Shown: piece after piece, positions 1 to 64,000 of the stretch
Layout: each line of letters begins with the position of its first letter
How positions within the stretch are numbered: position 1 is the stretch's first letter
Source: Lingula anatina
Taxonomy: Eukaryota; Animalia; Brachiopoda
DNA: 64,000 nt
Direction of reading: 5' to 3'
Assembly (NCBI GenBank): GCA_051362555.1
Contig: CM120648.1
Location: 19,092,587 to 19,156,586 of the forward strand
The notes under the pieces: generated by a model
Seen by the model: only the letters and a program-made list of their open reading frames with translations
Told to the model about the DNA's origin: nothing
The model's database searches: none
Position numbers and translations under genes: made by a program

Positions 1-16
1 AAGTCAAAAACCCAAA

Positions 17-1630
17 ATGAAAACTTCTAAAGTGACTTCCTACATTCATAATGAAGGAAGAGCGGCTGCTGAAAGCTATAGGGCAGAATTTGAAAGAATT
101 CTCAAAGTGGGTGAGGAAATTAATCAACAAGAAAAAATTTCACGCAGTAAAAACATTCAAAAAGCTGCAACTTATTCTCCACCAACATATTTAAAATTAA
201 AAGCTCGTTCAAAATCAACAACTGAGCAGCAATTTATCAAACCAAAAACAAAATTACGTTCTCACTCAGCTTTGGACCCCAGAACTTTCACTTCGCAGCC
301 AGCCACTTTAGACCCTGAATACGATCTTTTTGCTCTGCCTATTGAGAGGCTGCGTGTCGATAACAAAGATCATACAACTTCTTCCGCGCATATAAAGCCT
401 CCAGGCCGTGTCATAAATTCCGAGACTGTTACTACTTTACCGACTGGTAGGGAAAGTAGTCGGCGACCAGCTCCGTCTGTCCATCGGGTTGTTTCGAATT
501 ATGATCTGCCACAGATTCATGTTCCTACGCCCGGACGGCGGCAACTTAACGTTGAGCATAATGTTGCTGATACAGTCGAACGTAAACATGATTACCGGCC
601 GAGTTCAATAGAGAAACATCATACGCGCCATAGAATTTCGTCTCCCGTTTTCCGCGACGAACCACTTCTTCCCGAAAGCGATGAAAGTGAAAATGAATAT
701 TTTACAGTACCAAAACCAGTACGTCCTAAACCTAAAAAGGACAGAGGGGACCCCAGTGATTTACCCAAAAAATTGTCTTTTGACGGAAATTGTGAAAACT
801 GGGAGTCTTTTAAAAACAGATTTGACAGTTATCGCCAAGTGAAAGAGTGGTCGGAAAATGAGTGTCTAGATTACCTTTTATGGAGTCTGGAAGGCGAGGC
901 TTTGGCTTTGTATAACACCAATCTCAGAGCAAATAAAAACATGACGTATTCAGCCTTAATGAGTGAAATGGATTCAGTATTCGGAATTAAAAAACATCCC
1001 GATTCAGCTCGTTTGGCATTTCATACAGCAGTTCAATCTCCCAACGAAACCTTGAATAAATGGCTGTGCCGTGTTTTGTTATTGGCCAAAGATGCTTATC
1101 CTGATGAATCAGAATCCTTTAGAACAAAAGAAACAATATCTAAATTTTGTCAGGGCTGCATTGATCAGGATGCCGGGCGTTACACTCGTTTAAAACATCC
1201 AGCAAGCATCAGCGAGGCAATGACCTACATGGTGGATTATCAGCAAGTCTACAAATCATCACATATTCAAAAACCAACACGAAAAAATCGTGATGAATTA
1301 CAAATTAGTTCTCTAAATCTAACAGCTGATGAAAATCAGCAATTTCCAACTGAAAATGTAGAACAACTTGTTGAATCCATCGTGGAAAAACGCGTTAGCC
1401 AGTCACCTAAATTGAATACAATTCAGTTTAATTCAATGGCAGAGTTGGAATCTATGGTTGAACGCTTGGTCCGGAAATTCACACCTAAAACAACACCTGT
1501 GTGTTTTTTCTGTAAAGGAAAGGGCCATTTTAAACGAAATTGCCTAAAATATAAAAAATTCTTACAAAGAAAAAATGCTGAAAAACAACAAGCACGGGCT
1601 GATATAACGAATCCAACTCATTTAAACTAG
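17..1630 (+). CDS. gag: Gypsy Gag (capsid-like domain + CCHC zinc knuckle)
   Basis: 537-aa ORF; LSFDGNCENWESFKNRF capsid-like start; CFFCKGKGHFKRNC = CX2CX4HX4C. The frame may extend upstream of the window. Confidence 0.9.
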   Translation: MKTSKVTSYIHNEGRAAAESYRAEFERILKVGEEINQQEKISRSKNIQKAATYSPPTYLKLKARSKSTTEQQFIKPKTKLRSHSALDPRTFTSQPATLDPEYDLFALPIERLRVDNKDHTTSSAHIKPPGRVINSETVTTLPTGRESSRRPAPSVHRVVSNYDLPQIHVPTPGRRQLNVEHNVADTVERKHDYRPSSIEKHHTRHRISSPVFRDEPLLPESDESENEYFTVPKPVRPKPKKDRGDPSDLPKKLSFDGNCENWESFKNRFDSYRQVKEWSENECLDYLLWSLEGEALALYNTNLRANKNMTYSALMSEMDSVFGIKKHPDSARLAFHTAVQSPNETLNKWLCRVLLLAKDAYPDESESFRTKETISKFCQGCIDQDAGRYTRLKHPASISEAMTYMVDYQQVYKSSHIQKPTRKNRDELQISSLNLTADENQQFPTENVEQLVESIVEKRVSQSPKLNTIQFNSMAELESMVERLVRKFTPKTTPVCFFCKGKGHFKRNCLKYKKFLQRKNAEKQQARADITNPTHLN

Positions 1631-1682
1631 AAGGGTCCAAGGGAAATGACCGTAACCTTGGAAACCCGACTGAAACCGGTCA
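1621..1682 (+). promoter_or_regulatory. Programmed -1 ribosomal frameshift signal (slippery heptamer + H-type pseudoknot)
   Basis: T TTA AAC (1621-1627) in the gag frame just before TAG; pol is in the -1 frame and open from 1621. After a 5-nt spacer, stem TCCAAGG(1636-42)/CCTTGGA(1656-62); loop TGACCG(1647-52) pairs with CGGTCA(1677-82). Confidence 0.85.
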
Positions 1683-3654
1683 CAAAACGGGTGAAACCAT
1701 CGTGACTTCATTGTCTCAAACACGAACCGTTGACAATACTATCCCCGTAATGGAAACATTGCATCGTCCTCATCATTCCGAGTTAGAATGTGGTCAAAAT
1801 CCTGTAATTGATGAACTTGGGGTTTTTCGATCTTCATTCGTTCCTTTGGTAGTGGCGGGTGTACATGTAATGGCCAAAGTTGACACCGGTGCGCAAGTTT
1901 CTGTCATGGCTGAAAAAATATTCGAGCAAATAAAAAATAAACCATCGCTCAAGAAATATTACAGTCTTACTCTTGCGGCAGGGGATATACAAATCGAAAC
2001 TCGTGTTTGTGAGCCAATTTCCATCGAACTAGATCGTTTCAAAATCAAGGAATCTGTTCTGGTAGCGCCGATACATGACGATTTTTTGTTAGGCCACGAT
2101 CTAATTGCCCAGTTTAATGCGAGCGTGCATTGTAATTTGGGTTACATCCAAATAGAAGGGCGCGACATACCTATGCAGCAAACGGAGTCGCGTGCACAAG
2201 ACATTAAAATAGCTCGGGTTAGCGTTTCACGAAATGTAGTAGTACCCCCAAATTCAGCACTAAGGATAACGTGCGAGATCGACGAAAAGTTAGAAAAATA
2301 CGTCGTCGAGGGTAAAGAAGAAGAGGGACTACTAATACCGAGAACTGTCTTGTCCGAAAAATCAAAACCAGTCGTGTGCCTCTTAAATCCATCAGATCAA
2401 TTTAAAAAATTAAAAAGGGGTCATGTGGTCGCTACGGCTTGCGAAGTTTCGGAAATTTTAGAAAACCCTGTTTCGCACTTCGGTTTACATCGAGTGGGAG
2501 GGGGGTCTACTAAAATTGACCAATCCAGCGCTCGTGTTGTCGGTACCACTGATGAGACAATGACTACCGATCTACTGGTGGGATTACCTGAAATTACTCG
2601 TGTAAAATCAGCCGTCCCTAGAACCGGTAGGGATTCTACAAACACACTTGTGGGATTCAATTTACCAGTGGAGCATTCAATTTACACTCCTAGAACTAGT
2701 AAAATCCCTAGAACAGGTGTGCACCCAAATATGACAAAGCTTGTGGGATTAAATTCTACTGGGGTTTGTGGTGTTAATTCCCCTAATTTTGAGAATATCC
2801 CTAAAACAAGTGCCCGAATTAAAAATGACATAAAAAGTAAACAACTTCTGAAGGTGGGTGGAAGTACTCAGGGCCCTTTAAGTGCCCCATCTGCCGGAAA
2901 GGGGTTCGTTGAAGAAAAAATTAACACCGAAATTTTCAAGTCACCTGTAAAGGGGTCACCTCAGGTGCGGAATTTTAAACAAATCGCTGGTGACGTTCAC
3001 GCCGGACAAGATTCTTCTGGACGCGTCGCTAGCAAATCATCAGAAATTCCTGACCATGTTAATGTGGTTTATGAAACATCAAAGAGGAATTTAAACAAAA
3101 TTCAGAGTAAAAAATTAAAGAATGTTCTATCTGAATTTCAGGATGTTTTTGCTAGAGACGAGTATGACCTTGGTCGGTTTAGTGCCATCGAGCATGGTAT
3201 CGATACCGGGAATGCCAAACCTCTTAAAACGCGTATGCGGCGAACTCCCGCGTGTTTTATTCAAGAAGAGGAGGCATTATTAACAAAAATGTTAAAAGCC
3301 GGGGTCATCCAAGAGTCTACGTCAGAGTGGGCATCAGCACCAGTTTTAATTAGAAAACGTGACGGTTCCGTCCGATGGTGCATCGATTATCGCGCCTTGA
3401 ACAATGTCACGGTCAAAGACACGTATCCATTACCCTTAATGGAAGATTGCAAAGATACTCTGTCGGGAAACATCTGGTTTTCGAAGTTAGATGCCAATTC
3501 TGCGTATTGGCAAGTCAAAATTAAACCCGAAGATAGGCATAAAACAGCTTTTATCACGAAATACGGATTATTCGAACATGTCCGTATGGGTTTCGGCTTG
3601 ACCAATGCTCCTGCGACTTTCTCCCGAGTAGTCAATTTACTTATGAAGGGTTGA
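1621..3654 (+). CDS. pol: Gypsy Pol, 5' part: aspartic protease, spacer, N-terminal half of RT
   Basis: AKVDTGAQVS protease motif and LLGHD; RT motifs SEWASAPVLIRKRDGSVRWCIDYRALN, KLDANSAYWQ, MGFGLTNAPATF. ORF track 1702..3654, extended to the frameshift site. Confidence 0.92.
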   Translation, partial: FKLEGSKGNDRNLGNPTETGHKTGETIVTSLSQTRTVDNTIPVMETLHRPHHSELECGQNPVIDELGVFRSSFVPLVVAGVHVMAKVDTGAQVSVMAEKIFEQIKNKPSLKKYYSLTLAAGDIQIETRVCEPISIELDRFKIKESVLVAPIHDDFLLGHDLIAQFNASVHCNLGYIQIEGRDIPMQQTESRAQDIKIARVSVSRNVVVPPNSALRITCEIDEKLEKYVVEGKEEEGLLIPRTVLSEKSKPVVCLLNPSDQFKKLKRGHVVATACEVSEILENPVSHFGLHRVGGGSTKIDQSSARVVGTTDETMTTDLLVGLPEITRVKSAVPRTGRDSTNTLVGFNLPVEHSIYTPRTSKIPRTGVHPNMTKLVGLNSTGVCGVNSPNFENIPKTSARIKNDIKSKQLLKVGGSTQGPLSAPSAGKGFVEEKINTEIFKSPVKGSPQVRNFKQIAGDVHAGQDSSGRVASKSSEIPDHVNVVYETSKRNLNKIQSKKLKNVLSEFQDVFARDEYDLGRFSAIEHGIDTGNAKPLKTRMRRTPACFIQEEEALLTKMLKAGVIQESTSEWASAPVLIRKRDGSVRWCIDYRALNNVTVKDTYPLPLMEDCKDTLSGNIWFSKLDANSAYWQVKIKPEDRHKTAFITKYGLFEHVRMGFGLTNAPATFSRVVNLLMKG

Positions 3655-6600
3655 CATGGAAAACAGTTTTGGCATTTTTGGACGATATTTTGGTAATGGG
3701 GAAGTCCTTTGAAAATCATTTAGAAAATTTGAAAGAGGCTTTGGGAAGATTTCGCCAGTTCGGTATCAAATTAAAGCCAAAAAAGTGCGTTTTGTTTCAA
3801 AAGGAGGTTGAATTCCTGGGGCGGATTGTTTCTAATAACACCATGAAAATGAGCCCTAAGGATATTGAAGTTGTAACTTCTTGGCCACAACCCACTTGTT
3901 CTAAGGACGTTGAAAGGTTCTTAGGATTGGCAAATTATCACCGGACATTTATAAAAAATTTTGCGGAAATATCCCATCCTCTGAGCAAAATTAAAGGTAA
4001 ACATGCCTTTGAATGGGGACCAGATCAAGCTCAATCTTTCGAAGCGCTCAAAACGGCATTGACTACACCACCAGTCTTATCATTACCAAACGCAAACGAT
4101 CCGTTTATTTTGGACACCGACGCTTCAAATCACTCGATTGGTGCAGAGTTAATACAAGTGCAAAACGGCGAGGAGAAAGTAATTGCGTACGGCAGCTACG
4201 CGTTAACTCCCGAACAAAAGAATTATTGCACCACGCGAAAAGAGCTTTTGGCTATCGTGAGATTTACCAGACAATTCAGGTATTATCTTTTGGGCCGAAT
4301 ATTTACCGTTCGCACCGATCATTCAAGTCTGACGTGGTTACTGAGGTTTAAGGAGCCTCAAGGTCAACTCGCGAGGTGGATAGAAGAGCTTTCGCAATTC
4401 AATATGATCGTACAACATCGTGCCGGAGCTAAGCATAGCAATGCCGATTCGTTGTCTAGAATACCCGACAATTTGGCACCGTGTAACGAGTATATTGCGG
4501 GAATAAAGCCGGAAAATTTACCTTGCGGAGGATGTAGTTATTGCGTCAGAGCCCATGAAAACTGGGGGAGTTTTTTCGGTGACGTCGATGAAGCGGTCAA
4601 TTTAACAGAAAAGAAAAAATTGTCATCCAAATTTACTGGTAAATCTACAAAAAGTCAACGCGATCTGACATCCTCATTAAATACAGTCAATCTGGGACGA
4701 GAAACGGGTCCGGAACATCTTTTTTATTGTCTCCTAGATAAAATTGTAGCCCTCTCTACCGATGTAGCTCTGCAACCCGAGGAATCTCATGTAGAAATAA
4801 ATGCGTGTGGTCCGGAGGCGAGGTCAAATCCAAACCCGGATATTCCTCAGTGTTGGGGTTTTTCTATGGAAAAATTAAAAACTGAACAAGCAAAAGACCC
4901 TGAGCTTAACATTTTACGAGAGTGGTTGTACAAAGGGAATACCCCAGATCAGGGTGCACTCTTCCGATCAAGCCCAATCTCCAAAACTTACTGGCTGAAT
5001 AAAGAATTATTCAAATTACATCATGGAGTCATTTTCAAAACTGAAGAGGAAAGCAAAGATCTAAAATTAGTCATCCCAGAATCATTAAAAAATTCTGTTT
5101 TCAAATTACATCATGATATCCCTTCAGCTGGTCACCAAGGAGTGGCTAGAACAAAAACAAAAATCAAAGAAAAATTCTACTGGCCCCATATGAGCAAAGA
5201 AATAGCCAATTATGTCCTGAGTTGTGACATCTGTAATAAAAATAAGAAAAAAGGGTGTTACGGAAGAGTCCCCCTGACTGAATATGTTGCAGGTGCTCCG
5301 ATGGAACGGGTTCATATTGATTTCTTGGGACCGCTACCTAAAACAGCAAAAGGTAATGAGCATTGTTTGGTCATGGTTGATCAATTCACAAAGTGGGTAG
5401 AGTGCGTACCGTTGCCTTCTCAAACGGCTGAAGTTACCGCGAAAGCAGCAATTGACTGTTTCTTTTCTAGGTTCGGTTATCCCTATCAACTTTTTTCTGA
5501 TCAGGGACGGAATTTTGAAAGTCAATTGTTCGGGGATTTGTGTAGGGCTTTACATATACACAAATCACGCACTACTCCGTACCGACCGTCTGCAAATGGA
5601 CAGGTTGAAAGGTTCAATCGTACCCTGATGGATGCCGTACGGTGTTTTTTGGGTAAAAATCAGGGTGAATGGGATAAATATGTCCAGCAAATTGCAGGCG
5701 CGTTGCGTGCTTCTGTAAACAGAAGTACGGGGTATACCCCTAATATGCTCATGCTTGGGAGGGAGGTCAGTACTCCAGCCCAAATTATGTTCCCAAATCT
5801 GAAATCAAAAGAAACTGACTATGGTGAATACATTTCAAAGTTAGTACAAAAAATGAAATTAGCTCATATTACAGCAAGAGCCAATTTAAAAACAACTTCA
5901 AAACGCATGAAACGTGACTATGACCTTAAAATCCTGCTTAGACCTTATGCTGAAAAGGATTTGGTTTATGTTTTGGATACAGCAACAACTAAAGGCAAAT
6001 CACGAAAATTGTGTTCACCATGGAAAGGACCCGCCATCATTGTAAAGAAATTATCTGGCTATCTGTATCGAGTGAAGCTAAAAAATGCAATCTTTGTAAT
6101 TAACCATGACAGGCTCATGCCCTGTAGGGACAGAAATGTACCCTCATGGATTACAGAATATTTAGCTTCTGATGAACAATTTCAGCACTCGAGTAACAGT
6201 GAGGAAGAAGATTTGACACCATACTGTATTTGCAGGGAGCCTTATCAGGGCAGATTCATGATTCAATGTGATTACTGTCATGAATGGTATCATGGATCCT
6301 GCGTCAATGTCACTTCTACCGAAGCGATAAACATTGATAAATACAAGTGTGTAAAATGTCAAATCAAATTATTATTTTTCATTGTTATTACAGATATGGC
6401 CAATACTATCACGGAAGTAGCACCTGTTGTGAAGGAGACTTCACTCAGATTACAGCATTGTTCACCTATAGATGTCCCTGGAACCCAGTTTGTCCAGGAT
6501 TTGGCCCAGGCTCTGCCTGGGGAAGATCACAGCAGCTACTTCAAAACACTGGTGGCTGGGATGGCTACCATTTATAAAAAGGAGCTTCGTGCTCCCGGTA

Positions 6601-8687
6601 GGTATGCCATGTCTCTGGCATGGTTGCAGCAAGTGGCCTACCAACTACAATCTAGTGGGCTTGCGTCTAAAAACTGGATTGAGAAGAATGTTTGGCGCCT
6701 TCCCAAAAATTTCACCCCTCCTGCACGAGTTTTGAAATCTGCTCCCTCCGTGGAGTACGATGGACAAAAAACTCGTGATTTCAGGCTTGGGAAGGACCCA
6801 AACATTACACTCATAACCCAGGTGGTCGATGGGAGTGGCACGGTCCAGCCTATGGAGGTGGAATCGCAATTGGATGAGGCTGAACTTGGTGTGGGGTCAA
6901 GTAACATCGACCCCAACTCCAGTCTGGACTCCATTGAGGAGGACAGACTTCTTGGAGTCCCAAGGGAGGCCAAATGCAGCGTGAAACCTCCAGCTACTCC
7001 GGAAACTCCTATGCCAGGCGCATCACTGCTGCAAAATACCGCCATCCCTTTTAACTTTTCTATCTCCTCTTCTTCAGGTTCACACCTCCCTGAAGCTGCT
7101 GCTCCAACAGGGATCCAAGTTCCTGTTCCTGGGCCTGTACCATCTGAGCCCATGGGGGGCAGTAAGCGTAAGGGGAAGAAGAGAGCTCCTTGGTGGAGGC
7201 GTGGCAAGAAACCTGGCAAGGGGTTGGTTGCTGCAAAGTCTGGGGTGGATGGGCATGTTGAGTCAGCGGAGCTGTCTCATCCTACAACCAGGGAACCGAA
7301 AAGGTCTAGCCAGACACCATCCGGAGTGGTTGGACCTGACCCCAAAAGGGCCAGGAAAGATCACTCCGAGATGCAATGTGTGGTCCCTGGGTGTGGGGTG
7401 AAATTCAATGAGCAGATGCTCAGGCAGCATTCGCTGGGGCTGCATGTCCCGTCTATCTTTGATGAGCGCGCCAATCCTGAGCCCAACATCTTGGGTGTAA
7501 TGGTTAAAGCACTGGAGATGCTTACTTTCTTCATTTTTGGTTTTAAAAAAGAACTGGACACTTTATACCAGTTCATTTCGGCTCTTCCAGATAAATTAAA
7601 TTTAGCCCATGGCACTTTTTCTTCAATCCAAATTACTGCCATGGAAAATTTCTGTAAATTTCTCAATAAACCGGTCCCAGTGTGTTTCACCTTATACCCA
7701 GCTAACTCTGTCGGGGTCCTGGTGGATTGGAGAGTCCTGACACAGCTGTCTGCTTCTATAACGGAGCAGCAGAGGTCGTTGTGGATTCAAGGGTTCACCA
7801 GGCCAGAAACTTGTCTGGAGGCGGGGGAACAAAGTAAGTCAGGGAGGCAAGCTTTCGATAGTCACTATCATCTAGATAGAACCCTGGCTGCCTTTGGTCT
7901 TCCATACTCTGGCAAGTTAGAGGGTCTTAAGGGTTTGCTTCCTGTTTGCTCTGGGAAAGAGGTAGAGTTGGTGGGAACTGTAGCTATTTACTGCGATCCC
8001 AAGACATATCCTACTAAGGGGTATCTTTCCACTCTGTCTGGGATCGAGTATGTAGCTATTGGTTTTCACCCGAGGCTAGCCGGCAAGCTTTCTCAGGGCA
8101 ATCTGGACCAGGCAATTAAGGCTTTCTCAGAGTTGGTTAAGATGCCGCTAGTAACAGCTTTTGGCGAGGTAGGTTTCGACCACACTGAAGCCATGTCTAA
8201 ATGGCAGGATCAGGTTGAGTTGCTCCACAGACTTCTGCCTTTTCTAGAGGCCAGGCATGTCCTGGTTGTGCACTGTAGGGGAGTGAGGGGAGACTCTGGA
8301 GACTGTGAGTTCGCCATAAGATCTCTTTTGTTTCATCTGAAACTGTGTGGCGTTCCGCAGTCCCAGAGGATCCATTTTCACTGCTTTACAGGCACTAAGG
8401 CCCTTCTCGAAATTTGGGGAAGGCAGCAACCAAATACCTTTTTCGGTTTCACCCGGGTTGCTGCCACCTTTAACAAACACCAGTTGGCAGCACTTAGGGC
8501 GGTGCCCGACTCCAAACTTCTTTTGGAGTCGGATGCCCCCTATTTCGCTCGCAAAAAGGGGGGCCATTCAACACCCTTTACTCTCTATGAAACGGCAGAG
8601 ATATTGGCGGGGCACAGAGGGGTGGATGTCTCTCATATTTTAAAAATCACTACACAAAATGGTACTTCCTTGTATAAAAGGGAGTAA
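3651..8687 (+). CDS. pol: Gypsy Pol, 3' part (RT palm, RNase H, integrase, PHD finger), continuing in frame into a C2H2 + TatD protein
   Basis: AFLDD; RNase H ILDTDAS..TDHSSL..NADSLSR; integrase HHCC (HHDIPSAGH..CDIC) and D,D,E (HIDFLGP, SDQG, VERFN); PHD at 6222-6359; TatD motifs from 7851. Joined to the 5' part by an apparent 1-nt deletion near 3650 (expected KG-L-TWK). Confidence 0.92.
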   Translation: MTWKTVLAFLDDILVMGKSFENHLENLKEALGRFRQFGIKLKPKKCVLFQKEVEFLGRIVSNNTMKMSPKDIEVVTSWPQPTCSKDVERFLGLANYHRTFIKNFAEISHPLSKIKGKHAFEWGPDQAQSFEALKTALTTPPVLSLPNANDPFILDTDASNHSIGAELIQVQNGEEKVIAYGSYALTPEQKNYCTTRKELLAIVRFTRQFRYYLLGRIFTVRTDHSSLTWLLRFKEPQGQLARWIEELSQFNMIVQHRAGAKHSNADSLSRIPDNLAPCNEYIAGIKPENLPCGGCSYCVRAHENWGSFFGDVDEAVNLTEKKKLSSKFTGKSTKSQRDLTSSLNTVNLGRETGPEHLFYCLLDKIVALSTDVALQPEESHVEINACGPEARSNPNPDIPQCWGFSMEKLKTEQAKDPELNILREWLYKGNTPDQGALFRSSPISKTYWLNKELFKLHHGVIFKTEEESKDLKLVIPESLKNSVFKLHHDIPSAGHQGVARTKTKIKEKFYWPHMSKEIANYVLSCDICNKNKKKGCYGRVPLTEYVAGAPMERVHIDFLGPLPKTAKGNEHCLVMVDQFTKWVECVPLPSQTAEVTAKAAIDCFFSRFGYPYQLFSDQGRNFESQLFGDLCRALHIHKSRTTPYRPSANGQVERFNRTLMDAVRCFLGKNQGEWDKYVQQIAGALRASVNRSTGYTPNMLMLGREVSTPAQIMFPNLKSKETDYGEYISKLVQKMKLAHITARANLKTTSKRMKRDYDLKILLRPYAEKDLVYVLDTATTKGKSRKLCSPWKGPAIIVKKLSGYLYRVKLKNAIFVINHDRLMPCRDRNVPSWITEYLASDEQFQHSSNSEEEDLTPYCICREPYQGRFMIQCDYCHEWYHGSCVNVTSTEAINIDKYKCVKCQIKLLFFIVITDMANTITEVAPVVKETSLRLQHCSPIDVPGTQFVQDLAQALPGEDHSSYFKTLVAGMATIYKKELRAPGRYAMSLAWLQQVAYQLQSSGLASKNWIEKNVWRLPKNFTPPARVLKSAPSVEYDGQKTRDFRLGKDPNITLITQVVDGSGTVQPMEVESQLDEAELGVGSSNIDPNSSLDSIEEDRLLGVPREAKCSVKPPATPETPMPGASLLQNTAIPFNFSISSSSGSHLPEAAAPTGIQVPVPGPVPSEPMGGSKRKGKKRAPWWRRGKKPGKGLVAAKSGVDGHVESAELSHPTTREPKRSSQTPSGVVGPDPKRARKDHSEMQCVVPGCGVKFNEQMLRQHSLGLHVPSIFDERANPEPNILGVMVKALEMLTFFIFGFKKELDTLYQFISALPDKLNLAHGTFSSIQITAMENFCKFLNKPVPVCFTLYPANSVGVLVDWRVLTQLSASITEQQRSLWIQGFTRPETCLEAGEQSKSGRQAFDSHYHLDRTLAAFGLPYSGKLEGLKGLLPVCSGKEVELVGTVAIYCDPKTYPTKGYLSTLSGIEYVAIGFHPRLAGKLSQGNLDQAIKAFSELVKMPLVTAFGEVGFDHTEAMSKWQDQVELLHRLLPFLEARHVLVVHCRGVRGDSGDCEFAIRSLLFHLKLCGVPQSQRIHFHCFTGTKALLEIWGRQQPNTFFGFTRVAATFNKHQLAALRAVPDSKLLLESDAPYFARKKGGHSTPFTLYETAEILAGHRGVDVSHILKITTQNGTSLYKRE
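6396..8687 (+). CDS. Putative ORF3 of the Gypsy element: basic/NLS-like region, C2H2-like finger, TatD-family nuclease domain (763 aa)
   Basis: ATG 2 nt after a strong acceptor TTATTTTTCATTGTTATTACAG (AG at 6392-6393). TatD motifs FDSHYHLD, GFHP, FGEVGFD, VVHCR, HFHCFTG, LLLESDAPY; CVVPGC-x11-H-x4-H at 7377-7445. Confidence 0.8.
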   Translation: MANTITEVAPVVKETSLRLQHCSPIDVPGTQFVQDLAQALPGEDHSSYFKTLVAGMATIYKKELRAPGRYAMSLAWLQQVAYQLQSSGLASKNWIEKNVWRLPKNFTPPARVLKSAPSVEYDGQKTRDFRLGKDPNITLITQVVDGSGTVQPMEVESQLDEAELGVGSSNIDPNSSLDSIEEDRLLGVPREAKCSVKPPATPETPMPGASLLQNTAIPFNFSISSSSGSHLPEAAAPTGIQVPVPGPVPSEPMGGSKRKGKKRAPWWRRGKKPGKGLVAAKSGVDGHVESAELSHPTTREPKRSSQTPSGVVGPDPKRARKDHSEMQCVVPGCGVKFNEQMLRQHSLGLHVPSIFDERANPEPNILGVMVKALEMLTFFIFGFKKELDTLYQFISALPDKLNLAHGTFSSIQITAMENFCKFLNKPVPVCFTLYPANSVGVLVDWRVLTQLSASITEQQRSLWIQGFTRPETCLEAGEQSKSGRQAFDSHYHLDRTLAAFGLPYSGKLEGLKGLLPVCSGKEVELVGTVAIYCDPKTYPTKGYLSTLSGIEYVAIGFHPRLAGKLSQGNLDQAIKAFSELVKMPLVTAFGEVGFDHTEAMSKWQDQVELLHRLLPFLEARHVLVVHCRGVRGDSGDCEFAIRSLLFHLKLCGVPQSQRIHFHCFTGTKALLEIWGRQQPNTFFGFTRVAATFNKHQLAALRAVPDSKLLLESDAPYFARKKGGHSTPFTLYETAEILAGHRGVDVSHILKITTQNGTSLYKRE

Positions 8688-9203
8688 CCAGGAATTTGGA
8701 AAACAAAAATTGAAAATATGACAAAATTACTTCTTTTTTGGACAATTTAAAAATTTCTAGAAAATTATGAAAACTATTTCTTCTTAGTTCTTACTAAATT
8801 CAAATTTCACTGAAGCCCCTCTCCTCTTCCTGATCCGGGAGATCATCGGAGCTATGAAAGTTACCATCAGTGGGCCCATTTTCACCTTATTCATTTCTTT
8901 ATTTGATTATCATTCATTATTTATTTATATATCATTTACAGATACAAAGATGCACAAGAGCACAATGGCACCTGTAGCACTTATATATATATCTATCACT
9001 TGTCAAGTTATGTACACAAATATGTGTATTTCAGAAGCACTATATTGCAGGACGCAATACAGCACCGCAGCACAGTTTATTACTCTGTACTAGGTACAGT
9101 GCACCAGCACAAGTGTTTATTTATTTCCATTTTATTATTTATTTAGTATTCTGATCTTCCGCCAAATCCTAGGAATGTCCCCAAATTTTTGATTTCATTT
9201 TTC

Positions 9204-9367
9204 GGCTTTCCAGTATTTATTTTTGTGGATAGACTATCACTGTATCAGTGATGTGACTAACTGCTGAATCAACAGTTGTCACAGTTTAATCCTATATTTT
9301 TTCTCGTCAGACTATCACTTCGGTGATGTCGTTAGCATTAACGTCAGTCTGATCGAGGCTGGAAGCC
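9204..9367 (+). other. Structured element in the retrotransposon 3' UTR: two tandem three-way junctions inside an outer stem
   Basis: Pairings read directly from the sequence, including a C(TTCG)G tetraloop hairpin at 9314-9327; see findings. Confidence 0.65.
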
Positions 9368-9453
9368 ATTGTTATTGAAAAATATTTTTACATGTTTAAA
9401 CATGTATTGCTATTACTGGGAAAAAACTTTACCTTTTTTCGGCTCTTTTTAAT

Positions 9454-9467
9454 AAAAGTGGGGGGAA
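9454..9467 (+). promoter_or_regulatory. Polypurine tract of the Gypsy element
   Basis: AAAAGTGGGGGGAA immediately before TGTTGTGAT. Confidence 0.85.
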
Positions 9468-9757
9468 TGTTGTGATCGAAGTTTTTTCCTTCCTCCACCT
9501 GGTCTGCTCTTCATGTGCCAAGATAGGCCACCTCAGGTGAGTGAGCTAGGCCAGGTGGGGACAGCACGCCCCCTGCAGGAGATCGTCACTATTGTGACAT
9601 CACAACTGTCACAGATCATTGTCTAATATTCTGCACTCCGTACCGGACGTGTCTAGATTGACGATCCATCTACAATTCTATCAAAGAGCATAACAATAGA
9701 CAGCGATCACTCACCAATTCAGTAAGTAGACACAGTGAATACTTTAATAACATCACA
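9468..9757 (+). repeat. 3' LTR of the Gypsy element (~285 bp; ends either 9468-9752 TGTTG..TAACA or 9471-9757 TGTGAT..ATCACA)
   Basis: Follows the PPT, has TG...CA ends, and host coding sequence resumes right after. The partner LTR is outside the window, so the ends are not confirmed. Confidence 0.72.
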
Positions 9758-10332
9758 GGGTGACAGATGTGTCCAAGTGTACTCCACCAGAGGTCAGCAG
9801 GTGACAACCATGGGTCAGGGTCTACTGGAGTTACCACTGGGTATTACACTGAACAGACAAGGTCATGTGATGGTTTGTGACAGTGTAAAGAAGTCCATCT
9901 TCACATTCCATGCAGACAGTGGACAGCTCCTGAACACTATTCCACTCAGTATGTGTAGAGACCCAGCGTACATCACAGTGAACAGTGTGAATGATAACAT
10001 TGTGATATCAGACATGGGGGGACACTGTGTACATGTGCTGTCACCTACTGGTGATCATCTGTACAAGTATGACGGCAGCAGAGAAGGCAGTAAACTGAGT
10101 TTACCACAAGGAGTGTGCACAGACAGCTATGGTCACATCTTCATTGCTGACTGGGATAACGACAGGATAGTGGCACTGAGTCCACAGGGACAGTTTATCA
10201 GATACATTGTCACTGAGGATGATGGGTTGCGGCGTCCCAGTGCAGTAGTCATCAACCCTGCTACTGGTCAGCTGGTGGTGGGAGAGTGGTGGGGCAATGT
10301 TAAGACATTCCAGTACATTGAACTGAAACAAG
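9753..10332 (+). CDS. NHL-repeat beta-propeller exon (TRIM-NHL-like), cut at its 5' side by the Gypsy LTR
   Basis: Repeated NHL blades: PLGITLNRQGHVMVCD, PAYITVNSVNDNIVISD, PQGVCTDSYGHIFIADWDNDRI, PSAVVINPATGQLVVGE. Ends at donor AAG|GTGAGT (10332/10333) or at TAG 10340. Confidence 0.85.
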
Positions 10333-11175
10333 GTGAGTAGTTCATGTATTAACTGTGGATAAATATGTTTATTATGTAAAAATTTTGAAAGTTAATTAGT
10401 CTTACAATGTTTTTATCCATTAATATGTTTGCCTTTATTTCAATAAAAAACTTTTTAAGCATATTTATATAAATTCAGTAAGCACACAGCTGTGCTTTAG
10501 TAAAAATGTATGTAGAGTGGAGACATTTTCTATAGATAATACTTTACTGTTACTGACCAATTTCCATGAACCCATTAGTGATTAGGATTTTGAATAATGA
10601 TGAAGAACTCTTTTTAATGGACTTTATAGTGTGCTTTATTTGTATTTTTATTAAGTCACATGAAAAACATCTTACATTGTTTAATCCCTGAACTTCTTGT
10701 CCATTTGTCAGTGAAGAACAACTCAAATCTCACAACAGAACAGTCCAATTCTTCATATTCTTCATCTTGTAGCTCTTCATGAAAGCTTAGATATACCTAA
10801 ATTCTCAAATGTACTTTGTCAAGTTTCTTGATGTCTTACCACTTCTAGATTCAAAGACATTTCATCACCAGTTTGTTGTTAACACACACAAATAAATTAA
10901 ATGTTGAAGTACTTTGGATGATACCTTATTTTCCTGACTTTGTAGATTGTTGTTTGCAAATAAAACTAGCAGACGACCATTTTTCATGAAATGGAACTAC
11001 TTTTTACAGGAAGTAGTGTATTCATACACAACAGTGACCTTGGGTTTGGAATACAAAAAAATAGTACATGCATTCATACTGTCACAGCATGCAAATTATA
11101 ATGAAATATACAAAACTAAACATTTTTATGTAACACAAGTTAAATGCATTTTTATTTATTAAAATAATTTATTTA

Positions 11176-11216
<41 letters not shown>
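11176..11216. repeat. (ATT)n microsatellite
   Basis: Visible trinucleotide run. Confidence 0.9.
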
Positions 11217-11218
<2 letters not shown>

Positions 11219-12333
11219 CTGGATAAAAACATTGATGAAATGGTTTTGACCACCTTTTTGGACTTTTTAAACTTCATGCTGATGGACCCACATATTTATG
11301 TCAAAGTCCCGGACCAAATCTAGTCCCATGAATAAAAAGCCCAGACCCCATGTTTATTACGCCCTGGCTGGGCCCATTCTTAATGGTGTTTGTTTTGTTA
11401 ACAGCATAGTGGGCAAGTTAATTGACCAAGTTAATTGGCCAAGCTGCCAGTTTGTTTGTATGGCATGTGCAGGGGATGTTTTATAGAATAATAAAATCAG
11501 ACAGAATATGCTGTGATTCCTAAATAAAATAGATGGGGGGGGGGGGGGGGGGGGGGGGGGGTAGTAGACACCAAGGGGCTCATGATTATAAATACCATAT
11601 AGCATTAATAATGATGGTTACATCCCAGATATTTTGCTCCTATGAACAGTGTCTTTGATATCAGTCTATCGGCAATCTCCAATCATAAATTGTTAATTTA
11701 TCAGACACTTGTAACATTAACCACATTTAATTGTTCACCCTGATTGTGAAACAGCCTTTTGCTCCAGATGTACTTAGTCTTCTCCAAATTAAAAAAAAAA
11801 AATATGGATGTTGATAAAATTTATTCTGAACAGTCTATAAGCCAGACAGATTCAGTACAATGGCATATGTATTTGTAGGTTGATAAGTTATTAAATAAAG
11901 AAAAAAAAACTTCATGTAATAATCATAATAGTGATACATAATACATGTATGATGATACATTTCACCACATTATGATGCAAACACCATCAAATGGAAACAA
12001 AAATAAACTTGTTATTAAACCAACTGAACAAATATTTGTGCCAAGCAGATATTTAGCATTGTACAATGTACATGTATTTCAGGAACTGCTCAGAATTATG
12101 CTGATTGCCATTTCAATTCTAAATTAAACAAACATCAACGTTGCCTACAAAACTGATACAACTGCACCAAATATCTCTTGCTATATGAAATACTTGTTGA
12201 AATGATGTTTTCAATAGAACTTATATTTTGTTTCATTTTTTTATTTAATCATGAGAAAAACATTCTAAAATGTTTAATCCCATTTCTTAGTATTATCATT
12301 ATGCTTCACATATATATCAAGGCTGTTGCAATG

Positions 12334-12394
12334 TTTTTTTATGTACAGACACAGATGTGTCTGTACATATAGCCATCATCTGCGTCTGTCGTCG

Positions 12395-12425
<31 letters not shown>

Positions 12426-15400
12426 GCACTTTTACCAATAACACGATAAGTGGAAAACCATTTTGCCTTTTGATTTGAAACTTGCAGAACTGATGAATAT
12501 TCATAATACGCAGGTCAAGTTCGAAAATCAGCATGATCGGGTCACTCTTAGGGAATTTATGCTGTTTTTTCACTTTTTTCAACATATATGCAGCACCGAT
12601 AACACAATAAGTGGAAAACCATTTTACCCTTTGGCTTGAAACTTACAGAACTGATGAATATTCATAATATGCAGGTCAAGTTCGAAAATCGGCATGATTG
12701 GGCCATTTTTAGGGAATTTATGCTGTTTTTTCACTTTTTCAGCATATATGCAGCACCGATAACACAGTAAGTGGAAAACCATTTTACCTTTTGGCTTGAA
12801 ACTTACAGAACTGATGAAAATTCTTAATACGCAGGTCAAGTTCGAAAATCAGCATGATTGGGCCATTTTTAGGGAATTTATGCTGTTTTTTCACTTTTTT
12901 CAGCATATATGCAGCACCGATAACACGATAAGTGGAAAACCATTTTACCTTTTGGCTTGAAACTTACAGAACTGATGAATATTCATAATACGCAGGTCAA
13001 GATCGAAAAACAGCATGATTGGGTCATTTTTAGGGAATTTATGCTGTTTTTTCACTTTTTTCAGCATATATGCAGCACCGATAACACGATAAGTGGAAAA
13101 CCATTTTACCTTTTGGCTTGAAACTTACAGAACTGATGAATATTAATAATACGCAGGTCAAGTTTGAAAATCAGCTTTATCGGGTCATTTTTATGGAAGT
13201 TATGCTATTTTTTCATTTTTTTAGCATATATGCAACATTGATACACGATAAGTGAAAAACTGTTTTACCTTTTGGCTTGAAACTTACAGAACTGATGAAT
13301 ATTCATATTACATATGCAAAGTTTGAAAATCAGCGTGATCGGACCAATTTTATGGAAGTTATGCTGTTTTTTTCACTTTTTTCAGCATGTATGCAATACC
13401 GCTAACGCATTTCAAGAAAAATCAATTGGCCAATTGTCTTGAAATTTACAGGGGAGATCAGTCTTACTGAAATACAGATGGAGTTTGAAAATGGTTCAGT
13501 TTTGGTGAAGTTATGCCTTTTTTTGTATATAAGTGTTTTTTTTTTTTTCCTTTGATTTAATTCTTAGGCATGTTAAGAATCTCCTCTGTGAACTAATTAA
13601 ATATGTAAAGGTGTTCTTTTGACATTTTCTGCATCTTAACAATATTGTTAGTTGATTATATAAAAAAGATGGTTAACCTGTTATTGTGTATTATATAACA
13701 AAGTGTCAAAAATGGAAATAATAATAAACTCATATCTTTACAGTTTGTCAGATTCAATCATTCACCATGTTCAGAATCTCAGAATGGAGCAAAATGGCAA
13801 TTTAAAATTGTTCTATTGATATTTTTCCTATGACAGCAATTTTCTTAGTTGTTCATTTAAAAATGACAGTAAATTGATTATTTTGTTATATGAAAAAAAG
13901 ATGTTGAAAATGGAAAGAAAATCAATTCAATACAGTTATCTTTTGTTTACATTTTAGCATTTTGAAAGTGTGACTCTGAACTTCCATGGCCTTGAGGACA
14001 TTTCCATGTCACATTTTCTGTAAATCCATGATACTTTTATTTTATTATTAAAAATTAATGGTCATTATATTATATTGCATAAAAGTTGAAGAAAACCCTA
14101 ATTTTGGAAATGGCTGCCGGAATGACCACTAAGGAAAAACCATGTTACTCATGATACTCAAACTTACTGAAAAGTTTCGTAAATCAGTGTGATTGTTTTC
14201 CGTTTTGGAAGCAATGTAGCTCTATAGAGTGCTATATGGGGCTACTGTGTATGGATGGTGGTAATTGCCCCTTGGGATAGTCACAAGCTAAATTCAGAGC
14301 TATAAAATCATTTGCCTAATTGATTTCCAAGTGCCCATTAAATAAGATTACATAAAACACACGCTGAGACTTCCCAGTAAAGTCCCATAGGTTAAGCTCT
14401 CTTAACTGTGTCACATAATTAGGAATCTATGATAATTATGCAGGTAAATGTTGTTTAATATTGCAAATAAGTTAAAGCAATAATAACTCTTCCTTTGAGA
14501 TTCAAAATTCCGCATGAAATACATTGTAAACAACGCATGGAAATATATTCTATTGTATTTTACCACTAAAACGGCCGTTATTGTAGTAAAACTAAAATCT
14601 GTGCTTGTCAATAGGGCTTTCGAAGCTTGCATCAAGGCATTCGTTGCTAATGACGTAATGGTGTCACGCGGATTCTCGCGTTCATTCGAGACCAAAATAA
14701 CATATGGCGCCAAACGCATTAATGCGGACGCAGACGTAAGTTGCGAGTTTTTGTACAGTGCGTCGGATAACAAAAAGCCCAGAACGGCACACATTGTGGA
14801 TATTATGTATTTTTAACAAAAAGACGAATATATCTCATGAATCTTATATAGTGTTGTTGTTGTCTGCTTTTCCCGCGGTTTTAAGTAGGTCAACAGTGAC
14901 TATGCGATGTCAGAGAGAGCTCCGTCAGTTAAAATCTCTTAAGAGATTTTAACAAAAAACCGTACGTTTAGGAAAAAAACCCTGGATTAACTTTGAATGC
15001 AGGAATGGGGTCGCTGACCATTGGTAAGTACGGGAAAATTGCCGTTTACTCCAGGAAAATCCAATTTTTGGCCAAAATGAAGAGTTATTATGACTTTAAC
15101 AAAACAAAACAAAAAAATAGATGAATAACAGTGTCTTATTATCCTCAAACACATTGGGGTTATTCATATCATGTTATTACAGCAAGATTAAAAGTTTGAA
15201 TAGTAGCTTTAATGGGATATTTTTGTGTTTTCTTTTTAATTTTTTTTTTCAAACACTGGCATTTTCAGCTCCCATCCACCTGAAGCTCTTCACATTTTCT
15301 GTATTTCCACATAAGCAGTTGCATTGGTTTTTATGTCTTTAAACATTATGTAATATTATTTTATGCACTGTCATCATTATTTAGATATTGGGATTTTCAT

Positions 15401-15740
15401 TATGTGAATTTGGTCCTGAAACTGTAATCTTATTGCAGGGGTGGATTGAGGCCATCTTCTGGGTCTTTCAGATTTTAAAGTTCACATTGATGGGCATCTC
15501 TTTTTTCTGTTGGAAGACCATCAAAAATGTAGGATGGATCAACAAAGATAATTTGGAATACTGTCAGAAAATATCTCTGGATCAGCTCCTGTTATTGACG
15601 ATGTCACCTGTTGTGCATGATTAAATTTCAGCGTTGATTGACAGTGCTATTGTAGGCATCAAAATTGACAAAATGAACCATTTTCTGCATTTTTATTTTG
15701 TGTTTTTGTCTGTACATTTGACAGCTTTGCTGCCTTGTTT
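12334..15740 (+). mobile_element. Helentron/DINE-1-like non-autonomous element, family A (160-bp tandem core)
   Basis: T run, then hairpin ATGTACAGACAC-AGAT-GTGTCTGTACAT and a (GTC/GCC)n microsatellite; ~6 x 160-161 bp repeats (12440-13400); 3' sub-TIR GTCTGTACAT (15708-17) and hairpin GACAGC-TTT-GCTGCC before a T run. Confidence 0.7.
14476..15095. mobile_element. Kolobok-like non-autonomous DNA transposon
   Basis: TTAA on both flanks (14472-75, 15096-99); AG...CT termini; TIR AGCAATAATAACTCTTC vs GAAGAGTTATTATGACT; the paralogous repeat at ~17655 lacks the insert. Confidence 0.8.
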
Positions 15741-18519
15741 ACTTTTTTCAGCATATATGCACCACCGATAACACGATAAGTGGAAAACCATTTTACCTTT
15801 TCCCTTGAAACTTACAAAACTGATGAATATTCATAATACGCAGGTCAAGTTCGAAAATCAGCATGATCGGGTCATTTTTAGGGAATTTATGCTGTTTTTT
15901 CACTTTTTTCAGCATATATGCAACCCCGATAACACCATAAGTGGAAAACCATTCTACCTTTTGGCTTGAAACTTACAAAACTAATGAATATTCATAATGC
16001 ACAGGTCAAGTTCAAAAATCAGCATGATTGGGTCATTTTTAGGGAATTTATGCGTTTTTTTTCACTTTTTTCAGCATATATGCAGCACCGATAACACCAT
16101 AAGTGGAAAACCATTCTACCTTTTGGCTTGAAACTTACAAAACTGATGAATATTCATAATACGCAAGTCAAGTTCAAAAATCAGCATGATTCGATTATTG
16201 TTAGGGAATTTATGCTGTTTTTTCACTTCTTTCAGCATATATGCAGCACTGATAACACAATAAGTGGAAAACTGTTTTTTCATTTGGCTTGAAACTTACA
16301 GAACTAATGAATATTCATAATACGCAGGTCAAGTTTGAAAATCAGCAAGATCGGGCAATTTTTATGGAAGTTATCCTGTTTTTTTTTTTTTTTTTTTTTT
16401 TCAATTTTTTCAGCACTTTTATAACACCAATAACATGATAAGTGTAAAAATGTTTTTCCTTTTGGAGTGAAATTTACAGAACTGGTGAATATTTATAATA
16501 CGCAGGTCAAGTTTGAAAATTGGCATGATTGGACTAATTTTACAAAAGTAATGCTGTTTTTTTCCCTTTATTCAGCATACATGCAACACTGATAATGCAT
16601 TTTAAGGAAAACCAATCAGCCTTTTGTCTTACAACTCACAGGAGTGATCAATCTGACCAGTATACAGATCAAGTTTGTAAATAAGCTTGATCAGTTAAGT
16701 TTTGATGAAGTTATTAGCCTTTTTGTATATAAGTGGTTTTTCTTCAGATTTAATTCTTAAGCATGTTAACAGTCTCATTACGGAACTAATTGGATATGTA
16801 AAAGTGTTGTTTTAACATTTTCTGCTTCTTAACAATATTGTTAGTTGATTATATAAAAATGACGGTAAACCTATTATCGTGCATTGTGTAATAAAGTATC
16901 AAAAATGGAAAGGAACTCATCATTGCAGTTCGTCAGATTCAATCATTCACTATGTTCAGAATCTCCAAATGGAGCTAATTGGACATTATAAATTGTTCTA
17001 TTGATATTTTTCCTATGTCAACAATTTTCCTAGTTGATCATTTAAAAATGACAGTTAATTGATTATGGTTTTATGTAAAAAAGGTGTTGAAAATGGAAAG
17101 AAAATCATTTCAGTACAGTTATCTCTTGTTAACATTTTGGCATTTTGAAAGTGTGACCCTAACTTCCATGTCCTTGGAGACCTTTCCATATCACATTTTC
17201 TGAATATCCATGATACTTTTATTTTTTTATAAAAAAATTGATGGTCATTATGTTGTTAAGTATTATGTTATATTGCATGAAAGTTAAAGAAAACCCTATT
17301 TTGGACACTGCTGCCAGGATAGCGATTAAAGGAAAACCATGTTACTTATGATAATCAACCTTACTAAAAAGACTGAAGTGCAGCTTGTGTTTGAAAACCA
17401 TCGTAATTGTTTTCTGTTTTGAAAGCAATGCAGTACAGTGCTATTTGGTGCAATAAATGTATATGGATAGTAGGCAGTTAATTCAGGGTTATAAAATAAT
17501 TTGCTTAATTAATTTTTAAGTGGGCATTAAATGAGATTACAATGAAATCTCAATGTGTGTTTATGTAAAGTCCCATCGGTTTAGCTTTCTTAACTGTGTC
17601 ACATAATTAGGAATCGATGATTATTATGCAGGTAAATGTTATTTAATATGGAAAATAAGTTTACAAAAAAAATTTTGTGTAACGCTTACATTAATGCTAA
17701 AGATGAATAACAGTGCCTTATTATTCTCAAACTCAATAGGGTTATTCATATCATTTTAGTAATTGTACAGCTAGATTAAAAGTTTGAAAAGCAGCTTTAT
17801 TGGTATTTTTTGTTATGTTTTATTTTACATTTTCTTTTAATTTTTTATGCTGTTTTTTCACTTTTTTCAACATATATGCAACATTAATAACACAATATAA
17901 GAAAAACAGCTTAGCCAATTGTCATTATATTCACAGGAGTGGTCAATCTTACAAAAATGCAGGTTGAGTTCGAAAATCAGCGTTATCGGGCCATTATTTT
18001 AGAAGTTGTACTTTTTTTTCAAATTTCCTCAGATTCAATTCTTAGGCATGTTAACAGTCTCATTATTGAACTAATAAGATACGTAAAAGTGTTTGTTTGA
18101 TATTTCCTGCATCTTTACAACATTGTTAGTTGATTATGTAAAATTGATGGTAAACTTGTTATCATGTATTGTAATCAAGTGTCCAAAACGGAAATAAACT
18201 CATATCATTGCAGTTTGTCAGATTCAATCATCCACATCTGCCATGATGACCATGATGGGAAAACCGTGTTACTTAAGATTGTCAAACTTTCAAAAAAGAA
18301 ACACAGGACTAAAATGCAGCCCGAGTTGGAAAAGCAGTCTAATAGGCTTCTTTTTCTGGAAGTTATACATTTTAGTGAAATATTCATTATCTTTTTGGCA
18401 TATTCATTGTGGGACTCGGAGCTCCCATGGACATGAAGCCGGATGGTAATCAAATTTTCTACATGTTCATGCTATTTATAGTCAATAATCAAAAATTGGT
18501 GATAATTATTCTATAATTT

Positions 18520-20259
18520 ATTAGTACCACCAGCGTGTACGCTGGCGGTACTCATGGATTTAGTCTCGACCCGTCTCGTACGGCTCCGTAAGCTCCGCCG
18601 GCTCCGTTGGCTCCGCAGGGTGTCGTGGGATACAAGTCACCGTTACCGCTTCTCCTCCTAGACCGCAATGACCTGTGCCCCCATCTCTTGGATTTAGGTC
18701 ACATATAATCTCAACTTGAACCCCCTGGTATTTTTGTCTCAGTCAGTGCTTTGGCCTGGGCGTGACGCTCGTTGAAACGCACCCTTGTCAAAATTTTGGA
18801 AAATTCAATGCTAAATATCTCCCAAACCGAAGGAAATATGGGAAAAATTACTACAGAAGTCTGACCGAAAGTCATATGTGGAGATTCCAAATATGCCCTG
18901 AGATTTGATTTTTGACCTTTATTTCAAGGTCAAACGGGCCAAAATTTTCTAAACATGGGACTTTTCTGCAAAAAAATATTTGTTTGTACCAATTTTCAGA
19001 AACTACACAGACCTAAGCTCTCATATTATGGCAAGGGGTTACAATCAGGGACTCCTTTCATCTTTGAGAGTTTGGGGTCAATAGGTGCATTTTCATGGGA
19101 GAAGCGGCCATTAGATATGAGACTGAAAACTCTCTCAAATTCTGGAACCGTAAATGCCAGAGACCTTTTGAATTTTGCAATTTTTAGGACTTGTCAAGCA
19201 CAATACTGGAGGTGGTGTCAATGTTTTTGTTTTCGATACGGTTTAGGCGTTGCGCTATATAAAAAAGTACAACGCAATATTCAGTGGTAAAAATAAAATG
19301 TGAATTACTCCAAAATTAGCAGAGATATGCCCATAGTTCCTATTGAACTTGAACTGGAAGTCATATACTGACAATCTAACTGTGACCTTGAAATTGACCT
19401 GTGACCTACTTTTCATTATGAACTGCACTTTGCAATTTTTCTGATCTTCATATCTCCAAAACTGGCAAAGATACGACCATAGTTACTATTGAACTTGATT
19501 AGGAAGTCATATACTTGCAATCTAACTGTGACCCTGAAATTGACCTTTGACCTAATTTCCACCATGAACTAAACTTTGCAAATTTTCTATCCTTTATATC
19601 TCCAAAACTGGCAGAGATACATCCAAAGTTACTGTTGAACTTGAATAGGAAGTCATATAGTGGCAATCTAACTATGGCCTTGAAATTGAGCTTTGACCTA
19701 CTTTTTATGATGAACTGCACCTTGCATGTTTTCTGGCATTTATATCTCCAAAATTGGCAAAGAAATTCCCATGGTTACTATTGACCTTGAATAGGAAGTC
19801 ATATACTCTGACCTTGAAATTGACCTTTGACCTACTTTTTCACCTGGAACTTAACTTTGCATATTTTCTTGCCCCTTATATCTTCAAAACTAGCAGAGAT
19901 ATGCCCATAGTGTTGCCCAAGGTTTACTCTTTTGTCAGCATACTACAGATGCAACAATGATAACACATTTCAAGGAAAACCAATAGGTCTATTGTCTAGA
20001 AAATCACAGGAGTGATCAGTGTTAGGAAAATACAGGTCAATTCCAAAATCTGCATGATTGGACCATTATAGTTATGTTTTTTTTTTTTTTTCATTTTTTT
20101 TACATATTTTGAGAACTCTTGTTGATTGCATTTTATAGAGCTTGTTAAGCACAAGACTGGAGGTGGTGTCCCTTTTTTTTTTTGGTTTTCCATACGAATG
20201 CGCTTACTCCAGCTGGTGGTACAATATCCGGAGGCGGTATCGCCTCTCTGATCCTCTAG
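18520..20259 (+). mobile_element. Helentron/HINE family B copy (146-bp tandem core)
   Basis: 5' GTACCACCAGC with local inverted repeat and CGGCTCCG microsatellite; 3' GCTGGTGGTAC, hairpin GAGGCG-GTAT-CGCCTC and terminal CTAG followed by T. Confidence 0.8.
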
Positions 20260-20912
20260 TTATGTAATGTTACATCAAAATTGACAATAATCTTTTTGCA
20301 CTGCTACTGCAAACATTACGAAAAGAAAACTGTGTTATTTATTATTATATTTAACTTAAGAGTATGATTTTTAGGATTGGCATGCAGTTCAAATTAGAAA
20401 GCCAGGTCAATTTGGTTATCATTTATTATTGAATTTAATGCAATTTTGTGTGAAATTTCATTTTGCTCATTCTGGCACTTTCTAAGTATAAACTTGAACT
20501 CTGATGGGCCTGAAGCCTTATGCTTTTACTTTCGTCGGTGTTACCTGTTGTGCAAAATTAAAATTTGATGTTGACTGTGCAGTTAAACATAATGTATTAT
20601 TGCATCAGAAGTGGTGGTCTCCTATTTTGTGCATATTGTTTTGTGCTCTTCTTAAGTTGTGACTTATGGGCCTGAAAGACCTTTGAGAGGGTCAGTCTAT
20701 AAATTTCCCTTGGGTATCACTTCGCTAATTTCAGTTATAAAGTAATTTGCCTATTTGATAGGCTACATAAAGCACACTTGTGATTTGAGATTACATAAAG
20801 CACACTTGTTGATATTTCCCTGTAAACTCCCATAGGTTAAGCTCTCTGTTAGATTAATAATAAGGAAGCAGTGATAATTATGCAGGTAAATTTTGTTTAA
20901 TATTGCAAATAA

Positions 20913-20919
<7 letters not shown>

Positions 20920-20994
<75 letters not shown>
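20920..20994. repeat. (AT)n microsatellite
   Basis: Visible dinucleotide run. Confidence 0.95.
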
Positions 20995-20997
<3 letters not shown>

Positions 20998-21042
20998 AAC
21001 TGAAAGATTAAAAGTTTGAATAGCAGCTTCATTGGAATTATA

Positions 21043-21226
21043 TTTACCTCTGCCAAGGAGGTTATATTTTCACCCCTGTTTGTCATCAACATAACTCAAA
21101 AAGTTATGGACCGATTTTGCTGAAATTTTCAGGAACTGTCAGAAGTGGGCCAAAGAGGACAAAAATCAATAATAATCAACAATTGCTACCTTGGCAGAGG
21201 TCTGCACTCCTGGAGTGCTTTTCTAG
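21043..21226 (+). mobile_element. Short HINE/DINE-like element, family C
   Basis: Sub-TIRs ACCTCTGCCAAGG / CCTTGGCAGAGGT, 3' hairpin GCACTCC-T-GGAGTGC, ends CTAG + T run. Confidence 0.75.
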
Positions 21227-21959
21227 TTTTGTTATGTTTTCCTTTATAATTTTTTCTCAAATACTTGCATTTGTGACTTTTAACTCTCATCCGCCTGAGA
21301 CTCTGACATTTCTGTATTTCCACATAAGCAGTTGTATTGTTTTTTATGTCTTTAAACATTATGTTACTTATGTAATATTTTTTTATGCACTGTCATCATT
21401 TTTCAAATATTTAGACTTTCATCATGTGAATTTGAACTCTCATGGTCCTGAAACTGTAATCTTATTGAAAGGGTAGATTGAGACCATCTTCTGGGACTTC
21501 CGGAAGACAGTCAGGTTATTAAGTTTATATTGCCTGGTATCTATTTTTTCTTCTGTTGGAAGACCATCAAAATGGAGGATGGATCAAAATAGATACTTTG
21601 GAATACTGTCAGAGAATATCTCTGGGTCCGCTCATGTTATTGACCATGTTACCTGACAAAATGACCTTTTTTGCATCTTTATTTTCTGTTTTTTGTCTGT
21701 ACATTTGACAGCTTTGCTGCCTTGTTTTAACTAGTAAGCAAAATCTCTTATACTGCTGCAGCACATCATCTACTAGCTATAATTTTTACATCTGATGGTT
21801 TTTAGAAGTTACTGTCCCTGTGATTCATCAGCTAATATTGTTTTTTTTTTTTTTTTATAAATCATATTGTGTAATATTATTCTGTGTTGTTGTTAAAGGG
21901 ATAACTCATAAAAATATAACAAATTATGTTTTACCACTAAAATGGCAGTCAACACATTT

Positions 21960-23615
21960 ATTAGTACCACCAGCCTGTAAGCTGTTGGTACTCCTAATTT
22001 TATTCCCGCCCCGTCTCATACAGCTCCACTAGATCCGCATTCTGGAGCCGGATACAAGTCACCATTCTCCTCCTAGACCCCAAGGACCCATGTCCTCATC
22101 TCTTGGATTTAGGTCACATATTATCTCAATTTGAACCCTTTTTTTGGCTCAGTTGGTGCATTATCCTGGGCATGACGTTCGTTGAAACGCACCCTTGTCA
22201 AAATTTTTGAAAATTCGATGCCAAATATCTCTCAAACCAAAGGAATTATCGGAAAAATTACTATAGAATTTTGACCGAAAGTCATATTTGAAGATTCCAG
22301 ATATGCCCTTGGATTTGACAGTTGACCTTTATCTCAAGGTCAAACAGGCCAAAATCTCCTAAAAATGGGGATTAAAAAAAAATATGTTTGTGCCAACTTT
22401 TAGAAACTACACCGACCTAAGTGGGGGGATTACAATTTGGGACTTCATCTTTGGGAGTTTGGGGTCAATCGGTGCATTTTCACTGGAGAGGCAGCCGTTA
22501 GATGCCAAAGCTGAAAACTCTCTATTAAACCAGGGGCCGGTTTCACAAAGCAGTAGTTAGTTAGAACAACTAACTACTGAACTACCTCGCTAACGAGCAA
22601 ACTTAGCGATTTTCGAGGGGTGTTTCACGAAGCAGTCGTTAACTCATTGCTAAGTTCAGTCATAAAGTTCGGTCGTTAGTTCTCTCGTTACTCACCGTAG
22701 TCTCGAAACCGTCTGCCGGAAGTGGAACTCTTGCGTAAAAGTGTCACGAAAGCACAAACTCTCCATTTTTTGGTGGCTGGAAATGCATTAGAACGTCTGC
22801 TTTGAGGTCGTCGTAAAGGATCTCCACCACCTTTTTGCCGCTCTTTTTGTCACAGCTAGGCGCAACCTCTCATAACTTGCATCATCGTGTGTATATTCTA
22901 ATAGATTCTGCCTTTCATGAAAACGTCGTAGTCTACGTTGCCGTCTGGCGGTACGGATAGCAAGAAAAGTAGCCGCCATATTGGATACAAAGACAAACGA
23001 CAGACAACGGTAACTAAGCAACCTTTTTATTTCACTCATTACGCATGCGTACAATGAAACTCTAGAGTTAGCGACTGGTCTGACCAGTCGTTAAATATCC
23101 AAGGCAACAACGAGACAATAACGAGCGAGAGAACTAGCGACTGCTTCGTGAAACGGCACTCTAACTAGCGAGAGGCTAACTACCGATCGCTAACTAACTA
23201 CTGCTTTGTGAAACCGGCCCCAGAACCCTAAATACAAGAAACCTCTTGTTTTTTGCATTACGTAGAGCTTGTCAAGCTCAATTAATACTGGGGTTGGTAT
23301 CCATTTTTTTTGTTTGTTTTTGGTATGTAGGTAAGGAGTTGTGCTATACAAAAAAGTACATTTCGATATTCAGTAGTGAAGCAAAATGTGAAATACTCAA
23401 AAACTGGCAGAGATACACCCATGGTTACTATTGACCTTGAATAAGAAGTCACATACTGGCAGCCAAACTGTGACCTTGAAATTGACCTTTGACCTACTTT
23501 TTCATCTTAAACTAAGTCTTGCAAATTTTTTGCCTCTTTTATCTGCAAAAATGGCAGAGATACACTTATAGTTACTATTGACCTTGAATAGGAAGTCATA
23601 TACTGGCAATCTTAC
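21960..23615 (+). mobile_element. HINE family B copy, 3'-truncated and interrupted by a Harbinger MITE
   Basis: Same 5' end (TTAGTACCACCAGC) and body as 18520-20259; no CTAG end. Confidence 0.7.
22534..23220. mobile_element. PIF/Harbinger non-autonomous deletion derivative
   Basis: Perfect 31-bp TIRs GGGCCGGTTTCACAAAGCAGTAGTTAGTTAG; CAG TSD (22531-33, 23221-23); - strand remnant MAATFLAIRTARRQRRLRRFHERQNLL resembles a Harbinger transposase N-terminus. Confidence 0.85.
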
Positions 23616-24075
23616 TCTACGCTGCTTTGTAATCTGGAACATAGTCCATCTTACACGTCAGACTTTGTGTGCAAATCGACTTTGTGATTTATGAAAAATG
23701 TCTGTATACTTCACTTTGTTCTTCAGCAGTGATTCAGTATCCAGATTACATACCCTTTTTATCTATCTGTCTATTTTACTCGAAGTTTGTTTTACCCTGA
23801 TATAAATAACGCACCATAGTATTTTTGGGAATTTCTCAATTCAATTCAAAAATTTAATTAATCTGCGATTTATCGACTTTTGTCATCGTGAAAATGTGAG
23901 ATTTTATATAACACACTGTTACTCTCAAGCACATATGCAGGCATCCACCTCTCTAGATTTTCTCTTGCTTCCTCTCTGCTATCACTTCACAATAAATATA
24001 ACGTCTGCAAACATCATCGTTCACCTTATCCATGAGTCCTTTTGTCAATCTGAAGCATAACATTTGTATTACCAG

Positions 24076-24306
24076 GTGAGTTTAATGAACGGCTTCAACG
24101 GTTGTGTGAAAGTGGTAAGATTCCAGTATACCGACAGCGAGTAGCTATTGTTGGACCTTACGGTGTGGGAAAGACTCATCTCGCCAAGCGCCTCATCCAT
24201 GAGGAATATATCAAAGAAGAAGATGCAAATACAACTGGCGTGAATATATACCGCCATAGGTGTGTTGTCCATAAAGCTGGCCGATCCTGTTGGATCAGAG
24301 GAAAAG
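24076..24306 (+). CDS. ROCO-HEPN gene exon: ROC GTPase G1/G2
   Basis: tttgtattaccag| ... |gtaagc, phase 1-1; RVAIVGPYGVGKTHL P-loop, NTTGV switch I. Confidence 0.88.
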
Positions 24307-24755
24307 GTAAGCAGAATATAGGAAAACGTTTGACACATATGGAATATGTTTATAAAGAATACAAAGAACAGAAGATAAGACATTTTCAATTTTACCGCAT
24401 AATTCACAATAAGGAATTATACATACATGTACGTGTGGGTGTCGAAATGTGTCCTTCCATATCTTAGTATGGTAGACGAGGGGCTGAGTGAAAAAGTACC
24501 TAAATAAGTGGTGCCTTTGTATTGTTATCAATCAATTGACATACATGACACTTTACAATCTACTACTATAGCCCATTGATTATTTTTTAACTGCGTACAA
24601 ACACGATAATTTCATTCTCTGTAAAAACACCATGCTTTATTTTACTCAATATTGAATTAAATTTTTCAACGGTGTAGCCTGATACGTACACTCAGAAAAG
24701 GTACATTTAGATGCAATGCTTGATCTAACTGTATGATCCTTCCAACTATTCTCAG

Positions 24756-24911
24756 ATGATCCAAAAGACCAGTTTGCACAAAATATGGCAATTGGAGTAC
24801 AGAATTCAGATACGTTTTGCCAGCCGGACTTAACAGTATTAGACCAAACGCCACTAGAGGAATCCCTACCAGATTCGGAAGTGAATATTAATAACATGCT
24901 GACAAATAGAG
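24756..24911 (+). CDS. ROCO-HEPN gene exon: acidic insertion within ROC
   Basis: attctcag| ... G|gtattg, 156 nt, phase 1-1, open (DDPKDQFAQNMAIGV...MLTNR). Confidence 0.72.
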
Positions 24912-25210
24912 GTATTGTACATGATTGTCTCGAATAGTTCATCTTGGTGCAATTTAAACAGATATTTGTACAATGTAGTTATTCTTCTTTTTTGCCAAGA
25001 GATTCCACCTTCTATGTTTTTTTTTTTCGTTGGCCATTCCACATATATGTGCCTTGGAGACAGCATCCCAAATTTTATTTTATATGTTTAAATTTTGTAA
25101 AGAAATTCCTTTCTAAATTCTTTTATCTTAGCCATGTTTTTGTTTACTTTAAAGTTGAGTCATTTTCTGCTAGAATGGTGTTTGATATTATTCTTCTCTT
25201 TATTCTACAG

Positions 25211-25261
25211 CCGCTCCCCCTGATGACAGTGAATTACCTGCCTCTCCTGACAAAACAGCAG
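25211..25261 (+). CDS. ROCO-HEPN gene 51-nt exon, copy 1 (AAPPDDSELPASPDKTA)
   Basis: ctctttattctacag| ... CAG|gtaaat, phase 1-1. Confidence 0.7.
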
Positions 25262-25408
25262 GTAAATAGTGCACATGTAGTAAAACAAGATTCTCGTGTA
25301 TTCTTAGCTTGCCGATTAGGTATGTGAGTGTCTACATTCTTATTTTCATCAAACTGGGACTTAGAACTCACACGGGCATGAAGCTCAGAGGTAATCAAAT
25401 TTTCTTAA

Positions 25409-25745
25409 AGCAATAATAACTCTTCGTTTTGGCCAAAAAATGAATTTTCCTGGAGTCAACAACAATTTTCCCACACTTACCAATAGTTAATGAATCTATT
25501 TTTATATTCAAAGTTAGTCCCTGGTTTTTTTTCAAAAAGTTTGGTTTTTAGTTAAAATCTCTTAAGAGATTTTACCACAGTATAGCCATCAATGGAGGTC
25601 ACCTGATCTGAAGACAAGCTCAGATATCAGAATAATAGCTATAACGGCTGTTTTCATCGTAAAACAGAATATATTATATTTCTATGAGTTATTCACAATG
25701 TTTTTATTGTGAAATATAGATTTCATACGAAGAGTTATTGTCCCT
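25409..25745. mobile_element. Kolobok-like MITE, shorter inverted copy of 14476-15095
   Basis: TTAA flanks (25405-08, 25746-49); its left end is the reverse complement of the right end of the 14476 copy. Confidence 0.75.
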
Positions 25746-28700
25746 TTAATGTCCATGTTTTTAATAGAAGATAATTAAAATTTTGTGGTATTTATACAGT
25801 TGACCATTATGTTATATTGCATCAAAAACCTACTTTGTGCACTATCACCATAACGTTATAAAAAGAAAACTGTTACCTATTTTTTTATTTACAAAAATGG
25901 TTCTTAGGATTGACAAACAGCTTAAATTAGAAAACCAGCTCTTTTGAATTATTGTTTTAATCGAATTATGCATTTTTTGTGAAATTTCTATTTATCTCAT
26001 TCTGGTGTGAGCTTGAACTCTCATGGGCCTGAAGCCTTATGCTTTTACTTACATCGTTATATACTATTGTGCATAATTAAATTTTGAGGTTGACTGTGCA
26101 GTTAAGCATTGTATTACATTAGAACTGACAGCCTCCTATTTTGTGCATTATTATTTTCTGCTTTTTTAAAATTGTGACTTAGATATTTCATGGGCCTGAA
26201 TACCTTTGCGAGTCACATTTGGGTGACAAGCCTCTAATCTTCCATTGGGTAACTACTAGCAAAATTCAGAACTATAAGGTCACTTGCCTAAATTAAGTTT
26301 CAAGTGGCAATAAAATTAGACATGTTGAGATTCCCTGTAAACTCCCATAGGTTAAGTTCTCTGCCAGATAACAGTGTCCATAATAGGGAAGCAGTGATAA
26401 TTATGCAGATAAATGTTGTTTAATTTTGCAAATAAGTTTTCAAAAAATTATTTTGTATAATGCCAACATTAATGCTAGTTTGAAAAGCAGCTTTACTGGA
26501 ATGTTTTGTTTTTAATTTTTTCAAACACTGAGGGTTTCAACTCAATTTTTAACTCCCCTCCACCTGAAGCTCTGCACATTTTCTGTTTTCCCACATAAGC
26601 AGTTGTATTGGTATTTATGTATTTCAACATTATGTAACATTATATTATTCTATGCACTGCTTTCATATGTCAAATATTGTGATTTCATTATGTGAATTTG
26701 AACTCTCGTGGTCCTGAAACTGTAATCTTATCATAGGGGCAGATTGGGATTGTCCTCAAGGTTTTCAGGAAGACGGTCAGATTTTAAAGTTTACATTGAC
26801 GGGTATCTATTTTTATGTACAGACACAGATGTGTCTGTACATATTGCCATCACCTGCGTCTGTCGTCGCCGTCGCCGATGGCGATGGCGATGCCGATGGC
26901 GATGCCGGCGCCGTGCACTTTCCTTGTAAACACGATAAGTGGAGGGCAGTTTTACTTTTTGGCTTTATATTTACAGAGCTGATGAATATTCATAAAATGC
27001 AGGTCAAGTTCGAAAATCAGCATGATCGGGCCATTATTGTAGAAGTTATGCTGTTTTTTCACTTTTCAGCATATTTTTCACATTTCCTCAGATTCAATTC
27101 TTAGGCATGTTAACAGTCTCATTATTAAACTAATAAGATACGTAAAAGTTTTTGTTTGACATTTCCTGCATCTTTACAACATTGTTAGTTGATTTTGTAA
27201 AAATGATGGTAAACTTGTTATCGTGTATTGTGTAATTAAGTGTCAAAAATGGAAATAAACACATATCATTGCAGTTTGTCAGATTTAATCATCCACTATG
27301 TTCAGAATCTCATAATGGAAGAAATTGGACATTTAACACTGCTCTGTTGATATTTTTCCCATCTCATCAATTTTCTTAGTTGATCATATAAAAATGGCAG
27401 TAAACTGTTAATTTTGTTATATGTTAAAAATTGTTAAAAACTGAAAAAAAAAAACATTTCAGAACAGTGCTGTCTTGTTTACATTTTGGCATTTCAAGTT
27501 GTGACTTTGAAATTCCATGGGCCTGAAGACCTTTGCTAGTCACATTTTCTGAATATCCATGATACTAATATTTTATTATTAAAAATTGATGGTCATCATA
27601 CTGTTAAACATTATGTAATATTGCATCAAAATTTGAAAAAACCTATTTTGGGCACTGCTCCCATGATGACCATTTAAGAAAAACCATGTCACTTACTGTT
27701 CTCAAACAGTACAGTAAATATATATAGATGTGTCTGTACATATTGCCATCACCTGCGTCTGTTGTCCCCGTCATCGCCGTCGCTGGCGCCGTGCACTTTC
27801 ATTGTAAACACGATAAGTAGAAGGCAGTTTTACTTTTTATGTACAGACACAGATGTGTCTGTACATATTGCCATCACCTGCGTCTGTCGTCGCCGTCGCC
27901 GATGCTGATGCCGATGCCGATGCCGTCGCCGTGCACTTTCCTTGTAAACACGATAAGTGGAGGGCAGTTTTACTTTTTGGCTTTATATTTACAGAGCTGA
28001 TGAATATTCATAAAACGCAGGTCAAGTTCGAAAATCAGCATGATCGGGCCATTGTTGTAGAAGTTATGCTATTTTTTCACTTTTCAGCATATATGCAACA
28101 CTGTAAACACATTTTAAGGAAAACCGTTAGGCCTGTTGTCATGAAACTCACAGGAGTAATCAATCATACTAAAACAGGTCAAGTTCGAAAAATCAGCATG
28201 ATCGGGCCATTTTTAGGGGAGTTATGCTTTTTATGTACAGACACAGATGTGTCTGTACATATTGCCATCACCTGCGTCTGTCGTCGCCGATGCCGATGCC
28301 GATGCCGATGGCGATGCCGTGCACTTTCCTTGTAAACACGATAAGTGGAAGGCAGTTTTACTTTTTGGCTTTATATTTACAGAGCTGATGAATATTCATA
28401 AAACGCAGGTCGAGTTCGAAAATCAGCATGATCGGGCCATTATTGTAGAAGTTATGCTGTTTTTTCACTTTTCAGCATATTTTTCACATTTCCTCAGATT
28501 CAATTCTTAGGCATGTTAACAGTCTCATTATTAAACTAATAAGATACGTAAAAGTTTTTGTTTGACATTTCCTGCATCTTTACAACATTGTTAGTTGATT
28601 TTGTAAAAATGATGGTAAACTTGTTATCGTGTATTGTGTAATAAAGTGTCAAAAATGGAAATAAACTCATATCATTGCAGTTTCTCAGATTCAATCATTC

Positions 28701-31133
28701 ACTATGTTCAGAATCTCAGAATGGAAGAAATTGGACATTTAACACTGCTTTATTGATATTTTTCCCATCTCATCAATTTTCTTAGTTGATCATATAAAAA
28801 TGGCAGTAAACTGTTAATTTTGTTTTATGTTAAAAATTGTTAAAAATGGAAAAAAAAAAAAATTCAGAACAGTGCTGTCTTGTTTACATTTTGGCATTTT
28901 CAAGTTGTGACTTAGAGGTTCCATGGGCCTGAAGACCTTTGCTAGTCACATTTTCTGAATATCCATGATACTAATATTTTATTATTAAAAATTGACGGTC
29001 ATTATGCTGTTAAACATTATGTAATATTGCATCAAAATTTGAAAAAAACCTATTTTGGGCACTGCTCCCATGATGACCATTTAAGAAAAACCATGTCACT
29101 TACTGTTCTCAAACAGTACAGTAAATATATATATAGATGTGTCTGTACATATTGCCATCACCTGCGTCTGTCGTAGCCGTCATCGCCATCGCCGGTGCCG
29201 TGCACTTTCATTGTAAACACGATAAGTGGAAGGCAGTTTTACTTTTGGGCTTTATATTTACAGAGCTGATGAATATTCTTAAAATGCAGGTCAAGTTCGA
29301 AAATCAGCATGATCGGGCCATTATTGTAGAAGTTATGCTTTTTTTTCACTTTTCAGCATATATGCAACACTGTAAACACATTCCAAGGAAAACCGATAGG
29401 CCTGTTGTCATAAAACTCACAGGAGTAATCTATCTTACTAAAACGCAGGTCAAGTTCGAAAATCGGCATGATCGGGCCACTATTTTAGTAGTTATGCTGT
29501 TTTTTCATTTTTCAGCATATATGCAACACTGTAAACACAATATAAGAAAAACAGATAGGCCAATTGTCATTAAACTCACAGGAGTGGTCAATCTTACTAA
29601 AACGCAGGTTGAGTTCGAAAATCAGCATAATCGGGCCATTATTTTAGAAGTTATGCTGTTTTTTCACATTTCCTCAGATTAAATTCTTAGGCATGTTAAC
29701 AGTCTTATTGTTTTTCTAATAAGATACATAAAAGTGTTTGTTTGACATTTCCTGCATCTTTACAACATTGTAAGTTGATTATGTAAAAATGATGGTAAAC
29801 TTGTTATCGTGTATTGTGTAATAAAGTGTCAAAAATGGAAATAAACTCATATCATTGCAGTTTGTCAGATTCAATCATTAACTATGTTCAGAATCTCAGA
29901 ATGGAGGAAATTGGACATTTAACACTATTCTATTGATATTTTTCCCATCTCATCAATTTTCTTAGTTGATCATATAAAAATTGCAGTAAACTGTTTATTT
30001 TGTTTTATGTTAAAAAAGTGTTAAAAATGGAAATAAACCCATGTCAGAACAGTGCTGTCTTGTTTCACATTTCCTCAGATTCAATTCTTAGGCATGTTAA
30101 CAGTCTCATTATTTAACTAATAAGACATGTAAAAGTGTTTGGTTGACATTTCCTGCATCTTTACAACATTATTAGTTGATTATGTAAAAATGATGGTAAA
30201 CTTGTTATCGTGTATTGTGTAATAAAGTGTCAAAAATGGAAATAAACTCATATCATTGCAGTTTGTGAGATTCAATCATTCACTATGTTCAGAATCTCAG
30301 AATGGAGGAAATTGGACATTTAACTCTATGCTATTGATATTTTTCCCATCTCATCAATTTTCTTAGTTGATCATATAAAAATTGCAGTAAACTGTTTATT
30401 TTGTTTTATGTTAAAAAATTGTTAAAAATGAAAAAAAAGAAAAAAAAACATTTCAGAACAGTGCTGTCTTTGTTTACATTTTGGCATTTTCAAGTTGTGA
30501 CTTTGAAGTTCCATGGGCCTGAAGACCTTTGCTAGTCACATTTTCTGAATATCCATGATGCTAATATTTTATTATTAAAATTGATGGTCATTATGCTGTT
30601 AAACATTATGTAATATTGCATCAAAATTAAAAAAAAAAACTATTTTGGGCACTGCTCCCATGATGACCATTTAAGAAAAACCATGTCACTTACTGTTCTC
30701 AAACTTACAGGAAAGAAACATGGGACTAAAATACAGCTTCAGTAGGCAATGCAGTCTGTTTGGTAATTCTTACTGCCAGTTAAACGGTTTCACATATTGG
30801 CATTTTCAAAGTGTGACTTTGAAGTTCCACGGGCTTGTTTATTATTGCATCAAAATTGGCAAAATAACCTCTTTTGCATCCTTTTTTCTGTTATTTTGTC
30901 TGTACATTTGACAGCTTTGCTGCCTTGTTTTTTTCATTTTTCAGCATATATGCAACACTGTAAACACAATATAAGAAAAACAGATAGGCCAATTGTCATT
31001 AAACTCACAGGAGTGGTCAATCTTACTAAAACGCAGGTTGAGTTCGAAAATCAGCATAATTGGGCCATTATTTTAGAAGCTGTTTTTTCATATTTCCTCA
31101 GATTCAATTCTTAGGCATGTTAACAGTCTTATT

Positions 31134-33446
31134 ATTAGTACCACCAGCGTGTACGCTGGCGGTACTCATGGTTTTAGTCCCGACCCGTCTCGTCCGGCTC
31201 CGCCGGCTCCGTTGGCTCCGCCGGCTCCGCGTACTGGCGCCGGATACAAGTCACCGTTACCGCTTCTCCTCCTAGACCGCAAGGACCCCTGTCCCCATCT
31301 CTTGGATTTAGGTCACATATAACCTCAACTTGAACCCCCAGGTTTTTTTGTCTCAGTCGCTGCATTGACCTGGGCGTGACGCTCCTTGAAATGCACCCTT
31401 GTCAAAATTTTTGAAAATTCAATGCCAATTATCTACCCTACGGAAGGAATTATGGGAAAATTTTCTACAGACAGCTTTCCAAAAGTCATATGTGTAGATT
31501 TCAAATATGCCCTTGGATTTGACCTTTGACCTTTATTTCAAGGTCAAACGGGCCAAAATTTAAAAAAAAATGAAATTTTTTAAGAAAAAAAATATTATTT
31601 GCCCTGTTATTCAGACACCACACAGACTTAACCAATAATATTATTGGAAAGTGTTACCCTTCAGGTCATCTTTCATCTCCATGAATTTGGGGTCAATCGG
31701 TGCATTTTCTTGGGAGTAGCGGCCATAAGATGCCAAAACTGAAAACTGTCTCTAATTCGGGAACCGTTAATGCTAGAGACCCATTCTTTTTTGCATTTTG
31801 TAGAGCATGTAAAGCCCAACACTGGAAGTGGTCTCCGTTTTTTTGTATTCCAAACGGTTTTCATGTTATGCTGTATTAAAAAGTACTTTGTGGTGGCACA
31901 TTATTGTAACTCAGAATTGTAACATTTAGTCCCTTATATCTCCAAAACTGGCCGAGATAGGTCAATAGTCATTATTTAAGTTGAATAGGAAGTCATTTAC
32001 TTGCAATCTAGATGTGAGCTTGAAATTGACCTTTGACCTACTTTTCACCATGAACTGAACTTTGCAAATTATTGTTCCCTTTTATCTCCAAAACTGGCAG
32101 AGATAGGTCAATAGTTACTATTGAACTTGAATAGGAAGTCACATACTGGCAATTTAACAGTGACCTTAAAATTGACCTTTGACCTACTTTTCACCATGAA
32201 TTGAACTTTGCCAATTTTCGTTCCCTTTAATCCCCAAAACTGACAGAGATAGGTCCATAGTCACTATTGAACTTGAATAGGAAGTCATATACTGACAATT
32301 TACTATGACCTTAAATTTGACCTTTGACCTACTTTTTACCATGAACTGAACTTTGCAAATTTTTGTTCCCTTTTATCTCCAAAACTGGCAAAGATACGCC
32401 CATAGTTACTATTGAATTTGAATAGAAAGTCATTAGAGGCAATTTATTTTGACCTTAAAATTGACCTTTAACCTACTTTTCACCATGAACTGAACTTTGA
32501 AAATATTTGTTCCCTTTTATCTCCAAAACTGGCAGAGATAGGTCCATAGTTACCATTGAACTTGAATAGGAAGTCATATACTGGCAATCTAAGTGGGACC
32601 TTGAAATTGACCTTTGACCTACTTTTCATCATGAATTGAACTTTGCAGATTTTCTTTCCCTTTTATCTCCAAAACTGGCAGAGATAGGTCCATAGTTACT
32701 ATTGAACTTAAATAGGAAGTCATATACTGGCAATTTACTGTGACCTTAAAATTGACCTTTGACCGTCTTTTTACTATGAACTGAACTTAGCAAATTTTCG
32801 TTCACCTTTATCTTCAAAACTGACAGAGATAGGTCCATAGTTACTATTGAACTTGAATAGGAAGTACACTAGCAATCTGTGACCTTGAAATTGACCTTTG
32901 ACCTACTTTTTATGATGAACTGCTTTTTGCATGTTTTCTGGCCTTTAAATCTGCAAAATTGGCAAAGAAATGCTCATGGTTGCTATTGAACTTGAATAGA
33001 AATTCATATACTATGATATTGAAATTGACCTTTGATCTACTTTTTCACCATGAACTGAGCTTTGCATATTTTCTTGCCTCTCATATCTTTAAATCTAGCA
33101 GAGATGTCCCCATTGTTTCCCCTAGGTTTTATCTTTTGTCAGCATATATGCACCATTGACAACGTATTTCAAGGAAAACCAATAGGCCTTTTGTCTAGAG
33201 AATACAGGAGTGATCAAGGGTATGAAAATGCAAGTCAATTCAAAAATCTGCTTGATTGTATCATTTTTAGTCATATTTTTTTGCATATTTTGAGAACTCT
33301 TGTTGATTGCATCTTATAGAGCTTGTCAAACACCAGACTGGTGATGGTGTCCCTTTTAGGAGGGGGGCGGGGGGGTCCATACGAATGCGCTTACTCCAGC
33401 TGGTGGTACAATATCCGGAGGCGGTATCGCCTCTCTGATCCTCTAG
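31134..33446 (+). mobile_element. HINE family B copy inserted in family A without a TSD
   Basis: Complete ends; about 7 x 146-bp repeats; the flanks rejoin to AACAGTCTTATT..TTTT.CTAATAAGATAC as in the empty paralog at ~29700. Confidence 0.82.
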
Positions 33447-34877
33447 TTTTACTAATAAGATACGTAAAAGTTTTTGTTTGACATTTCCTGCATCTTTACA
33501 ACATTGTTAGTTGATTTTGTAAAAATGATGGTAAACTTGTTATCGTGTATTGTGTAATAAAGTGTCAAAAATGGAAATAAACACATATCATTGCAGTTTG
33601 TCAGATTCAATCATTCACTATGTACAGAATCTCAGAATGGAAGAAATTGGACATTTAACACTGCTCTATTAATATTTTTCCCATCTCATCAATTTTCTCA
33701 GTTGATCATATAAAAACGGTAGTAAACTGTTAATTTTGTTTTATGTTAGAAATTGTTAAAACTGGGAAAAAAAAACATTTCAGAACATTGCTGTCTTGTA
33801 TACATTTTGGCATTTTCAAGTTGTGACTTTGAAGTTCCATGGGCCTGAAGACCTTTGCTAGTCTTATTTTCTGAATATCCATAATACTAATATTTTATTA
33901 TTAAAATTGATGGTCATTATGCTGTTAAACATTATGTAATATTGCATCAAAATTTGAAAAAAAAAACTATTTTGGGCATTGCTCCCATGATGACCATTTA
34001 AGAAAAACCATGTCACTTACTGTTCTCAAACTTACAGGCAAGAAACATTGGACTAAAATACAGCTTCAGTAGGCAATGCAGTCTGTTTGGTAATTCTTAC
34101 TGCCAGTTAAACGTTTTTTTTTTTTTTTTTGTGAAAATTTAATTTTTCACATATTGGCATTTTCAAGGTGTGACTTTGAAGTTCCACGGGCTTGAAGACC
34201 CATGCTAGTCACATTTTCTGAAAATTCTTGATACGTATATTTTATAATTAAAAATTGACGGTCATTATGCTGTTAACCATTATGTAATATGGCATCAGAA
34301 TAGAAGAAAACACAATTTTGGGTGCTGCTGCCATGATGACCATTATGGGAAAACCATGTTACTTATGATTGCCAAACTTTAAAAAAAGAAATACAGGACT
34401 AAAATGCAGCCTGAGTTGGAAAAGCAGTCTAATTGGCTTCTTTTTCTGGAAGTTATACATTTTCAAAGTGTGAACTTGTTACACATTTTACTTACATTGG
34501 TATTACCTGTTGAGCATAATTAAAATTTGATGTTGAATTTGCAGTTTAACATAATGTACTTTTGCATCAGAATTGACAGTAGCCTATTTTGTACATAGTT
34601 ATTTCCTGTTTTTTGTCTGTACATTTGACAGCTTTGCTGCCTTGTTTTTGTTGGAAGACCATCTAAAATGGAGGGTGGATTAACAAAGATATTTTAAAAT
34701 ACTGTCAGAAAATACATTTGGATCCGCTCCTGTTATTGACCATGTTACCTGTTGTGCATGACTTAAATTCAGTGTCGATTGACCGTGCTATTACAAGTAT
34801 TATTTATTTTTTTATCAAAATGAGAAATTAACCTATTTTTTGCATCTTTATTTATTTATTTATTTATTTTGTCTGTA

Positions 34878-35486
34878 GACTCGCCCTTCAAGAAATCCAT
34901 GCCTTCAAGAAATCGACGAAAACTGGAAGTGCGTGTTTTTTGCACCGTTTTTCCTGTCATGCCCATCGTAAACACTGTGTTGTCAAGTAAAATGAAGTGT
35001 CTGATACAAAGTATCAAATGAGGCAATGACGTGCTTGCTTGCGATGCGTTCAGTACACTTTGTTTACACTGAGAAGTCGAGGTCAGGAATGCATTATGTT
35101 TTTCTATGTAATTACGCAGTTTCAATTTTGATTAGTAAATTTTCTTTTATCTGCATGGTCATTTTCCGAACATTTGTATAAGCCACGAAATATTTCTCAT
35201 CGGAAAATCACCCAGCAGCTTTCCAAGTACAAGCAAGTGACGTCATGACGCACTTCCGGTTTTCGTCAAGATCTTGAAGGGATTAGCTTTACGGTTTGCT
35301 GCACATTTAAAGCGTTCTGTCTCAAAATGTACTCGACTGCTTGGATTGAAATTTACAAAACTTATTCTTCACATGATATCACACATATGTGCTTAATTTG
35401 AGAGCTTTAGCTGTTATATATTTTCTACAGTGCCCATTCAAAATTGAAAAAGAGCTATTTTCTGTCGATTTCTTGAAGGGCAAGTC
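34878..35486. mobile_element. TIR MITE with TA target duplication (superfamily uncertain)
   Basis: TIR GACTCGCCCTTCAAGAAATC / GATTTCTTGAAGGGCAAGTC; splits the family A motif GTCTG-TA-CATTTGAC and duplicates the TA. Confidence 0.78.
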
Positions 35487-35867
35487 TACATTTGACAGAT
35501 TTGCTGTCTTGTTTTATCTGGGTACAAACACGACAATTTAATTTTCTGTAAAATAAGTCTTCTTTATATGACTGAGGATTATTTTTCTTTTTGCCAAGGG
35601 ATTCCACCTTCTATGTGTTTTTCGTTGGCCATTATACCTTATGTGCCTTGAAGACTGGGCACTTGATACCAATTATACTTGATCTTATTAGACGCATTTT
35701 CGATGTAATTTATTTATTTTTATACAATATTTATACAATATCCCAAAGTTATATGTTAAAATTTTGTAAAGAAATTCCTTTATCTTAGCCACGTTTTTGT
35801 TTACGTTAAGATTGAGTCATTTTCTGCTGGAATGGGGTTTGATATTCTTCTTCTCTTTATTCTACAG

Positions 35868-35918
35868 CCGCTCCCCCTGATGACAGGGAATCACCTGCCT
35901 CTCCTGACAGAGAAGCAG
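35868..35918 (+). CDS. ROCO-HEPN gene 51-nt exon, copy 2 (AAPPDDRESPASPDREA)
   Basis: ctctttattctacag| ... CAG|gtaagt, phase 1-1; paralog of 25211-25261 including flanking intron. Confidence 0.7.
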
Positions 35919-35978
35919 GTAAGTAGTGCACATGTAGTAAAACAAGATTCCGTCTTTTGCTCAGAATCTGCGAGTGTT

Positions 35979-36024
<46 letters not shown>

Positions 36025-36169
36025 TGACATCACAAAACAAAACATACATTTTCACACTAAACACATATTACAACATATATGCAACAGACACAAACTAACA
36101 TACAGTAGTCTCATTGGACATTAACAGCACAAGGGAGTGACAGAATACGTTGCACAAAGTAACAGTACA

Positions 36170-36770
36170 CATAACACAAACTGATTAACATCGTTACAAA
36201 TAAACAAACAAACAAACCAGCTTATTATCATATATGAGTCGCACCGGATTCTACATGTTACTACGTGCCATTTATACCACAGTCACAATATATGTTATTA
36301 TGCCGATTTTCATAACAGAAAGCATCACTCACTTACATGATCATACAGAACAAATAAGCGTACAATAGTCTCCACTTAGCTGTGAACCCAAGTACACATA
36401 ACAAGTTACTACACATGACACGATTAACATATAACGTAACATATAAACAAACAAACCAGCTTTTATCATATACAAGTCACACCGGATTCTACATATTACT
36501 AGCGTAACACAAAACACAAACTGATTAACATCGTTACATATAAACAAACAAACCAGCTTATTATCATATATGAGTCGCACCGGATTCTACATATTACTAC
36601 GTGCCATTTATACCACAGTCACAATATATGTTAATATGCCTATTGTCGGGAATAACAGAAAGCATTACTCACTTACATGATCATACAGAACAAATAAGCG
36701 TACAGTAGTCTCCACTTAGCTGTGAACTCAGGTACACATAACAAGTTGCTACACATTACAAACTAACGTA
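36170..36770. repeat. ~340-bp tandem duplication in the LINE 3' UTR
   Basis: AACACAAACTGATTAACATCGTTACA at 36173 and 36513, with continued similarity downstream. Confidence 0.8.
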
Positions 36771-36927
36771 TAACAAGTATCCATGAACAATCTGGTGCAA
36801 CACAAAAGACTTACAGTACGGACTATCGAGATGTGAACTTAGGTACGCAAAGATATTAGACATGCACAATTAGCTATGACTCCAAACAGTAAGAGGTTGT
36901 CATACCCTCGACACGTATTGTATCATT

Positions 36928-39900
36928 CTATGTAAGTCTAAGTATTAAATTGTGCAAGCATACGTACATGGCCTTAAGGTGGCCCAAATTCTGTACTGAG
37001 TCCAGATATTTTTTAGCAAATTCGACGAAAGAAATAAGTAATAATTGTTTGTTTCTGCACCTAAAGCTGTAGATATAGTATTTGATTAACATATTTAGGA
37101 CATTATACGCATCTTTGTTATTTTCTTTTTTGTCAAGAATTCCAAATATAAATGTTATTTTCTCTAAAGTCATATTCAGCTTGTCTTTGATTACATTTAA
37201 AAAGGTCTCAGTTACAGAACAATCCCATAGTACATGAATAATTGTCTCCGTCTCTTTCTCGCACCTTTTGCAAAGGGGGGTGTTAACCAAACCAGTTTTT
37301 GCAAGATAACTATTTGTCGGTAATATATGTTGATTTATTTTATACTGGAACCATTTAAATTTAGGACTGATAGGAAGGTTGAAAGGCAGTTTATTTATTA
37401 GAGACCACTCTTTGTCATTAATATTAAACAATTTATTCCAATTAATTTTGCCCTTTGAAATAGAAGCATTCTTACTAAGTATTTTATAAAAATCTTGGCA
37501 GCCCTTCTTACTTTTAAAGAAGATACTTAAATATTCTGGGAGTTTAGGGAGCATTACTTCAGATTCGTTTATATCATGCAATTTCAAGTATCGCTTAATA
37601 ATGCTTACCACCCCTTGATATTCTAGGAAGTTGGTCTGAATACCATATCGCTTATTTATTTCTTCTTGTGAGAAAAAGGTAATTGTTTTAGTGTCTTTTA
37701 TAAAGTCCCTTATTGCAGATATACCTTTATTAAACCAGTGCTTATAGTATATTACCTTACTGTCTACTCTTAGGGCTTCATTATACCAGACAGGGGTGTC
37801 CAACACGGGCTTGTTTTTCCCCCTTAACTTGTCTTCCTTAACCCTGAGTTCTTTCCATGCAAGTAACACATCCCCCTAGAACCGGTTTTGGCAAACTTTT
37901 AGACATTTATTCAAATACTCATTACCACCCACTGACAAAAGTTCGAAATTTAGATATTTAGCTACGATAATTTGCCATTTTTTCCTTTTTGTATAAATAC
38001 GTCTAATCCATGTTAATTTTAGTGATGATATCAGTGAAGGCAAGTGTATCATTTTGATACCACCTTCATCGTAATTTTTAATAATTATATCCCGCTTAAC
38101 TTTATCGATCTTTGAGTTCCACAAAAAGTGGAAGAGGTCACTCTGAAGGTCATTGATAAACCTTTGACTAGGATTCGGTAAGGATATAAACAAATGATTT
38201 AATTGGGAAATTATTAAGGATTTTATAATTATACACTTGCCGATGGGGGTGATCATTCTTCTGTTCCATCCATTAAGAATAGACTTAATTTTTACTAATT
38301 TCTTATCAAAATTAAGTTTGGGGATTTGAAATAGATTAACATGAAATTCAATTCCTAAAAGATTAAACTGGTGCTTTCCCCAATCAAGATGCATATGTGG
38401 CAAAAATTTTAAATTACTGAACTTCATACGTCCTATCCATACTATTTTGGTTTTATCTTTGTTTATTTTCAACCCTGATATTTTTGAAAATTTATCTAAT
38501 TCAATCATAAGTTCGGATAAAGACTTTTCTGAGCCATCAAGCATCACTGTCGTATCGTCTGCGTATTGAGTTAATAAAATGGGGGCGTCATCAATAGTGA
38601 TACTTTTTATATTATTGTTATTCTTGAGTATTATTGAGAGTATTTCCGCACATAAAATAAACAAATAGGGGGCTATTGGGTCTCCCTGCCTGCAGCCTCT
38701 TTTAATGTAAAAGGACTCTGAGAGATTGCCTCCTTGATTTATTGCTGCTTGTGCACCCTTATTAAAAGTATTTATCCATTTGATAATACTTTCACCAAAG
38801 TTAAAAAAAACTAGTACCCTGTCAATAAATTTCCACGACACAGCGTCAAAGGCCTTTTCGAAATCTAATAGCACTAACATTCCAGGAATATCGTTATCTT
38901 CTGTGTATTGCATAATATCGTATACAGTACGGATACTTTCCCCAATGTATCTCCCGGATATAAAACCGCATTGATCGTCTGAAATAAGTTTGCCCAGGTA
39001 TTTCTTGACTCTGGATGCTATGACTCCGGAGGCTATTTTATAGGTAACGTTTAACAAAGAGATCGGTCTCCAGTTTTTCAAGTATTGCTTGGGCTTTTCA
39101 CCCTTAGGGAGACACGTAATTACACTTTGTCGCTGTGTAATTGAAAGTTGACCAGTCGAGTAACCCCAGTTTATGGATCTAACAACAAAATTGCCGAGCT
39201 GTGACCAGAATACCTTAAAGAATTCGACAGTGAACCCATCCGAGCCTGGACTCTTATTACTTTTCATTTTTTTTCAGAATTTGGGAGGCTTCATTTAGAC
39301 TAATTATACCCTCTAGTTCACTTGACTCAACATCTGTGAGCCTCAATGGATAATTGTGCGGTAAAATTGTGCTTAAGTCAACATCAATCACTTCATTAGA
39401 CTCTGCAAATATCTGTTCGTAGTAGCATTTAATTTCTTTTAAAATTAATGTTTGGGTAGTAATTTCTTCTCCGTTATCTTTAACTATCTTAGGTATTATT
39501 TTTGAAGTGAAATTTCGGTTTTCTAGGTTTAAAAAATATTCAGTGGGTTTTTCACCCTCTTCCAGCCACTTTGTCCTGGATCTTATCATACTACCCCTTA
39601 TTTTATTTTCCCTGATGTATTTTAGTTCCTCTTGTAATCTCTCTATATTATTTGCGTTTAGATTGTAATTTCTCTCCAAATTACTTATTTCTGTTATCAA
39701 TTTTTTTTCTCTGTCGCCAACTAATTTTTTCTTATAAGATGAAACGGAAATGGATTTGCCCCTGATCTCCATAAGTAGGGTCTCAAGAAAAAGTTGATCA
39801 TTTACGGTAAACTGTATGTCAGAGTCCGGAATTGAGCAGATATTATTTAGGTTATAGACAGGAAGTGCATACTGGATTTTTATATTATTAATAAGTTGTT

Positions 39901-40699
39901 TTATATTGTCTATATATTCTATATCATCAAGCAGAGAATTATTGAATTTCCATAACCCTTTACCTTTCCTAAATGGGTTAAATTCAATATTAATCCCTAC
40001 AATGGAGTGGTCGGATCTATAACTCGATTCGATAAATGAGTTTTTAATACTTCTTACAAGGTTTTCTGTCACAAGGAAAAAATCTAGTCTCGCTTGTTTA
40101 ATGGGATTTTTTCTCCTCCAAGTATATCTCTTATAACATTCATGTTGTTCTCTATACACATCAACTAAATCATAAATTTCAATAAGTTCTAATACTTTTT
40201 TTCTTGCTTTTGGGTTGTTTATATGTCGATATGTCTGATCATAATCTATTTCTGGATTTAGAACCAAGTTGAAATCACCACAGATAATAGAGTACTCATT
40301 ATCGGTATCCTGTAGCCCCAATTCTATCTGTTTATAGAAGTCGGGAGAATCAAGATTTGGACCATATATATTGATCAATGTCACTTTTCTATCTTCTAAT
40401 AAACAATTTTGTAATAGAAAGTTACCCGCATCGTCTTTTTTTTCACTGATTACTTTAACATCGGCAGTGTTATTTAAAAGTATAGCGACACCCCTCGAGT
40501 TCGACCTGTACGAGCTAAAATAGGCCTTATATCCCCACTCAGACCTAACCCTTGATTCTATTTCAGACGTAAAATGTGTGTCTTGTAGGCATAGGATATC
40601 ATATTTCTGTTGCCTTAAATAAGAAAATATGTCTTTCCTTTTTTGTCTATCCCCAAGGCCCTGGCAGTTAACGGAAACAATCTTAATACAACTTGTCAT
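36928..40699 (-). pseudogene. LINE ORF2 (APE endonuclease - RT - CCHC), disrupted by one frameshift and one stop
   Basis: SVNCQGL, LQDTH, GDFN, RLDFFL, SDH (endonuclease); KSPGSDG, LDFEKAFD, RQGDP, QYADD (RT); CKRC..ETIIHVLWDC. Frameshift in the A run at ~39267-74; in-frame TAG at 37876-78 (likely from TGG). Confidence 0.93.
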
Positions 40700-40927
40700 T
40701 TGAATATACGGCTCTAATAAATGTCGAGGTTAGCTTTTTCCCTTATTTTGCTTTTCATCGCTCTCACCTCAAAACAACTTTTTACCACCACCAGATTGGC
40801 ACCGTTCTTCCAAATAGCTCCACCTATCATCAACATAAAAATATAATGCAATAAGTACACATTAATTCTACTAGTGGACGAGTATAAGAAAAAAGGTAAA
40901 ATTAACATAATTTGTCATTGTAGGCTA

Positions 40928-43900
40928 CCCAGACAGCCTCAATAATCTGGCCCACGTCTGGCCCAGATCTGGCAACGTCTGGCAATATCTGGGCCAGATT
41001 TTGCCAGACACTTGCCAGATCTGGGCCAAGTCTGGCAAAGTCTGGCATTTATGCCACATTTTGCCAGACACTTGCCAGATCTGGGCCAAGTCTGGCAAAG
41101 TCTGGCATTTACGCCACATTTTGCCAGATGCTGCCCAGACTTGGGCCAGATATAGTACTTTCATTTTCAATTTTTATTTTCTATTTATTTATTTTTTATT
41201 GACCAGTGAGCTGAATGCATTGAACTGACGTCATTTGATAAATTTTGATTTAATTTATCTCTCTCTTTTTTCTTCAAAGTCCCCTCCTAAGTGTGCTATT
41301 TGTTTAATTTGACTTGACATTTGAATGAATTCACTGATCTAAAACTTTTTTGGACTACTCGTTCCGCTGTTGTAAGATTCCGCTTTTTATGCTAAGCCGG
41401 TCAAGGACCCGGATGTAGCGTTTCTTAGAGTTATGGATATGAAAAAAGCACAAGCGTATCAAACTGAAACAATTTCGTTGAGTGATTTGATTCGTGGTGC
41501 GATTTATTTCGAAGGCATCAACACTGGCGACGAGGATAAACACTAGTGCAAAACTGTGAGTCAAGTTTCTTTGAAAAAAATGGAGAAAAAATGTGAAATT
41601 ACGGAATTCGAACCGTACAGAAGTCCGGAGACATTGGGTCACGCTCGACGCGATGGCTAGACAGTTTAAACTTTTCGCTGACGGAAAAAGATTGATCTTT
41701 TCAAAACCAACGAACGGCATGAATAATGAACAAAGATAGAAAATTAAAAATACATGACAAAGGAGACGCGCGCTTATGTTGTATTCAGCAGGGACAGGTG
41801 TACAACTTACAAGATATTTTCAGGACTCTCCCAAACACAGGTTAGAAACATGAATATACATAAGACAGTTAATGCTTTGAATGAAATTGGAACACCAGAA
41901 ACTGAGTATGATGAAACTGAAGTCATTTGACAAACCAAGCCAGTCTAAACATTACGAGTTTAGACATGAAAAACGAAGTAGAAACTCCCTGACTGAGAAA
42001 ACATGGAACGTTGGATCACTTTGCAAAACTCTGCAAAACTGAAACTATTATTCATGTAAATGACAGCTTTGAACATGAAAATCCAGGAGTGCATATACAT
42101 TTGGTGTGGGAACCAATGCACAGAAGACATGGAGGAAATAGAGGAGGTGTTAATCTCAGTGTATTACCAGATTCAGGTGCATATTGTAATATCATTGATG
42201 AAAATACATGGAGAATGCTGAAATCCAAGAAAAATAAATGTGGCTCTTGTGGAGGACCAGAAAACAAACAGTATTATTCATGTACACGTCTGAGAAACCT
42301 TTAAAAGTGAAGGGAACATTTGAATATGACGTAAAGGCAAGCAAAGGAAGAGACCAGTAGTAGTGAAAGGACATGGGATTTGATATGAGTTGATTAGTTT
42401 TGAGAATTTTCAGTGTGGTTTAAGGAATAAAAGTTGGAGTTCATATGCTATTCTGCAAATGTTAGAAAAGACATTTTAAAGACTGAACTGTCAATTAACA
42501 TGTTTTGAAAGGACCGTTTCTCTCCAAGAAAGGAAGGGATGTTGTGTTTGGACTTGACATTTGAATGAACTTTTGTTAACTTGGTAGAGTTACTTGTTCC
42601 ATTGTTGATTCCTTTAATAATTATAAGCTTGTCAAGGAGGCGGGTGTATCATTTCTTAGTGTTATGGATTTGAAAAAAGCGCAAGCATTGCAAACTGGTT
42701 CAATTCATTGAGTGATTTGATTCGTGATGTGATTTAATTCAAAAGCATTGATACTGGGGTTTGTTTTTGTGCACATGTAATTCTCTTTTAATTGTACATC
42801 TATATCTGTGCTGGAGTATACATATTTTTTTTTTTCAGAATTTACATGTATGTACAGTACTGTAGCCAGCATGCAAGTTGAATTGAAACAGTTACTGCAT
42901 GGTTATTTATAATTTTGTTATAACTCTCCATCATCTAAAAAAGAATGTTTTTTCATTCATTATTCAAGATTTATTCATTACAAAACTATATTCATTAGTG
43001 ATTATTATTATTAATGATATGTTTGAATTAGTTTAAAAATGACAATGTATAATATTATTTAGGTTGAGGTGTGCAAAAATATTTCCCCCTCAAATCCCCC
43101 CCCCCCCATGTACATGCATAATTAATTACAATTTTTGTAATTTGTGTTAATTCAGATTCGATGAGCAGCTTTGTGTTGAAAAAAAAATTGTTGTTATAAC
43201 TGTTTTCTTTACATGTATGTAAGTGACATTTCCTCCTGTTAAGTGTCTGTATATTTGCCTTTTTGCAGTGTGGTTTTTTTTTTTTTTTTTTTTTCAAACA
43301 TACAAATTGTTTTGTACAAAAAGACAAGGAGTGGCCCTTAATTTGTTGCATGTTAGTTGCCAGCAAGGTTATATAATGTGTAATAATTTTGTTTAGGCTT
43401 TTAGCACAGAATAAATACTTGAATCTTGAGTCTTGTATGTCTTTTTTTATAGTTATCTTATTGAATAATTAAAAATAATTAAAAAAAGAAAAAAAAAAAC
43501 AATCTGGGCCATATGTGGTCCATGTCCGGCCCTAATCTGGCCCACATCCGGCATGCCATACCTTTGCCAGATATTGCCAGATCTGGGCCAGATCTGGCCA
43601 CATGAGCAAATGTGAAATAATAAAAAAAAAAACAATCTGGGCCATATGTGGTCCATGTCTGGCCCTAATCTGGCCCATTTGAATATGATCTGGCCCATAT
43701 CTGGCCCACATCTGGCATGCCATACATTTGCCAGATATTGCCAGATCTGGGCCGACATCTGGCCATATGAGCAAATGTGGACTGGGCCAGATGTGGCAAT
43801 GTCTGGGCCAGATCTGGCCCAGACATTGCCACATCTGGCCCACATGTGGCAAGCCATACCTTTTGCCAGACATTGCCAGACGTTGCCAGATCTGGGCCAG

Positions 43901-43930
43901 ACGTGGGCCAGATCACTGAGGCTGTCTGGG
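40928..43930. mobile_element. CMC/EnSpm-like non-autonomous TIR element in the LINE inter-ORF spacer
   Basis: CCC...GGG termini with TA on both flanks; long TIR CCCAGACAGCCTCA.T.ATCTGGCCCACGTCTGGCCCAGATCTGGCAACGTCTGGCAAT; dense subterminal (TCTGG/CCAGA) repeats. Confidence 0.8.
41301..42753 (+). mobile_element. Old, internally deleted Gypsy-like LTR element
   Basis: Two diverged ~215-bp LTRs (41301-41523, 42540-42753); PBS TGGCGACGAGGAT (41525-37) complementary to the 3' end of tRNA-Ser(GCU); PPT AAGAAAGGAAGGGA (42526-39); protease relic VLPDSGAYCNII. Confidence 0.8.
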
Positions 43931-44799
43931 TATCTTATACTGTAGTGCAACAGCTTATCCGAGGTAAGGGCGTACGCCTTGAACCTCTCGCACTTACACT
44001 TGCTAGGTATTCCCTTTCACTTACACAGAATAACATGAGCTGTAAACTGTCCATTTTGACATACACACTTACACAAACGTTCACACACACACATATCCAC
44101 AATACACGAGTCATCACTACAAAATACCTAGGACGTACTACGAGTCCTAGAAAAGACAAAGCAGCGGTAACACTCACGACGCTTGCATACATCAACTAGC
44201 CGTCGGTCACGTGCACAGACACGGTGATTGTATTGTTGTTACAAACTGTAAAATATCGGTATGTTCTATTTTACACATGTCGGCTGGGACGCCAAGGGGC
44301 CCTTTTTGCGTTTGTGACATGAGCGCATAATAATAGGAGTTTAGTTCCCCGTCATTGCCTATTAAGCAATATATATATTGAGCAATGTGCACATAATCGT
44401 AGCCAAATACTCCCAATAGGTACGATGTCCCCTTCTATTCGGAGCGTACGTATACCAACCGACAATGAAAATTGAGCATTGTTGAATACATCTTATATTT
44501 GCATGTATTGTCAATAGCTTAGCTAGTAGTACCACATGTATAACAGCATACCGTATCTCGAGAAACGAGAGTGTGTGGTCATCCGGTGCCCACATCAGCA
44601 AGACGCCCCGTGAATACCTGTATTATAAAAATACATGATCAATAACTCAAAACTATATACAATTATTACTATCAAGTAAACAACCGAGACACAGATAATC
44701 TGTACATATATTTACCATAGAAGCAGCTCACCCACACAGGCGTTTGACTATATATGTATATATACATCTTATCAAACAAACTAACCTAGCCTACACGAT

Positions 44800-46032
44800 C
44801 TAATCTAATTGGAGAGCGTCAATTGCGGACTCTTGATAATAACTGAATCTCTCTGAATTTAAGTGCTGTCCAACCACCCTTGACACTACAATCAATCTAT
44901 TTTCTACCCTCTTGGCTTCTAGGAGGTTGGCCAGTGTTTTGGCTACACTTACATCGTTATTGTCATTGTAATATACTGTCCAGGCACCGCCACTTTTTAT
45001 TCTGTAGGCGTAAACAAGCGAGGCTCCGCTTACTTGGCCGCCTGCTATTATGGAGGCAAGCGCAGATTGTGCGTCTTCGACTGAATTCACTCTTGTAGAG
45101 ATTCCCATAAAGGAGTTACCCTTTGCTTTAGTTTTCTTTTCAGAGAACTTTATTTCATGTCGATGGTTTTTCCTATGTGTTGGTAGGTTTTTTAAACAGT
45201 TATCGGGCTTGCGATCATCTGGGGTATATAAGGAGTTATTTATATAGAGTTTTTCGCCCACTAACCTGTGTTTGATATTTTTTGCCCTTAATTCTTTCAT
45301 GACGGGATAGAGCGTTCTTCTTCTTTCTTCCACCTCCTTGGGATACTGGTCAGTTATCCTTATGTAGGTGCCCTTCAGATTTTTGGTATATTTCATAACA
45401 GTTCTTTTGTCATGGAATGTCGTACATTTTGCTATTATTGCCCGCGGTTTGGGTCCGTTAGTTACCGATCCAATGCGATGAACCCTATCAAAAGACACGG
45501 TTTCTTCCGCGGGGATCTTCATCTGTTGAATCAGCACCTGTCTCAGTGTATTCTCCACGTTTTCCTGCGGTCCAGTCTCGGGAATGTTATGAAATAGTAG
45601 GTTATCTCTCATGGATCTCGTTTGTAGATTTATCATTATCTGGTGATCCGTGTCGACTTGTCTTTGTAGGCTTTGTACTCTCTGCTCGCTAATATTGAGT
45701 TGTTCTCTTAGCACATTGTTCTCAGTTTCAAGAGCACTTACTTTCTCGTCCAGTTGGGTCATATTTTCATCGAGACTTTTAACCGAAATCTCAACTTGTT
45801 TGAGAGAATCTTTGAAGGTTTTTGTAATGGCGTCCAGTTTATCTTCGAACTTTGCCAAACAATCACTGATAATGTCCCTGATTTCGGTATTGTCTGTAAT
45901 GAGATATTTGTCACCCTCTTTTTTTCTTGAGCTTTTATCCATATTGCTCTCTTTGATGTGGAGTTTGGCCAACGGTGTGTTTTCTGTACTGGATGATGAA
46001 CTATGGGAAGTCCTTTGTCTTCCCCGTTTCAT
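44800..46032 (-). CDS. LINE ORF1p (coiled coil + RRM/CTD) with C-terminal IMPACT/UPF0029-like domain
   Basis: Heptad coiled coil; RSMRDNLLFHNIPE, DRVHRIG..PRAIIAK, ITDQYPKEVEERRRTLYP; tail GNSFMG..YAYRI..NDNND..NRLIVVSRVVGQHLNSERF. Confidence 0.88.
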   Translation of the reverse strand: MKRGRQRTSHSSSSSTENTPLAKLHIKESNMDKSSRKKEGDKYLITDNTEIRDIISDCLAKFEDKLDAITKTFKDSLKQVEISVKSLDENMTQLDEKVSALETENNVLREQLNISEQRVQSLQRQVDTDHQIMINLQTRSMRDNLLFHNIPETGPQENVENTLRQVLIQQMKIPAEETVSFDRVHRIGSVTNGPKPRAIIAKCTTFHDKRTVMKYTKNLKGTYIRITDQYPKEVEERRRTLYPVMKELRAKNIKHRLVGEKLYINNSLYTPDDRKPDNCLKNLPTHRKNHRHEIKFSEKKTKAKGNSFMGISTRVNSVEDAQSALASIIAGGQVSGASLVYAYRIKSGGAWTVYYNDNNDVSVAKTLANLLEAKRVENRLIVVSRVVGQHLNSERFSYYQESAIDALQLD

Positions 46033-46751
46033 TGTTTCATTGGCGCGATTTTTAAACGCACAAAAAATTCTCTTTTATCGTCACAGTACCGGGAACCCTG
46101 CCCCTTTCCGCTGTCATTTCACTTTATATTCATCCTCACACAGTCAGCCACAGTCCAACTACAACCGATCATATATAATTTAAGTATTTTATCACCGTGG
46201 CCCCAGCTTGAGTTCTACACCGCCGCCATCTTGTTCTCGTTCCGAGTGTTGTTCTTAGCTTGTCGATTAAGTATGTGAGTTCCTGCATTCTTATTTTCAT
46301 CAAACTGTATTAATAATGTTACATTAAAATTGACTATACCTTACAATTTTAATTGATTTTAATTAATGTTAAAACATTCAGTGTTTATCACCCCGTTATG
46401 TTTTGAGCTTACCCACTTGTATTCATCAGAGAGGATACATTTTTAAGAAAAAAATTTTTTTTCGCAAATTGCCGTTAAACCTTCAGAAACAGACGAAAGC
46501 TTCTAATTTATTTGATAACTGTTTCACAAAGTTAATTGACACTAAACACATTCAAATTTTGTGAATAATTACGATACTTTTTTATGCTAAAAAGTTTTAT
46601 TTTAACTGCACTGTTTATTGTACAGTCCTCATACCTCTGGGGAAGAAAACATGAGTAGAATAAGAATGTTGACGATATGTCGATGTATGAACAGTCCCTG
46701 ACAAATGAAATAAATTAGATTGAAAGCAAGTCTATAAAGATTAAGGTCTAG

Positions 46752-46782
<31 letters not shown>

Positions 46783-47016
46783 CCCCCCCCCCTTTGAAGA
46801 AGGCACATCAGCTGAAAACTCAATCGGGCGCTTGATACCAATTATACTTATTACATGCATTTGCAATCTAATTTATTTATTTTTATACAATATTTATACA
46901 ATATACTGCGGGATTAATACGATGATTTAGATGAATATGCACGCATTGCAATACATAACAATATGCATTATGCTAAAATCAGTTAGTTCGGCCATAGCTT
47001 ATTGTATTCTTCGCAG

Positions 47017-47262
47017 TGGCAGAAAGGGACCATCTAGATGATATTGACAAGGAGCTATTGGAAAAAATTGAGAAAATTGCCCGAGGAGAAGATGTGGAGC
47101 CAGAGAAACAGGTCACAATTTGGGATTTTGCAGGACAGGATGTCTACTACACCACGCACCAAACATTCCTCTCAGAGCGGATCATCTACTTGTTGGTATT
47201 CCGACTTGACCAGGACCTCGATGATAAAATCCGTGTATACAGGGGAGAGAAGACACTGAAAG
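47017..47262 (+). CDS. ROCO-HEPN gene exon: ROC G3
   Basis: ttcttcgcag| ... AAAG|gtattg, phase 1-1; TIWDFAGQDVYYTTHQTFLS ROC signature. Confidence 0.92.
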
Positions 47263-47389
47263 GTATTGTTGAGCTTTATGTATATATCTTTACATGTATA
47301 AGCTACTCAGGGCCCTCATGTAAATGGCCTGTCAGCTGTGTGTAATTTCTTTATTAAAAGACCCACATTTTTAAATCTCTCTATTGCTC

Positions 47390-47392
<3 letters not shown>

Positions 47393-47436
<44 letters not shown>
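47393..47436. repeat. (AT)n microsatellite
   Basis: Visible dinucleotide run. Confidence 0.9.
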
Positions 47437-47438
<2 letters not shown>

Positions 47439-47460
47439 CATTGAGTTTTTAGTAGTGTTA

Positions 47461-50372
47461 ATTGTACCACCAGCATTAGCGCTGGCGGTACACATGGTTT
47501 TAGTCCCGTCCGGATCGTTCCACCGGCTCCGCCGGCTCCTGCGGCTCCGCCGGACGGCTACCGTTACCACTTCTCCTCCTAGACGGTAAGGACCCCGTAC
47601 CCATCTCTTGGATTTAGGTCACCTATAATCTCAACTCGTTCCACGTAAAATTTGGGCTTTGTCCGTATTGGGGTCTAGGTGTGGCACTCATTGCAATGCA
47701 CCCTTGTCTAAAAATGGCAAAATTAAATGCTAATTATCTACCCTACGGATGGAATTATGGGAAAAATTTCTACAGACGGCTTTCCAAAAGTCATATGTGT
47801 AGATTTCAAATATGCCCTTGGATTTGACCTTTGACCTTTATTTCAAGGTCAAATGGGCCAAAATTTTCAAAAAAATTAATTTTTTTACGAAAAAAAAATT
47901 ATTTGCCCTGTTATTCAGACACCACACAGACTTAACCAATAATATTATTGGAAGTTGTTACCCTTCAGGTCATCTTTCATCTCCGTGAATTTGGGGTCAA
48001 TCGGTGCATTTTCACGGGTGTAGCGGCCATAAGATACCGAAACTGAAAACTGTCTCTAATTTGGGAACCGTTAACGCTAGAGACCCATTCTTTTTTGCAT
48101 TTTGTAGAGCATGTAAAGCCCAACACTGGAGGTGGTCTCCGTTTTTTTGTATTCCATACGGTTTTCGAGTTACGCTGTATCAAAAAGTACATATTGGTGG
48201 TGAAAGCAAAACGTGCAGTACGGTTATGGATAATAAATTTTGAACTCCAAAAAAAAAAAATATATAAGGCTTGGCAAAGCAGACAACATGTGGTCAAAAA
48301 TGACATTATTTCATCAAATTTGAACTTCTGGAACTTCAGAGCACCTCCCATTTCAAGAATTTTGACCAAAATGACCTTTTCTTTATTTTAATTAATTTTT
48401 TTCTGTAGGAAATTTATGGCACATTATGGTAACTCCAAAATTATAACATTTAGTCCCTTATATCTCCAAAACTGGCAGAGATAGGTCCAAAGTTACTATT
48501 GAAGTTGAATAGGAAGTCATATACTGGCAATCTTACTGTGACCTTGAAATTGACCTTTGACCTACTTTTCACCATGAATTGAACTTTGCAAATTTTGCTT
48601 CCCTTTTATCTCCAAAACTGGCAGAGATAGGTCCATAGTTACTATTGAAGTTGAATAGGAAGTCATATACTGGCAATCTAAATGTGACCTTAAAATTGAC
48701 CTTTGGCCTACTTTTCACCATGAACTGAACTTTATGAATTTTGCTTCCCTTTTATCTCCAAAACTGGCAGAGATAGGTCCATAGATACTATTGAACTTGA
48801 ATAGGAAGTCATATACTGGCAATCTAAATGTGACCTTAAAATTGACCTTTGACCTACTTTTCACCATGAACTGAACTCTGCTAATTTCTTTCTCTTTTAA
48901 CTCCAAACCTGGCAGAGATAGGTCCATAGTTACTATTGAAGTTAAATATGAAGTCATATTCCGGCAATTTACTGTTACCTTGAAATTGACCTTTGACCTT
49001 CTTTTCACCATGAACTGAACTTTGCATATTTTGCTTCCCTTTTATCTTCAAAACTGGCAGAGATATGTCCATGGTTACTATTGAACTTGAATAGGAAGTC
49101 ATATACTGGCAATCTTACTGTGACCTTGAAATTGACATTTGACCTACTTTTCACCATGAACTGAACTTTGCAAATTTTGCTTCCCTTTTTTCTCCAAAAC
49201 TGGCTGAGATAGGTCCATAATTACTATAGAACTTGAATAGGAAGTCATACACTGGCAATCTAAATGTGACCTTGAAATTGACCTTTGACCTACTTTTCAC
49301 CATGAACTGAACTTTGCAAATTTTGCTTCCATTTTATCTCCAAAGTTACGCTGTATCAAAAAGTACATTGGTGGTGAAAGCAAAATGTGCAGTACGGTAA
49401 TGGATAATAAATTTTGAACTCCAGAAAAATAAATCATAAGGCTTGGCAAAGCAGACAACTCATGGTCAAAAATGACATTATATCATCAAATTTGAACATC
49501 TCGAACTTCAGAACACCTCCTATTTCAAGAATTTTGACCAAAATGACCTTTTCTTTATTTTAATTAATTATTTCTGTAGGAAATTTATGGCACATTATGG
49601 TAACTACAAAATTATAACATTTAGTCCCTTATATCTCCAAAACTGGCAGAGATAGGTCCATAGTTACTATTGAAGTTGAATAGGAAGTCATATACTGGCA
49701 ATCTTACTGTGACCTTGAAATTGACCTTTGACCTACTTTTCACCATGAACTGAACTTTGCAAATTTTGCTTCCCTTTTATCTCCAAAACTGGCAGAAAGG
49801 TCCATAGTTACTATTGAAGTTGAATAGGAAGTCATATACTGGCAATCTTAATGTGACCTTAAAATTGACCTTTGGCCTACTTTTCACCATGAACTGAACT
49901 TTGCAAATTTTGCTTCCCTTTTATCTCCAAAACTGGCAGAAAGGTCCATAGTTACTATTGAAGTTGAATAGGAAGTCATATACTGGCAATCTTAATGTGA
50001 CCTTAAAATTGACCTTTGGCCTACTTTTCACCATGAACTGAACTTTACGAATTTTGCTTCCCTTTTATCTCCAAAACTGGCAGAGATAGGTACTATTAAA
50101 CTTGAATAGAAGTCATATACTGGCAATTTACTGTGACCTTGAAATTGACCTTTGACCTACCTTATGATGAATTCACTTTGATTGTACCATTTTAAGTTAT
50201 GTATATTTTTTGCATATTCTGAAAATTCTTGTTGATTGCATTTTTACAGCTTGTCAAGCACAAAACTGGTGGCTGTGTCCCTTACTTTGTGTATGTGGGG
50301 GTCTATACGAATGCGCTTGCTCCAGCTGGTGGTACAATATTTGGAGGCGGTATCGCCTCTCTGATCCTCTAG
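47461..50372 (+). mobile_element. HINE family B copy with expanded 146-bp array
   Basis: Same termini (GTACCACCAGC ... hairpin-CTAG); TATCTCCAAAACTGG recurs at 48461, 48607, 48753; internal duplication 48170-48460 / 49345-49630. Confidence 0.82.
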
Positions 50373-50582
50373 TTTTAAATGGTTCCGATGAGTGTTTTAG
50401 ATTTTAATATTGTAGTAATTTTAAGGATTTTAGTTATATTATCCATTGTAAGCCGCCCAATAAGAAACATTATTATTATTATTATTATATTAATTGGCGC
50501 TATTTTTTAGCAATGCTGAGGAGAAAACACTGATTAATATTCATCTTTGCAATTACCTCAAGGCTTTATATACATTTTTCAG

Positions 50583-50707
50583 AGTTTATTATGTTTTGGT
50601 TAAACTCAATCCATATGCACACTATTGGAAAATTGAGGGAAGAAGACAAAAATGCCATGCCATACGTCTTGATTATTGGAACTCATAAGGACATGTTATG
50701 CGCACAG
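50583..50707 (+). CDS. ROCO-HEPN gene exon: ROC G4
   Basis: catttttcag| ... CAG|gtgaaa, phase 1-0; FWLNSIH and VLIIGTHKD. Confidence 0.9.
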
Positions 50708-51085
50708 GTGAAAACGCTTTTCTTATCACAATTATTCAATTACTACCATACTTATTCTATGTATAATTTGTATCCCTTCAACCATATCACGATTCCTGAC
50801 GAGTGACTTAATTATTTAGAAACTTTTCACTATGTGACTATTTGTGGATGGCATGATTTAATGTTGGGGGAAAAGGGTGTTCCTTGCCCCCTGTACTCCA
50901 TCCTAATTTTATATGTTCATTGCAACATACCCCATTTCTCAACTTGAACAAAGTGGACTATATCATATACACACATACACATACACACACCCCGGTAAAT
51001 GTTTTCCTTTACACTGACAATTTAACATTATTATATGGTAATGAACAACAACTACAAAAATGTCTTAACTAGTTTTTATTCATAG

Positions 51086-52268
51086 GGCGACGTTGAAAAG
51101 ATTTTTGATAAACTCAAGAAGTGTCTCGACGACAGGCAGGTACTCAAGGACCACGTCTACCGATATTTTGCCATAAGCAACTTGGCCGAAGATGATGGGG
51201 AGTTCGCTGAAATAAAAAAAGCGATCGAAGATTTGTGCGGTTATAGCAGCAACAGTATTGCTACCGTTCAACATCTTTCAGTGAATTGGATTAAATTGGA
51301 AATGAATTTGGCAGAGAAGAGTGAAGAAACCCCCATCATATCTATTGAAAAACTGAGGGAAATGGCAAAAAGGGTAGGACTCCCTGATGAAGAATTACAA
51401 GAAAAGTTCATTCCTTACCATCACCGTCAAGGCGACATCCTACACTTCAAAGTTGATGGACTGGAAAATGTCGTCATAATAGATCCACTTTGGTTAGCAG
51501 ATGTGTTTTCTGCCATCATGACCAATGCCAGCAGTCAACCTGGAGGCAGTCACTTTGATCTCCTGAAAGACGATCTGAAAAGAGGAGTGCTCAATGAGGA
51601 GGTATTTGATGAATATCTAAAACAAATCAAAATGGCCGAAAAAAAGACTGAAATCATTCAACTTATGCTGCATTTCGACTTGATGTTAGAAATATCCCAA
51701 GCAGTTGAAAACCCTCTGCCCGGGTCTGGAAAGAGAAGATTTGTCGTGCCCAGTATGCTGGTATCCAATAACAGTGTAAATAACGCCTTGTCTGAGACGG
51801 ATCCACAGAAATATTTGCTTATCGCATTCCCTCACATTCTGTTTCCTACCGGGTTGTTTCATCTTCTGATCATCCGTCTTCTTAGGAAGTATAGAGCTCA
51901 GGAATATAAACATAACATTCCAGTTGTTGGGTTTGACCATGCCTCCTTCCGTTTGGGAGACGAACAGTCGGTGCTCCATCTCGCCATTGAAGAAAGGGCC
52001 ATGAGAATGATGATAACAAACGCTACTGGAAACAAACCAAAACCTGACATATACTCCAATGCACGGGAAACCGTTGAAAAAGAACTGTCAACTCTTCGGG
52101 ACACGTACTGTCCCAGGATGCAGTTAGGCTTTTGCATTCGGTTAAAAGACAAAGGAAAAGATATTCCAATAAAAGCAGAAGACGTCCAAGAAAACGATGA
52201 GATATGTAGATCTGTAGAGGGCACTGAAATGCCAATCGATGTGACACCGTATCGTGTTTGGTTTTCAG
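51086..52268 (+). CDS. ROCO-HEPN gene exon: end of ROC + COR domain
   Basis: ttattcatag| ... TCAG|gtaagc, phase 0-1; FAISN, WIKLE, YHHRQGDILHF, VIIDPLWLADVF, FVVPSML, PTGLFHLL. Confidence 0.92.
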
Positions 52269-53004
52269 GTAAGCATTAAAATTTTAGGTAGTTTTGCTGT
52301 GAACAGACATTGTTCCTGAATATAATTAGGGGTAATGTAGTCATTGAAATCGGTGTTAAACTGATGTAAATGCAACTAATCATATTGGGTGATGTACTAA
52401 GATTTACATGAAGAGAATTAATATTTCAAATTGTTGCCAATAAACCAAACTTTATATATTTTAAAATAATGTAACTTGATAAATACCCAAAGGTATTTTT
52501 TATAATCCCCGAAAATGATATATCAGCATTTTTCCCCTTGGCAAATTTTGCCCATCGCCTTTGTTAGAACAATATAAATATCTCCTACAAAATCATGCAA
52601 TTTATATTTTAATCATTCCAACAATATGAGTTTTACATGGGCATCAACGTCTGTGTGAGGGTAAGACTGTTGCAATTCTATGTACCGAACATTTTTCATA
52701 TAAACTGTCCCATATTAGATTTATTACCCAGCCATGCACGTGGCTAGAATTGTTTTAACTTCTAATTTAAAAACAAATGCCCAAGCATATTTGGAAAACA
52801 TTTAATGACAAAAATAAATACTATGCCCTGGTCGTATTTTGAGAATTTACCTGCGGTGCAGAAGGTAAATGTACAGCAGGTTACCTTTTGCTCACAACAC
52901 ATATCTATTAATAAGTTTCTTCATACTTAAATTACATGTATATTATTAATTGCTAATTATGGTTCATCATGTGCATATTCTTGTAATCCTTCTTATTCTT
53001 ACAG

Positions 53005-53037
53005 TGAGTGCACAGGCAGTACAAGCAAGTGATCCAG
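53005..53037 (+). CDS. ROCO-HEPN gene 33-nt linker exon (VSAQAVQASDP)
   Basis: tcttattcttacag| ... CCAG|gtaatt, phase 1-1. Confidence 0.65.
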
Positions 53038-53342
53038 GTAATTTTGTATTTGGTAGTGCTTAGCTTAGGCTAAGAAGTACAAGCATTATTCTTATTTTTA
53101 CTTCTATTTTTATCTTTTAACTTACAAATCTTCAATATAAAGAAATAGCGTATTGTTACTAGCATGTACCCCCTGTTCATATGACTACATTTCACTGACT
53201 ACATATTTCTCCCATAATGCAGTGGTGGTTGCCGTATATTTTACACAAACACACACACACACACTAGTATACTACTCTATCTCTCTTTCCCTATAAAATT
53301 CTTGTTCAAAAAGCATTGATCATTATCATATGTTTCTATTAG

Positions 53343-54100
53343 TAGGTGCGAATGCCCCAGATGTGTCACAGAGGTTTGCAAGGCTGAGTTATCTCGTTGT
53401 TGAACTTGGAACAAAAGTCATAAGAACTTTCTTTCTCAAGGATGTTGTTAGGCCTAGCATCACTAATGGTGAGCACATCAGTGATAAAGATGCAGTGCTT
53501 CAGTTTTTTGGTAAGCATGACGTGATAAGGGAACTTGAGAAACTCAAGAAAACAAAAGTCATATATGCTTCTCAGTGGAATCTGTTGTACCCTGCCTCTG
53601 GTCATACAGATGTGGAAACGTTTGACATTACATTGCTGGTGTTATTGATAAGAAATCTTCACCCAGACAAAGCCAACCTGAAATGGTCAGCGCTCAAAGA
53701 AAATACCACTTTACCTTCCTCTCCACAAACAACACAAGGTTTCATCGACCACATCCAACGGCTTAAGAATGTCAGGAACTATATACAGCATTCCGCCACA
53801 TTTGGGATCCAAGACATGGAGAAATTCTGCACAAATTGGGAAATCGCCTGTGTTTCTGTTCTAGCACTTGGTGCAGATCCAAAGGAAGTGAAAAAGATAC
53901 AGGAATTCAACTTTAGCAAACAGGAGATAGATACAATAGTGTGCGAAATACGCAGCTCGGCCGAAGATAACAAACGGCATTTCGACAGCAGATTTGACAG
54001 GCTTGAATTACTAATATTTTCCTTTGTACGTGATGTTCGCTTTGCCATCTTCTTTGTCGTCCTCATTGCGTTAGCCATAAATTACCAGTGGTGGATTTAG
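53343..54100 (+). CDS. ROCO-HEPN gene last exon: DZIP3-type HEPN domain + C-terminal TM helix
   Basis: TAGTAG tandem acceptor, phase 1; FARLSYLVVELG, QWNLLYP, FDITLLVLLIRNL, RLKNVRNYIQH (Rx4H at 53774-53791); hydrophobic tail FAIFFVVLIALAINYQWWI-stop. Confidence 0.87.
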
Positions 54101-56138
54101 GGGGCGGAGAAGGGGTCAGGGGGATCCTGATTTCTAAAAAAAATCACACTAGTATTCCCCTCTTGAAATTAGAATTTTGACTAGCTGAATTATAGTTCTA
54201 AATAGAACTGAATGACACTGTTCTCCCTATAAAGTATCAAATTTCTTCGGGGCCTTTTGTATCTCATGGAACTGAATCAGTTGCCAGTTTTTCATGTTAC
54301 CCGTAGTGCATTATACAAGAGGGTAAGAGTGATTATGCTATTATGTAACAGTGCATCAAAATTGGCCAAAACATTATTTTGTGCACTTTTTTCTGTAGTC
54401 TGAATATTTCACAGTTTAACTTTTGCTGCCTTGTTTCTTGGTGTCTGTATATTTGCAAGCTTTGTATATTTTTTAATTGAAATGTTGAAATATAAGTAAA
54501 AGTAAAATGTCTGGATATTAGGTAAGATTTTTGAAAATACTTACCAGATTATACATAATATTGCTTATTGTAAAAACTTCCAAGTCTAAGATTTCATTCT
54601 AGAGTTTTATCATGTCTATTAAAAAGTTTTGAAGTGCAAAACTTGTTTGCCAAAAAAGTGAAGGTTATGTCAATGTAGTATTTTTAATAATTATCCATCC
54701 ATCAACTATTATAGCATCGTTTTGTTTTTGTCGTTTCACATATTGATTGAATCATTTGGGAAGCAACCATGTGCTTCGCGCAGTCATTGCGTAAAAGATG
54801 TTATTACATACAATGTGTAACAGTGATTTCAGTATTTTTTATCTACAAATTACAAATTCTGAACATTCCGTGAATGGGACTCTGCACCAAACAGTTTCAA
54901 ATAGTCACCCCAAGTTTGTAAAAGCTGCACTTGGTTGGGAAATTCAAGAATGAAAAAAAAAGTTCTATTCAAGTTAATCTTTTACTTCATATTGTATCTG
55001 AATACTGTATATTTAACATGGACATATCACTAATGAAAGACAGTTTCAAAGGCAGCCAAATGAATGTAATAACTTGCATTAATATATTATCAACAATTTC
55101 ATTGTAATAAACCTAGGAAAACTGACAACTTTTTTTCATGCTGTCTAAGACCAACCTCTTCCTAGGGCATGGACACAGAGGGCCATGGAATAAATACTAC
55201 AACAGCATGCTTATAAGCCATTACAATGTTCCAATAGTATTCAGTGAATGTAAGATAAAGTACAAAAAGCAGTAGGGCTCATAATTGTACATTAAATACA
55301 TCTTCACCCAGAAATGTTACAAAATGCTGGTCATCAAGTACAGCTTCTTCAAGATTGCAGAAAACCTTGTTCTACTGAGTATGATTTGAATTTAACCTTT
55401 TTTTTTCATCTTATACTTTTTGCACTTAAACAACAACCGTTATTTTGCCAAATTGGTTATAAATATTGAATATACATTCATCTGGATAAAAATGACTCCT
55501 TTATCAAATGTACCATTCCACTGTTCTGCATTCATGTGTGCAATCATTTGACACTGTGACAGTAACTCCACTTTTCAATAACCAGTTCAATTTTTTTCCA
55601 CCCAGCTGATAAAATAAATTTACATAGAAAAGCATGACAGTATCGACTGTGCAGCAACAAAATAATTACAATTAGAGGCATTTGACTCTACATCAAAATT
55701 TTACAGAAAAATTTCCACAGGTAAAGCACTAAAATGTAAAATTATTTTAAATAATTCAAACTTGCATTAAAAAACATTACAATTAAAATTAATACCTCTT
55801 TAGGTGTCAGAAACATTCACTGATAAAACATAAAAAACTAAAGATAAAAATACTGATGAACCAGAAGATACCAACTTCTCTCCACAGTCAACAAGAAATG
55901 TCAACTCTCACAACAACATACTGGAAATGTCTTCTAAATAATCAGAGTGGTTGCCTAGGCTGAAAAAAATTATCTGCTGTCTCAGTCCTGCAACTGTTTC
56001 ACACCTTGACTGAAATGTACTCAAATTTGGTACATTTTTTCAAATTATCCCTCAACTGCTAAAGGAATTGGCATTTTCCACATGCTACTTGTTCAGTGAA
56101 ATAAAAAAAAAGTCATCTCATTGGTAGCTGTGGATCTT

Positions 56139-56171
56139 CTAAATGGTCTCCACTGGTGTATGTACTGTGGC
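56139..56171 (-). CDS. DIS3L2: DIS3L2 homologue, probable last coding exon (ATVHTPVETI-stop)
   Basis: - strand acceptor tttggtattctctttccag; phase 0 fits the previous exon; little sequence conservation to confirm. Confidence 0.55.
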   Translation of the reverse strand, partial: ATVHTPVETI

Positions 56172-56554
56172 CTGGAAAGAGAATACCAAAGTCGTCAGCA
56201 TGGTCATAGAGTGCTCGGCTACTTAATTTGCTTATACTGGTAACATTGAATCTATTTTATCGTAAGAATTGTAACAATGCAAACTTTAAACATAATTACA
56301 GTTGTCATTTGCATAAATGGAGATCAGTTGCAATAATTGACCTATTATATCAATTTGACAAGTATCTCAAGCAGTGCAGTGCATGTTGTACTATACTTGA
56401 CTAACCAAACACACAATTTCCTGTACAAGGATTTGGAGTTACATTACATCTAAATTCTAAAATCTGAGTGACCTGACACCCACCATACAGAATTAAAGAT
56501 ATATTATAAATATTGATTCTTCCTGCTCACTTTCTTACTTATCCCCCCACCCCC

Positions 56555-56815
56555 CCACCCCCATTGAGAGATAGGAGATACAAATAACTTACAACCATTC
56601 TGGATGAGTTCCCCCCCCCCCCCCCCCCCCCCCCCATTGAGAGTTAGGAGATACAAATAGCTTACAACCATTCTGGATGAGTCCCCCCCCCCCCCCCCCA
56701 TTGAGAGTTAGGAGATACAAATAGCTTACAACCATTCTGGATGAGTCCCCCCCATTAAGAGTTAGGAGATACAAATAACTTACAACCATTCTGGATGTGC
56801 CCCCCCCCCCCCCAA
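56555..56815. repeat. Minisatellite, ~4 copies of a ~50-bp core separated by poly(C)
   Basis: CCATTGAGAGTTAGGAGATACAAATAGCTTACAACCATTCTGGATGAGT repeated. Confidence 0.9.
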
Positions 56816-56980
56816 GGGCCACACATCCATCCACGGTTTCAGAAAATAACTGATACTTCCTATGCACTTTTTATTTGACATCTACCCCCTCCCCCTTAAG
56901 AACTACTTTATTTTCATGATCAACATTCCAGATGACCTCCTCCCCCCTCCCTCCCTACAGGCCTGAAAACAATTACTTAC

Positions 56981-57148
56981 ATTCCACTTCAGAGGCTGGT
57001 TATCAGCCTTAAGAATACACTGGACATGAGTGAAGATGGTCACTTTCTGGGTGACCTCCCTGCGGTGGTCATCATCTGGGGCCCACACCAGGGTCAGCTC
57101 AGGACATTTACGGACCTTCTGGTAGGAGAAACTGATCAGGGGAAGTTT
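56981..57148 (-). CDS. DIS3L2: DIS3L2 homologue exon (C-terminal S1 domain)
   Basis: gtgtttccag| ... |gtaagt, phase 0-0; KLPLISFSYQKVRKCPELTLVWAPDD..TQKVTIFTHVQCILKAD..LKW resembles the vertebrate DIS3L2 segment QKVGKKPELTLVWEPED..ITIFSLVEVVL as I recall it. Confidence 0.85.
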
Positions 57149-57593
57149 CTGGAAACACGAAGCAATGGTCTTTATCATATAAAAAAGACGTACACAGTTT
57201 GCACATCAGCAATGAAACTGTTCAAAGGATGTCATCAAAATTTCCCTGAACTTTTTACATAAATTATGCTACAGAAAGTACAAGTAAAAACTATGAAGAG
57301 GACAGCAATATATTATGTATATATATAATATAAAGTGACTGAAAAAGTAAGCGATGGCAAACACTTAATACACAGAGACCAGGGGAAGATCCAGAGATAT
57401 TTTCTGACAGTCTTCCAAATTATCTTTGGTGATCCATTCTCCATTTTTGATCATATTCTGACAGAAAAAAATCAGATCACCATCAATGTCAACTTGAAAA
57501 ATTCTGACCATCGACCAGAATACACTTTAATTCCATCTGCCCCTATAGACAAGCATAGATAAAGTACCCCGACCCTCCACTTTCCATACTCAC

Positions 57594-57698
57594 ATCACAG
57601 TGCACTCTCTTCACCACTACAAGCTTTAGCACCAAAACATCAAAACCCTTGTCCAGGACTCCCATCACCATCCCTTGTCCCTCTAGTGGACCACATTC
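57594..57698 (-). CDS. DIS3L2: DIS3L2 homologue exon (start of S1 domain)
   Basis: ttatttccag| ... |gtgagt, phase 0-0; ECGPLEGQGMVMGVLDKGFDVLVLKLVVVKRVHCD resembles DIS3L2 [35 protein letters not shown] as recalled. Confidence 0.85.
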
Positions 57699-58502
57699 CT
57701 GGAAATAATAAGGTATGACAAAGTCATATATATCCTATAACTTGTTCCTCTAGTGGACCACATTCCTGGAAATAATAAGGTATGACAAAGTCATATATAT
57801 CCTATAACTTGTTCCTCTAGTGGACCACATTCCTGGAAATAATAAGGTATGACAAAGTCATATAAATCCTATTACTTGTTCTTCTAGTGGACCACATTCC
57901 TGGAAGACATAAGGTATGACAAAGTCAGATATATCCTATTACTTGTTCTTCTAGTGGACCACATTCCTGGAAGACATAAGGTATGACAAAGTCATATATA
58001 TCCTATAACTTGTTCCTCTAGTGGACCACATTCCTGGAAATAATAAGGTAAGACAAAGTCATATATATCCTATAACTTGTTCCTCTAGTGGACCACATTC
58101 CTGGAAATAATAAGGTAAGACAAAGTCATATATATCCTATAACTTGTTCCTCTAGTGGACCACATTCCTGGAAGACATAAGGTAAGACAAAGTCAGATAT
58201 ATCCTATAACTTGTTCCTCTAGTGGACCATATTCCTGGAAGACATAAGGTATGACAAAGTCAGATATATCCTATAACTTGTTCCTCTAGTGGACCACATT
58301 CCTGGAAATAATAAGGTAAGACAAAGTCAGATATATCCTATAACTTGTTCTTCTAGTGGACCATATTCCTGGAAGACATAAGGTAAGACAAAGTCAGATA
58401 TATCCTATAACTTGTTCCTCTAGTGGACCATATTCCTGGAAGACATAAGGTAAGACAAAGTCAGATATATCCTATAACTTGTTCCTCTAGTGGACCACAT
58501 TC
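57675..58502. repeat. 67-bp minisatellite, ~12.3 copies, spanning a DIS3L2 intron/exon boundary
   Basis: CTAGTGGACC recurs every 67 bp from 57683 to 58487. Confidence 0.95.
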
Positions 58503-58745
58503 TTTAGATATTCTCATCAGATAGATAAGGTGACTTCTGTTTCTAGTGATTTTGAGCAAACCTGCTGAAAATCTACAATGGGACAATCCATGATGCAATA
58601 TAGATATTCCCCACATTTTATACTAATAGCATTATTTGTGTTGTGATACTCATCTGTACTAAAACAATTTAATGACACGTTTAGATGTGTCCTCAGAGAA
58701 GTATCTGCTGCTGTTTACCATCATCAGAGCCAGTGTAGACATTCC

Positions 58746-59002
58746 AGTACTTGTAAATATTTAGCTGACAATAATGACACATACTTAATTAAGACAATCT
58801 AGAAGTTGTAAAGTACTTGTATATATTTAGCTGAAAATAATGACACACATTTAACAAGACAATCTAGTAGTTGTAAAGAACTTGTATATATTTAGCTGAA
58901 AATAATGACATATATTAACCAAGACAATCTAGAAGTTGTAAAGAACTTTCAAATATTTAGCTGAAAATAATGTTATATACTTAATTAAGACAATCTAGTA
59001 GT
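58746..59002. repeat. ~66-bp minisatellite, ~4 copies
   Basis: TTTAGCTGA at 58760, 58826, 58891, 58956. Confidence 0.85.
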
Positions 59003-59013
59003 GCTATATATAT

Positions 59014-59843
59014 TGTAGCCACTTGCAATACTCACACACAACAACAACAGCTTTGCGTCGTTTTTACTGATTTATTAAACCTTAAACCGTCAACTGAAAA
59101 AAAAAAATAATTGAAATAAAATATGAAAATCATCTCATATTCTTGCCCTAGTTCTTTTATATAATGCTATTAAGTCACTTAAATAACATCTTTACTTAAC
59201 AGTTGCATGTTATCCTATCTTTATCTCCAAAATATAAGTAACTCTTACTGACTTTGGGCTATTCTAGTGTAATGCAAGCGACTGGGTTCTAAATGATTGT
59301 GTAGTAAATCTCATCTGGCGCAACTAACACAATGAAAAAATACGCTTTTAAAAATAACATTGATTACGAACATAAAACAAACAATCTTTAACTCGCAACT
59401 AGTACAGCTACATTCTCGTTTCTAAACAATACACTACACTTTACTGAACTTTCTTTACTCCAATACTGAAAGGCACAGTGATTGTGTTACATGTACTGTG
59501 CATTGTACATCAGACCGGCATTTCTAACGCTACTCAAAGTTGCAGTTTACAATGGAAAACTAATTTTATCTTCTCGCAATTATCTTTAAATGAACTTTCA
59601 TAACTTAAAATTAATTGCTAACCTTATGGGCCAGATTCCTGTTACAAAAACACTTGTAATTACGGCTGTCTCAGCATTTAATATCAGCCGATCTCATTCC
59701 ACATGGAATCACATTCTATCCCATCATTATCATAAGCGCGCTAAAAACAATTGTTATTCAACACCGATGCGACAAACAAGTGAGTAGCGCGTCCGAAGTA
59801 AAGAAATAAGATTTATCTATAAAACACTGCTCTGGCAGTAACA
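59014..59843 (-). repeat. 3' LTR of the BEL/Pao element (~830 bp)
   Basis: Starts TGTTAC right after the PPT, ends ...CTACA; AATAAA at 59076-59071 on the - strand. Partner LTR not in the window. Confidence 0.7.
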
Positions 59844-60043
59844 CTCCCCAGCCAAAATCTAATTGATTTTCTATACAAACAAACAAAACTAACTTTCACA
59901 TGAAACAATGTAACTGGTAAACTGTAACTATTAACTCACTATACAATAGCTTTGGTACTCCCAAATACCATTAGATCTTCACTTATAAGTTCTTGAACAT
60001 CATGTATCACAAAACCATACTCGAACCTTATTCTATGGGAAAC

Positions 60044-63000
60044 TTACAACTTATCCCCTTCTAACAACAAAACTAGTTTATGGATTGGACGTTCTAATAT
60101 AGTAGACGTAGAGGAGGGGATGCCTTTGGCAGAAAGATCACGATTCCCCAAATGAATCTTCACTCTGCGAACTAATCCGTCCTCATCTATGCTCGCCTCT
60201 GTCACTCTGGCAAGTCGCCAGTCTCCTCTGTATAATCCTTCATCTTTGAGCAAAACAATGTCTCCCACTCCTAGGTTTCTTCGTTTCCCATTCCACTTTG
60301 TTCGTTGTTGCTGATTAAGAAGGTATTCCTTCCTCCAGCGACTCCAGAAATTATCCGCTAACACTTGTACTTGGCGCCATCTTTGCCTTGCATACAGGTG
60401 CTCAGGTCCAAACTCTCCCAATGGCAATATTACCTTTGGCTTCATTGTCAACAAATGGTTCGCAGTAAGTGATTCTGGACCAAGTGGATCATGTAGGTTC
60501 TGTACGGTCAAAGGTCGACAGTTAATAATGGCCATGACTTCATATAGGAAGGTTCTTAAGGTGGTTGTGTCAATACGAGAACCATGTTGCTCCAACATTG
60601 CTGCTAGTATACTTCTGATGGTTCTAATGTGTCGCTCCCACACACCTCCCATATGGCTTGAGTGTGGGCTGTTAAACACAAAATCACACTTGTTCTCAAT
60701 CATAAATTTCTTCAATTCGTCATTTTTGACCTCTTCTAGTGATTTATCTAAAAGCACTCTTGCTCCGATAAAATTTGATCCCTGATCACATCTGATTTGC
60801 CGTATGGGACCCCTCAAAGCCATCACACATCTTAAAGCATTTATGAAACTATCTGTCGTCATGTCATCCAGGCATTCGATGTGTACTGCTCTCGACGCCA
60901 TGCAGGTCACTATCAATCCATATCGCTTAACTTCACGACGACCTTCTTTCACAGGGAAGGGGCCAAAGCAATCAATGCCGCAGTAACTGAATGGGGGTGA
61001 AGGTTCTGTTCGATCCCTTGGTAAATCTGACATCCTCTGTTCTTCACTTTTGCCCCTGTTTTTTCTACAGGTTACACATCTGTGTATTGCAGAAGCAACC
61101 GTCTTGCCTATACCAATGATATAGTACCCTTGGCAACGTATCTCATTCAGAGTAAAACCTCTTCCCTGGTGGGCTACCTTCTGATGGCAATGACGCACAA
61201 TTAGGTCTACAATATGTCCTGACTTTGGCAAAATTACAGGGTGTTGTACTTCGTAAGACAGTGAGGATCGTGTCAGACGTCCTCCTACTCGCAGGGTTCC
61301 TTCTTCGTCAATATAAGGATCCAGCTTGGAGAGAGGGTTTTTCTTCGGAAGCGATCCATCTTTGATTTGCCTAATTTCGTCTTGGAACCGTTCAGCCTGA
61401 AGCAGCTTAAGAATAGTAAGTTCAGCCTTTCGTCGGTCAGCAGACAATGATGAACCCATTTTGAGTAGACGTTTTCTAATGGTTGTCACTGCTGTAATGG
61501 CATTGGTCCAGGATGAAAATCTATTGAACTTCTGTGTAAATGTTCCTGCCTTTTCTGTAGTCTCCACTGCATTTACTGTTGCTTTCTTCAACTCTGGATC
61601 ATTTGGATCAACCTCTGGATTTTCTTCTACCATGCTTAGAACTGGGTTTCTCAGGAATTCTGGGCCTTTAAACCAATTTGATGCCATCAGTTCCTCTGGA
61701 TACAGCCCTCTAGAAGCATGGTCGGCCGGGTTATCATTGGTTGGCACGTAGTGCCACTGACTAGGGTCAGAAGCGTTTTGAATCGTCTGAATCCTGTTGG
61801 CTACGAAGACATGAAATCTTCTTACATTGTTCTTCAAATATCCTAGCACTATCTTGGAGTCTGTCCAGAAATACTCCTTGAGGTTTTCATAGGTTATTTC
61901 AGACTTCAGCAGAGTACTCATCTTGGTCGACATTGTGGCTGCTGTAAGCTCTAATCTCGGAATTGTAGTAATCTTGAGTGGCGCGACTCGAGATTTGCCC
62001 AACATGATACAGCAGTGGCACTCGTTTTTGTTATTCACTACTCGAAGGTAGGAGCATTGGCCATATCCTCTGGTACTTGCGTCTGAAAAGTGGTGTATCT
62101 CTGCTGTGACAATTTTTCCAAAGTCTTGGGGAATATAGCATCTTGATAAATGAATTTCCGCTAGCTTTGGCAATTCACGCAGCCATTTCTCCCATCTTGG
62201 TCTGAGTTCTTCTGATATTGGATCATCCCAGCTGGCTTTGGACGCACACATCTCCTGCAGTATCTGTTTGCCTAATAGGATAAATGGTGCTATACAACCC
62301 AGGGGATCATAGACAGAGTCAACAGTCGAAAGAATTCCTCTTCTAGTCATCGGTCTTTCATTCAGTGTTAACTGAAAGCTGAGCTGGTCGCTATGGGTAT
62401 CCCACTGAATTCCCAATACTCTCTCTGTGGCAGGTAAAGGCAAATCAACAGTGGTGCTCTGTGTCCCTCTTTCTGATACGGGAATACTCTCCAAAACTTC
62501 TTGGTTGTTGCTAATAAACTTGTGAAGTCTTATATTTGCTTTCTGAAATAGCTGACGTACGCCTTCAATAAGCTGCTTTGCCTCCTCAGCAGAATCAATG
62601 CTTAATAACAAGTCGTCTACGTAAAGGCAATTACCAGCTACCCAGCAAACCTTCTCATCAAATTCTTCTCCATGGTCTTCAACCAGTTGTTTCAAAGCAA
62701 AGTTAGCACACGCAGGGGAACTGGCAGCTCCAAACAGGTGAACTGTCATCCTAAATAGCTTAGGTGTGCCTTCTAGGTCTCCATCCCACCACAGGAACTG
62801 GAAGTAGTTACGATCTCGTGGGTCTACCTTGAACCGATAAAACATTCGTTCTATGTCTCCTACCACGGCTACTGATCCCTCTCTGAATCTCAGGAGACAT
62901 CCTATCAGACTGTTGGTGAGGTCTGGACCTGAGATGAGGTTCTCATTCAGGTTAATGTTCTTATATCTCGCTGCGCAGTCAAATACTACCCTGAGCTTTC

Positions 63001-64000
63001 CTTTACGTTTATGGTAAACTCCATGGTGCGGCACGACCCATCTGTGTCCTCCAGCTACATCTTTGTCTGGAACAGGTTCAGCTTCTCCGCTTTCTATCAT
63101 CGTGTCCATGAACTTCTTATATTCGGCGGCAAATTCTTTGTTTGCAAATTTCTTTCTCAGATGCTCAAGTCTTCTCATGGCCATGGGCATGTTGTCAGGC
63201 AACTGTGGGGCATCAGTTCTAAATGGTAGAGGCATGGTATAGAAATTGTCTTGGTCTTGATAGATTGTGTCTTTCATCTTCCTTAAGAACTTCAAGTCAT
63301 CCTGGGACAAGGACTCTTCTGACTTGTGCTCATCCCTGAAGTCCGCTTCCAGTAACTGAATTATCTCTGGCTCAGTTACTGTCTCTTTAACCTTTGTTCT
63401 GTGGACAAAAGTCACTTCTCCTCTATCATCGACTCTCAAATCCTTTTGTATTTCTTTCCTCATCACTCTGTGACTGAGGTGATATTCATCTGTGTCTTCT
63501 CGTCCGGTCCTTCCCACGACGCTCCATCCCAGGGGTGTCTGTACTCCATAGGGTTCCTCGTTTGCTCCTACTCTGACACTAAGGGGTACCAATGCACGAG
63601 AGCAGTTGTAACCTATAAGTAAACCTGCGTCGCAATTCTGGAGCGGTGCAATTTGGCTCTGTATATTTTGCAGGTGATTCCATCTTCTCGCATCCGATGG
63701 TCTAGGTACATGTTTCTTGTTGAATGGTATGTTTTCTCTTGTATAACAGGTTGGTAGTGCTATAGTTTCTGTTAAGTTAAGACCTCTTACAGTCAATCCT
63801 GGAACCTTTGAAGTTTTGACTACATAGCTGGAGTTGACTGTTGAAATCCTGATACTTGTAGGTATGCTTTCTGCATTCAGCTTGGCTGCTAACTCGTCGC
63901 TAATGAACGTAACATCACTTTGACTATCTAGAAGAGCATATGTCAGGATTTCATTCCCGGAATTTCCTACAGATACATAGACTGGAATTGTCATCGAACT
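60044..64000 (-). CDS. pol: BEL/Pao Gag-Pol, 3' part (protease, RT, RNase H, integrase)
   Basis: ALLDSQSDVT; KLRVVFDCAA, HLFGAASSP, LYVDD; HHFSDAS, TIPRLEL, FWTDS, NPADHASRG; H..H..CVTC, DCFGP, DQG, GGVWER, RPIHKLVLL. More than 1316 codons without interruption. Confidence 0.95.
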   Translation of the reverse strand, partial: SSMTIPVYVSVGNSGNEILTYALLDSQSDVTFISDELAAKLNAESIPTSIRISTVNSSYVVKTSKVPGLTVRGLNLTETIALPTCYTRENIPFNKKHVPRPSDARRWNHLQNIQSQIAPLQNCDAGLLIGYNCSRALVPLSVRVGANEEPYGVQTPLGWSVVGRTGREDTDEYHLSHRVMRKEIQKDLRVDDRGEVTFVHRTKVKETVTEPEIIQLLEADFRDEHKSEESLSQDDLKFLRKMKDTIYQDQDNFYTMPLPFRTDAPQLPDNMPMAMRRLEHLRKKFANKEFAAEYKKFMDTMIESGEAEPVPDKDVAGGHRWVVPHHGVYHKRKGKLRVVFDCAARYKNINLNENLISGPDLTNSLIGCLLRFREGSVAVVGDIERMFYRFKVDPRDRNYFQFLWWDGDLEGTPKLFRMTVHLFGAASSPACANFALKQLVEDHGEEFDEKVCWVAGNCLYVDDLLLSIDSAEEAKQLIEGVRQLFQKANIRLHKFISNNQEVLESIPVSERGTQSTTVDLPLPATERVLGIQWDTHSDQLSFQLTLNERPMTRRGILSTVDSVYDPLGCIAPFILLGKQILQEMCASKASWDDPISEELRPRWEKWLRELPKLAEIHLSRCYIPQDFGKIVTAEIHHFSDASTRGYGQCSYLRVVNNKNECHCCIMLGKSRVAPLKITTIPRLELTAATMSTKMSTLLKSEITYENLKEYFWTDSKIVLGYLKNNVRRFHVFVANRIQTIQNASDPSQWHYVPTNDNPADHASRGLYPEELMASNWFKGPEFLRNPVLSMVEENPEVDPNDPELKKATVNAVETTEKAGTFTQKFNRFSSWTNAITAVTTIRKRLLKMGSSLSADRRKAELTILKLLQAERFQDEIRQIKDGSLPKKNPLSKLDPYIDEEGTLRVGGRLTRSSLSYEVQHPVILPKSGHIVDLIVRHCHQKVAHQGRGFTLNEIRCQGYYIIGIGKTVASAIHRCVTCRKNRGKSEEQRMSDLPRDRTEPSPPFSYCGIDCFGPFPVKEGRREVKRYGLIVTCMASRAVHIECLDDMTTDSFINALRCVMALRGPIRQIRCDQGSNFIGARVLLDKSLEEVKNDELKKFMIENKCDFVFNSPHSSHMGGVWERHIRTIRSILAAMLEQHGSRIDTTTLRTFLYEVMAIINCRPLTVQNLHDPLGPESLTANHLLTMKPKVILPLGEFGPEHLYARQRWRQVQVLADNFWSRWRKEYLLNQQQRTKWNGKRRNLGVGDIVLLKDEGLYRGDWRLARVTEASIDEDGLVRRVKIHLGNRDLSAKGIPSSTSTILERPIHKLVLLLEGDKL

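Follow-up and report, generated by a model that had tools for sequence, protein, structure and literature searches.

The closest described counterparts of the locus studied here are the Juno and Vesta elements of bdelloid rotifers, which are likewise of the Gypsy type and carry a non-Env 3'-5' nuclease in the ORF3 slot, with spliced messages described and the function of the nuclease left unshown (PMC5408684); this rotifer class of nuclease-bearing ORF3s is also named in PMC6338049. Errantivirus-type elements have env in the same slot, and the gene described here shares with it a predicted env-style splice acceptor (PMC13524379). Among cellular proteins, TATDN2 likewise carries a class II (HxH) TatD domain at its C-terminus, behind a long N-terminal extension. 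Human TATDN2 degrades R-loop RNA and hairpin RNA, for which it needs two glutamates (PMC10711561), the fish tatdn2 shields germ cells from R-loops (PMC12709183), and TATDN1, TATDN3 and the E. coli TatD enzymes act on DNA (PMC10085689).

Here we describe a Gypsy element of the brachiopod Lingula anatina in which ORF3 encodes a TatD protein. It lies in the window, the whole stretch of 64,000 nucleotides that was analysed (contig CM120648.1, positions 19,092,587 to 19,156,586), to which all coordinates below refer. In Juno and Vesta the ORF3 product has a DEDDy fold, whereas here it combines a TatD TIM barrel with helical and zinc-finger domains, and the integrase bears a PHD finger; neither of the Juno/Vesta marks, DEDDy exonuclease and dUTPase, appeared in the Pfam scan of the window element. 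Unlike errantivirus env, ORF3 has no signal peptide, transmembrane anchor or fusion-glycoprotein fold. It differs from TATDN2 in being element-borne and multi-copy, and in its zinc-finger/helical and N-terminal domains, which were undetected in cellular-type loci. A nuclease in the ORF3 slot is already known from the rotifer DEDDy proteins, and what appears to be new is TatD as that nuclease. The original prediction had taken the arrangement for a candidate undescribed system, and no description of a TatD-bearing LTR element was found in the literature, a search that left Repbase, GyDB, Dfam, subscription journals and supplements outside, so that a database entry may exist. The available part of PMC5408684 does not mention TatD, that of PMC13524379 mentions neither TatD nor a nuclease, and there is no TatD in PMC8220671; in the available part of a squid genome paper, a TATDN2 gene is only labelled in a figure legend.

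Results

Architecture of the element

The first 9.75 kb of the window are the 3' part of a Gypsy element with gag, pol and a 763-codon ORF3. As judged from open reading frames and Pfam, gag is followed by pol in the order protease, RT, RNase H, then integrase, which is the Ty3/Gypsy layout. The features are as follows.

2..1630, + strand: gag (ORF and Pfam), truncated at its 5' end by the window border, with a CCHC knuckle and a capsid region resembling PNMA
1603..3654, + strand: first part of pol (ORF and Pfam), with aspartic protease at about 1849-2106 and N-terminal RT
3543..6371, + strand: second part of pol, with RT C-terminus, RNase H at about 4014-4400, integrase at 5073-5588 and a C-terminal module
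6225-6359, + strand: PHD finger at the C-terminal end of pol (Pfam)
6375..6393, + strand: predicted splice acceptor (pyrimidine tract and CAG, from sequence), 2 nt before the ORF3 ATG
6396..8687, + strand: ORF3, 763 aa, open frame from the ATG at 6396
9454..9467, + strand: polypurine tract, a motif common to relatives
9468..9746, + strand: 3' LTR of 279 bp, beginning with TG, ends set from reads and contigs
9537 and 9722, + strand: donor-like sites in the 3' LTR (from sequence)
9747..10340, + strand: host NHL-repeat coding exon (Pfam), outside the element and interrupted by its insertion

The 5' LTR of this copy lies outside the window, and the LTR ends were judged at the 3' side only, where same-species reads and contigs diverge before 9466-9468 and again behind 9744-9746, a divergence of the flanks that defines the 279-bp LTR. 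The element thus has the polypurine tract and TG-starting LTR expected of Ty3/Gypsy, with the LTR of this copy ending in TA, not CA. Since many reads continue at 9747 into other host sequence, we conclude that the element interrupts the NHL-repeat exon, which is itself a member of a multi-copy, expressed gene family. The position of TatD between integrase and polypurine tract, as originally predicted, was borne out by these landmarks, and its enclosure between LTRs rests on wrap-around contigs of relatives: in 8 of 10 relatives' contigs examined, all wrap-around assemblies, ORF3 is followed by a polypurine tract, an LTR of 247-386 bp and a PBS-like TGG, and a relative's contig (L125), also a wrap-around assembly, has this block at either end of gag-pol-ORF3. 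None of the relatives' wrap-around contigs showed a target-site duplication. A contig that seemed to carry two independent LTRs (L083) was rejected as a wrap-around repeat.

Several further observations concern the element and its surroundings. A long spacer between protease and RT (2200-3050) contains short imperfect repeats and had no Pfam match. RNA reads of two runs exit the LTR at 9722 into sequence of unplaced location, other than ORF3, and donor-like sites were also present in the LTRs of six of eight relatives. The window gag matches Pfam PNMA, and the Barthez lineage of Metaviridae is listed as the PNMA progenitor in the available part of PMC3670739, a lead that comes from the Pfam match. 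Elsewhere in the window, 161-bp and 146-bp tandem repeat arrays lie within 12395-19997, in a segment duplicated at about 3.2 kb. On the minus strand, endonuclease-RT frames and an ORF1-like frame, recognised by visible motifs and broken into pieces, lie at 36928-40729 and 44800-46074, which we take to be a LINE-type element, and a 1318-aa open pol at 60044-64000 presumably belongs to a BEL/Pao element.

The ORF3 protein

Frame, Pfam, alignment and structural model agree with the initial description of a 763-aa region with a Lys/Arg-rich patch, a C2H2-like finger and a complete TatD barrel. The AlphaFold model, built from 116 sequences, is confident for three units (residues about 25-110, 321-470 and 480-761) and of low confidence for the linker between the first two (112-319).

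6408..6689, + strand: N-terminal helical bundle, residues about 5-98, from the model, without a clear known fold
7161..7214, + strand: Lys/Arg-rich patch, residues 256-273, in the predicted disordered linker (residues 112-319)
7377..7793, + strand: zinc finger and conserved helical domain, residues 328-466 (alignment and model)
7854..8678, + strand: class II (HxH) TatD barrel (Pfam, model and alignment)

The Pfam TatD_DNase domain spans residues 487-761 (E 9.5e-28), and Foldseek matches the modelled barrel to TatD structures at an E of about 1e-11. None of the seven active-site residues is missing (H490, H492, E591, H626, H662, E711 and D713), so that the full set of metal ligands first read from the sequence held, and the protein shows both the TIM-barrel TatD fold and the HxH plus E, H, H and E-x-D ligands by which class II is defined (PMC10085689). 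ORF3 would therefore be a class II TatD with an intact active site, and a nuclease activity is predicted from these residues only.

The finger reads C328-x4-C333-x11-H345-x4-H350, and its two histidines are found in 97 and 101 of the 116 aligned rows, the rest being mostly gaps. The Lys/Arg patch may be a nuclear localisation signal. For the accessory domains, the best VIA match (Z 8.2) was helical and unspecific, with the middle domain barely covered; Foldseek gave no match at E 0.001 in the PDB or viral libraries, with Atlas matches at 0.75; silencing proteins gave no match. PPR matches were rejected as repeat artefacts. The claim that ORF3 is not an Env stands, as its N-terminus has no hydrophobic stretch that could act as a signal and a fusion-protein fold is absent. 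Residues 365-383, a 19-residue stretch with a Kyte-Doolittle value of 1.93, were considered as a transmembrane segment and rejected, because the corresponding helix of homologs is charged and the stretch is part of a globular domain in the model.

ORF3 as a separate gene

This copy has two defects: a break in its RT frame near 3650, and the lack of a stop between pol and the 763-aa region, which leaves a single 1714-aa frame. At both places the dominant contigs of three sequencing runs, and RNA reads from a fourth, deviate from the window, and in the sibling copies of those runs pol stops just after the PHD finger. The run that matched the window best (X1) may be its own source. Likewise, in 32 of 33 relatives the TatD frame is separate from the end of pol, L023 being the one other fused case. 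Since sibling copies and relatives stop after the PHD finger, the 1714-aa polyprotein is not the design of the family, and a pol-TatD fusion as such a design was rejected; among proteins of 942-3000 aa, the search for such fusions gave two matches, neither of them with RT. ORF3 is therefore a separate gene in the family, and the read-through and the RT frameshift are peculiar to this copy.

Most full-length homologs share the N-terminal start of ORF3. In a scan of the 250 nt after the PHD finger, a pyrimidine tract and YAG with an ATG (in any frame) within 30 nt was found at 27 of 34 loci, the window included, against 62 of 244 control windows. In run X5, which we guess to be DNA, one contig begins with the base that follows the CAG (6394), and contig depth, at 14 in pol, steps up to 55-94 in ORF3; contigs as such cannot show an RNA start, and the contig start and depth step fit a message that was spliced, or its copies in DNA. 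No splice junction was listed in five RNA runs sampled at 6-25% and at low depth. RNA cover of ORF3 was thin (0-3.6 in run X15; 4.6-11 in run X17, likely in the sense direction). Taken together with the predicted acceptor, ORF3 is likely expressed from a spliced message.

Linkage of TatD to Gypsy pol

A protein search restricted to 420-1150 aa returned 20 relatives, comprising 19 family members and one cellular TATDN2. Where hosts were named, among 20 proteins looked up, they were Lingula, Mercenaria, Pecten, Argopecten and Ostrea. At E up to 1e-30 a search gave 154 clusters (50% identity), most of them outside the linkage check, and among viral contigs none of 10 pattern matches was confirmed. 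DNA scans yielded 96 loci, one of them a duplicate, which competing profiles divided into 74 element-type and 21 cellular-type loci. Upstream sequence of 2.8 kb or more was available for 24 element-type loci, of which 23 had same-strand pol parts there, the exception being L028; none of the 21 cellular-type loci had them, only two of which extended that far. Because these loci had been found via TatD, the test was reversed, starting from the integrase in bin G001: at an integrase identity of 60-70% to the window there were 10 contigs, all of them with TatD, and of the next 16 integrase contigs (40-51% identity), several of which end soon after pol, one (L127) had it. The constant linkage to Gypsy pol, proposed as a test of the original prediction, was thus found from both directions, and the TatD ORF3 is a clade trait of a Gypsy lineage.

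All 23 integrases with a PHD finger fall on a single branch (SH-aLRT 100). The integrase of L127 falls outside it and has no PHD finger, and the contig encodes a 505-aa zinc-finger/helical/TatD ORF3 (L127:7518-9032) on the same TatD branch, which points to exchange between lineages or loss elsewhere. Three short contigs (L102, L145 and L107) carry an L127-like ORF3 and have no pol on them. Among related Gypsy elements without TatD, two (L135 and L139) encode C2H2 zinc-finger proteins after pol, and three (L138, L140 and L142) have long frames there without a Pfam match. A wrap-around contig (L007:933-6315) is a deletion derivative that has lost RT, RNase H and most of the integrase and keeps gag, protease, the PHD finger and an intact 755-codon ORF3.

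Selection, co-inheritance and origin of TatD

Of 29 pol-linked rows, 26 keep the seven active-site residues and three are truncated; of 65 other family rows, 54 keep them and 11 lack at least one ligand, five of them solely by truncation. Four pairs gave dN/dS values over the TatD domain of 0.13, 0.14, 0.18 and 0.20, and three pairs of near-identical copies gave 0.42-0.46, none of them near 1, with cellular pairs at 0.07-0.10; most of the distant pairs are saturated at synonymous sites. The ORF3 TatD is under purifying selection between element lineages, while the available part of the rotifer study describes near-neutral variation within a genome (PMC5408684). Distances of TatD and integrase are correlated across 22 elements (Mantel rho 0.68, p 0.0005); of the 11 supported splits in the TatD tree, 10 are also present in that of the integrase, as are 9 of 13 conversely, with one supported conflict. 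Such a correlation is expected from shared ancestry alone, and so the TatD gene has been inherited with pol. By this linkage and co-phylogeny we rejected a chance insertion beside a host TatD gene; linkage, purifying selection and co-inheritance with the integrase agree with the original view of a captured and maintained accessory nuclease within a Gypsy element.

The same results bear on whether ORF3 is a host-helping or passive cargo with no part in the element cycle. NCBI lists some copies as ordinary genes (in Lingula, Mercenaria, Pecten, Argopecten and Ostrea) and expression is low, as this reading would have it; however, the selection is seen between lineages of the element with saturated synonymous sites, the TatD tree follows the integrase, and many protein clusters, in the manner of transposon families, contain complete copies next to broken ones. 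We consider a cargo role very improbable.

In the TatD tree, inferred by a quick method from 64 rows with long branches, the element TatDs form one branch (SH-aLRT 97), which joins the TATDN2 lineage to the exclusion of bacterial TatDs (98). The phylogenetic placement first envisaged was thereby obtained for TATDN2 and the bacterial enzymes; for TATDN1 and TATDN3, which are absent from the tree, it was not. In two trees the element TatDs are sister to, and not nested in, the sampled cellular or animal TATDN2s, to which they are only about 30% identical. A C-D/N-P motif, H660 and W674 are common to element TatDs and TATDN2 and absent in three bacterial class II rows. TATDN2 had profile scores of 152-346 bits, bacterial class II had 113-118 and class I had 90; with another profile, TATDN3 scored 71, TATDN1 62 and YcfH 137 bits. 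Judged by profile score and shared residues, the closest cellular lineage is TATDN2. Since there is one supported branch outside the animal TATDN2s, with which scores and residues agree, the capture looks single and old. The GC content of TatD is 4-11 points above that of the integrase in all 18 elements compared.

A bacterial origin, suggested by labels of metagenome-assembled genomes, was rejected, as the contigs concerned are Gypsy elements and the bins' own TatDs group apart. Bin G001 (L081-L095) is listed as bacterial by GTDB and its element TatDs are labelled accordingly; it contains more than 100 retroelement integrase matches, and is thus heavily mixed with animal DNA.

Discussion

Our results suggest a function in which the ORF3 TatD, likely spliced and nuclear, clears the RNA of hybrids or structured RNA for the element. 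We put this forward tentatively, as our best explanation, and rate its chances at a little short of even. ORF3 would be the third gene of an old Gypsy clade, a TATDN2-related nuclease translated from a likely spliced message; it would act in the nucleus, as the basic patch suggests, and there remove the RNA from RNA-DNA hybrids or structured RNA born of element transcription and copying, a substrate proposed by analogy with human TATDN2. Copies of the element could in this way stay transcribed, and germ cells could stay viable while the element is active. Given the affinity with TATDN2, the most probable substrate moves in the direction of hybrid or hairpin RNA, and the two glutamates that TATDN2 requires correspond by motif to E591 and E711 of ORF3. 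Action in trans is favoured, as ORF3 is a separate ORF and would not be in particles as part of Gag-Pol. Against hybrid clearance stand the DNA-cutting activity of other TatDs, the dN/dS of the near-identical pairs and the ligand losses in 11 of 65 rows; moreover, pol already encodes an RNase H, so that removal of hybrids during copying would be redundant, and as a sister of TATDN2 with about 30% identity, the ORF3 TatD may have changed its substrate.

The DNA-directed activity of other TatDs also supports a second interpretation, in which ORF3 is a DNA-end or repair enzyme, a 3'-5' exonuclease or AP endonuclease, for cDNA ends or integration gaps, as the original prediction had proposed alongside possible action against competing elements or host sensing. 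TATDN3, YcfH and YjjV, all of class II, show AP-endonuclease activity, and TATDN3 a 3' exonuclease (PMC10085689); the solved structures nearest to ORF3 are such class II enzymes, and ORF3 travels with a PHD-bearing integrase. A repair enzyme of this kind nevertheless appears unlikely to us, given that RNA is preferred by the closest cellular lineage, that ORF3 stands outside Pol in nearly all relatives, and that 15 of the 16 related Gypsy contigs, many ending early, have no TatD.

The clearance of RNA for the benefit of the element shares its substrate, though not its purpose, with a third possibility, namely that ORF3 is a counter-silencing factor degrading or binding the host's small-RNA triggers, such as hairpin or double-stranded RNA, piRNA-target hybrids or nascent-transcript hybrids. 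This task would suit a protein that is separate, probably acts in trans and combines a zinc finger with a helical domain of the interaction type; hairpin RNA is cut by TATDN2 (PMC10711561), a silencing-related role has been suggested for the rotifer DEDDy ORF3s (PMC5408684), and the deletion derivative described above retains ORF3 after losing RT, RNase H and most of the integrase. The accessory domains, however, showed no match to silencing proteins, and we hold a counter-silencing role to be rather unlikely.

A broader and more speculative proposal, which we regard as doubtful, is that an old, uncatalogued PHD-integrase Gypsy lineage of marine invertebrates uses a spliced TATDN2-like RNase against silencing, erasing the structured RNAs or RNA-DNA hybrids that let the host recognise it. 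This module would also have reached a second lineage, that of L127, and would thus be a dedicated retroelement gene family that split early from cellular TATDN2.

As for annotation, genes of this kind are filed as host TatD in bivalves and Lingula, or as bacterial TatD in symbiont bins. As a non-Env third gene of an LTR retrotransposon, ORF3 is conserved in a large family and encodes an enzyme whose catalytic residues are known, so that it can be assayed directly.

Follow-up and report, generated by a model that had tools for sequence, protein, structure and literature searches.

A predicted Lingula anatina NHL-ROC-COR-HEPN gene copy, interrupted in the assembly by a Gypsy LTR: probable remnant of an innate-immune receptor family

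The window analysed here, a 64,000-nucleotide stretch of the genome of the brachiopod Lingula anatina, contains one member of a family of Lingula genes that join an NHL β-propeller to a ROC domain, and this copy is predicted to run on through COR to a HEPN ribonuclease and a membrane anchor. Our preferred reading, to which we assign a probability of roughly 55%, is that the intact form likely acts as an intracellular innate-immune protein uniting sensor, switch and executioner, and that the copy in the window is likely disabled by the LTR of a Gypsy retrotransposon.

Layout of the locus

Ten GT-AG exons between 9747 and 54100 (Table 1) join into a reading of 1139 codons (3420 nt) with 0 internal stops, in which NHL, ROC, COR, a DZIP3-type HEPN and a hydrophobic tail follow each other in this order. 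An earlier reading made from the sequence only had expected a single open frame after splicing, and this holds over all ten exons. The module borders at the locus are all phase 1. RNA evidence came from seven of nine raw-read runs of the species (X1, X2, X4, X5, X6, X7 and X9), while the junctions from 47262 to HEPN were placed by genomic frame and paralog models rather than by reads. One such model, P0001, spans the stretch from the mini-exon to the tail at 83% and overlaps the L. anatina RefSeq model P0011, which contains both copies of the 51-nt mini-exon. For the second copy there are also reads with joints that go back 51 nt and a loose end of four reads. The last exon has a tandem acceptor (53343/53346), either site of which keeps the frame.

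Table 1. Features of the Gypsy element and of the interrupted gene in the window
Feature	Position	Strand	Basis and remarks
Gypsy LTR retrotransposon, internal part	2..8687	+	ORFs, Pfam, motifs; 5' end beyond window
Gypsy gag	2-1630	+	ORF, Pfam
Gypsy protease-RT	1603-3654	+	ORF, Pfam
Gypsy second frame	3543-8687	+	RT/RNase H/integrase, PHD finger, TatD domain
Gypsy polypurine tract	9454..9467	+	Sequence
Gypsy 3' LTR	9468..9752	+	TG...CA, 285 nt; adjoins NHL remnant; GT donor-like site 9534-9542
NHL exon remnant	9747..10332	+	From mid-blade 2 through blade 6, with fused-clade extension; donor in phase 1; Met 9810 is the first
Intron 1	10333..24075	+	13.7 kb, repeats make up at least 73%; TAG (10338) and AATAAA (10442) lie inside
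ROC exon 1	24076..24306	+	P-loop (G1), G2 region; Pfam Roc; 38 reads join to next exon
Acidic-insert exon inside ROC	24756..24911	+	Read joints; tblastn
Mini-exon copy 1, 51 nt	25211..25261	+	Read joints
Mini-exon copy 2, 51 nt	35868..35918	+	Local duplication, 88% alike including flanks
ROC exon with G3 motif (WDFAG)	47017..47262	+	Pfam Roc; read loose ends behind 25261 match its start
ROC exon with G4 motif (GTHKD)	50583..50707	+	Predicted exon; tblastn, genomic frame
End of ROC and COR	51086..52268	+	Predicted exon; Pfam COR-A; 84% to P0001
Linker exon, 33 nt	53005..53037	+	Predicted exon; matches P0001 linker
Last exon	53343..54100	+	Predicted exon; Pfam; HEPN (R-N-x3-H), then a long helix and a putative membrane anchor at the C-terminus before the stop

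A Gypsy element inside the NHL exon

The element upstream of the gene has gag, the order protease-RT-RNase H-integrase, a polypurine tract and an LTR, as is characteristic of Gypsy, and its LTR occurs once within the 64-kb window, so that the 5' LTR, a target-site duplication and the upstream part of the NHL exon would lie beyond the window's edge. The boundary of this LTR lies within the NHL exon, as seen in the assembly sequence, the paralogs and the RNA reads, and the LTR carries three stops in the NHL frame. Similarity to the paralogs begins at 9747, which corresponds to paralog residue 116-118, and the six nucleotides 9747-9752 are compatible with both the LTR end and the host exon. The propeller lacks its first third; 115 residues present in the paralogs are absent, and a search for them across the window found nothing (best E 0.031). 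In all four of four runs, reads (212 in total) extend before 9747 into this missing NHL sequence; reads from other copies have loose ends before 9466-9468. Set against the AlphaFold model of the paralog P0008 with its six complete blades, the window copy lacks blade 1 together with the closing strand, and its blade 2 is reduced to half. With its exon interrupted by the LTR and these 115 residues absent, the propeller of the assembled copy is likely unable to close and the copy is likely disabled; an intact receptor would then likely be supplied by other alleles or paralogs. This interruption at about 9752 had escaped the sequence-only reading.

A living allele, in which the LTR drives a short transcript from Met 9810 or splices to ROC and so gives a sensor-less ROC-COR-HEPN-TM protein under altered control, appears very unlikely. 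The LTR and the gene do share their orientation, Met 9810 stands in a good context, the downstream frame is intact, and the sense depth of run X6 is unbroken at 10-25 over the LTR and the intron. Yet a recent insertion would equally leave the frame intact, no joint from the LTR is among the joints listed, the LTR has neither a TATA nor a poly(A) consensus, and its reads lie on both strands with foreign flanks, which is typical of multi-copy repeats.

Splicing of NHL to ROC

RNA reads connect the end of the NHL exon to 24076 and continue to the exon at 47017. The NHL exon ends at 10332 in the phase-1 donor AAG|GTGAGT; the phase-1 acceptor of the first ROC exon has its AG at 24074-24075, and this exon contains no Met. 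All three features had been named in the sequence-only reading, and the splicing that it had deduced from them is borne out by the reads together with two RefSeq models (P0008, P0011). In run X4, where 198 reads aligned, 11 break off before 24074, and the consensus of their loose ends is identical to window positions 10301-10330; this was seen in one of four runs, 5-12 reads in all having aligned in each of the other three. From the other side, loose ends behind 10338 (14 reads in X5, 87 in X6) have mixed consensuses that, by eye, match the ROC exon in 25/30 and 28/30 letters. The read joints that follow downstream of 24076 count 38, 35 and 27 reads. Only 129 of the 1768 reads on the NHL stretch are at least 99% alike to it, most coming from other haplotypes; therefore, the junction is established for the family and not for this allele.

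The alternative that the NHL remnant terminates by itself, at the in-frame TAG (10338-10340) and the AATAAA at 10442, with the ROC exon of this locus served by another upstream exon, has become extremely improbable and is already largely refuted by the reads. The stop and the signal exist, as the earlier caveat stated, but their use is not detectable in the reads: depth after the NHL exon drops to 0-3 in X4 and X5, and from 165-260 to 10-24 in X6, where it stays flat beyond 10442, and no pile of read ends occurs near 10460 or the AATAAA in these three runs. A different upstream exon might be suggested by P0005, which places HEPN before the same ROC type, by P0047, which begins within the intron, and by an agreement of 0.81 among the loose ends at 24074. 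Against this stand the junction reads and the two RefSeq models, as well as the propeller itself: nine of nine stand-alone NHL proteins inspected end directly after the last strand, whereas the window NHL carries the extension of the fused group and takes its place in the fused clade of the tree. The intron was said to be almost all repeats, which is somewhat strong. Repeats do prevail, as 73% of 10333-24075 has another copy within the window (a lower bound), but five blocks, 317-844 nt long, are unique, and these hold no long frame (longest stop-free forward frames of 47-84 codons).

Family and range

Relatives in the L. anatina RefSeq set are XP_013379953.1 and XP_023930482.1 (NHL-ROC), XP_023933246.1 (ROC-COR-HEPN-TM) and XP_013403180.1 (NHL-ROC-COR), the first three being 83-91% identical to the window over the shared parts. 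All are annotated as 'uncharacterized' and each has a part of the architecture, with NHL exons that, unlike that of the window, are uninterrupted. A paralog with NHL, ROC and COR in one protein, which the sequence-only reading had proposed to look for, exists in XP_013403180.1. The fused NHL clade continues with two ROC types or with a CARD-like protein, and close ROC-CORs end in HEPN, a caspase or a RHIM-like motif, the RHIM and CARD matches being below the Pfam cut-offs. A ROC-COR tree is compatible with either a single exchange of HEPN and caspase ends or several. The window gene is best read as a member of an immune family that mixes and matches sensors, ROC-COR and effectors.

Among the 181 proteins collected, NHL and ROC occur together in four, all from L. 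anatina, which is weak evidence for a range limited to Lingula. A representative search with P0011 was dominated by giant repeat proteins. A cluster in the Atlas with 123 members, mostly mollusc (Roc 41%, NHL 21%, score 0.88), is a lead against such a narrow range; another, with 100 members, has Roc in 100%, COR in 96% and HEPN_DZIP3 in 71% (score 0.92).

The propeller and its variable face

The NHL exon matches the Pfam NHL profile with E 9e-14, and the AlphaFold model of P0008 has its six blades at a pLDDT mostly above 90. The nearest solved NHL domains are those of TRIM3 and TRIM2 (TRIM3 7qrw: phmmer E 5.6e-30; Foldseek E 2.6e-20, rmsd 2.2). In a tree from which three short rows of 49 were left out, the seven fused NHLs form one branch (95/85) within the Lingula TRIM-NHLs, and the N-terminus of the fused proteins aligns to the linker of the latter. 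These sequence comparisons trace the propeller back to the TRIM-NHL genes of Lingula.

The propeller varies almost only on its top face. With loops set from the strands of the AlphaFold model, three or more residues occur in 24 of 70 columns of the top loops of six fused propellers, in 0 of 53 columns of the bottom loops and in 9 of 140 strand columns. Of the 25 read variants listed for the NHL exon, 24 alter a residue and 20 fall in top loops, here defined from motifs after viewing the alignment. Sixteen stand-alone TRIM-NHLs share this variability (entropy 1.67 for the top versus 0.69 for the bottom), which is therefore inherited and not a hallmark of the fusion.

The sequence-only reading had suggested that the propeller senses RNA, and the intact protein might then detect and cut foreign RNA like an RNase L in one chain. 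This finds no support in a propeller that is nearest to TRIM2/3 and has a hypervariable top face, and we regard it as unlikely. In TRIM3 and TRIM2, neither of the known RNA-binding surfaces is significantly conserved according to the accessible part of PMC5908797. The same source states that the NHL domains of Brat and LIN41 bind RNA through quite different surfaces, so RNA binding may occur even where conserved residues are missing. Four basic residues of the top loops are invariant and the predicted effector is an RNase, which would suit an RNA sensor; on the other hand, acidic residues outnumber basic ones in each of the five full propellers (K+R 18-29, D+E 27-33), the residues and the charge of the top loops vary among paralogs, and the same propeller clade is also attached to partners that are not RNases. 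A diverse, paralog-specific ligand is more likely than one fixed RNA motif.

The ROC-COR switch

Two exons match Pfam Roc above the cut-off (2.2e-6 and 3.6e-8), the G motifs GPYGVGKT, WDFAG and GTHKD are intact, and COR-A (E 3.4e-22) follows ROC directly in one genomic frame, an order likewise found in P0001-P0005. The GTPase and HEPN modules named in the sequence-only reading both have intact motifs. The P-loop exon matches best as Roc/Ras, with NACHT and NB-ARC below the Pfam cut-off; the predicted protein would work like an NLR, yet is no NLR. For the Roco protein of C. tepidum, GTP binding and hydrolysis are known, and the portion of PMC5714945 consulted describes a dimer-monomer cycle of ROC-COR that is linked to the nucleotide.

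The HEPN effector and its anchor

HEPN_DZIP3 (PF18738) is matched with E 2.9e-19. According to the part of PMC8266594 available, R-x4-6-H is the catalytic motif of HEPN domains and a dimer is required. The R-x4-H of the window copy is intact, R143, N144 and H148 are invariant across 21 aligned HEPN sequences, and the motif is kept in 23 of 23 relatives checked. The structure model is all-helical with a mean pLDDT of 68.7. The best fold match (Z 7.2, rmsd 3.4, 87 aligned) is to a structure that has not been described as a HEPN, and Csm6 (Z 5.7, rmsd 3.8, 106 aligned) and AbiF (Z 5.4, rmsd 5.7, 139 aligned) rank among generic bundles; a sequence search of the PDB gave nothing significant (best E 0.16). 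A C-terminal membrane anchor is predicted from a hydropathy of 2.2 and a low-confidence helix.

It may be asked whether HEPN-TM belongs to the main product at all. If transcripts ended after ROC/COR, or if the HEPN domain bound RNA or dimerised without catalysis, the protein would be a signalling scaffold. In favour of this, the exons after 47262 are placed by genomic frame and paralog models, P0011 stops after the G4 exon, P0009 has no effector, and among the annotated proteins none was found that spans NHL to HEPN. The colinear GT-AG exons with their single open frame, the connection of COR to HEPN in P0001 and P0003 and the conserved catalytic motif argue against it, and we consider it quite improbable.

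Relation to known systems

The closest design in print is bacterial. Among the prokaryotic AP-GTPase (Roc)-COR counter-invader proteins, the part of Kaur et al. 2021 (PMC8195603) consulted lists LRR-ROC-COR-HEPN (two Thioflexothrix proteins) and β-propeller-ROC-TIR. The Lingula proteins share with these a variable N-terminal repeat sensor, ROC-COR, a swappable C-terminal effector and several paralogs per genome, but belong to an animal gene of phase-1 exons with an NHL propeller from TRIM-NHL and a tail-anchored DZIP3-type HEPN. In the searched supplements of that paper, 'NHL' occurs in the sequence file only, and the two of 52 places viewed both lie within alignment rows.

The HEPN_DZIP3-NACHT NLR-like proteins of the pearl oyster (PMC9646362) and the DZIP3/hRUL138 HEPN family (PMC3710099), as far as the accessible text of both sources describes them, share with Lingula this type of HEPN and its R-x4-H, an expansion specific to the lineage, and a repeat sensor with a nucleotide switch. 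Lingula differs in having ROC-COR instead of NACHT and a HEPN that is C-terminal and, as predicted, membrane-anchored; ROC and NHL are absent from the fusions that these portions list for DZIP3-type HEPN. ROC-COR in expanded, exon-shuffled candidate immune proteins is also known from brown algal LRR-ROCO (PMC11378527), Aplysia TIR-ROCO (PMC9334734) and Owenia ROC-caspase (PMC11463336). The main texts of these three papers do not contain 'NHL', and the sections available report no HEPN on a ROCO protein.

The six-bladed NHL fold is shared with TRIM2/TRIM3, Brat and LIN41/TRIM71. Unlike TRIM-NHL proteins, the Lingula fusion is without RING, B-box and coiled coil (P0008-P0012 have neither RING nor B-box), and its propeller stands at the N-terminus, spliced onward to ROC. 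RNase L and Ire1 (HEPN/KEN; accessible part of PMC3710099) likewise combine a sensor, a nucleotide-binding module and a HEPN RNase in one chain, Ire1 being membrane-bound; Lingula has no kinase or ankyrin repeats and another HEPN family, and the likeness is a functional analogy only. In the non-subscription texts searched, neither an NHL-ROCO protein nor an animal NHL with HEPN-TM is described, although some supplements and figures outside this scope could list the design.

Model and significance

In the preferred reading of a sensor, switch and executioner, an intact protein of about 1250 aa would be held by its tail on an internal membrane, facing the cytosol. Binding of a ligand that signals damage or is foreign to the variable face of the propeller would shift the cycle of ROC-COR between monomer and dimer, which is linked to the nucleotide. 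This would bring two HEPN domains together at their R-x4-H motifs, and the RNA cutting that followed would stop translation or kill the cell. More broadly, we tentatively propose, as a possibility short of even odds, that Lingula built an NLR-like repertoire on ROC-COR by exon shuffling, combining hypervariable TRIM-NHL-derived propellers with GTP switches and exchangeable executioners, of which the HEPN-TM form would be a membrane-tethered RNase gated directly by its ligand and an independently evolved equivalent of RNase L in an invertebrate.

As the window copy is likely a disrupted allele, the intact paralogs are the proper material for further work. They may offer a ROCO protein whose state is easy to read out, since RNA cutting needs a HEPN dimer; the nucleotide and oligomer state that means 'on' in LRRK2-type switches would thereby become directly testable. 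If the proposal is true, lophotrochozoans would gain a diversified class of intracellular receptors with a GTPase instead of the NACHT ATPase, in which recognition is coupled directly to RNA cleavage.

Gene structure and the NHL-ROC junction

After splicing, ten GT-AG exons between 9747 and 54100 (+) give one open frame of 1139 codons with 0 internal stops. The sequence-only reading also had a single open frame, and the donor (10332), acceptor (24076), stop (10338) and poly(A) signal (10442) that it listed were confirmed in the sequence. The NHL, ROC, linker and HEPN borders along this chain are all in phase 1, and Pfam confirmed NHL, Roc, COR-A and HEPN_DZIP3 in the window, with G1, G3, G4 and the R-x4-H motif of HEPN all intact. 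The highest 19-residue hydropathy window (2.2) sits at the C-terminus of the predicted protein. Nearly all close relatives are Lingula anatina RefSeq models (35/37 for NHL, 6/6 for COR).

Splicing of NHL to ROC was borne out for the family by junction reads and by two NHL-ROC RefSeq models, P0008 and P0011 (the pair XP_013379953.1 and XP_023930482.1), both of which contain the junction. The RNA run X4 contains 11 reads with a loose (unaligned) end before 24074, and the consensus of these ends equals 10301-10330; among four runs this support comes from X4 alone, the other three having 5-12 reads each. Behind 10338, 14 reads of X5 and 87 of X6 run on into sequence whose mixed consensuses resemble the ROC exon, and from the NHL side 19 and 13 reads of X4 lead mostly to partners other than that exon. 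Loose ends occur at 10338 besides 10332 because intron 1 (10333-10338) and the ROC exon (24076-24081) start with the same six letters, possibly a trace of the donor's origin. Onward joints to 24756, to the mini-exons and to 47017 are carried by 38, 35 and 27 reads, respectively. As only 129 of 1768 reads are at least 99% alike to the window, the junction evidence applies to the family rather than to this allele. Junctions after 47262 are predicted from the open frame and from P0001 (ROC-COR-HEPN-TM) and P0003 (COR and HEPN); no annotated protein spanning NHL to HEPN was found among the protein relatives searched.

An independent end of the NHL gene is unlikely. Read depth falls at the donor, with no pile of read ends near 10460, and nine stand-alone NHL proteins stop directly after the last strand, where the window carries an extension typical of fused copies.

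A local duplication (25080-25293 and 35749-35950, 88% alike) yields two 51-nt mini-exons (25211-25261 and 35868-35918), present in reads as one or two copies; a further joint goes back 26 with 7 letters between.

Repeats and mobile elements in the window
Feature	Position	Strand	Location and basis
Gypsy polypurine tract	9454-9467		sequence
Gypsy LTR, TG...CA	9468-9752		sequence; reads of other copies have loose ends at its 5' edge
146-nt and 160-nt tandem unit families, recurring across introns	12404-34463
LINE whose endonuclease and RT occupy different frames	36928-40729	-	intron before 47017; ORFs, Pfam
ORF with coiled coil and UPF0029 domain (presumably LINE ORF1-like)	44800-46074	-	intron before 47017; ORFs, Pfam
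67-nt tandem array	57540-58576
BEL/Pao ORF, 1318 codons, open to window end	60044-64000	-	ORFs, Pfam

Interruption by a Gypsy element

Paralogs have 115 further residues ahead of the point where likeness to the window starts, and before 9747, 212 reads from 4/4 runs continue into NHL sequence absent from the window, its place being occupied by a Gypsy element with gag and pol, whose 5' LTR and target duplication lie beyond the window edge. Mapped on the six-bladed AlphaFold model of P0008, the NHL remnant is without the closing strand, blade 1 and half of blade 2, because of which it is likely unable to form a closed propeller; the window probably holds a disrupted copy. That the frame downstream is intact points to a recent insertion, and a hypothetical LTR-driven short form could start at Met 9810.

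In X6, sense depth stays at 10-25 without a break over 9300-10900, through the 3' end of the Gypsy element, its LTR and the intron, and shows fixed differences relative to the window; the source is either an insertion carrier or pre-mRNA and further copies of the element, each giving a signal of its own. The Gypsy pol shifts frame between 3543 and 3654, and at 6222-8687 (+) its frame extends beyond the integrase to encode a PHD finger and a TatD nuclease domain whose metal-site motifs can be recognised; "TatD" did not occur in the literature matches listed.

Origin and variation of the propeller

The closest solved structures are TRIM3 and TRIM2, in whose subfamily the Brat or LIN41 RNA-binding surfaces are not significantly conserved, NHL surfaces being fast-evolving, according to an excerpt of PMC5908797. 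The NHL module likely derives from a truncated TRIM-NHL gene that acquired a donor site, because the seven fused propellers form one branch within the Lingula TRIM-NHL expansion, with an N-terminus that can be aligned to the TRIM linker.

Variable columns in fused propellers are concentrated in the top loops (24/70), against 0/53 in bottom loops and 9/140 in strands; among the read variants listed, beside 187 further rows, 24/25 are non-synonymous and 20/25 lie in top loops. The same pattern in 16 stand-alone TRIM-NHLs tempers the weight of this variability. We take the d-a and b-c loops to be the ligand face. The propellers are net acidic, with four invariant basic residues in top loops, so that the RNA sensing first proposed is left unsupported, though it may still occur.

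Module mixing and comparison with known systems

The gene is a mosaic: its NHL is sister to that of P0009, an NHL-ROC-COR protein with a distant ROC-COR (25% in COR), whereas in its ROC exons it matches P0008, P0011 and P0047 at 92-100% identity. Among close ROC-CORs the C-terminal module is HEPN in P0001 and P0003, caspase in P0002 and a weak RHIM-like motif in P0004; P0005 starts with HEPN, and P0010 joins a propeller to a weak CARD-like region. The accession of a caspase fragment (P0182) adjoins that of P0001 and the contigs of the two are equally long, which hints at clustered effector modules.

The bacterial sensor-ROC-COR-effector design, with at least 24 effectors, is described in the portion of PMC8195603 consulted, and LRR-ROC-COR-HEPN and propeller-ROC-TIR proteins are among those in its supplement. 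Extracts of other papers describe DZIP3-type HEPN with NACHT in pearl oyster (PMC9646362) and ROCO immune candidates in brown algae (PMC11378527), Aplysia (PMC9334734) and Owenia (PMC11463336). Clusters in the Atlas point to ROC-COR-HEPN as a common arrangement among molluscs; co-occurrence there of NHL and Roc is a lead only. The NHL-ROCO gene family is real and expressed, and the literature searched held no description of such a protein; the animal form is apparently undescribed, though the general design is known.

A ligand at the variable propeller face would shift the ROC-COR nucleotide cycle, over which C. tepidum Roco alternates between dimer and monomer (PMC5714945, in part). Since HEPN RNases require two adjacent R-x4-6-H motifs (PMC8266594, in part), the switch would permit or free an active pair of HEPN domains at a membrane.

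Follow-up and report, generated by a model that had tools for sequence, protein, structure and literature searches.

Among the closest described systems are the prokaryotic AP-GTPase (Roc)-COR-effector systems with LRR, which passages of Kaur et al. 2021 (PMC8195603) present as predicted counter-invader proteins and which include two Thioflexothrix proteins composed of LRR, AP-GTPase, COR and HEPN. Like them, the family from the brachiopod Lingula anatina that we describe here has a variable repeat sensor, Roc-COR and a swappable C-terminal effector, and its role is likewise predicted; it differs in being animal and spliced, and in carrying an NHL propeller in place of LRR, a HEPN of the DZIP3 type and a predicted tail anchor. 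NACHT proteins with a DZIP3-type HEPN, described in passages on bivalves (pearl oyster, PMC9646362) and Aplysia (PMC9334734), share with the Lingula proteins a tripartite NLR-like layout and the HEPN family itself, with its Rx4-6H motif, expanded and variable, whereas their switch is NACHT, their HEPN is N-terminal and their sensors are LRR, TPR or WD40; those passages make no mention of ROC-COR or of an anchor together with HEPN. Brown-algal LRR-ROC-COR proteins (PMC11378527, PMC3341825) likewise belong to the ROCO class, have an N-terminal sensor that diversifies and are proposed immune receptors, but they vary by LRR exon cassettes and are without an enzyme effector (PMC11378527), whereas in Lingula a single large NHL exon varies, by point changes confined to one face. 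RNase L and IRE1, which carry the KEN type of HEPN (passages of PMC3710099), are animal HEPN RNases with a nucleotide-binding-domain switch, IRE1 being membrane-bound. Unlike the Lingula proteins, they have a KEN domain and are switched by a kinase or pseudokinase. RNase L depends on 2-5A made by OAS.

How lophotrochozoans get from intracellular invader detection to RNA destruction is poorly known, and for DZIP3-type HEPN domains, which are expanded in this group, our literature search of titles and abstract starts found no RNase assay. Our literature searches, on text other than figures such as Fig. 2 of PMC11378527 with its forty animal ROCO architectures, listed no paper on an animal ROC-COR-HEPN or NHL-ROC-COR protein. 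The architecture is hidden from annotations because database models split the gene: we found no single database model with the whole architecture including the tail, and the RefSeq models each cover part of it. In this family one chain combines a predicted nuclease with a switch and with a sensor whose variable face is defined, so that point mutants can probe activity, gating and ligand separately. If the function proposed below is true, ROC-COR gains a direct enzymatic read-out besides kinase, which bears on LRRK2-type signal relay.

Gene structure and state of the window copy

The window, a 64,000-nucleotide stretch of contig CM120648.1, contains nine plus-strand exons, each with AG before and GT after it (Table 1), that form a chain of 942 open codons to the stop with the acceptor at 53346, or 943 with the NAGNAG acceptor at 53343, the one that RNA uses. 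A preliminary description of this DNA had proposed this ROC-COR-HEPN-tail chain, and RNA reads at every junction bear it out. As a complete gene it did not hold, the 5' end being missing: exon 24076 opens in phase 1 without ATG and is joined to the end of an NHL exon at 10332 (phase-1 donor, GTGAGT at 10333) by 12, 7 and 77 RNA reads in runs X4, X5 and X6, respectively. Because reads make this join, the order of the encoded protein is NHL-ROC-COR-HEPN(DZIP3)-tail, in one spliced chain. The NHL-to-ROC join is also present, independently, in the RefSeq models P0008 and P0011, whose G1 exon shows 96-97% identity, and P0011 and P0198, a model of the COR end, HEPN and tail, are consecutive loci, with a contig of 45,860 bases for both. 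The reads and the RefSeq models ruled out the alternative that a separate TRIM gene ends with the NHL exon.

RNA reads in X4, X5 and X6 numbered 36, 11 and 81 at junction 24306>24756, 34, 11 and 64 at 24911>25211, and 16, 15 and 48 at the join of the first to the second mini-exon (mapped onto one copy), and 25, 16 and 71 loose read ends connected a mini-exon to 47017. The other junctions were seen in X4 only: 45 loose read ends at 47262>50583, 40 reads at 50707>51086, 8 at 52268>53005 with 7 more carrying two other letters, and just 3, from this one run, at 53037>53343; the last two junctions place COR and HEPN in one splice chain. These reads, mostly 90-99% alike, derive from other samples and probably from several paralogs, and none covers the whole gene; expression was about zero in four of the seven runs compared (X1, X2, X3, X7). 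Random AG-started segments matched for length and phase were stop-free in 0/1500 cases at 1183 nt and in 0.7% at 758 nt.

Table 1. Features of the window (position 1 is its first nucleotide)
Feature	Position	Strand	Evidence
Gypsy-type LTR retrotransposon, 5' end beyond window	1..9752	+	ORFs, Pfam, purine tract, TGTT...AACA ends
gag of Gypsy-type element	2-1627	+	ORF, Pfam
Protease/RT of Gypsy-type element	1603-3651	+	ORF, Pfam
RT-RNaseH-integrase-PHD-TatD of Gypsy-type element	3543-8684	+	ORF, Pfam
Polypurine tract of Gypsy-type element	9454-9467	+	sequence
Candidate 3' LTR, 285 bp, TGTT...AACA	9468-9752	+	end motifs
Surviving 3' part of NHL beta-propeller exon, spanning roughly blades 3-6 in 193 codons	9753..10332	+	Pfam NHL 9e-14
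ROC exon with G1 P-loop GPYGVGKT (24153), candidate G2 threonine NTTG (24228)	24076..24306	+	motifs, Pfam, RNA
ROC insert exon, acidic, likely flexible	24756..24911	+	open chain, RNA
51-nt phase-1 mini-exon copy 1, Pro/Asp/Ser-rich	25211..25261	+	open chain, RNA
51-nt phase-1 mini-exon copy 2, duplicated along with flanking intron	35868..35918	+	open chain; mini-exon joins in RNA
ROC exon with G3 WDFAGQ (DFAGQ at 47124)	47017..47262	+	motif, Pfam, RNA
ROC exon with G4 THKD (50681)	50583..50707	+	motif, RNA
ROC end and COR (COR-A, COR-B) exon, phase-1 donor	51086..52268	+	Pfam COR-A, paralog model, RNA
33-nt phase-1 linker exon	53005..53037	+	open chain, RNA
Last exon: HEPN_DZIP3, ELGTK, RNYIQH (53774-53791), long helix, tail, stop	53343..54100	+	Pfam, model, hydropathy
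3' UTR	54101..55090	+	stranded reads, depth 7-23 in X4; AATAAA at 55106, 55189

The Gypsy-type element adjoins NHL coding sequence in mid-exon, and because it interrupts the NHL exon the window copy is probably broken. We consider it likely that the window contains an inactivated or impaired allele or paralog and that the RNA reads stem from other animals with intact copies: the purine tract and the 285-bp terminal segment stop exactly where NHL homology starts, stops occur in all three frames upstream of the NHL part, nothing in the window matches the N-terminal 116-117 or so NHL codons seen in relatives, and reads and window differ at many sites. On the other hand, the reading frame stays open through all 1137 codons that follow the insertion, an in-frame ATG 20 codons past the LTR together with a weak AG at 9757-9758 would allow a shortened product, and the window includes neither the 5' LTR nor the beginning of the NHL exon. 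As a native acceptor this AG was ruled out, since relatives continue upstream in frame. A disabled window copy is compatible with the explanation that we prefer for the family, and an intact NHL region is present in RefSeq models, each partial for the gene. Neither the NHL propeller nor the probably disabling LTR insertion had been noticed in the preliminary description.

NHL propeller and ROC-COR switch

The NHL part in the window is 84-89% identical to P0008-P0011, with homology starting at 9747. The best solved structure match of the propeller is 7qrw (TRIM2/TRIM3 NHL, E 3e-33), and TRIM-NHL paralogs in Lingula reach about 76% identity. Despite this resemblance to TRIM2/TRIM3 and to Lingula TRIM-NHL genes, the top face of the close NHL-ROC relatives is variable, not conserved. 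The N-terminal RING, B-box and coiled coil of TRIM-NHL proteins are absent from RefSeq P0008-P0012, but these models may be incomplete, and the 5' end of the gene itself lies outside the window. In NHL domains, ligands are bound on the side of these top-face loops (passages of PMC4015489). Among four close Lingula relatives, 20 of 36 top-face positions had at least three states, as against 6 of 227 elsewhere in the propeller (0/24 in bottom turns, 6/203 at other positions; p 2e-15), and with the window sequence included 20/31 top-face positions were variable compared with 3/161 elsewhere; these counts compare four to five proteins at residue level, with loops defined by motif after the sequences had been viewed.

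Downstream of the propeller, Pfam Roc matched two exons (4e-6 and 2e-8), reaching the cut-off in one and exceeding it in the other, and COR-A matched with 3e-22, COR following ROC directly in the same chain. Window sequence and junction reads thus contain the features of the ROCO class, namely G1, G3 and G4 motifs and COR adjoining ROC. A profile match to LRRK2 reached 4e-40, and the model of the paralog P0001 matched CtRoco Roc-COR with E 8e-15 (COR alone, TM 0.76 of target) as well as LRRK2. A Pfam scan of exon stretches for a NACHT or NB-ARC switch gave just sub-threshold P-loop matches (E 0.015-0.023). With its propeller as variable sensor the protein is NLR-like; by its domains, a family member would work like an NLR, yet it is not one, the switch being ROC-COR. 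It had been proposed earlier that GTP gates the protein through dimerisation. This simple model is doubtful by analogy because CtRoco, a bacterial Roco, is a dimer when empty or GDP-bound and becomes a monomer with GTP (PMC5714945).

HEPN domain, tail and module swapping

The last exon matched PF18738 (HEPN_DZIP3) with 69.7 bits against a cut-off of 27 (E 3e-19). The G1, G3, G4, COR, HEPN, Rx4H and terminal hydrophobic helix listed in the preliminary description are all present by motifs, Pfam and hydropathy. By the definition in passages of PMC3710099, a HEPN RNase has, at a helix end, an Rx4-6H motif whose R is followed by a polar residue, and E-x3-[KR] upstream of it. Both elements are found here: RNYIQH closes helix 129-152 in the predicted model of the exon, and ELGTK (E-x3-K), present in all Lingula copies, lies upstream, making the domain a predicted nuclease. 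The Rx4H is kept in 7/7 Lingula loci and RN-x3/4-H in all 17 Pfam-confirmed HEPNs of ROC-COR relatives, its R, N and H recurring from Lingula to bivalves and cnidarians in proteins about 20-30% identical; the same residues are required for catalysis in KEN and PrrC (passages of PMC3710099). Two further candidates, P0125 and P0173, had matched HEPN by local HMM and were dropped when Pfam did not confirm them. The three best fold matches of the HEPN model (VIA) were AbiF (154 aligned at rmsd 4.7, Z 7.8) and two Csm6 (112 aligned at rmsd 2.7, Z 7.5; 117 aligned at rmsd 3.6, Z 6.7), and Z-scores below 8 are of a size that the tool also gives for helical arrangements of a common kind. Foldseek of the model gave no match at E 0.001, a sequence search of the exon against PDB gave no significant match, and prediction of a two-copy HEPN complex (residues 1-200 of the last exon, alignment unused) scored 0.06, which is no informative answer. 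The earlier likening to RNase L/IRE1 stands by analogy only, as a Pfam scan of seven exon stretches detected neither a kinase nor a KEN domain.

At the extreme C-terminus lies a lone hydrophobic helix, as expected of a predicted tail anchor: the terminal 19 residues (54041-54097) have a hydropathy of 2.0-2.2, the next best segment being 1.9 and inside COR. The tail is kept in six of the seven Lingula loci (P0003 is without it) and was found by hydropathy in 0/8 mussel proteins; the predicted membrane anchor proposed earlier thus appears, by sequence, limited to the Lingula subfamily.

Effectors on this core are exchanged. P0002 carries a caspase on the same ROC-COR branch (support 100; 74% COR identity) and nests among HEPN genes in the tree, and P0005, on the same branch (support 100), has an N-terminal HEPN. 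Domains recurring among 51 fully scanned relatives were Death (22), HEPN (7), TIR (4), DED (2), caspase (2) and GT4 (1); full Pfam scans covered 51 of the 145 new representatives and selected others, the remainder being screened by local HMM only. Trees were built from 132 of 153 rows and then from 38 of those, and the clade test was done on whole clades, with groups named once a first tree had been viewed.

Proposed mechanism, alternatives and origin

HEPN RNases cut RNA at a composite two-domain site. On balance we think it probable that intact copies are membrane-tethered intracellular immune receptors in which binding of an invader-derived ligand by the propeller acts through ROC-COR on the predicted HEPN RNase; the family context supports the immune or cell-death setting suggested earlier. 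The tail would insert in an organelle membrane, leaving the remaining protein cytosolic, and ligand on the propeller would alter the ROC-COR dimer in its nucleotide state and its geometry, whereby two HEPN domains would be aligned into a single active site. Activation of a pre-formed membrane dimer by shape change is favoured over GTP-driven pairing. Viral or host RNA would then be cut, resulting in translation halt or cell death.

The same RNase switch could respond to a non-pathogen trigger, either membrane stress or RNA quality control in the manner of IRE1 or conspecific self/non-self recognition, an explanation that we regard as unlikely. The ER is the predicted site of action of membrane-anchored HEPNs (passages of PMC3710099), host RNA is bound by TRIM-type NHL domains according to published passages, and expression differed strongly between RNA runs; yet several loci, a variable top face and swapped effectors are not expected of a housekeeping role, while allorecognition would fit them. 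Less probable still is a HEPN that serves as an RNA-binding or scaffolding module and signals via partners without cutting RNA, which would agree with the missing assays, the modest fold matches (Z 6.7-7.8) and the Death, DED or TIR adaptors that many relatives use at the HEPN position, but is at odds with the retention of R, N and H across Lingula, bivalves and cnidarians.

Under the immune receptor reading, it is possible, and we propose it tentatively, that the Lingula family consists of NLR-equivalents that arose by phase-1 exon shuffling around ROC-COR, that this member is a pathogen sensor and ribonuclease in one chain, in which a TRIM-derived arms-race propeller directly triggers RNA destruction at the membrane with no second messenger, and that freshwater mussels and, in a version with LRRs, bacteria evolved such a propeller-GTPase-RNase layout independently. 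Two unionid mussel proteins, Sinanodonta KAL3892357.1 and Potamilus KAK3592281.1, whose entries are named hypothetical, have the same domain order as in Lingula with RN-x3/4-H intact. They differ in showing 26-28% COR identity, in lying on a separate ROC-COR branch (AU p 1e-4) and in being without a hydrophobic tail. Their propeller is called as NHL weakly (2e-5) in one protein and by sequence resemblance only in the other. In Lingula, the NHL module also fronts other cores.

Exon chain, expression and the propeller front end

The preliminary description had joined nine GT-AG exons at 24076-54100 into a ROC-COR-HEPN gene with a membrane tail, and these coordinates proved exact, with 942 open codons followed by a stop. 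The G1, G3 and G4 motifs, COR, RNYIQH and the C-terminal hydrophobic stretch were all found in the chain, and Pfam upheld the domain calls (Roc; COR-A, 3e-22; HEPN_DZIP3, 3e-19). RNA reads were mapped from seven different runs, four per region. Over 50300-55400, exons were covered on the sense strand to a depth of 20-60 in run X4, which contained the joins 50707>51086 (40 reads), 52268>53005 (8 reads, and 7 with two other letters) and 53037>53343 (3 reads), and, before 50581, 45 loose read ends with matches to the end of exon 47017-47262; runs X1, X2 and X7 had a depth below 5 there and no listed joins. Over 23640-25300, runs X4, X5 and X6 contained the joins 24306>24756 (36, 11 and 81 reads), 24911>25211 (34, 11 and 64 reads) and that between the two copies of a 51-nt mini-exon (16, 15 and 48 reads), with 25, 16 and 71 loose ends linking the mini-exon to 47017; X3 yielded 5 reads in total. 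The junction series was borne out, although no single read covers the gene and the splicing evidence is a chain of junctions rather than one molecule. Mapped reads were mostly 90-99% alike and therefore derive from other alleles, probably also from paralogs.

The mini-exon and its flanks have been duplicated (88% identical). RNA includes both copies, and mini-exon variants occur among the reads, so the length of the ROC insert differs among copies. Twelve extra in-frame bases at 53366 occur in 5 of 7 X4 reads and in most RefSeq paralogs, and are lacking in the window copy. All three runs of study P2 showed strong expression across 24076-25261 and 50583-54100, against values near zero in all four runs of studies P1 and P3; expression is therefore likely tissue- or condition-specific.

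Loose ends before 24074 (12, 7 and 77 reads in X4, X5 and X6) match 10301-10330, where an NHL-repeat exon ends ahead of its phase-1 donor at 10333, and the same NHL-to-ROC join is made in the Lingula RefSeq models P0008 and P0011. P0011 (NHL-ROC) and P0198 (COR end-HEPN-tail) lie next to each other as successive loci on a 45,860-base contig and look like a single gene that annotation has divided. The full architecture is NHL-ROC-COR-HEPN-tail, its propeller front end having been missed at first; from 117 + 1137 residues we infer an intact protein of about 1250. In the RefSeq models of close relatives (P0008-P0012), which may be incomplete, a short leader comes first, with neither RING nor B-box. 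The closest solved structures to the propeller are TRIM2/TRIM3 (E 3e-33) and it is up to ~76% identical to Lingula TRIM-NHL proteins, indicating that the TRIM-NHL family is the likely source from which it was borrowed. The gene family is real and transcribed, with a richer architecture than first described and a predicted function.

Module exchange among ROC-COR proteins

One ROC-COR branch (support 100) unites six Lingula proteins, of which the window gene, P0001 and P0003 carry a C-terminal HEPN, P0005 an N-terminal HEPN, P0002 (74% COR identity) a caspase, and P0004 neither. An NHL module 75-89% identical also fronts the distant ROC-COR of P0009 and P0047 (27-29% in COR) and P0010, in which CARD is weakly matched. 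Phase-1 introns mark the module borders in the window gene, where the phases were read, and this is consistent with exon shuffling. This HEPN was found in seven RefSeq loci, some of which may be alleles assembled apart; all seven keep RN-x3-H and ELGTK, and six the hydrophobic tail.

A search of 1.84 billion representatives returned 1040 proteins at E 1e-10, and Death, HEPN, TIR, DED, caspase and GT4 domains recurred among the 51 relatives scanned in full. A local HMM detected HEPN in 19 of 152 proteins; the 17 confirmed by Pfam (11 C-terminal, 6 N-terminal) all have RN-x3/4-H. Unionid mussels supply eight of the C-terminal cases, and two of these eight have an N-terminal propeller-like region, with an NHL match in one. 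A joint Lingula-mussel branch was rejected (AU p 1e-4, 38 rows, with groups named once a first tree had been seen and long branches present), suggesting that the propeller-ROC-COR-HEPN design likely arose twice. Nematostella, Mytilus and Mercenaria have N-terminal HEPN versions. ROC-COR-caspase fusions were seen in P0002, P0006 and P0051, from Lingula and Owenia, and in P0070; one of the four has a Bcl-2 domain. P0084 (Branchiostoma) is a ROC-COR-GT4 protein.

Related designs are on record. Kaur et al. predicted LRR-AP-GTPase-COR proteins in bacteria, linked to at least 24 effectors, and their supplement includes two such proteins with HEPN. In the 2013 HEPN survey, DZIP3-type domains are listed as fused to TPR, RING, ankyrin, CARD, NACHT, Death and LRR, and neither 'Roc' nor 'NHL' appears in the main text. 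More than 50 HEPN-NACHT proteins are described in pearl oyster (PMC9646362) and a ROC-caspase in Owenia (PMC11463336); Aplysia has TIR-ROCO proteins. Within open-access text and some supplements, the literature searches turned up no account of animal proteins with a ROC-COR-HEPN or NHL-ROC-COR layout. The family is a further variant among sensor-NTPase-effector proteins.

Structure models and predicted mechanism

The HEPN-tail model is all helical (pLDDT 73); helix 129-152 ends with the HEPN motif, and a long helix runs on to the tail. Its best VIA match was AbiF (Z 7.8, rmsd 4.7, 154 aligned), followed by two Csm6 proteins (Z 7.5, rmsd 2.7, 112 aligned; Z 6.7, 3.6, 117), all with modest Z; AbiF and Csm6 are HEPN RNases. 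Foldseek returned nothing significant with this model, and a model of paralog P0001 matched CtRoco, LRRK2 and LRRK1 (E 8e-15).

In four close full-length relatives, the propeller loops that precede strand a or follow strand b had at least three states at 20 of 36 positions, compared with 0 of 24 in a-b turns and 6 of 203 at the remaining positions (p 2e-15), a protein-level score based on few sequences and on loops defined after the alignment was seen; the pattern was similar when the window sequence was included. These loops make up the top surface, which in Brat is the face that binds RNA (PMC4015489). Here aromatic and basic residues are abundant on that face, yet it is not conserved and for this reason seems not to be a fixed site of RNA binding. 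TRIM2/3 surfaces share no conservation with those of LIN41 or Brat (PMC5908797).

Sensor, switch and effector are all present as in NLRs, with ROC-COR replacing NACHT. The propeller would bind a ligand, causing a nucleotide-linked change in the ROC-COR dimer that would align two HEPN domains, which may then cut RNA near the membrane; we lean slightly towards this predicted sequence as a whole. GTP-driven dimerisation, as originally proposed, is doubtful because CtRoco dimerises without nucleotide or with GDP and is monomeric when GTP is bound (PMC5714945). We prefer a putative pre-formed dimer, held by stalk and tail, that would be switched on by a change of shape.

State of the window copy and neighbouring elements

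NHL homology starts at 9747-9753. Upstream, stops occur in every frame, and Gypsy gag-pol frames are followed by a polypurine tract and a 285-bp segment bounded by TGTT and AACA; nothing in the window matches the first 116 residues of relatives. An LTR element therefore most likely sits within the propeller exon, as judged from its 3' side (its other end is outside the window and mapped reads cover other regions), and this copy is probably disabled. The coding sequence downstream is fully open, which suggests a recent insertion. The Gypsy pol frame stays open past integrase, where it matches PHD finger (E 3e-8) and TatD DNase (E 4e-27) domains, and its RT region has a frame change around 3543-3651.

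A LINE-type element fills intron 4, with further insertions between its frames. An open frame of 1318 codons presumably corresponds to BEL/Pao retrotransposon pol. Satellite arrays with 161-, 146- and 67-base units lie within introns and flanks.

Repeats and mobile elements in the window
Feature	Coordinates	Strand
Gypsy pol frame	3543-8684	+
Mini-exon duplication, first copy with flanks	25080-25293	
Mini-exon duplication, second copy with flanks	35749-35950	
LINE-type element	35971-46256	-
LINE target-site duplication, 14-base	35971 and 46243	
LINE poly(A) tail	35983-36022	
LINE endonuclease-RT frames	40729-36931	-
LINE ORF1-like frame	46074-44803	-
Open frame, BEL/Pao-like	60047-64000	-
Satellite array	12434-13406	
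Satellite array	15741-16386	
Satellite array	19308-19911	
Satellite array	31930-33073	
Satellite array	48454-50160	
Satellite array	57674-58502

Follow-up and report, generated by a model that had tools for sequence, protein, structure and literature searches.

An IMPACT/YigZ (UPF0029) domain at the C-terminus of a LINE ORF1 protein in Lingula anatina, with a degenerate pocket

Accessory domains of LINE ORF1 proteins are usually a guide to the demands that the element makes on its host cell, and a LINE in the genome of the brachiopod Lingula anatina raises the question of how a domain of the IMPACT/YigZ family came to stand at the end of such a protein and what it might do there. We analyzed a stretch of 64,000 nucleotides of this genome (the window), in which an open frame of 410 amino acids occupies positions 44800-46032 on the minus strand. 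A preliminary description, made from the letters alone, had read this frame as a LINE ORF1 in which a coiled coil, an RRM and a CTD are followed by an IMPACT/UPF0029-like tail, and had taken the tail for a captured accessory domain.

Architecture of the ORF1 protein

Both the Pfam profile and the predicted fold confirmed the nature of the tail. PF01205 (UPF0029) matched residues 306-407 (about 45117-44812) with an E-value of 6.2e-8 and 33 bits, against a Pfam cut-off of 27, and was covered at positions 3-107 of its 107. When the tail was searched alone against Pfam, UPF0029 was found at an E-value of 4.8e-9 and no other family was detected; yeast Yih1 (6bqi) was matched at the sequence level with an E-value of 2.2e-5. 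An AlphaFold model of the whole protein, computed from 24 aligned sequences, retrieved human L1 ORF1p (2yko) first in Foldseek (E 2.5e-9), then Yih1, 2cve and 1vi7; the match to human L1 ORF1p covered the front of the protein, and those to the other three its tail. The UPF0029 domain modeled alone had a pLDDT of 92 and in VIA gave Z 17.1 to 2cve (rmsd 1.5, 108 residues aligned), 16.4 to 1vi7 and 10.9 to 6bqi, values from a model that leans on an alignment of pocket-intact relatives. Among 48,161 chains, the next-best match had a Z of 6.5, and rmsd was 1.5-1.6 for the YigZ-family matches. The tail (residues about 294-410, positions 44803-45153, minus strand) is by profile and predicted fold a homolog of the UPF0029 or ancient domain, but it is not a pocket-intact member of the family. 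A chance match or a read-through into unrelated host DNA was ruled out by the profile, the fused homologs and the fold match.

The part preceding the tail has the predicted organization of a type II ORF1p. Residues 49-140 (45613-45888) form a continuous helix in the model and have weak matches to coiled-coil Pfam families, residues 144-272 (45217-45603) were modeled as RRM and CTD with Foldseek matches to 2yko, 2ldy and 2w7a, and residues 273-290 (45163-45216, all on the minus strand), with pLDDT below 50, appear to be a flexible linker. As modeled, the coiled coil, single RRM and CTD are in the same order as in human L1 ORF1p and the other type II structures, to which the window protein adds a 117-residue C-terminal UPF0029 domain. 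Parts of Pfam Transposase_22 matched the protein only at an E-value of 0.35. Type II ORF1p occurs in L1, CR1 and L2 elements, according to the sections consulted of PMC4120745, in which the Khazina and Weichenrieder types are summarized. When the domain was docked on a three-copy ORF1 core by complex prediction, the output (score 0.07, mark 0.34) spoke neither for nor against an association.

Compared to eukaryotic IMPACT and Yih1, with which it shares the ancient-domain fold, this ORF1p has no RWD domain by Pfam, in agreement with the preliminary description, and its front region is predicted to fold as L1 ORF1p instead; the ancient domain is thus joined to a putative capsid-like RNA chaperone of a retrotransposon, and host-specific residues are lost. 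IMPACT and Yih1 are GCN2 regulators that also bind actin, and GCN1 is bound by their N-terminal RWD. The IMPACT/Yih1 motifs ATHN, DDGE, RWxGG and LG..RF are also found in relatives of the window protein. Bacterial YigZ proteins (1vi7 and 2cve) are the best structural matches (Z 16-17), but the window protein lacks their DUF1949-type C-terminal domain. The YigZ subtype is characterized by DDGEP and LG.GGL, whereas fused domains have LG..RF and belong to the eukaryote-like subtype. That subtype was also observed in two small stand-alone alphaproteobacterial UPF0029 proteins (L081:341-739 and L087:290-643).

The surrounding element and its transcripts

ORF1 is the first ORF of an element with an endonuclease-RT ORF2, a poly(A) tail and a target-site duplication; this element is a recent full-length LINE, provisionally of the L1/Tx1 type. 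The duplication is an exact 14 bp repeat (5' copy at 46243-46256, 3' copy at 35971-35984), and an empty-site allele was present in a DNA contig and in RNA reads. The poly(A) tail lies at 35985-36022 and the 5' UTR, which adjoins the ORF1 start, at 46033-46242 (both minus strand). Other copies, in contigs from two DNA runs whose flanks differ beyond 46233, share a 5' end near this position that starts with CAAGATGGCGG, which resembles the YY1 site of human L1; of 20 related loci, a set with many 5'-truncated members, only 2 had such a start. ORF2 (36928-40699, minus strand; endonuclease, RT, zf-RVT) was assigned by Pfam, similarity to L1 ORF2p and the RT tree. In the window copy it is disrupted twice, by a stop at 37876-37878 and by a frameshift near 39267, the latter being absent from a contig of another run that crosses this site. 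The window RT matched human L1 ORF2p at an E-value of 4e-48 and R2 at 4e-17; judged by sequence similarity, it is closest to L1 ORF2p, as expected of a member of the L1 superfamily.

The spacer between the two ORFs contains a nested DNA element of 3.0 kb (40928-43930) with 77-nt terminal inverted repeats, a TA duplication, inverted ends CCCAGACAGCC and subterminal repeats, and one contig lacks it. This element is high-copy and non-coding-looking, and is transcribed on the plus strand in the RNA runs. A GT-AG intron also lies in the spacer (40824-44551, minus strand), as indicated by its donor and acceptor sequences and by RNA reads across the junction (5, from 2 runs); without the nested element it is 723 nt long. 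Spacers of relatives are long too (340-1028 nt). For such an intron to be kept in an autonomous LINE, unspliced RNA would have to be copied.

The LINE sits antisense in an intron of a host gene, the exons of which are spliced across the whole insertion. Parts of this gene, which encodes Roc/COR and HEPN_DZIP3 regions, were observed at about 35865-35918, 47018-47263, 51086-52279 and 53297-54100 (plus strand). Elsewhere in the window, positions 1603-8687 (plus strand) contain a Ty3/Gypsy-type pol (protease, RT, RNase H and integrase), whose frame continues into a PHD finger and then a TatD DNase domain (E 3.5e-27) at the C-terminus.

Sense-strand RNA of the window family covered ORF1 at low depth in three stranded runs, and any copy may be its source because the reads were 90-99% alike. 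In the poly(A) runs X12 and X13, depth was about 5-14 over 45243-46035 and about 2 over 44800-45180, on few reads; no read of run X16 mapped to the window stretch. All 16 of the best-supported ORF1 variants listed (11 synonymous and 5 not) were upstream of the domain. The nearest named protein, P0001 of L. anatina, is 99% identical to the window ORF1p, and the splice of its gene model, which would shorten the domain, was not seen among the few RNA reads there.

Distribution and inheritance of the fusion

The tail is also present in sibling LINEs. PF01205 was found in 23 of 85 homologs, and, in a set assembled by searching representatives clustered at 50% identity with a profile and by a domain search (ten cluster duplicates dropped), 160 of 332 proteins, the window included, had both the ORF1 core and the full domain. 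The linker had a median length of 22 residues in 141 fused proteins. Among metagenome loci the domain occurred in 20 of 80, a fraction that is no prevalence estimate because one of the two search patterns was derived from the domain. These results, together with the profile and fold matches, support the earlier view of a captured accessory domain. The only named carriers among the records were Lingula and Saccostrea. Two other proteins, P0162 and P0217, carry host-type IMPACT ancient domains in tandem arrays of two or three, and have neither RWD nor an ORF1 core.

Six of the 20 domain-bearing loci had an ORF2 in the same contig, of which four were L1/Tx1-type (L005, L010, L018 and L020) and two CR1-group-like (L004 and L070); these Tx1 and CR1-group labels are provisional and follow sequence motifs, the RT tree being built without named references. 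For the relative L005, the match over EN and RT scored 413 bits. In the RT tree, the window formed a clade (98/98) with the four IMPACT-bearing L1/Tx1 loci, and the two CR1-group-like loci fell on a distant branch. Exchange of whole ORF1s between LINE lineages has been described (PMC4120745, in the sections consulted), and the occurrence of the fusion with both types of ORF2 fits such an exchange.

How the fusion was inherited was addressed by three trees, of which the RT tree is better evidence than the domain tree that the window lineage inherited it. In a quick domain tree, 81 fused representatives grouped together (SH-aLRT 95) to the exclusion of host and bacterial domains. This search fell short of the optimum, as a tree constrained to place the window domain beside host IMPACT was the more likely one and passed the test (p-AU 0.82), so that a single capture is not established by the domain tree; host IMPACT and a small bacterial stand-alone protein are the candidate donors. 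In the ORF1-core tree, the window was weakly sister (SH-aLRT 81) to a set of ORF1s that lack IMPACT and lie within the fused ones; the members of this set had been chosen for their similarity to the window protein. This placement would fit a step toward domain loss. A tblastn search of phages and plasmids gave only YigZ-like matches, with less than 60% identity.

The ORF1 accessories given in the literature consulted are PHD, CCHC and esterase domains, with IMPACT not among them (e.g., the sections consulted of PMC4120745). Among the full-text papers searched, none linked UPF0029 or IMPACT to ORF1, and none containing the term UPF0029 was on transposons by its title. Likewise, the consulted portions of PMC5203782 (supplement file 2 as well as the main text), PMC11203168, PMC4120745 and PMC10294476 contain no mention of such a combination. 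At the family level, the fusion is a variant of type II ORF1p, of which the window copy is a pocket-degenerate outlier.

The pocket and its possible role

Most relatives have an intact pocket. All seven core residues (H, D, D, E, R, G and R) were present in 130 of 159 relatives, and identity in the domain exceeded that in the core in 119 of 147 proteins. In four close locus pairs, chosen for more than 50% domain identity, pN was 0.15-0.27 and synonymous sites were saturated, as they also were between the window and its relatives. The domain in relatives is as well conserved as the RRM-CTD, which points to a fusion maintained by selection in many LINE families, in a homolog set where eroded domains are under-sampled because it was gathered with a profile including the intact domain.

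The window domain departs from this pattern. Its altered motifs, YYNDNNDV in place of DDGE and SRVVGQHLNSERF in place of GG, have exactly the letters given in the preliminary description, and, beyond those, the conserved His of the ATHN motif is gone and the Gly of LG..RF is Asn. Three of the seven core pocket residues are retained (D357, R385 and R395); two glycine motifs are altered along with H, the second D and E, and a one-residue deletion is among these losses, which hit the most conserved positions of the family. Assembly error was ruled out, since a DNA contig from another run and individual spans 44763-45194 (432 nt) with 0 differences to the window. Using 52 host IMPACT domains as a reference, in which 28 columns are fixed at 90% or more, the window domain keeps 13 of these columns compared with a median of 23 for fused domains; one of the 160 is lower and two are tied. 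Mean identity of the window to relatives is 27% in the domain and 35% in the core, the largest deficit among 147 proteins, and its domain branch is 1.64 long versus a median of 0.77. Only 4 other relatives among the 159 have lost three or more pocket residues. Because most relatives keep DDGE, H and GG, the altered motifs represent erosion in the window lineage and are not a family feature. The preliminary description of a captured domain is supported, but it overlooked that this copy is an outlier.

The basic residues R344, R385 and R395 and the hydrophobic core persist, and comparison with relatives suggests that the window lineage likely carries a folded, non-catalytic remnant. The domain is open and full length in other copies of the window family, as would be seen either with continued use or with a recent relaxation. 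The domain of this lineage might alternatively have a new selected role based on its acidic/amide loop (NDNND) and net charge (+4 versus a family median of 0), a reading consistent with the open frame, the retained core and arginines and the 432 nt identical in another individual. We consider it improbable, as the losses include a one-residue deletion and glycines at the family's most conserved positions, RNA depth is lower over the domain than over the 5' part of ORF1, and the core is weakly sister to IMPACT-less ORF1s, though these were sampled by likeness to the window.

With about even confidence, we propose that this L1-type ORF1p bears a tethered IMPACT domain whose pocket, in the wider family, grips RNA or the ribosome on behalf of the RNP and is eroded in the window copy to a non-catalytic remnant. 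The domain would have been inherited from an IMPACT-bearing L1/Tx1 ancestor. If ORF1p trimerizes like other type II proteins, three tethered domains would be displayed on the RNP, and the conserved pocket in the wider family may hold RNA or a ribosomal surface and thereby aid the RNP of the element. In the window lineage, selection on the pocket would have been relaxed, with the fold and R344, R385 and R395 retained. After the UPF0029 structures, the closest folds (Z 5-6.5) are those of YicC endoribonuclease, RNase PH/exosome, ribosomal and EF-G domains, although values of this size can also stem from an arrangement that is common among proteins. The invariant residues of the ancient domain cluster on one face, which has been proposed to bind a conserved molecule (PMC4503747, in part), and both Yih1 and IMPACT bind ribosomes, Yih1 at least partly via its linker and not the ancient domain (PMC13094546, as far as consulted).

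The main rival to RNA or ribosome binding is an enzymatic role, in which the family domain, hydrolase- or nuclease-like and possibly metal-dependent, would act while the RNP forms or during priming, with an RNA end or adduct as its substrate, and the window copy would be a dead enzyme. Catalytic candidates have been proposed for YigZ, and the polar pocket is near-invariant in fused domains (H 151, D 154, D 156, E 144 and R 153 of 159). Moreover, a related type II ORF1 (P0059) has a NADAR enzyme domain (E 2.4e-38) in the C-terminal slot occupied by IMPACT, and esterases are known as ORF1 accessories (PMC4120745, in part). However, the consulted sections of the literature on the ancient domain (PMC4503747 and PMC7140605) report no activity for any UPF0029 protein, and an active-looking family in L. 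anatina tolerates pocket loss. On balance, we regard an enzyme as rather unlikely.

Modulation of translational stress responses via GCN2, as suggested in the preliminary description, is unlikely by the known route, because GCN2 inhibition works through RWD, which alone suffices (PMC7140605, in the parts consulted) and is absent here. A variant of this idea is that the domain acts as a decoy in the GCN1-GCN2 pathway, e.g., by binding RWD in trans, so that translation of LINE RNA is kept going. The Yih1 ancient domain does pack on RWD in the closed form (consulted parts of PMC13094546), and fused domains share the eukaryote-like subtype; against this stand the same dependence on RWD and the loss from most fused domains of three residues conserved in host IMPACT (D in 45/52 host versus 1/159 fused domains, R in 46/52 versus 29/159 and R in 46/52 versus 15/159), which suggests that host-specific contacts were dropped. 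A decoy is distinctly improbable.

RNA or ribosome binding remains our preferred reading. Tentatively, and with less confidence, we further suggest an undescribed large LINE lineage of marine invertebrates in which IMPACT was captured once, spread between L1/Tx1 and CR1-group elements, and has a pocket used on RNA or ribosomes as an enzyme or a ligand site.

The fusion explains some invertebrate entries named "protein IMPACT homolog" as LINE ORF1s, e.g., P0230 of Saccostrea. The ancient domain occurs in all kingdoms, and no function has yet been established even for its cellular forms (PMC7140605, in the sections consulted); its retention under selection as a fusion in many families of LINEs suggests a role linked to RNA or translation. 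The fusion also offers a quantitative assay, retrotransposition with versus without the pocket, to which the window copy adds a natural contrast with the same predicted fold and the pocket lost. If the suggested lineage is real, retrotransposition would give this universal domain its first direct assay, and the window copy would serve as a natural pocket-dead control.
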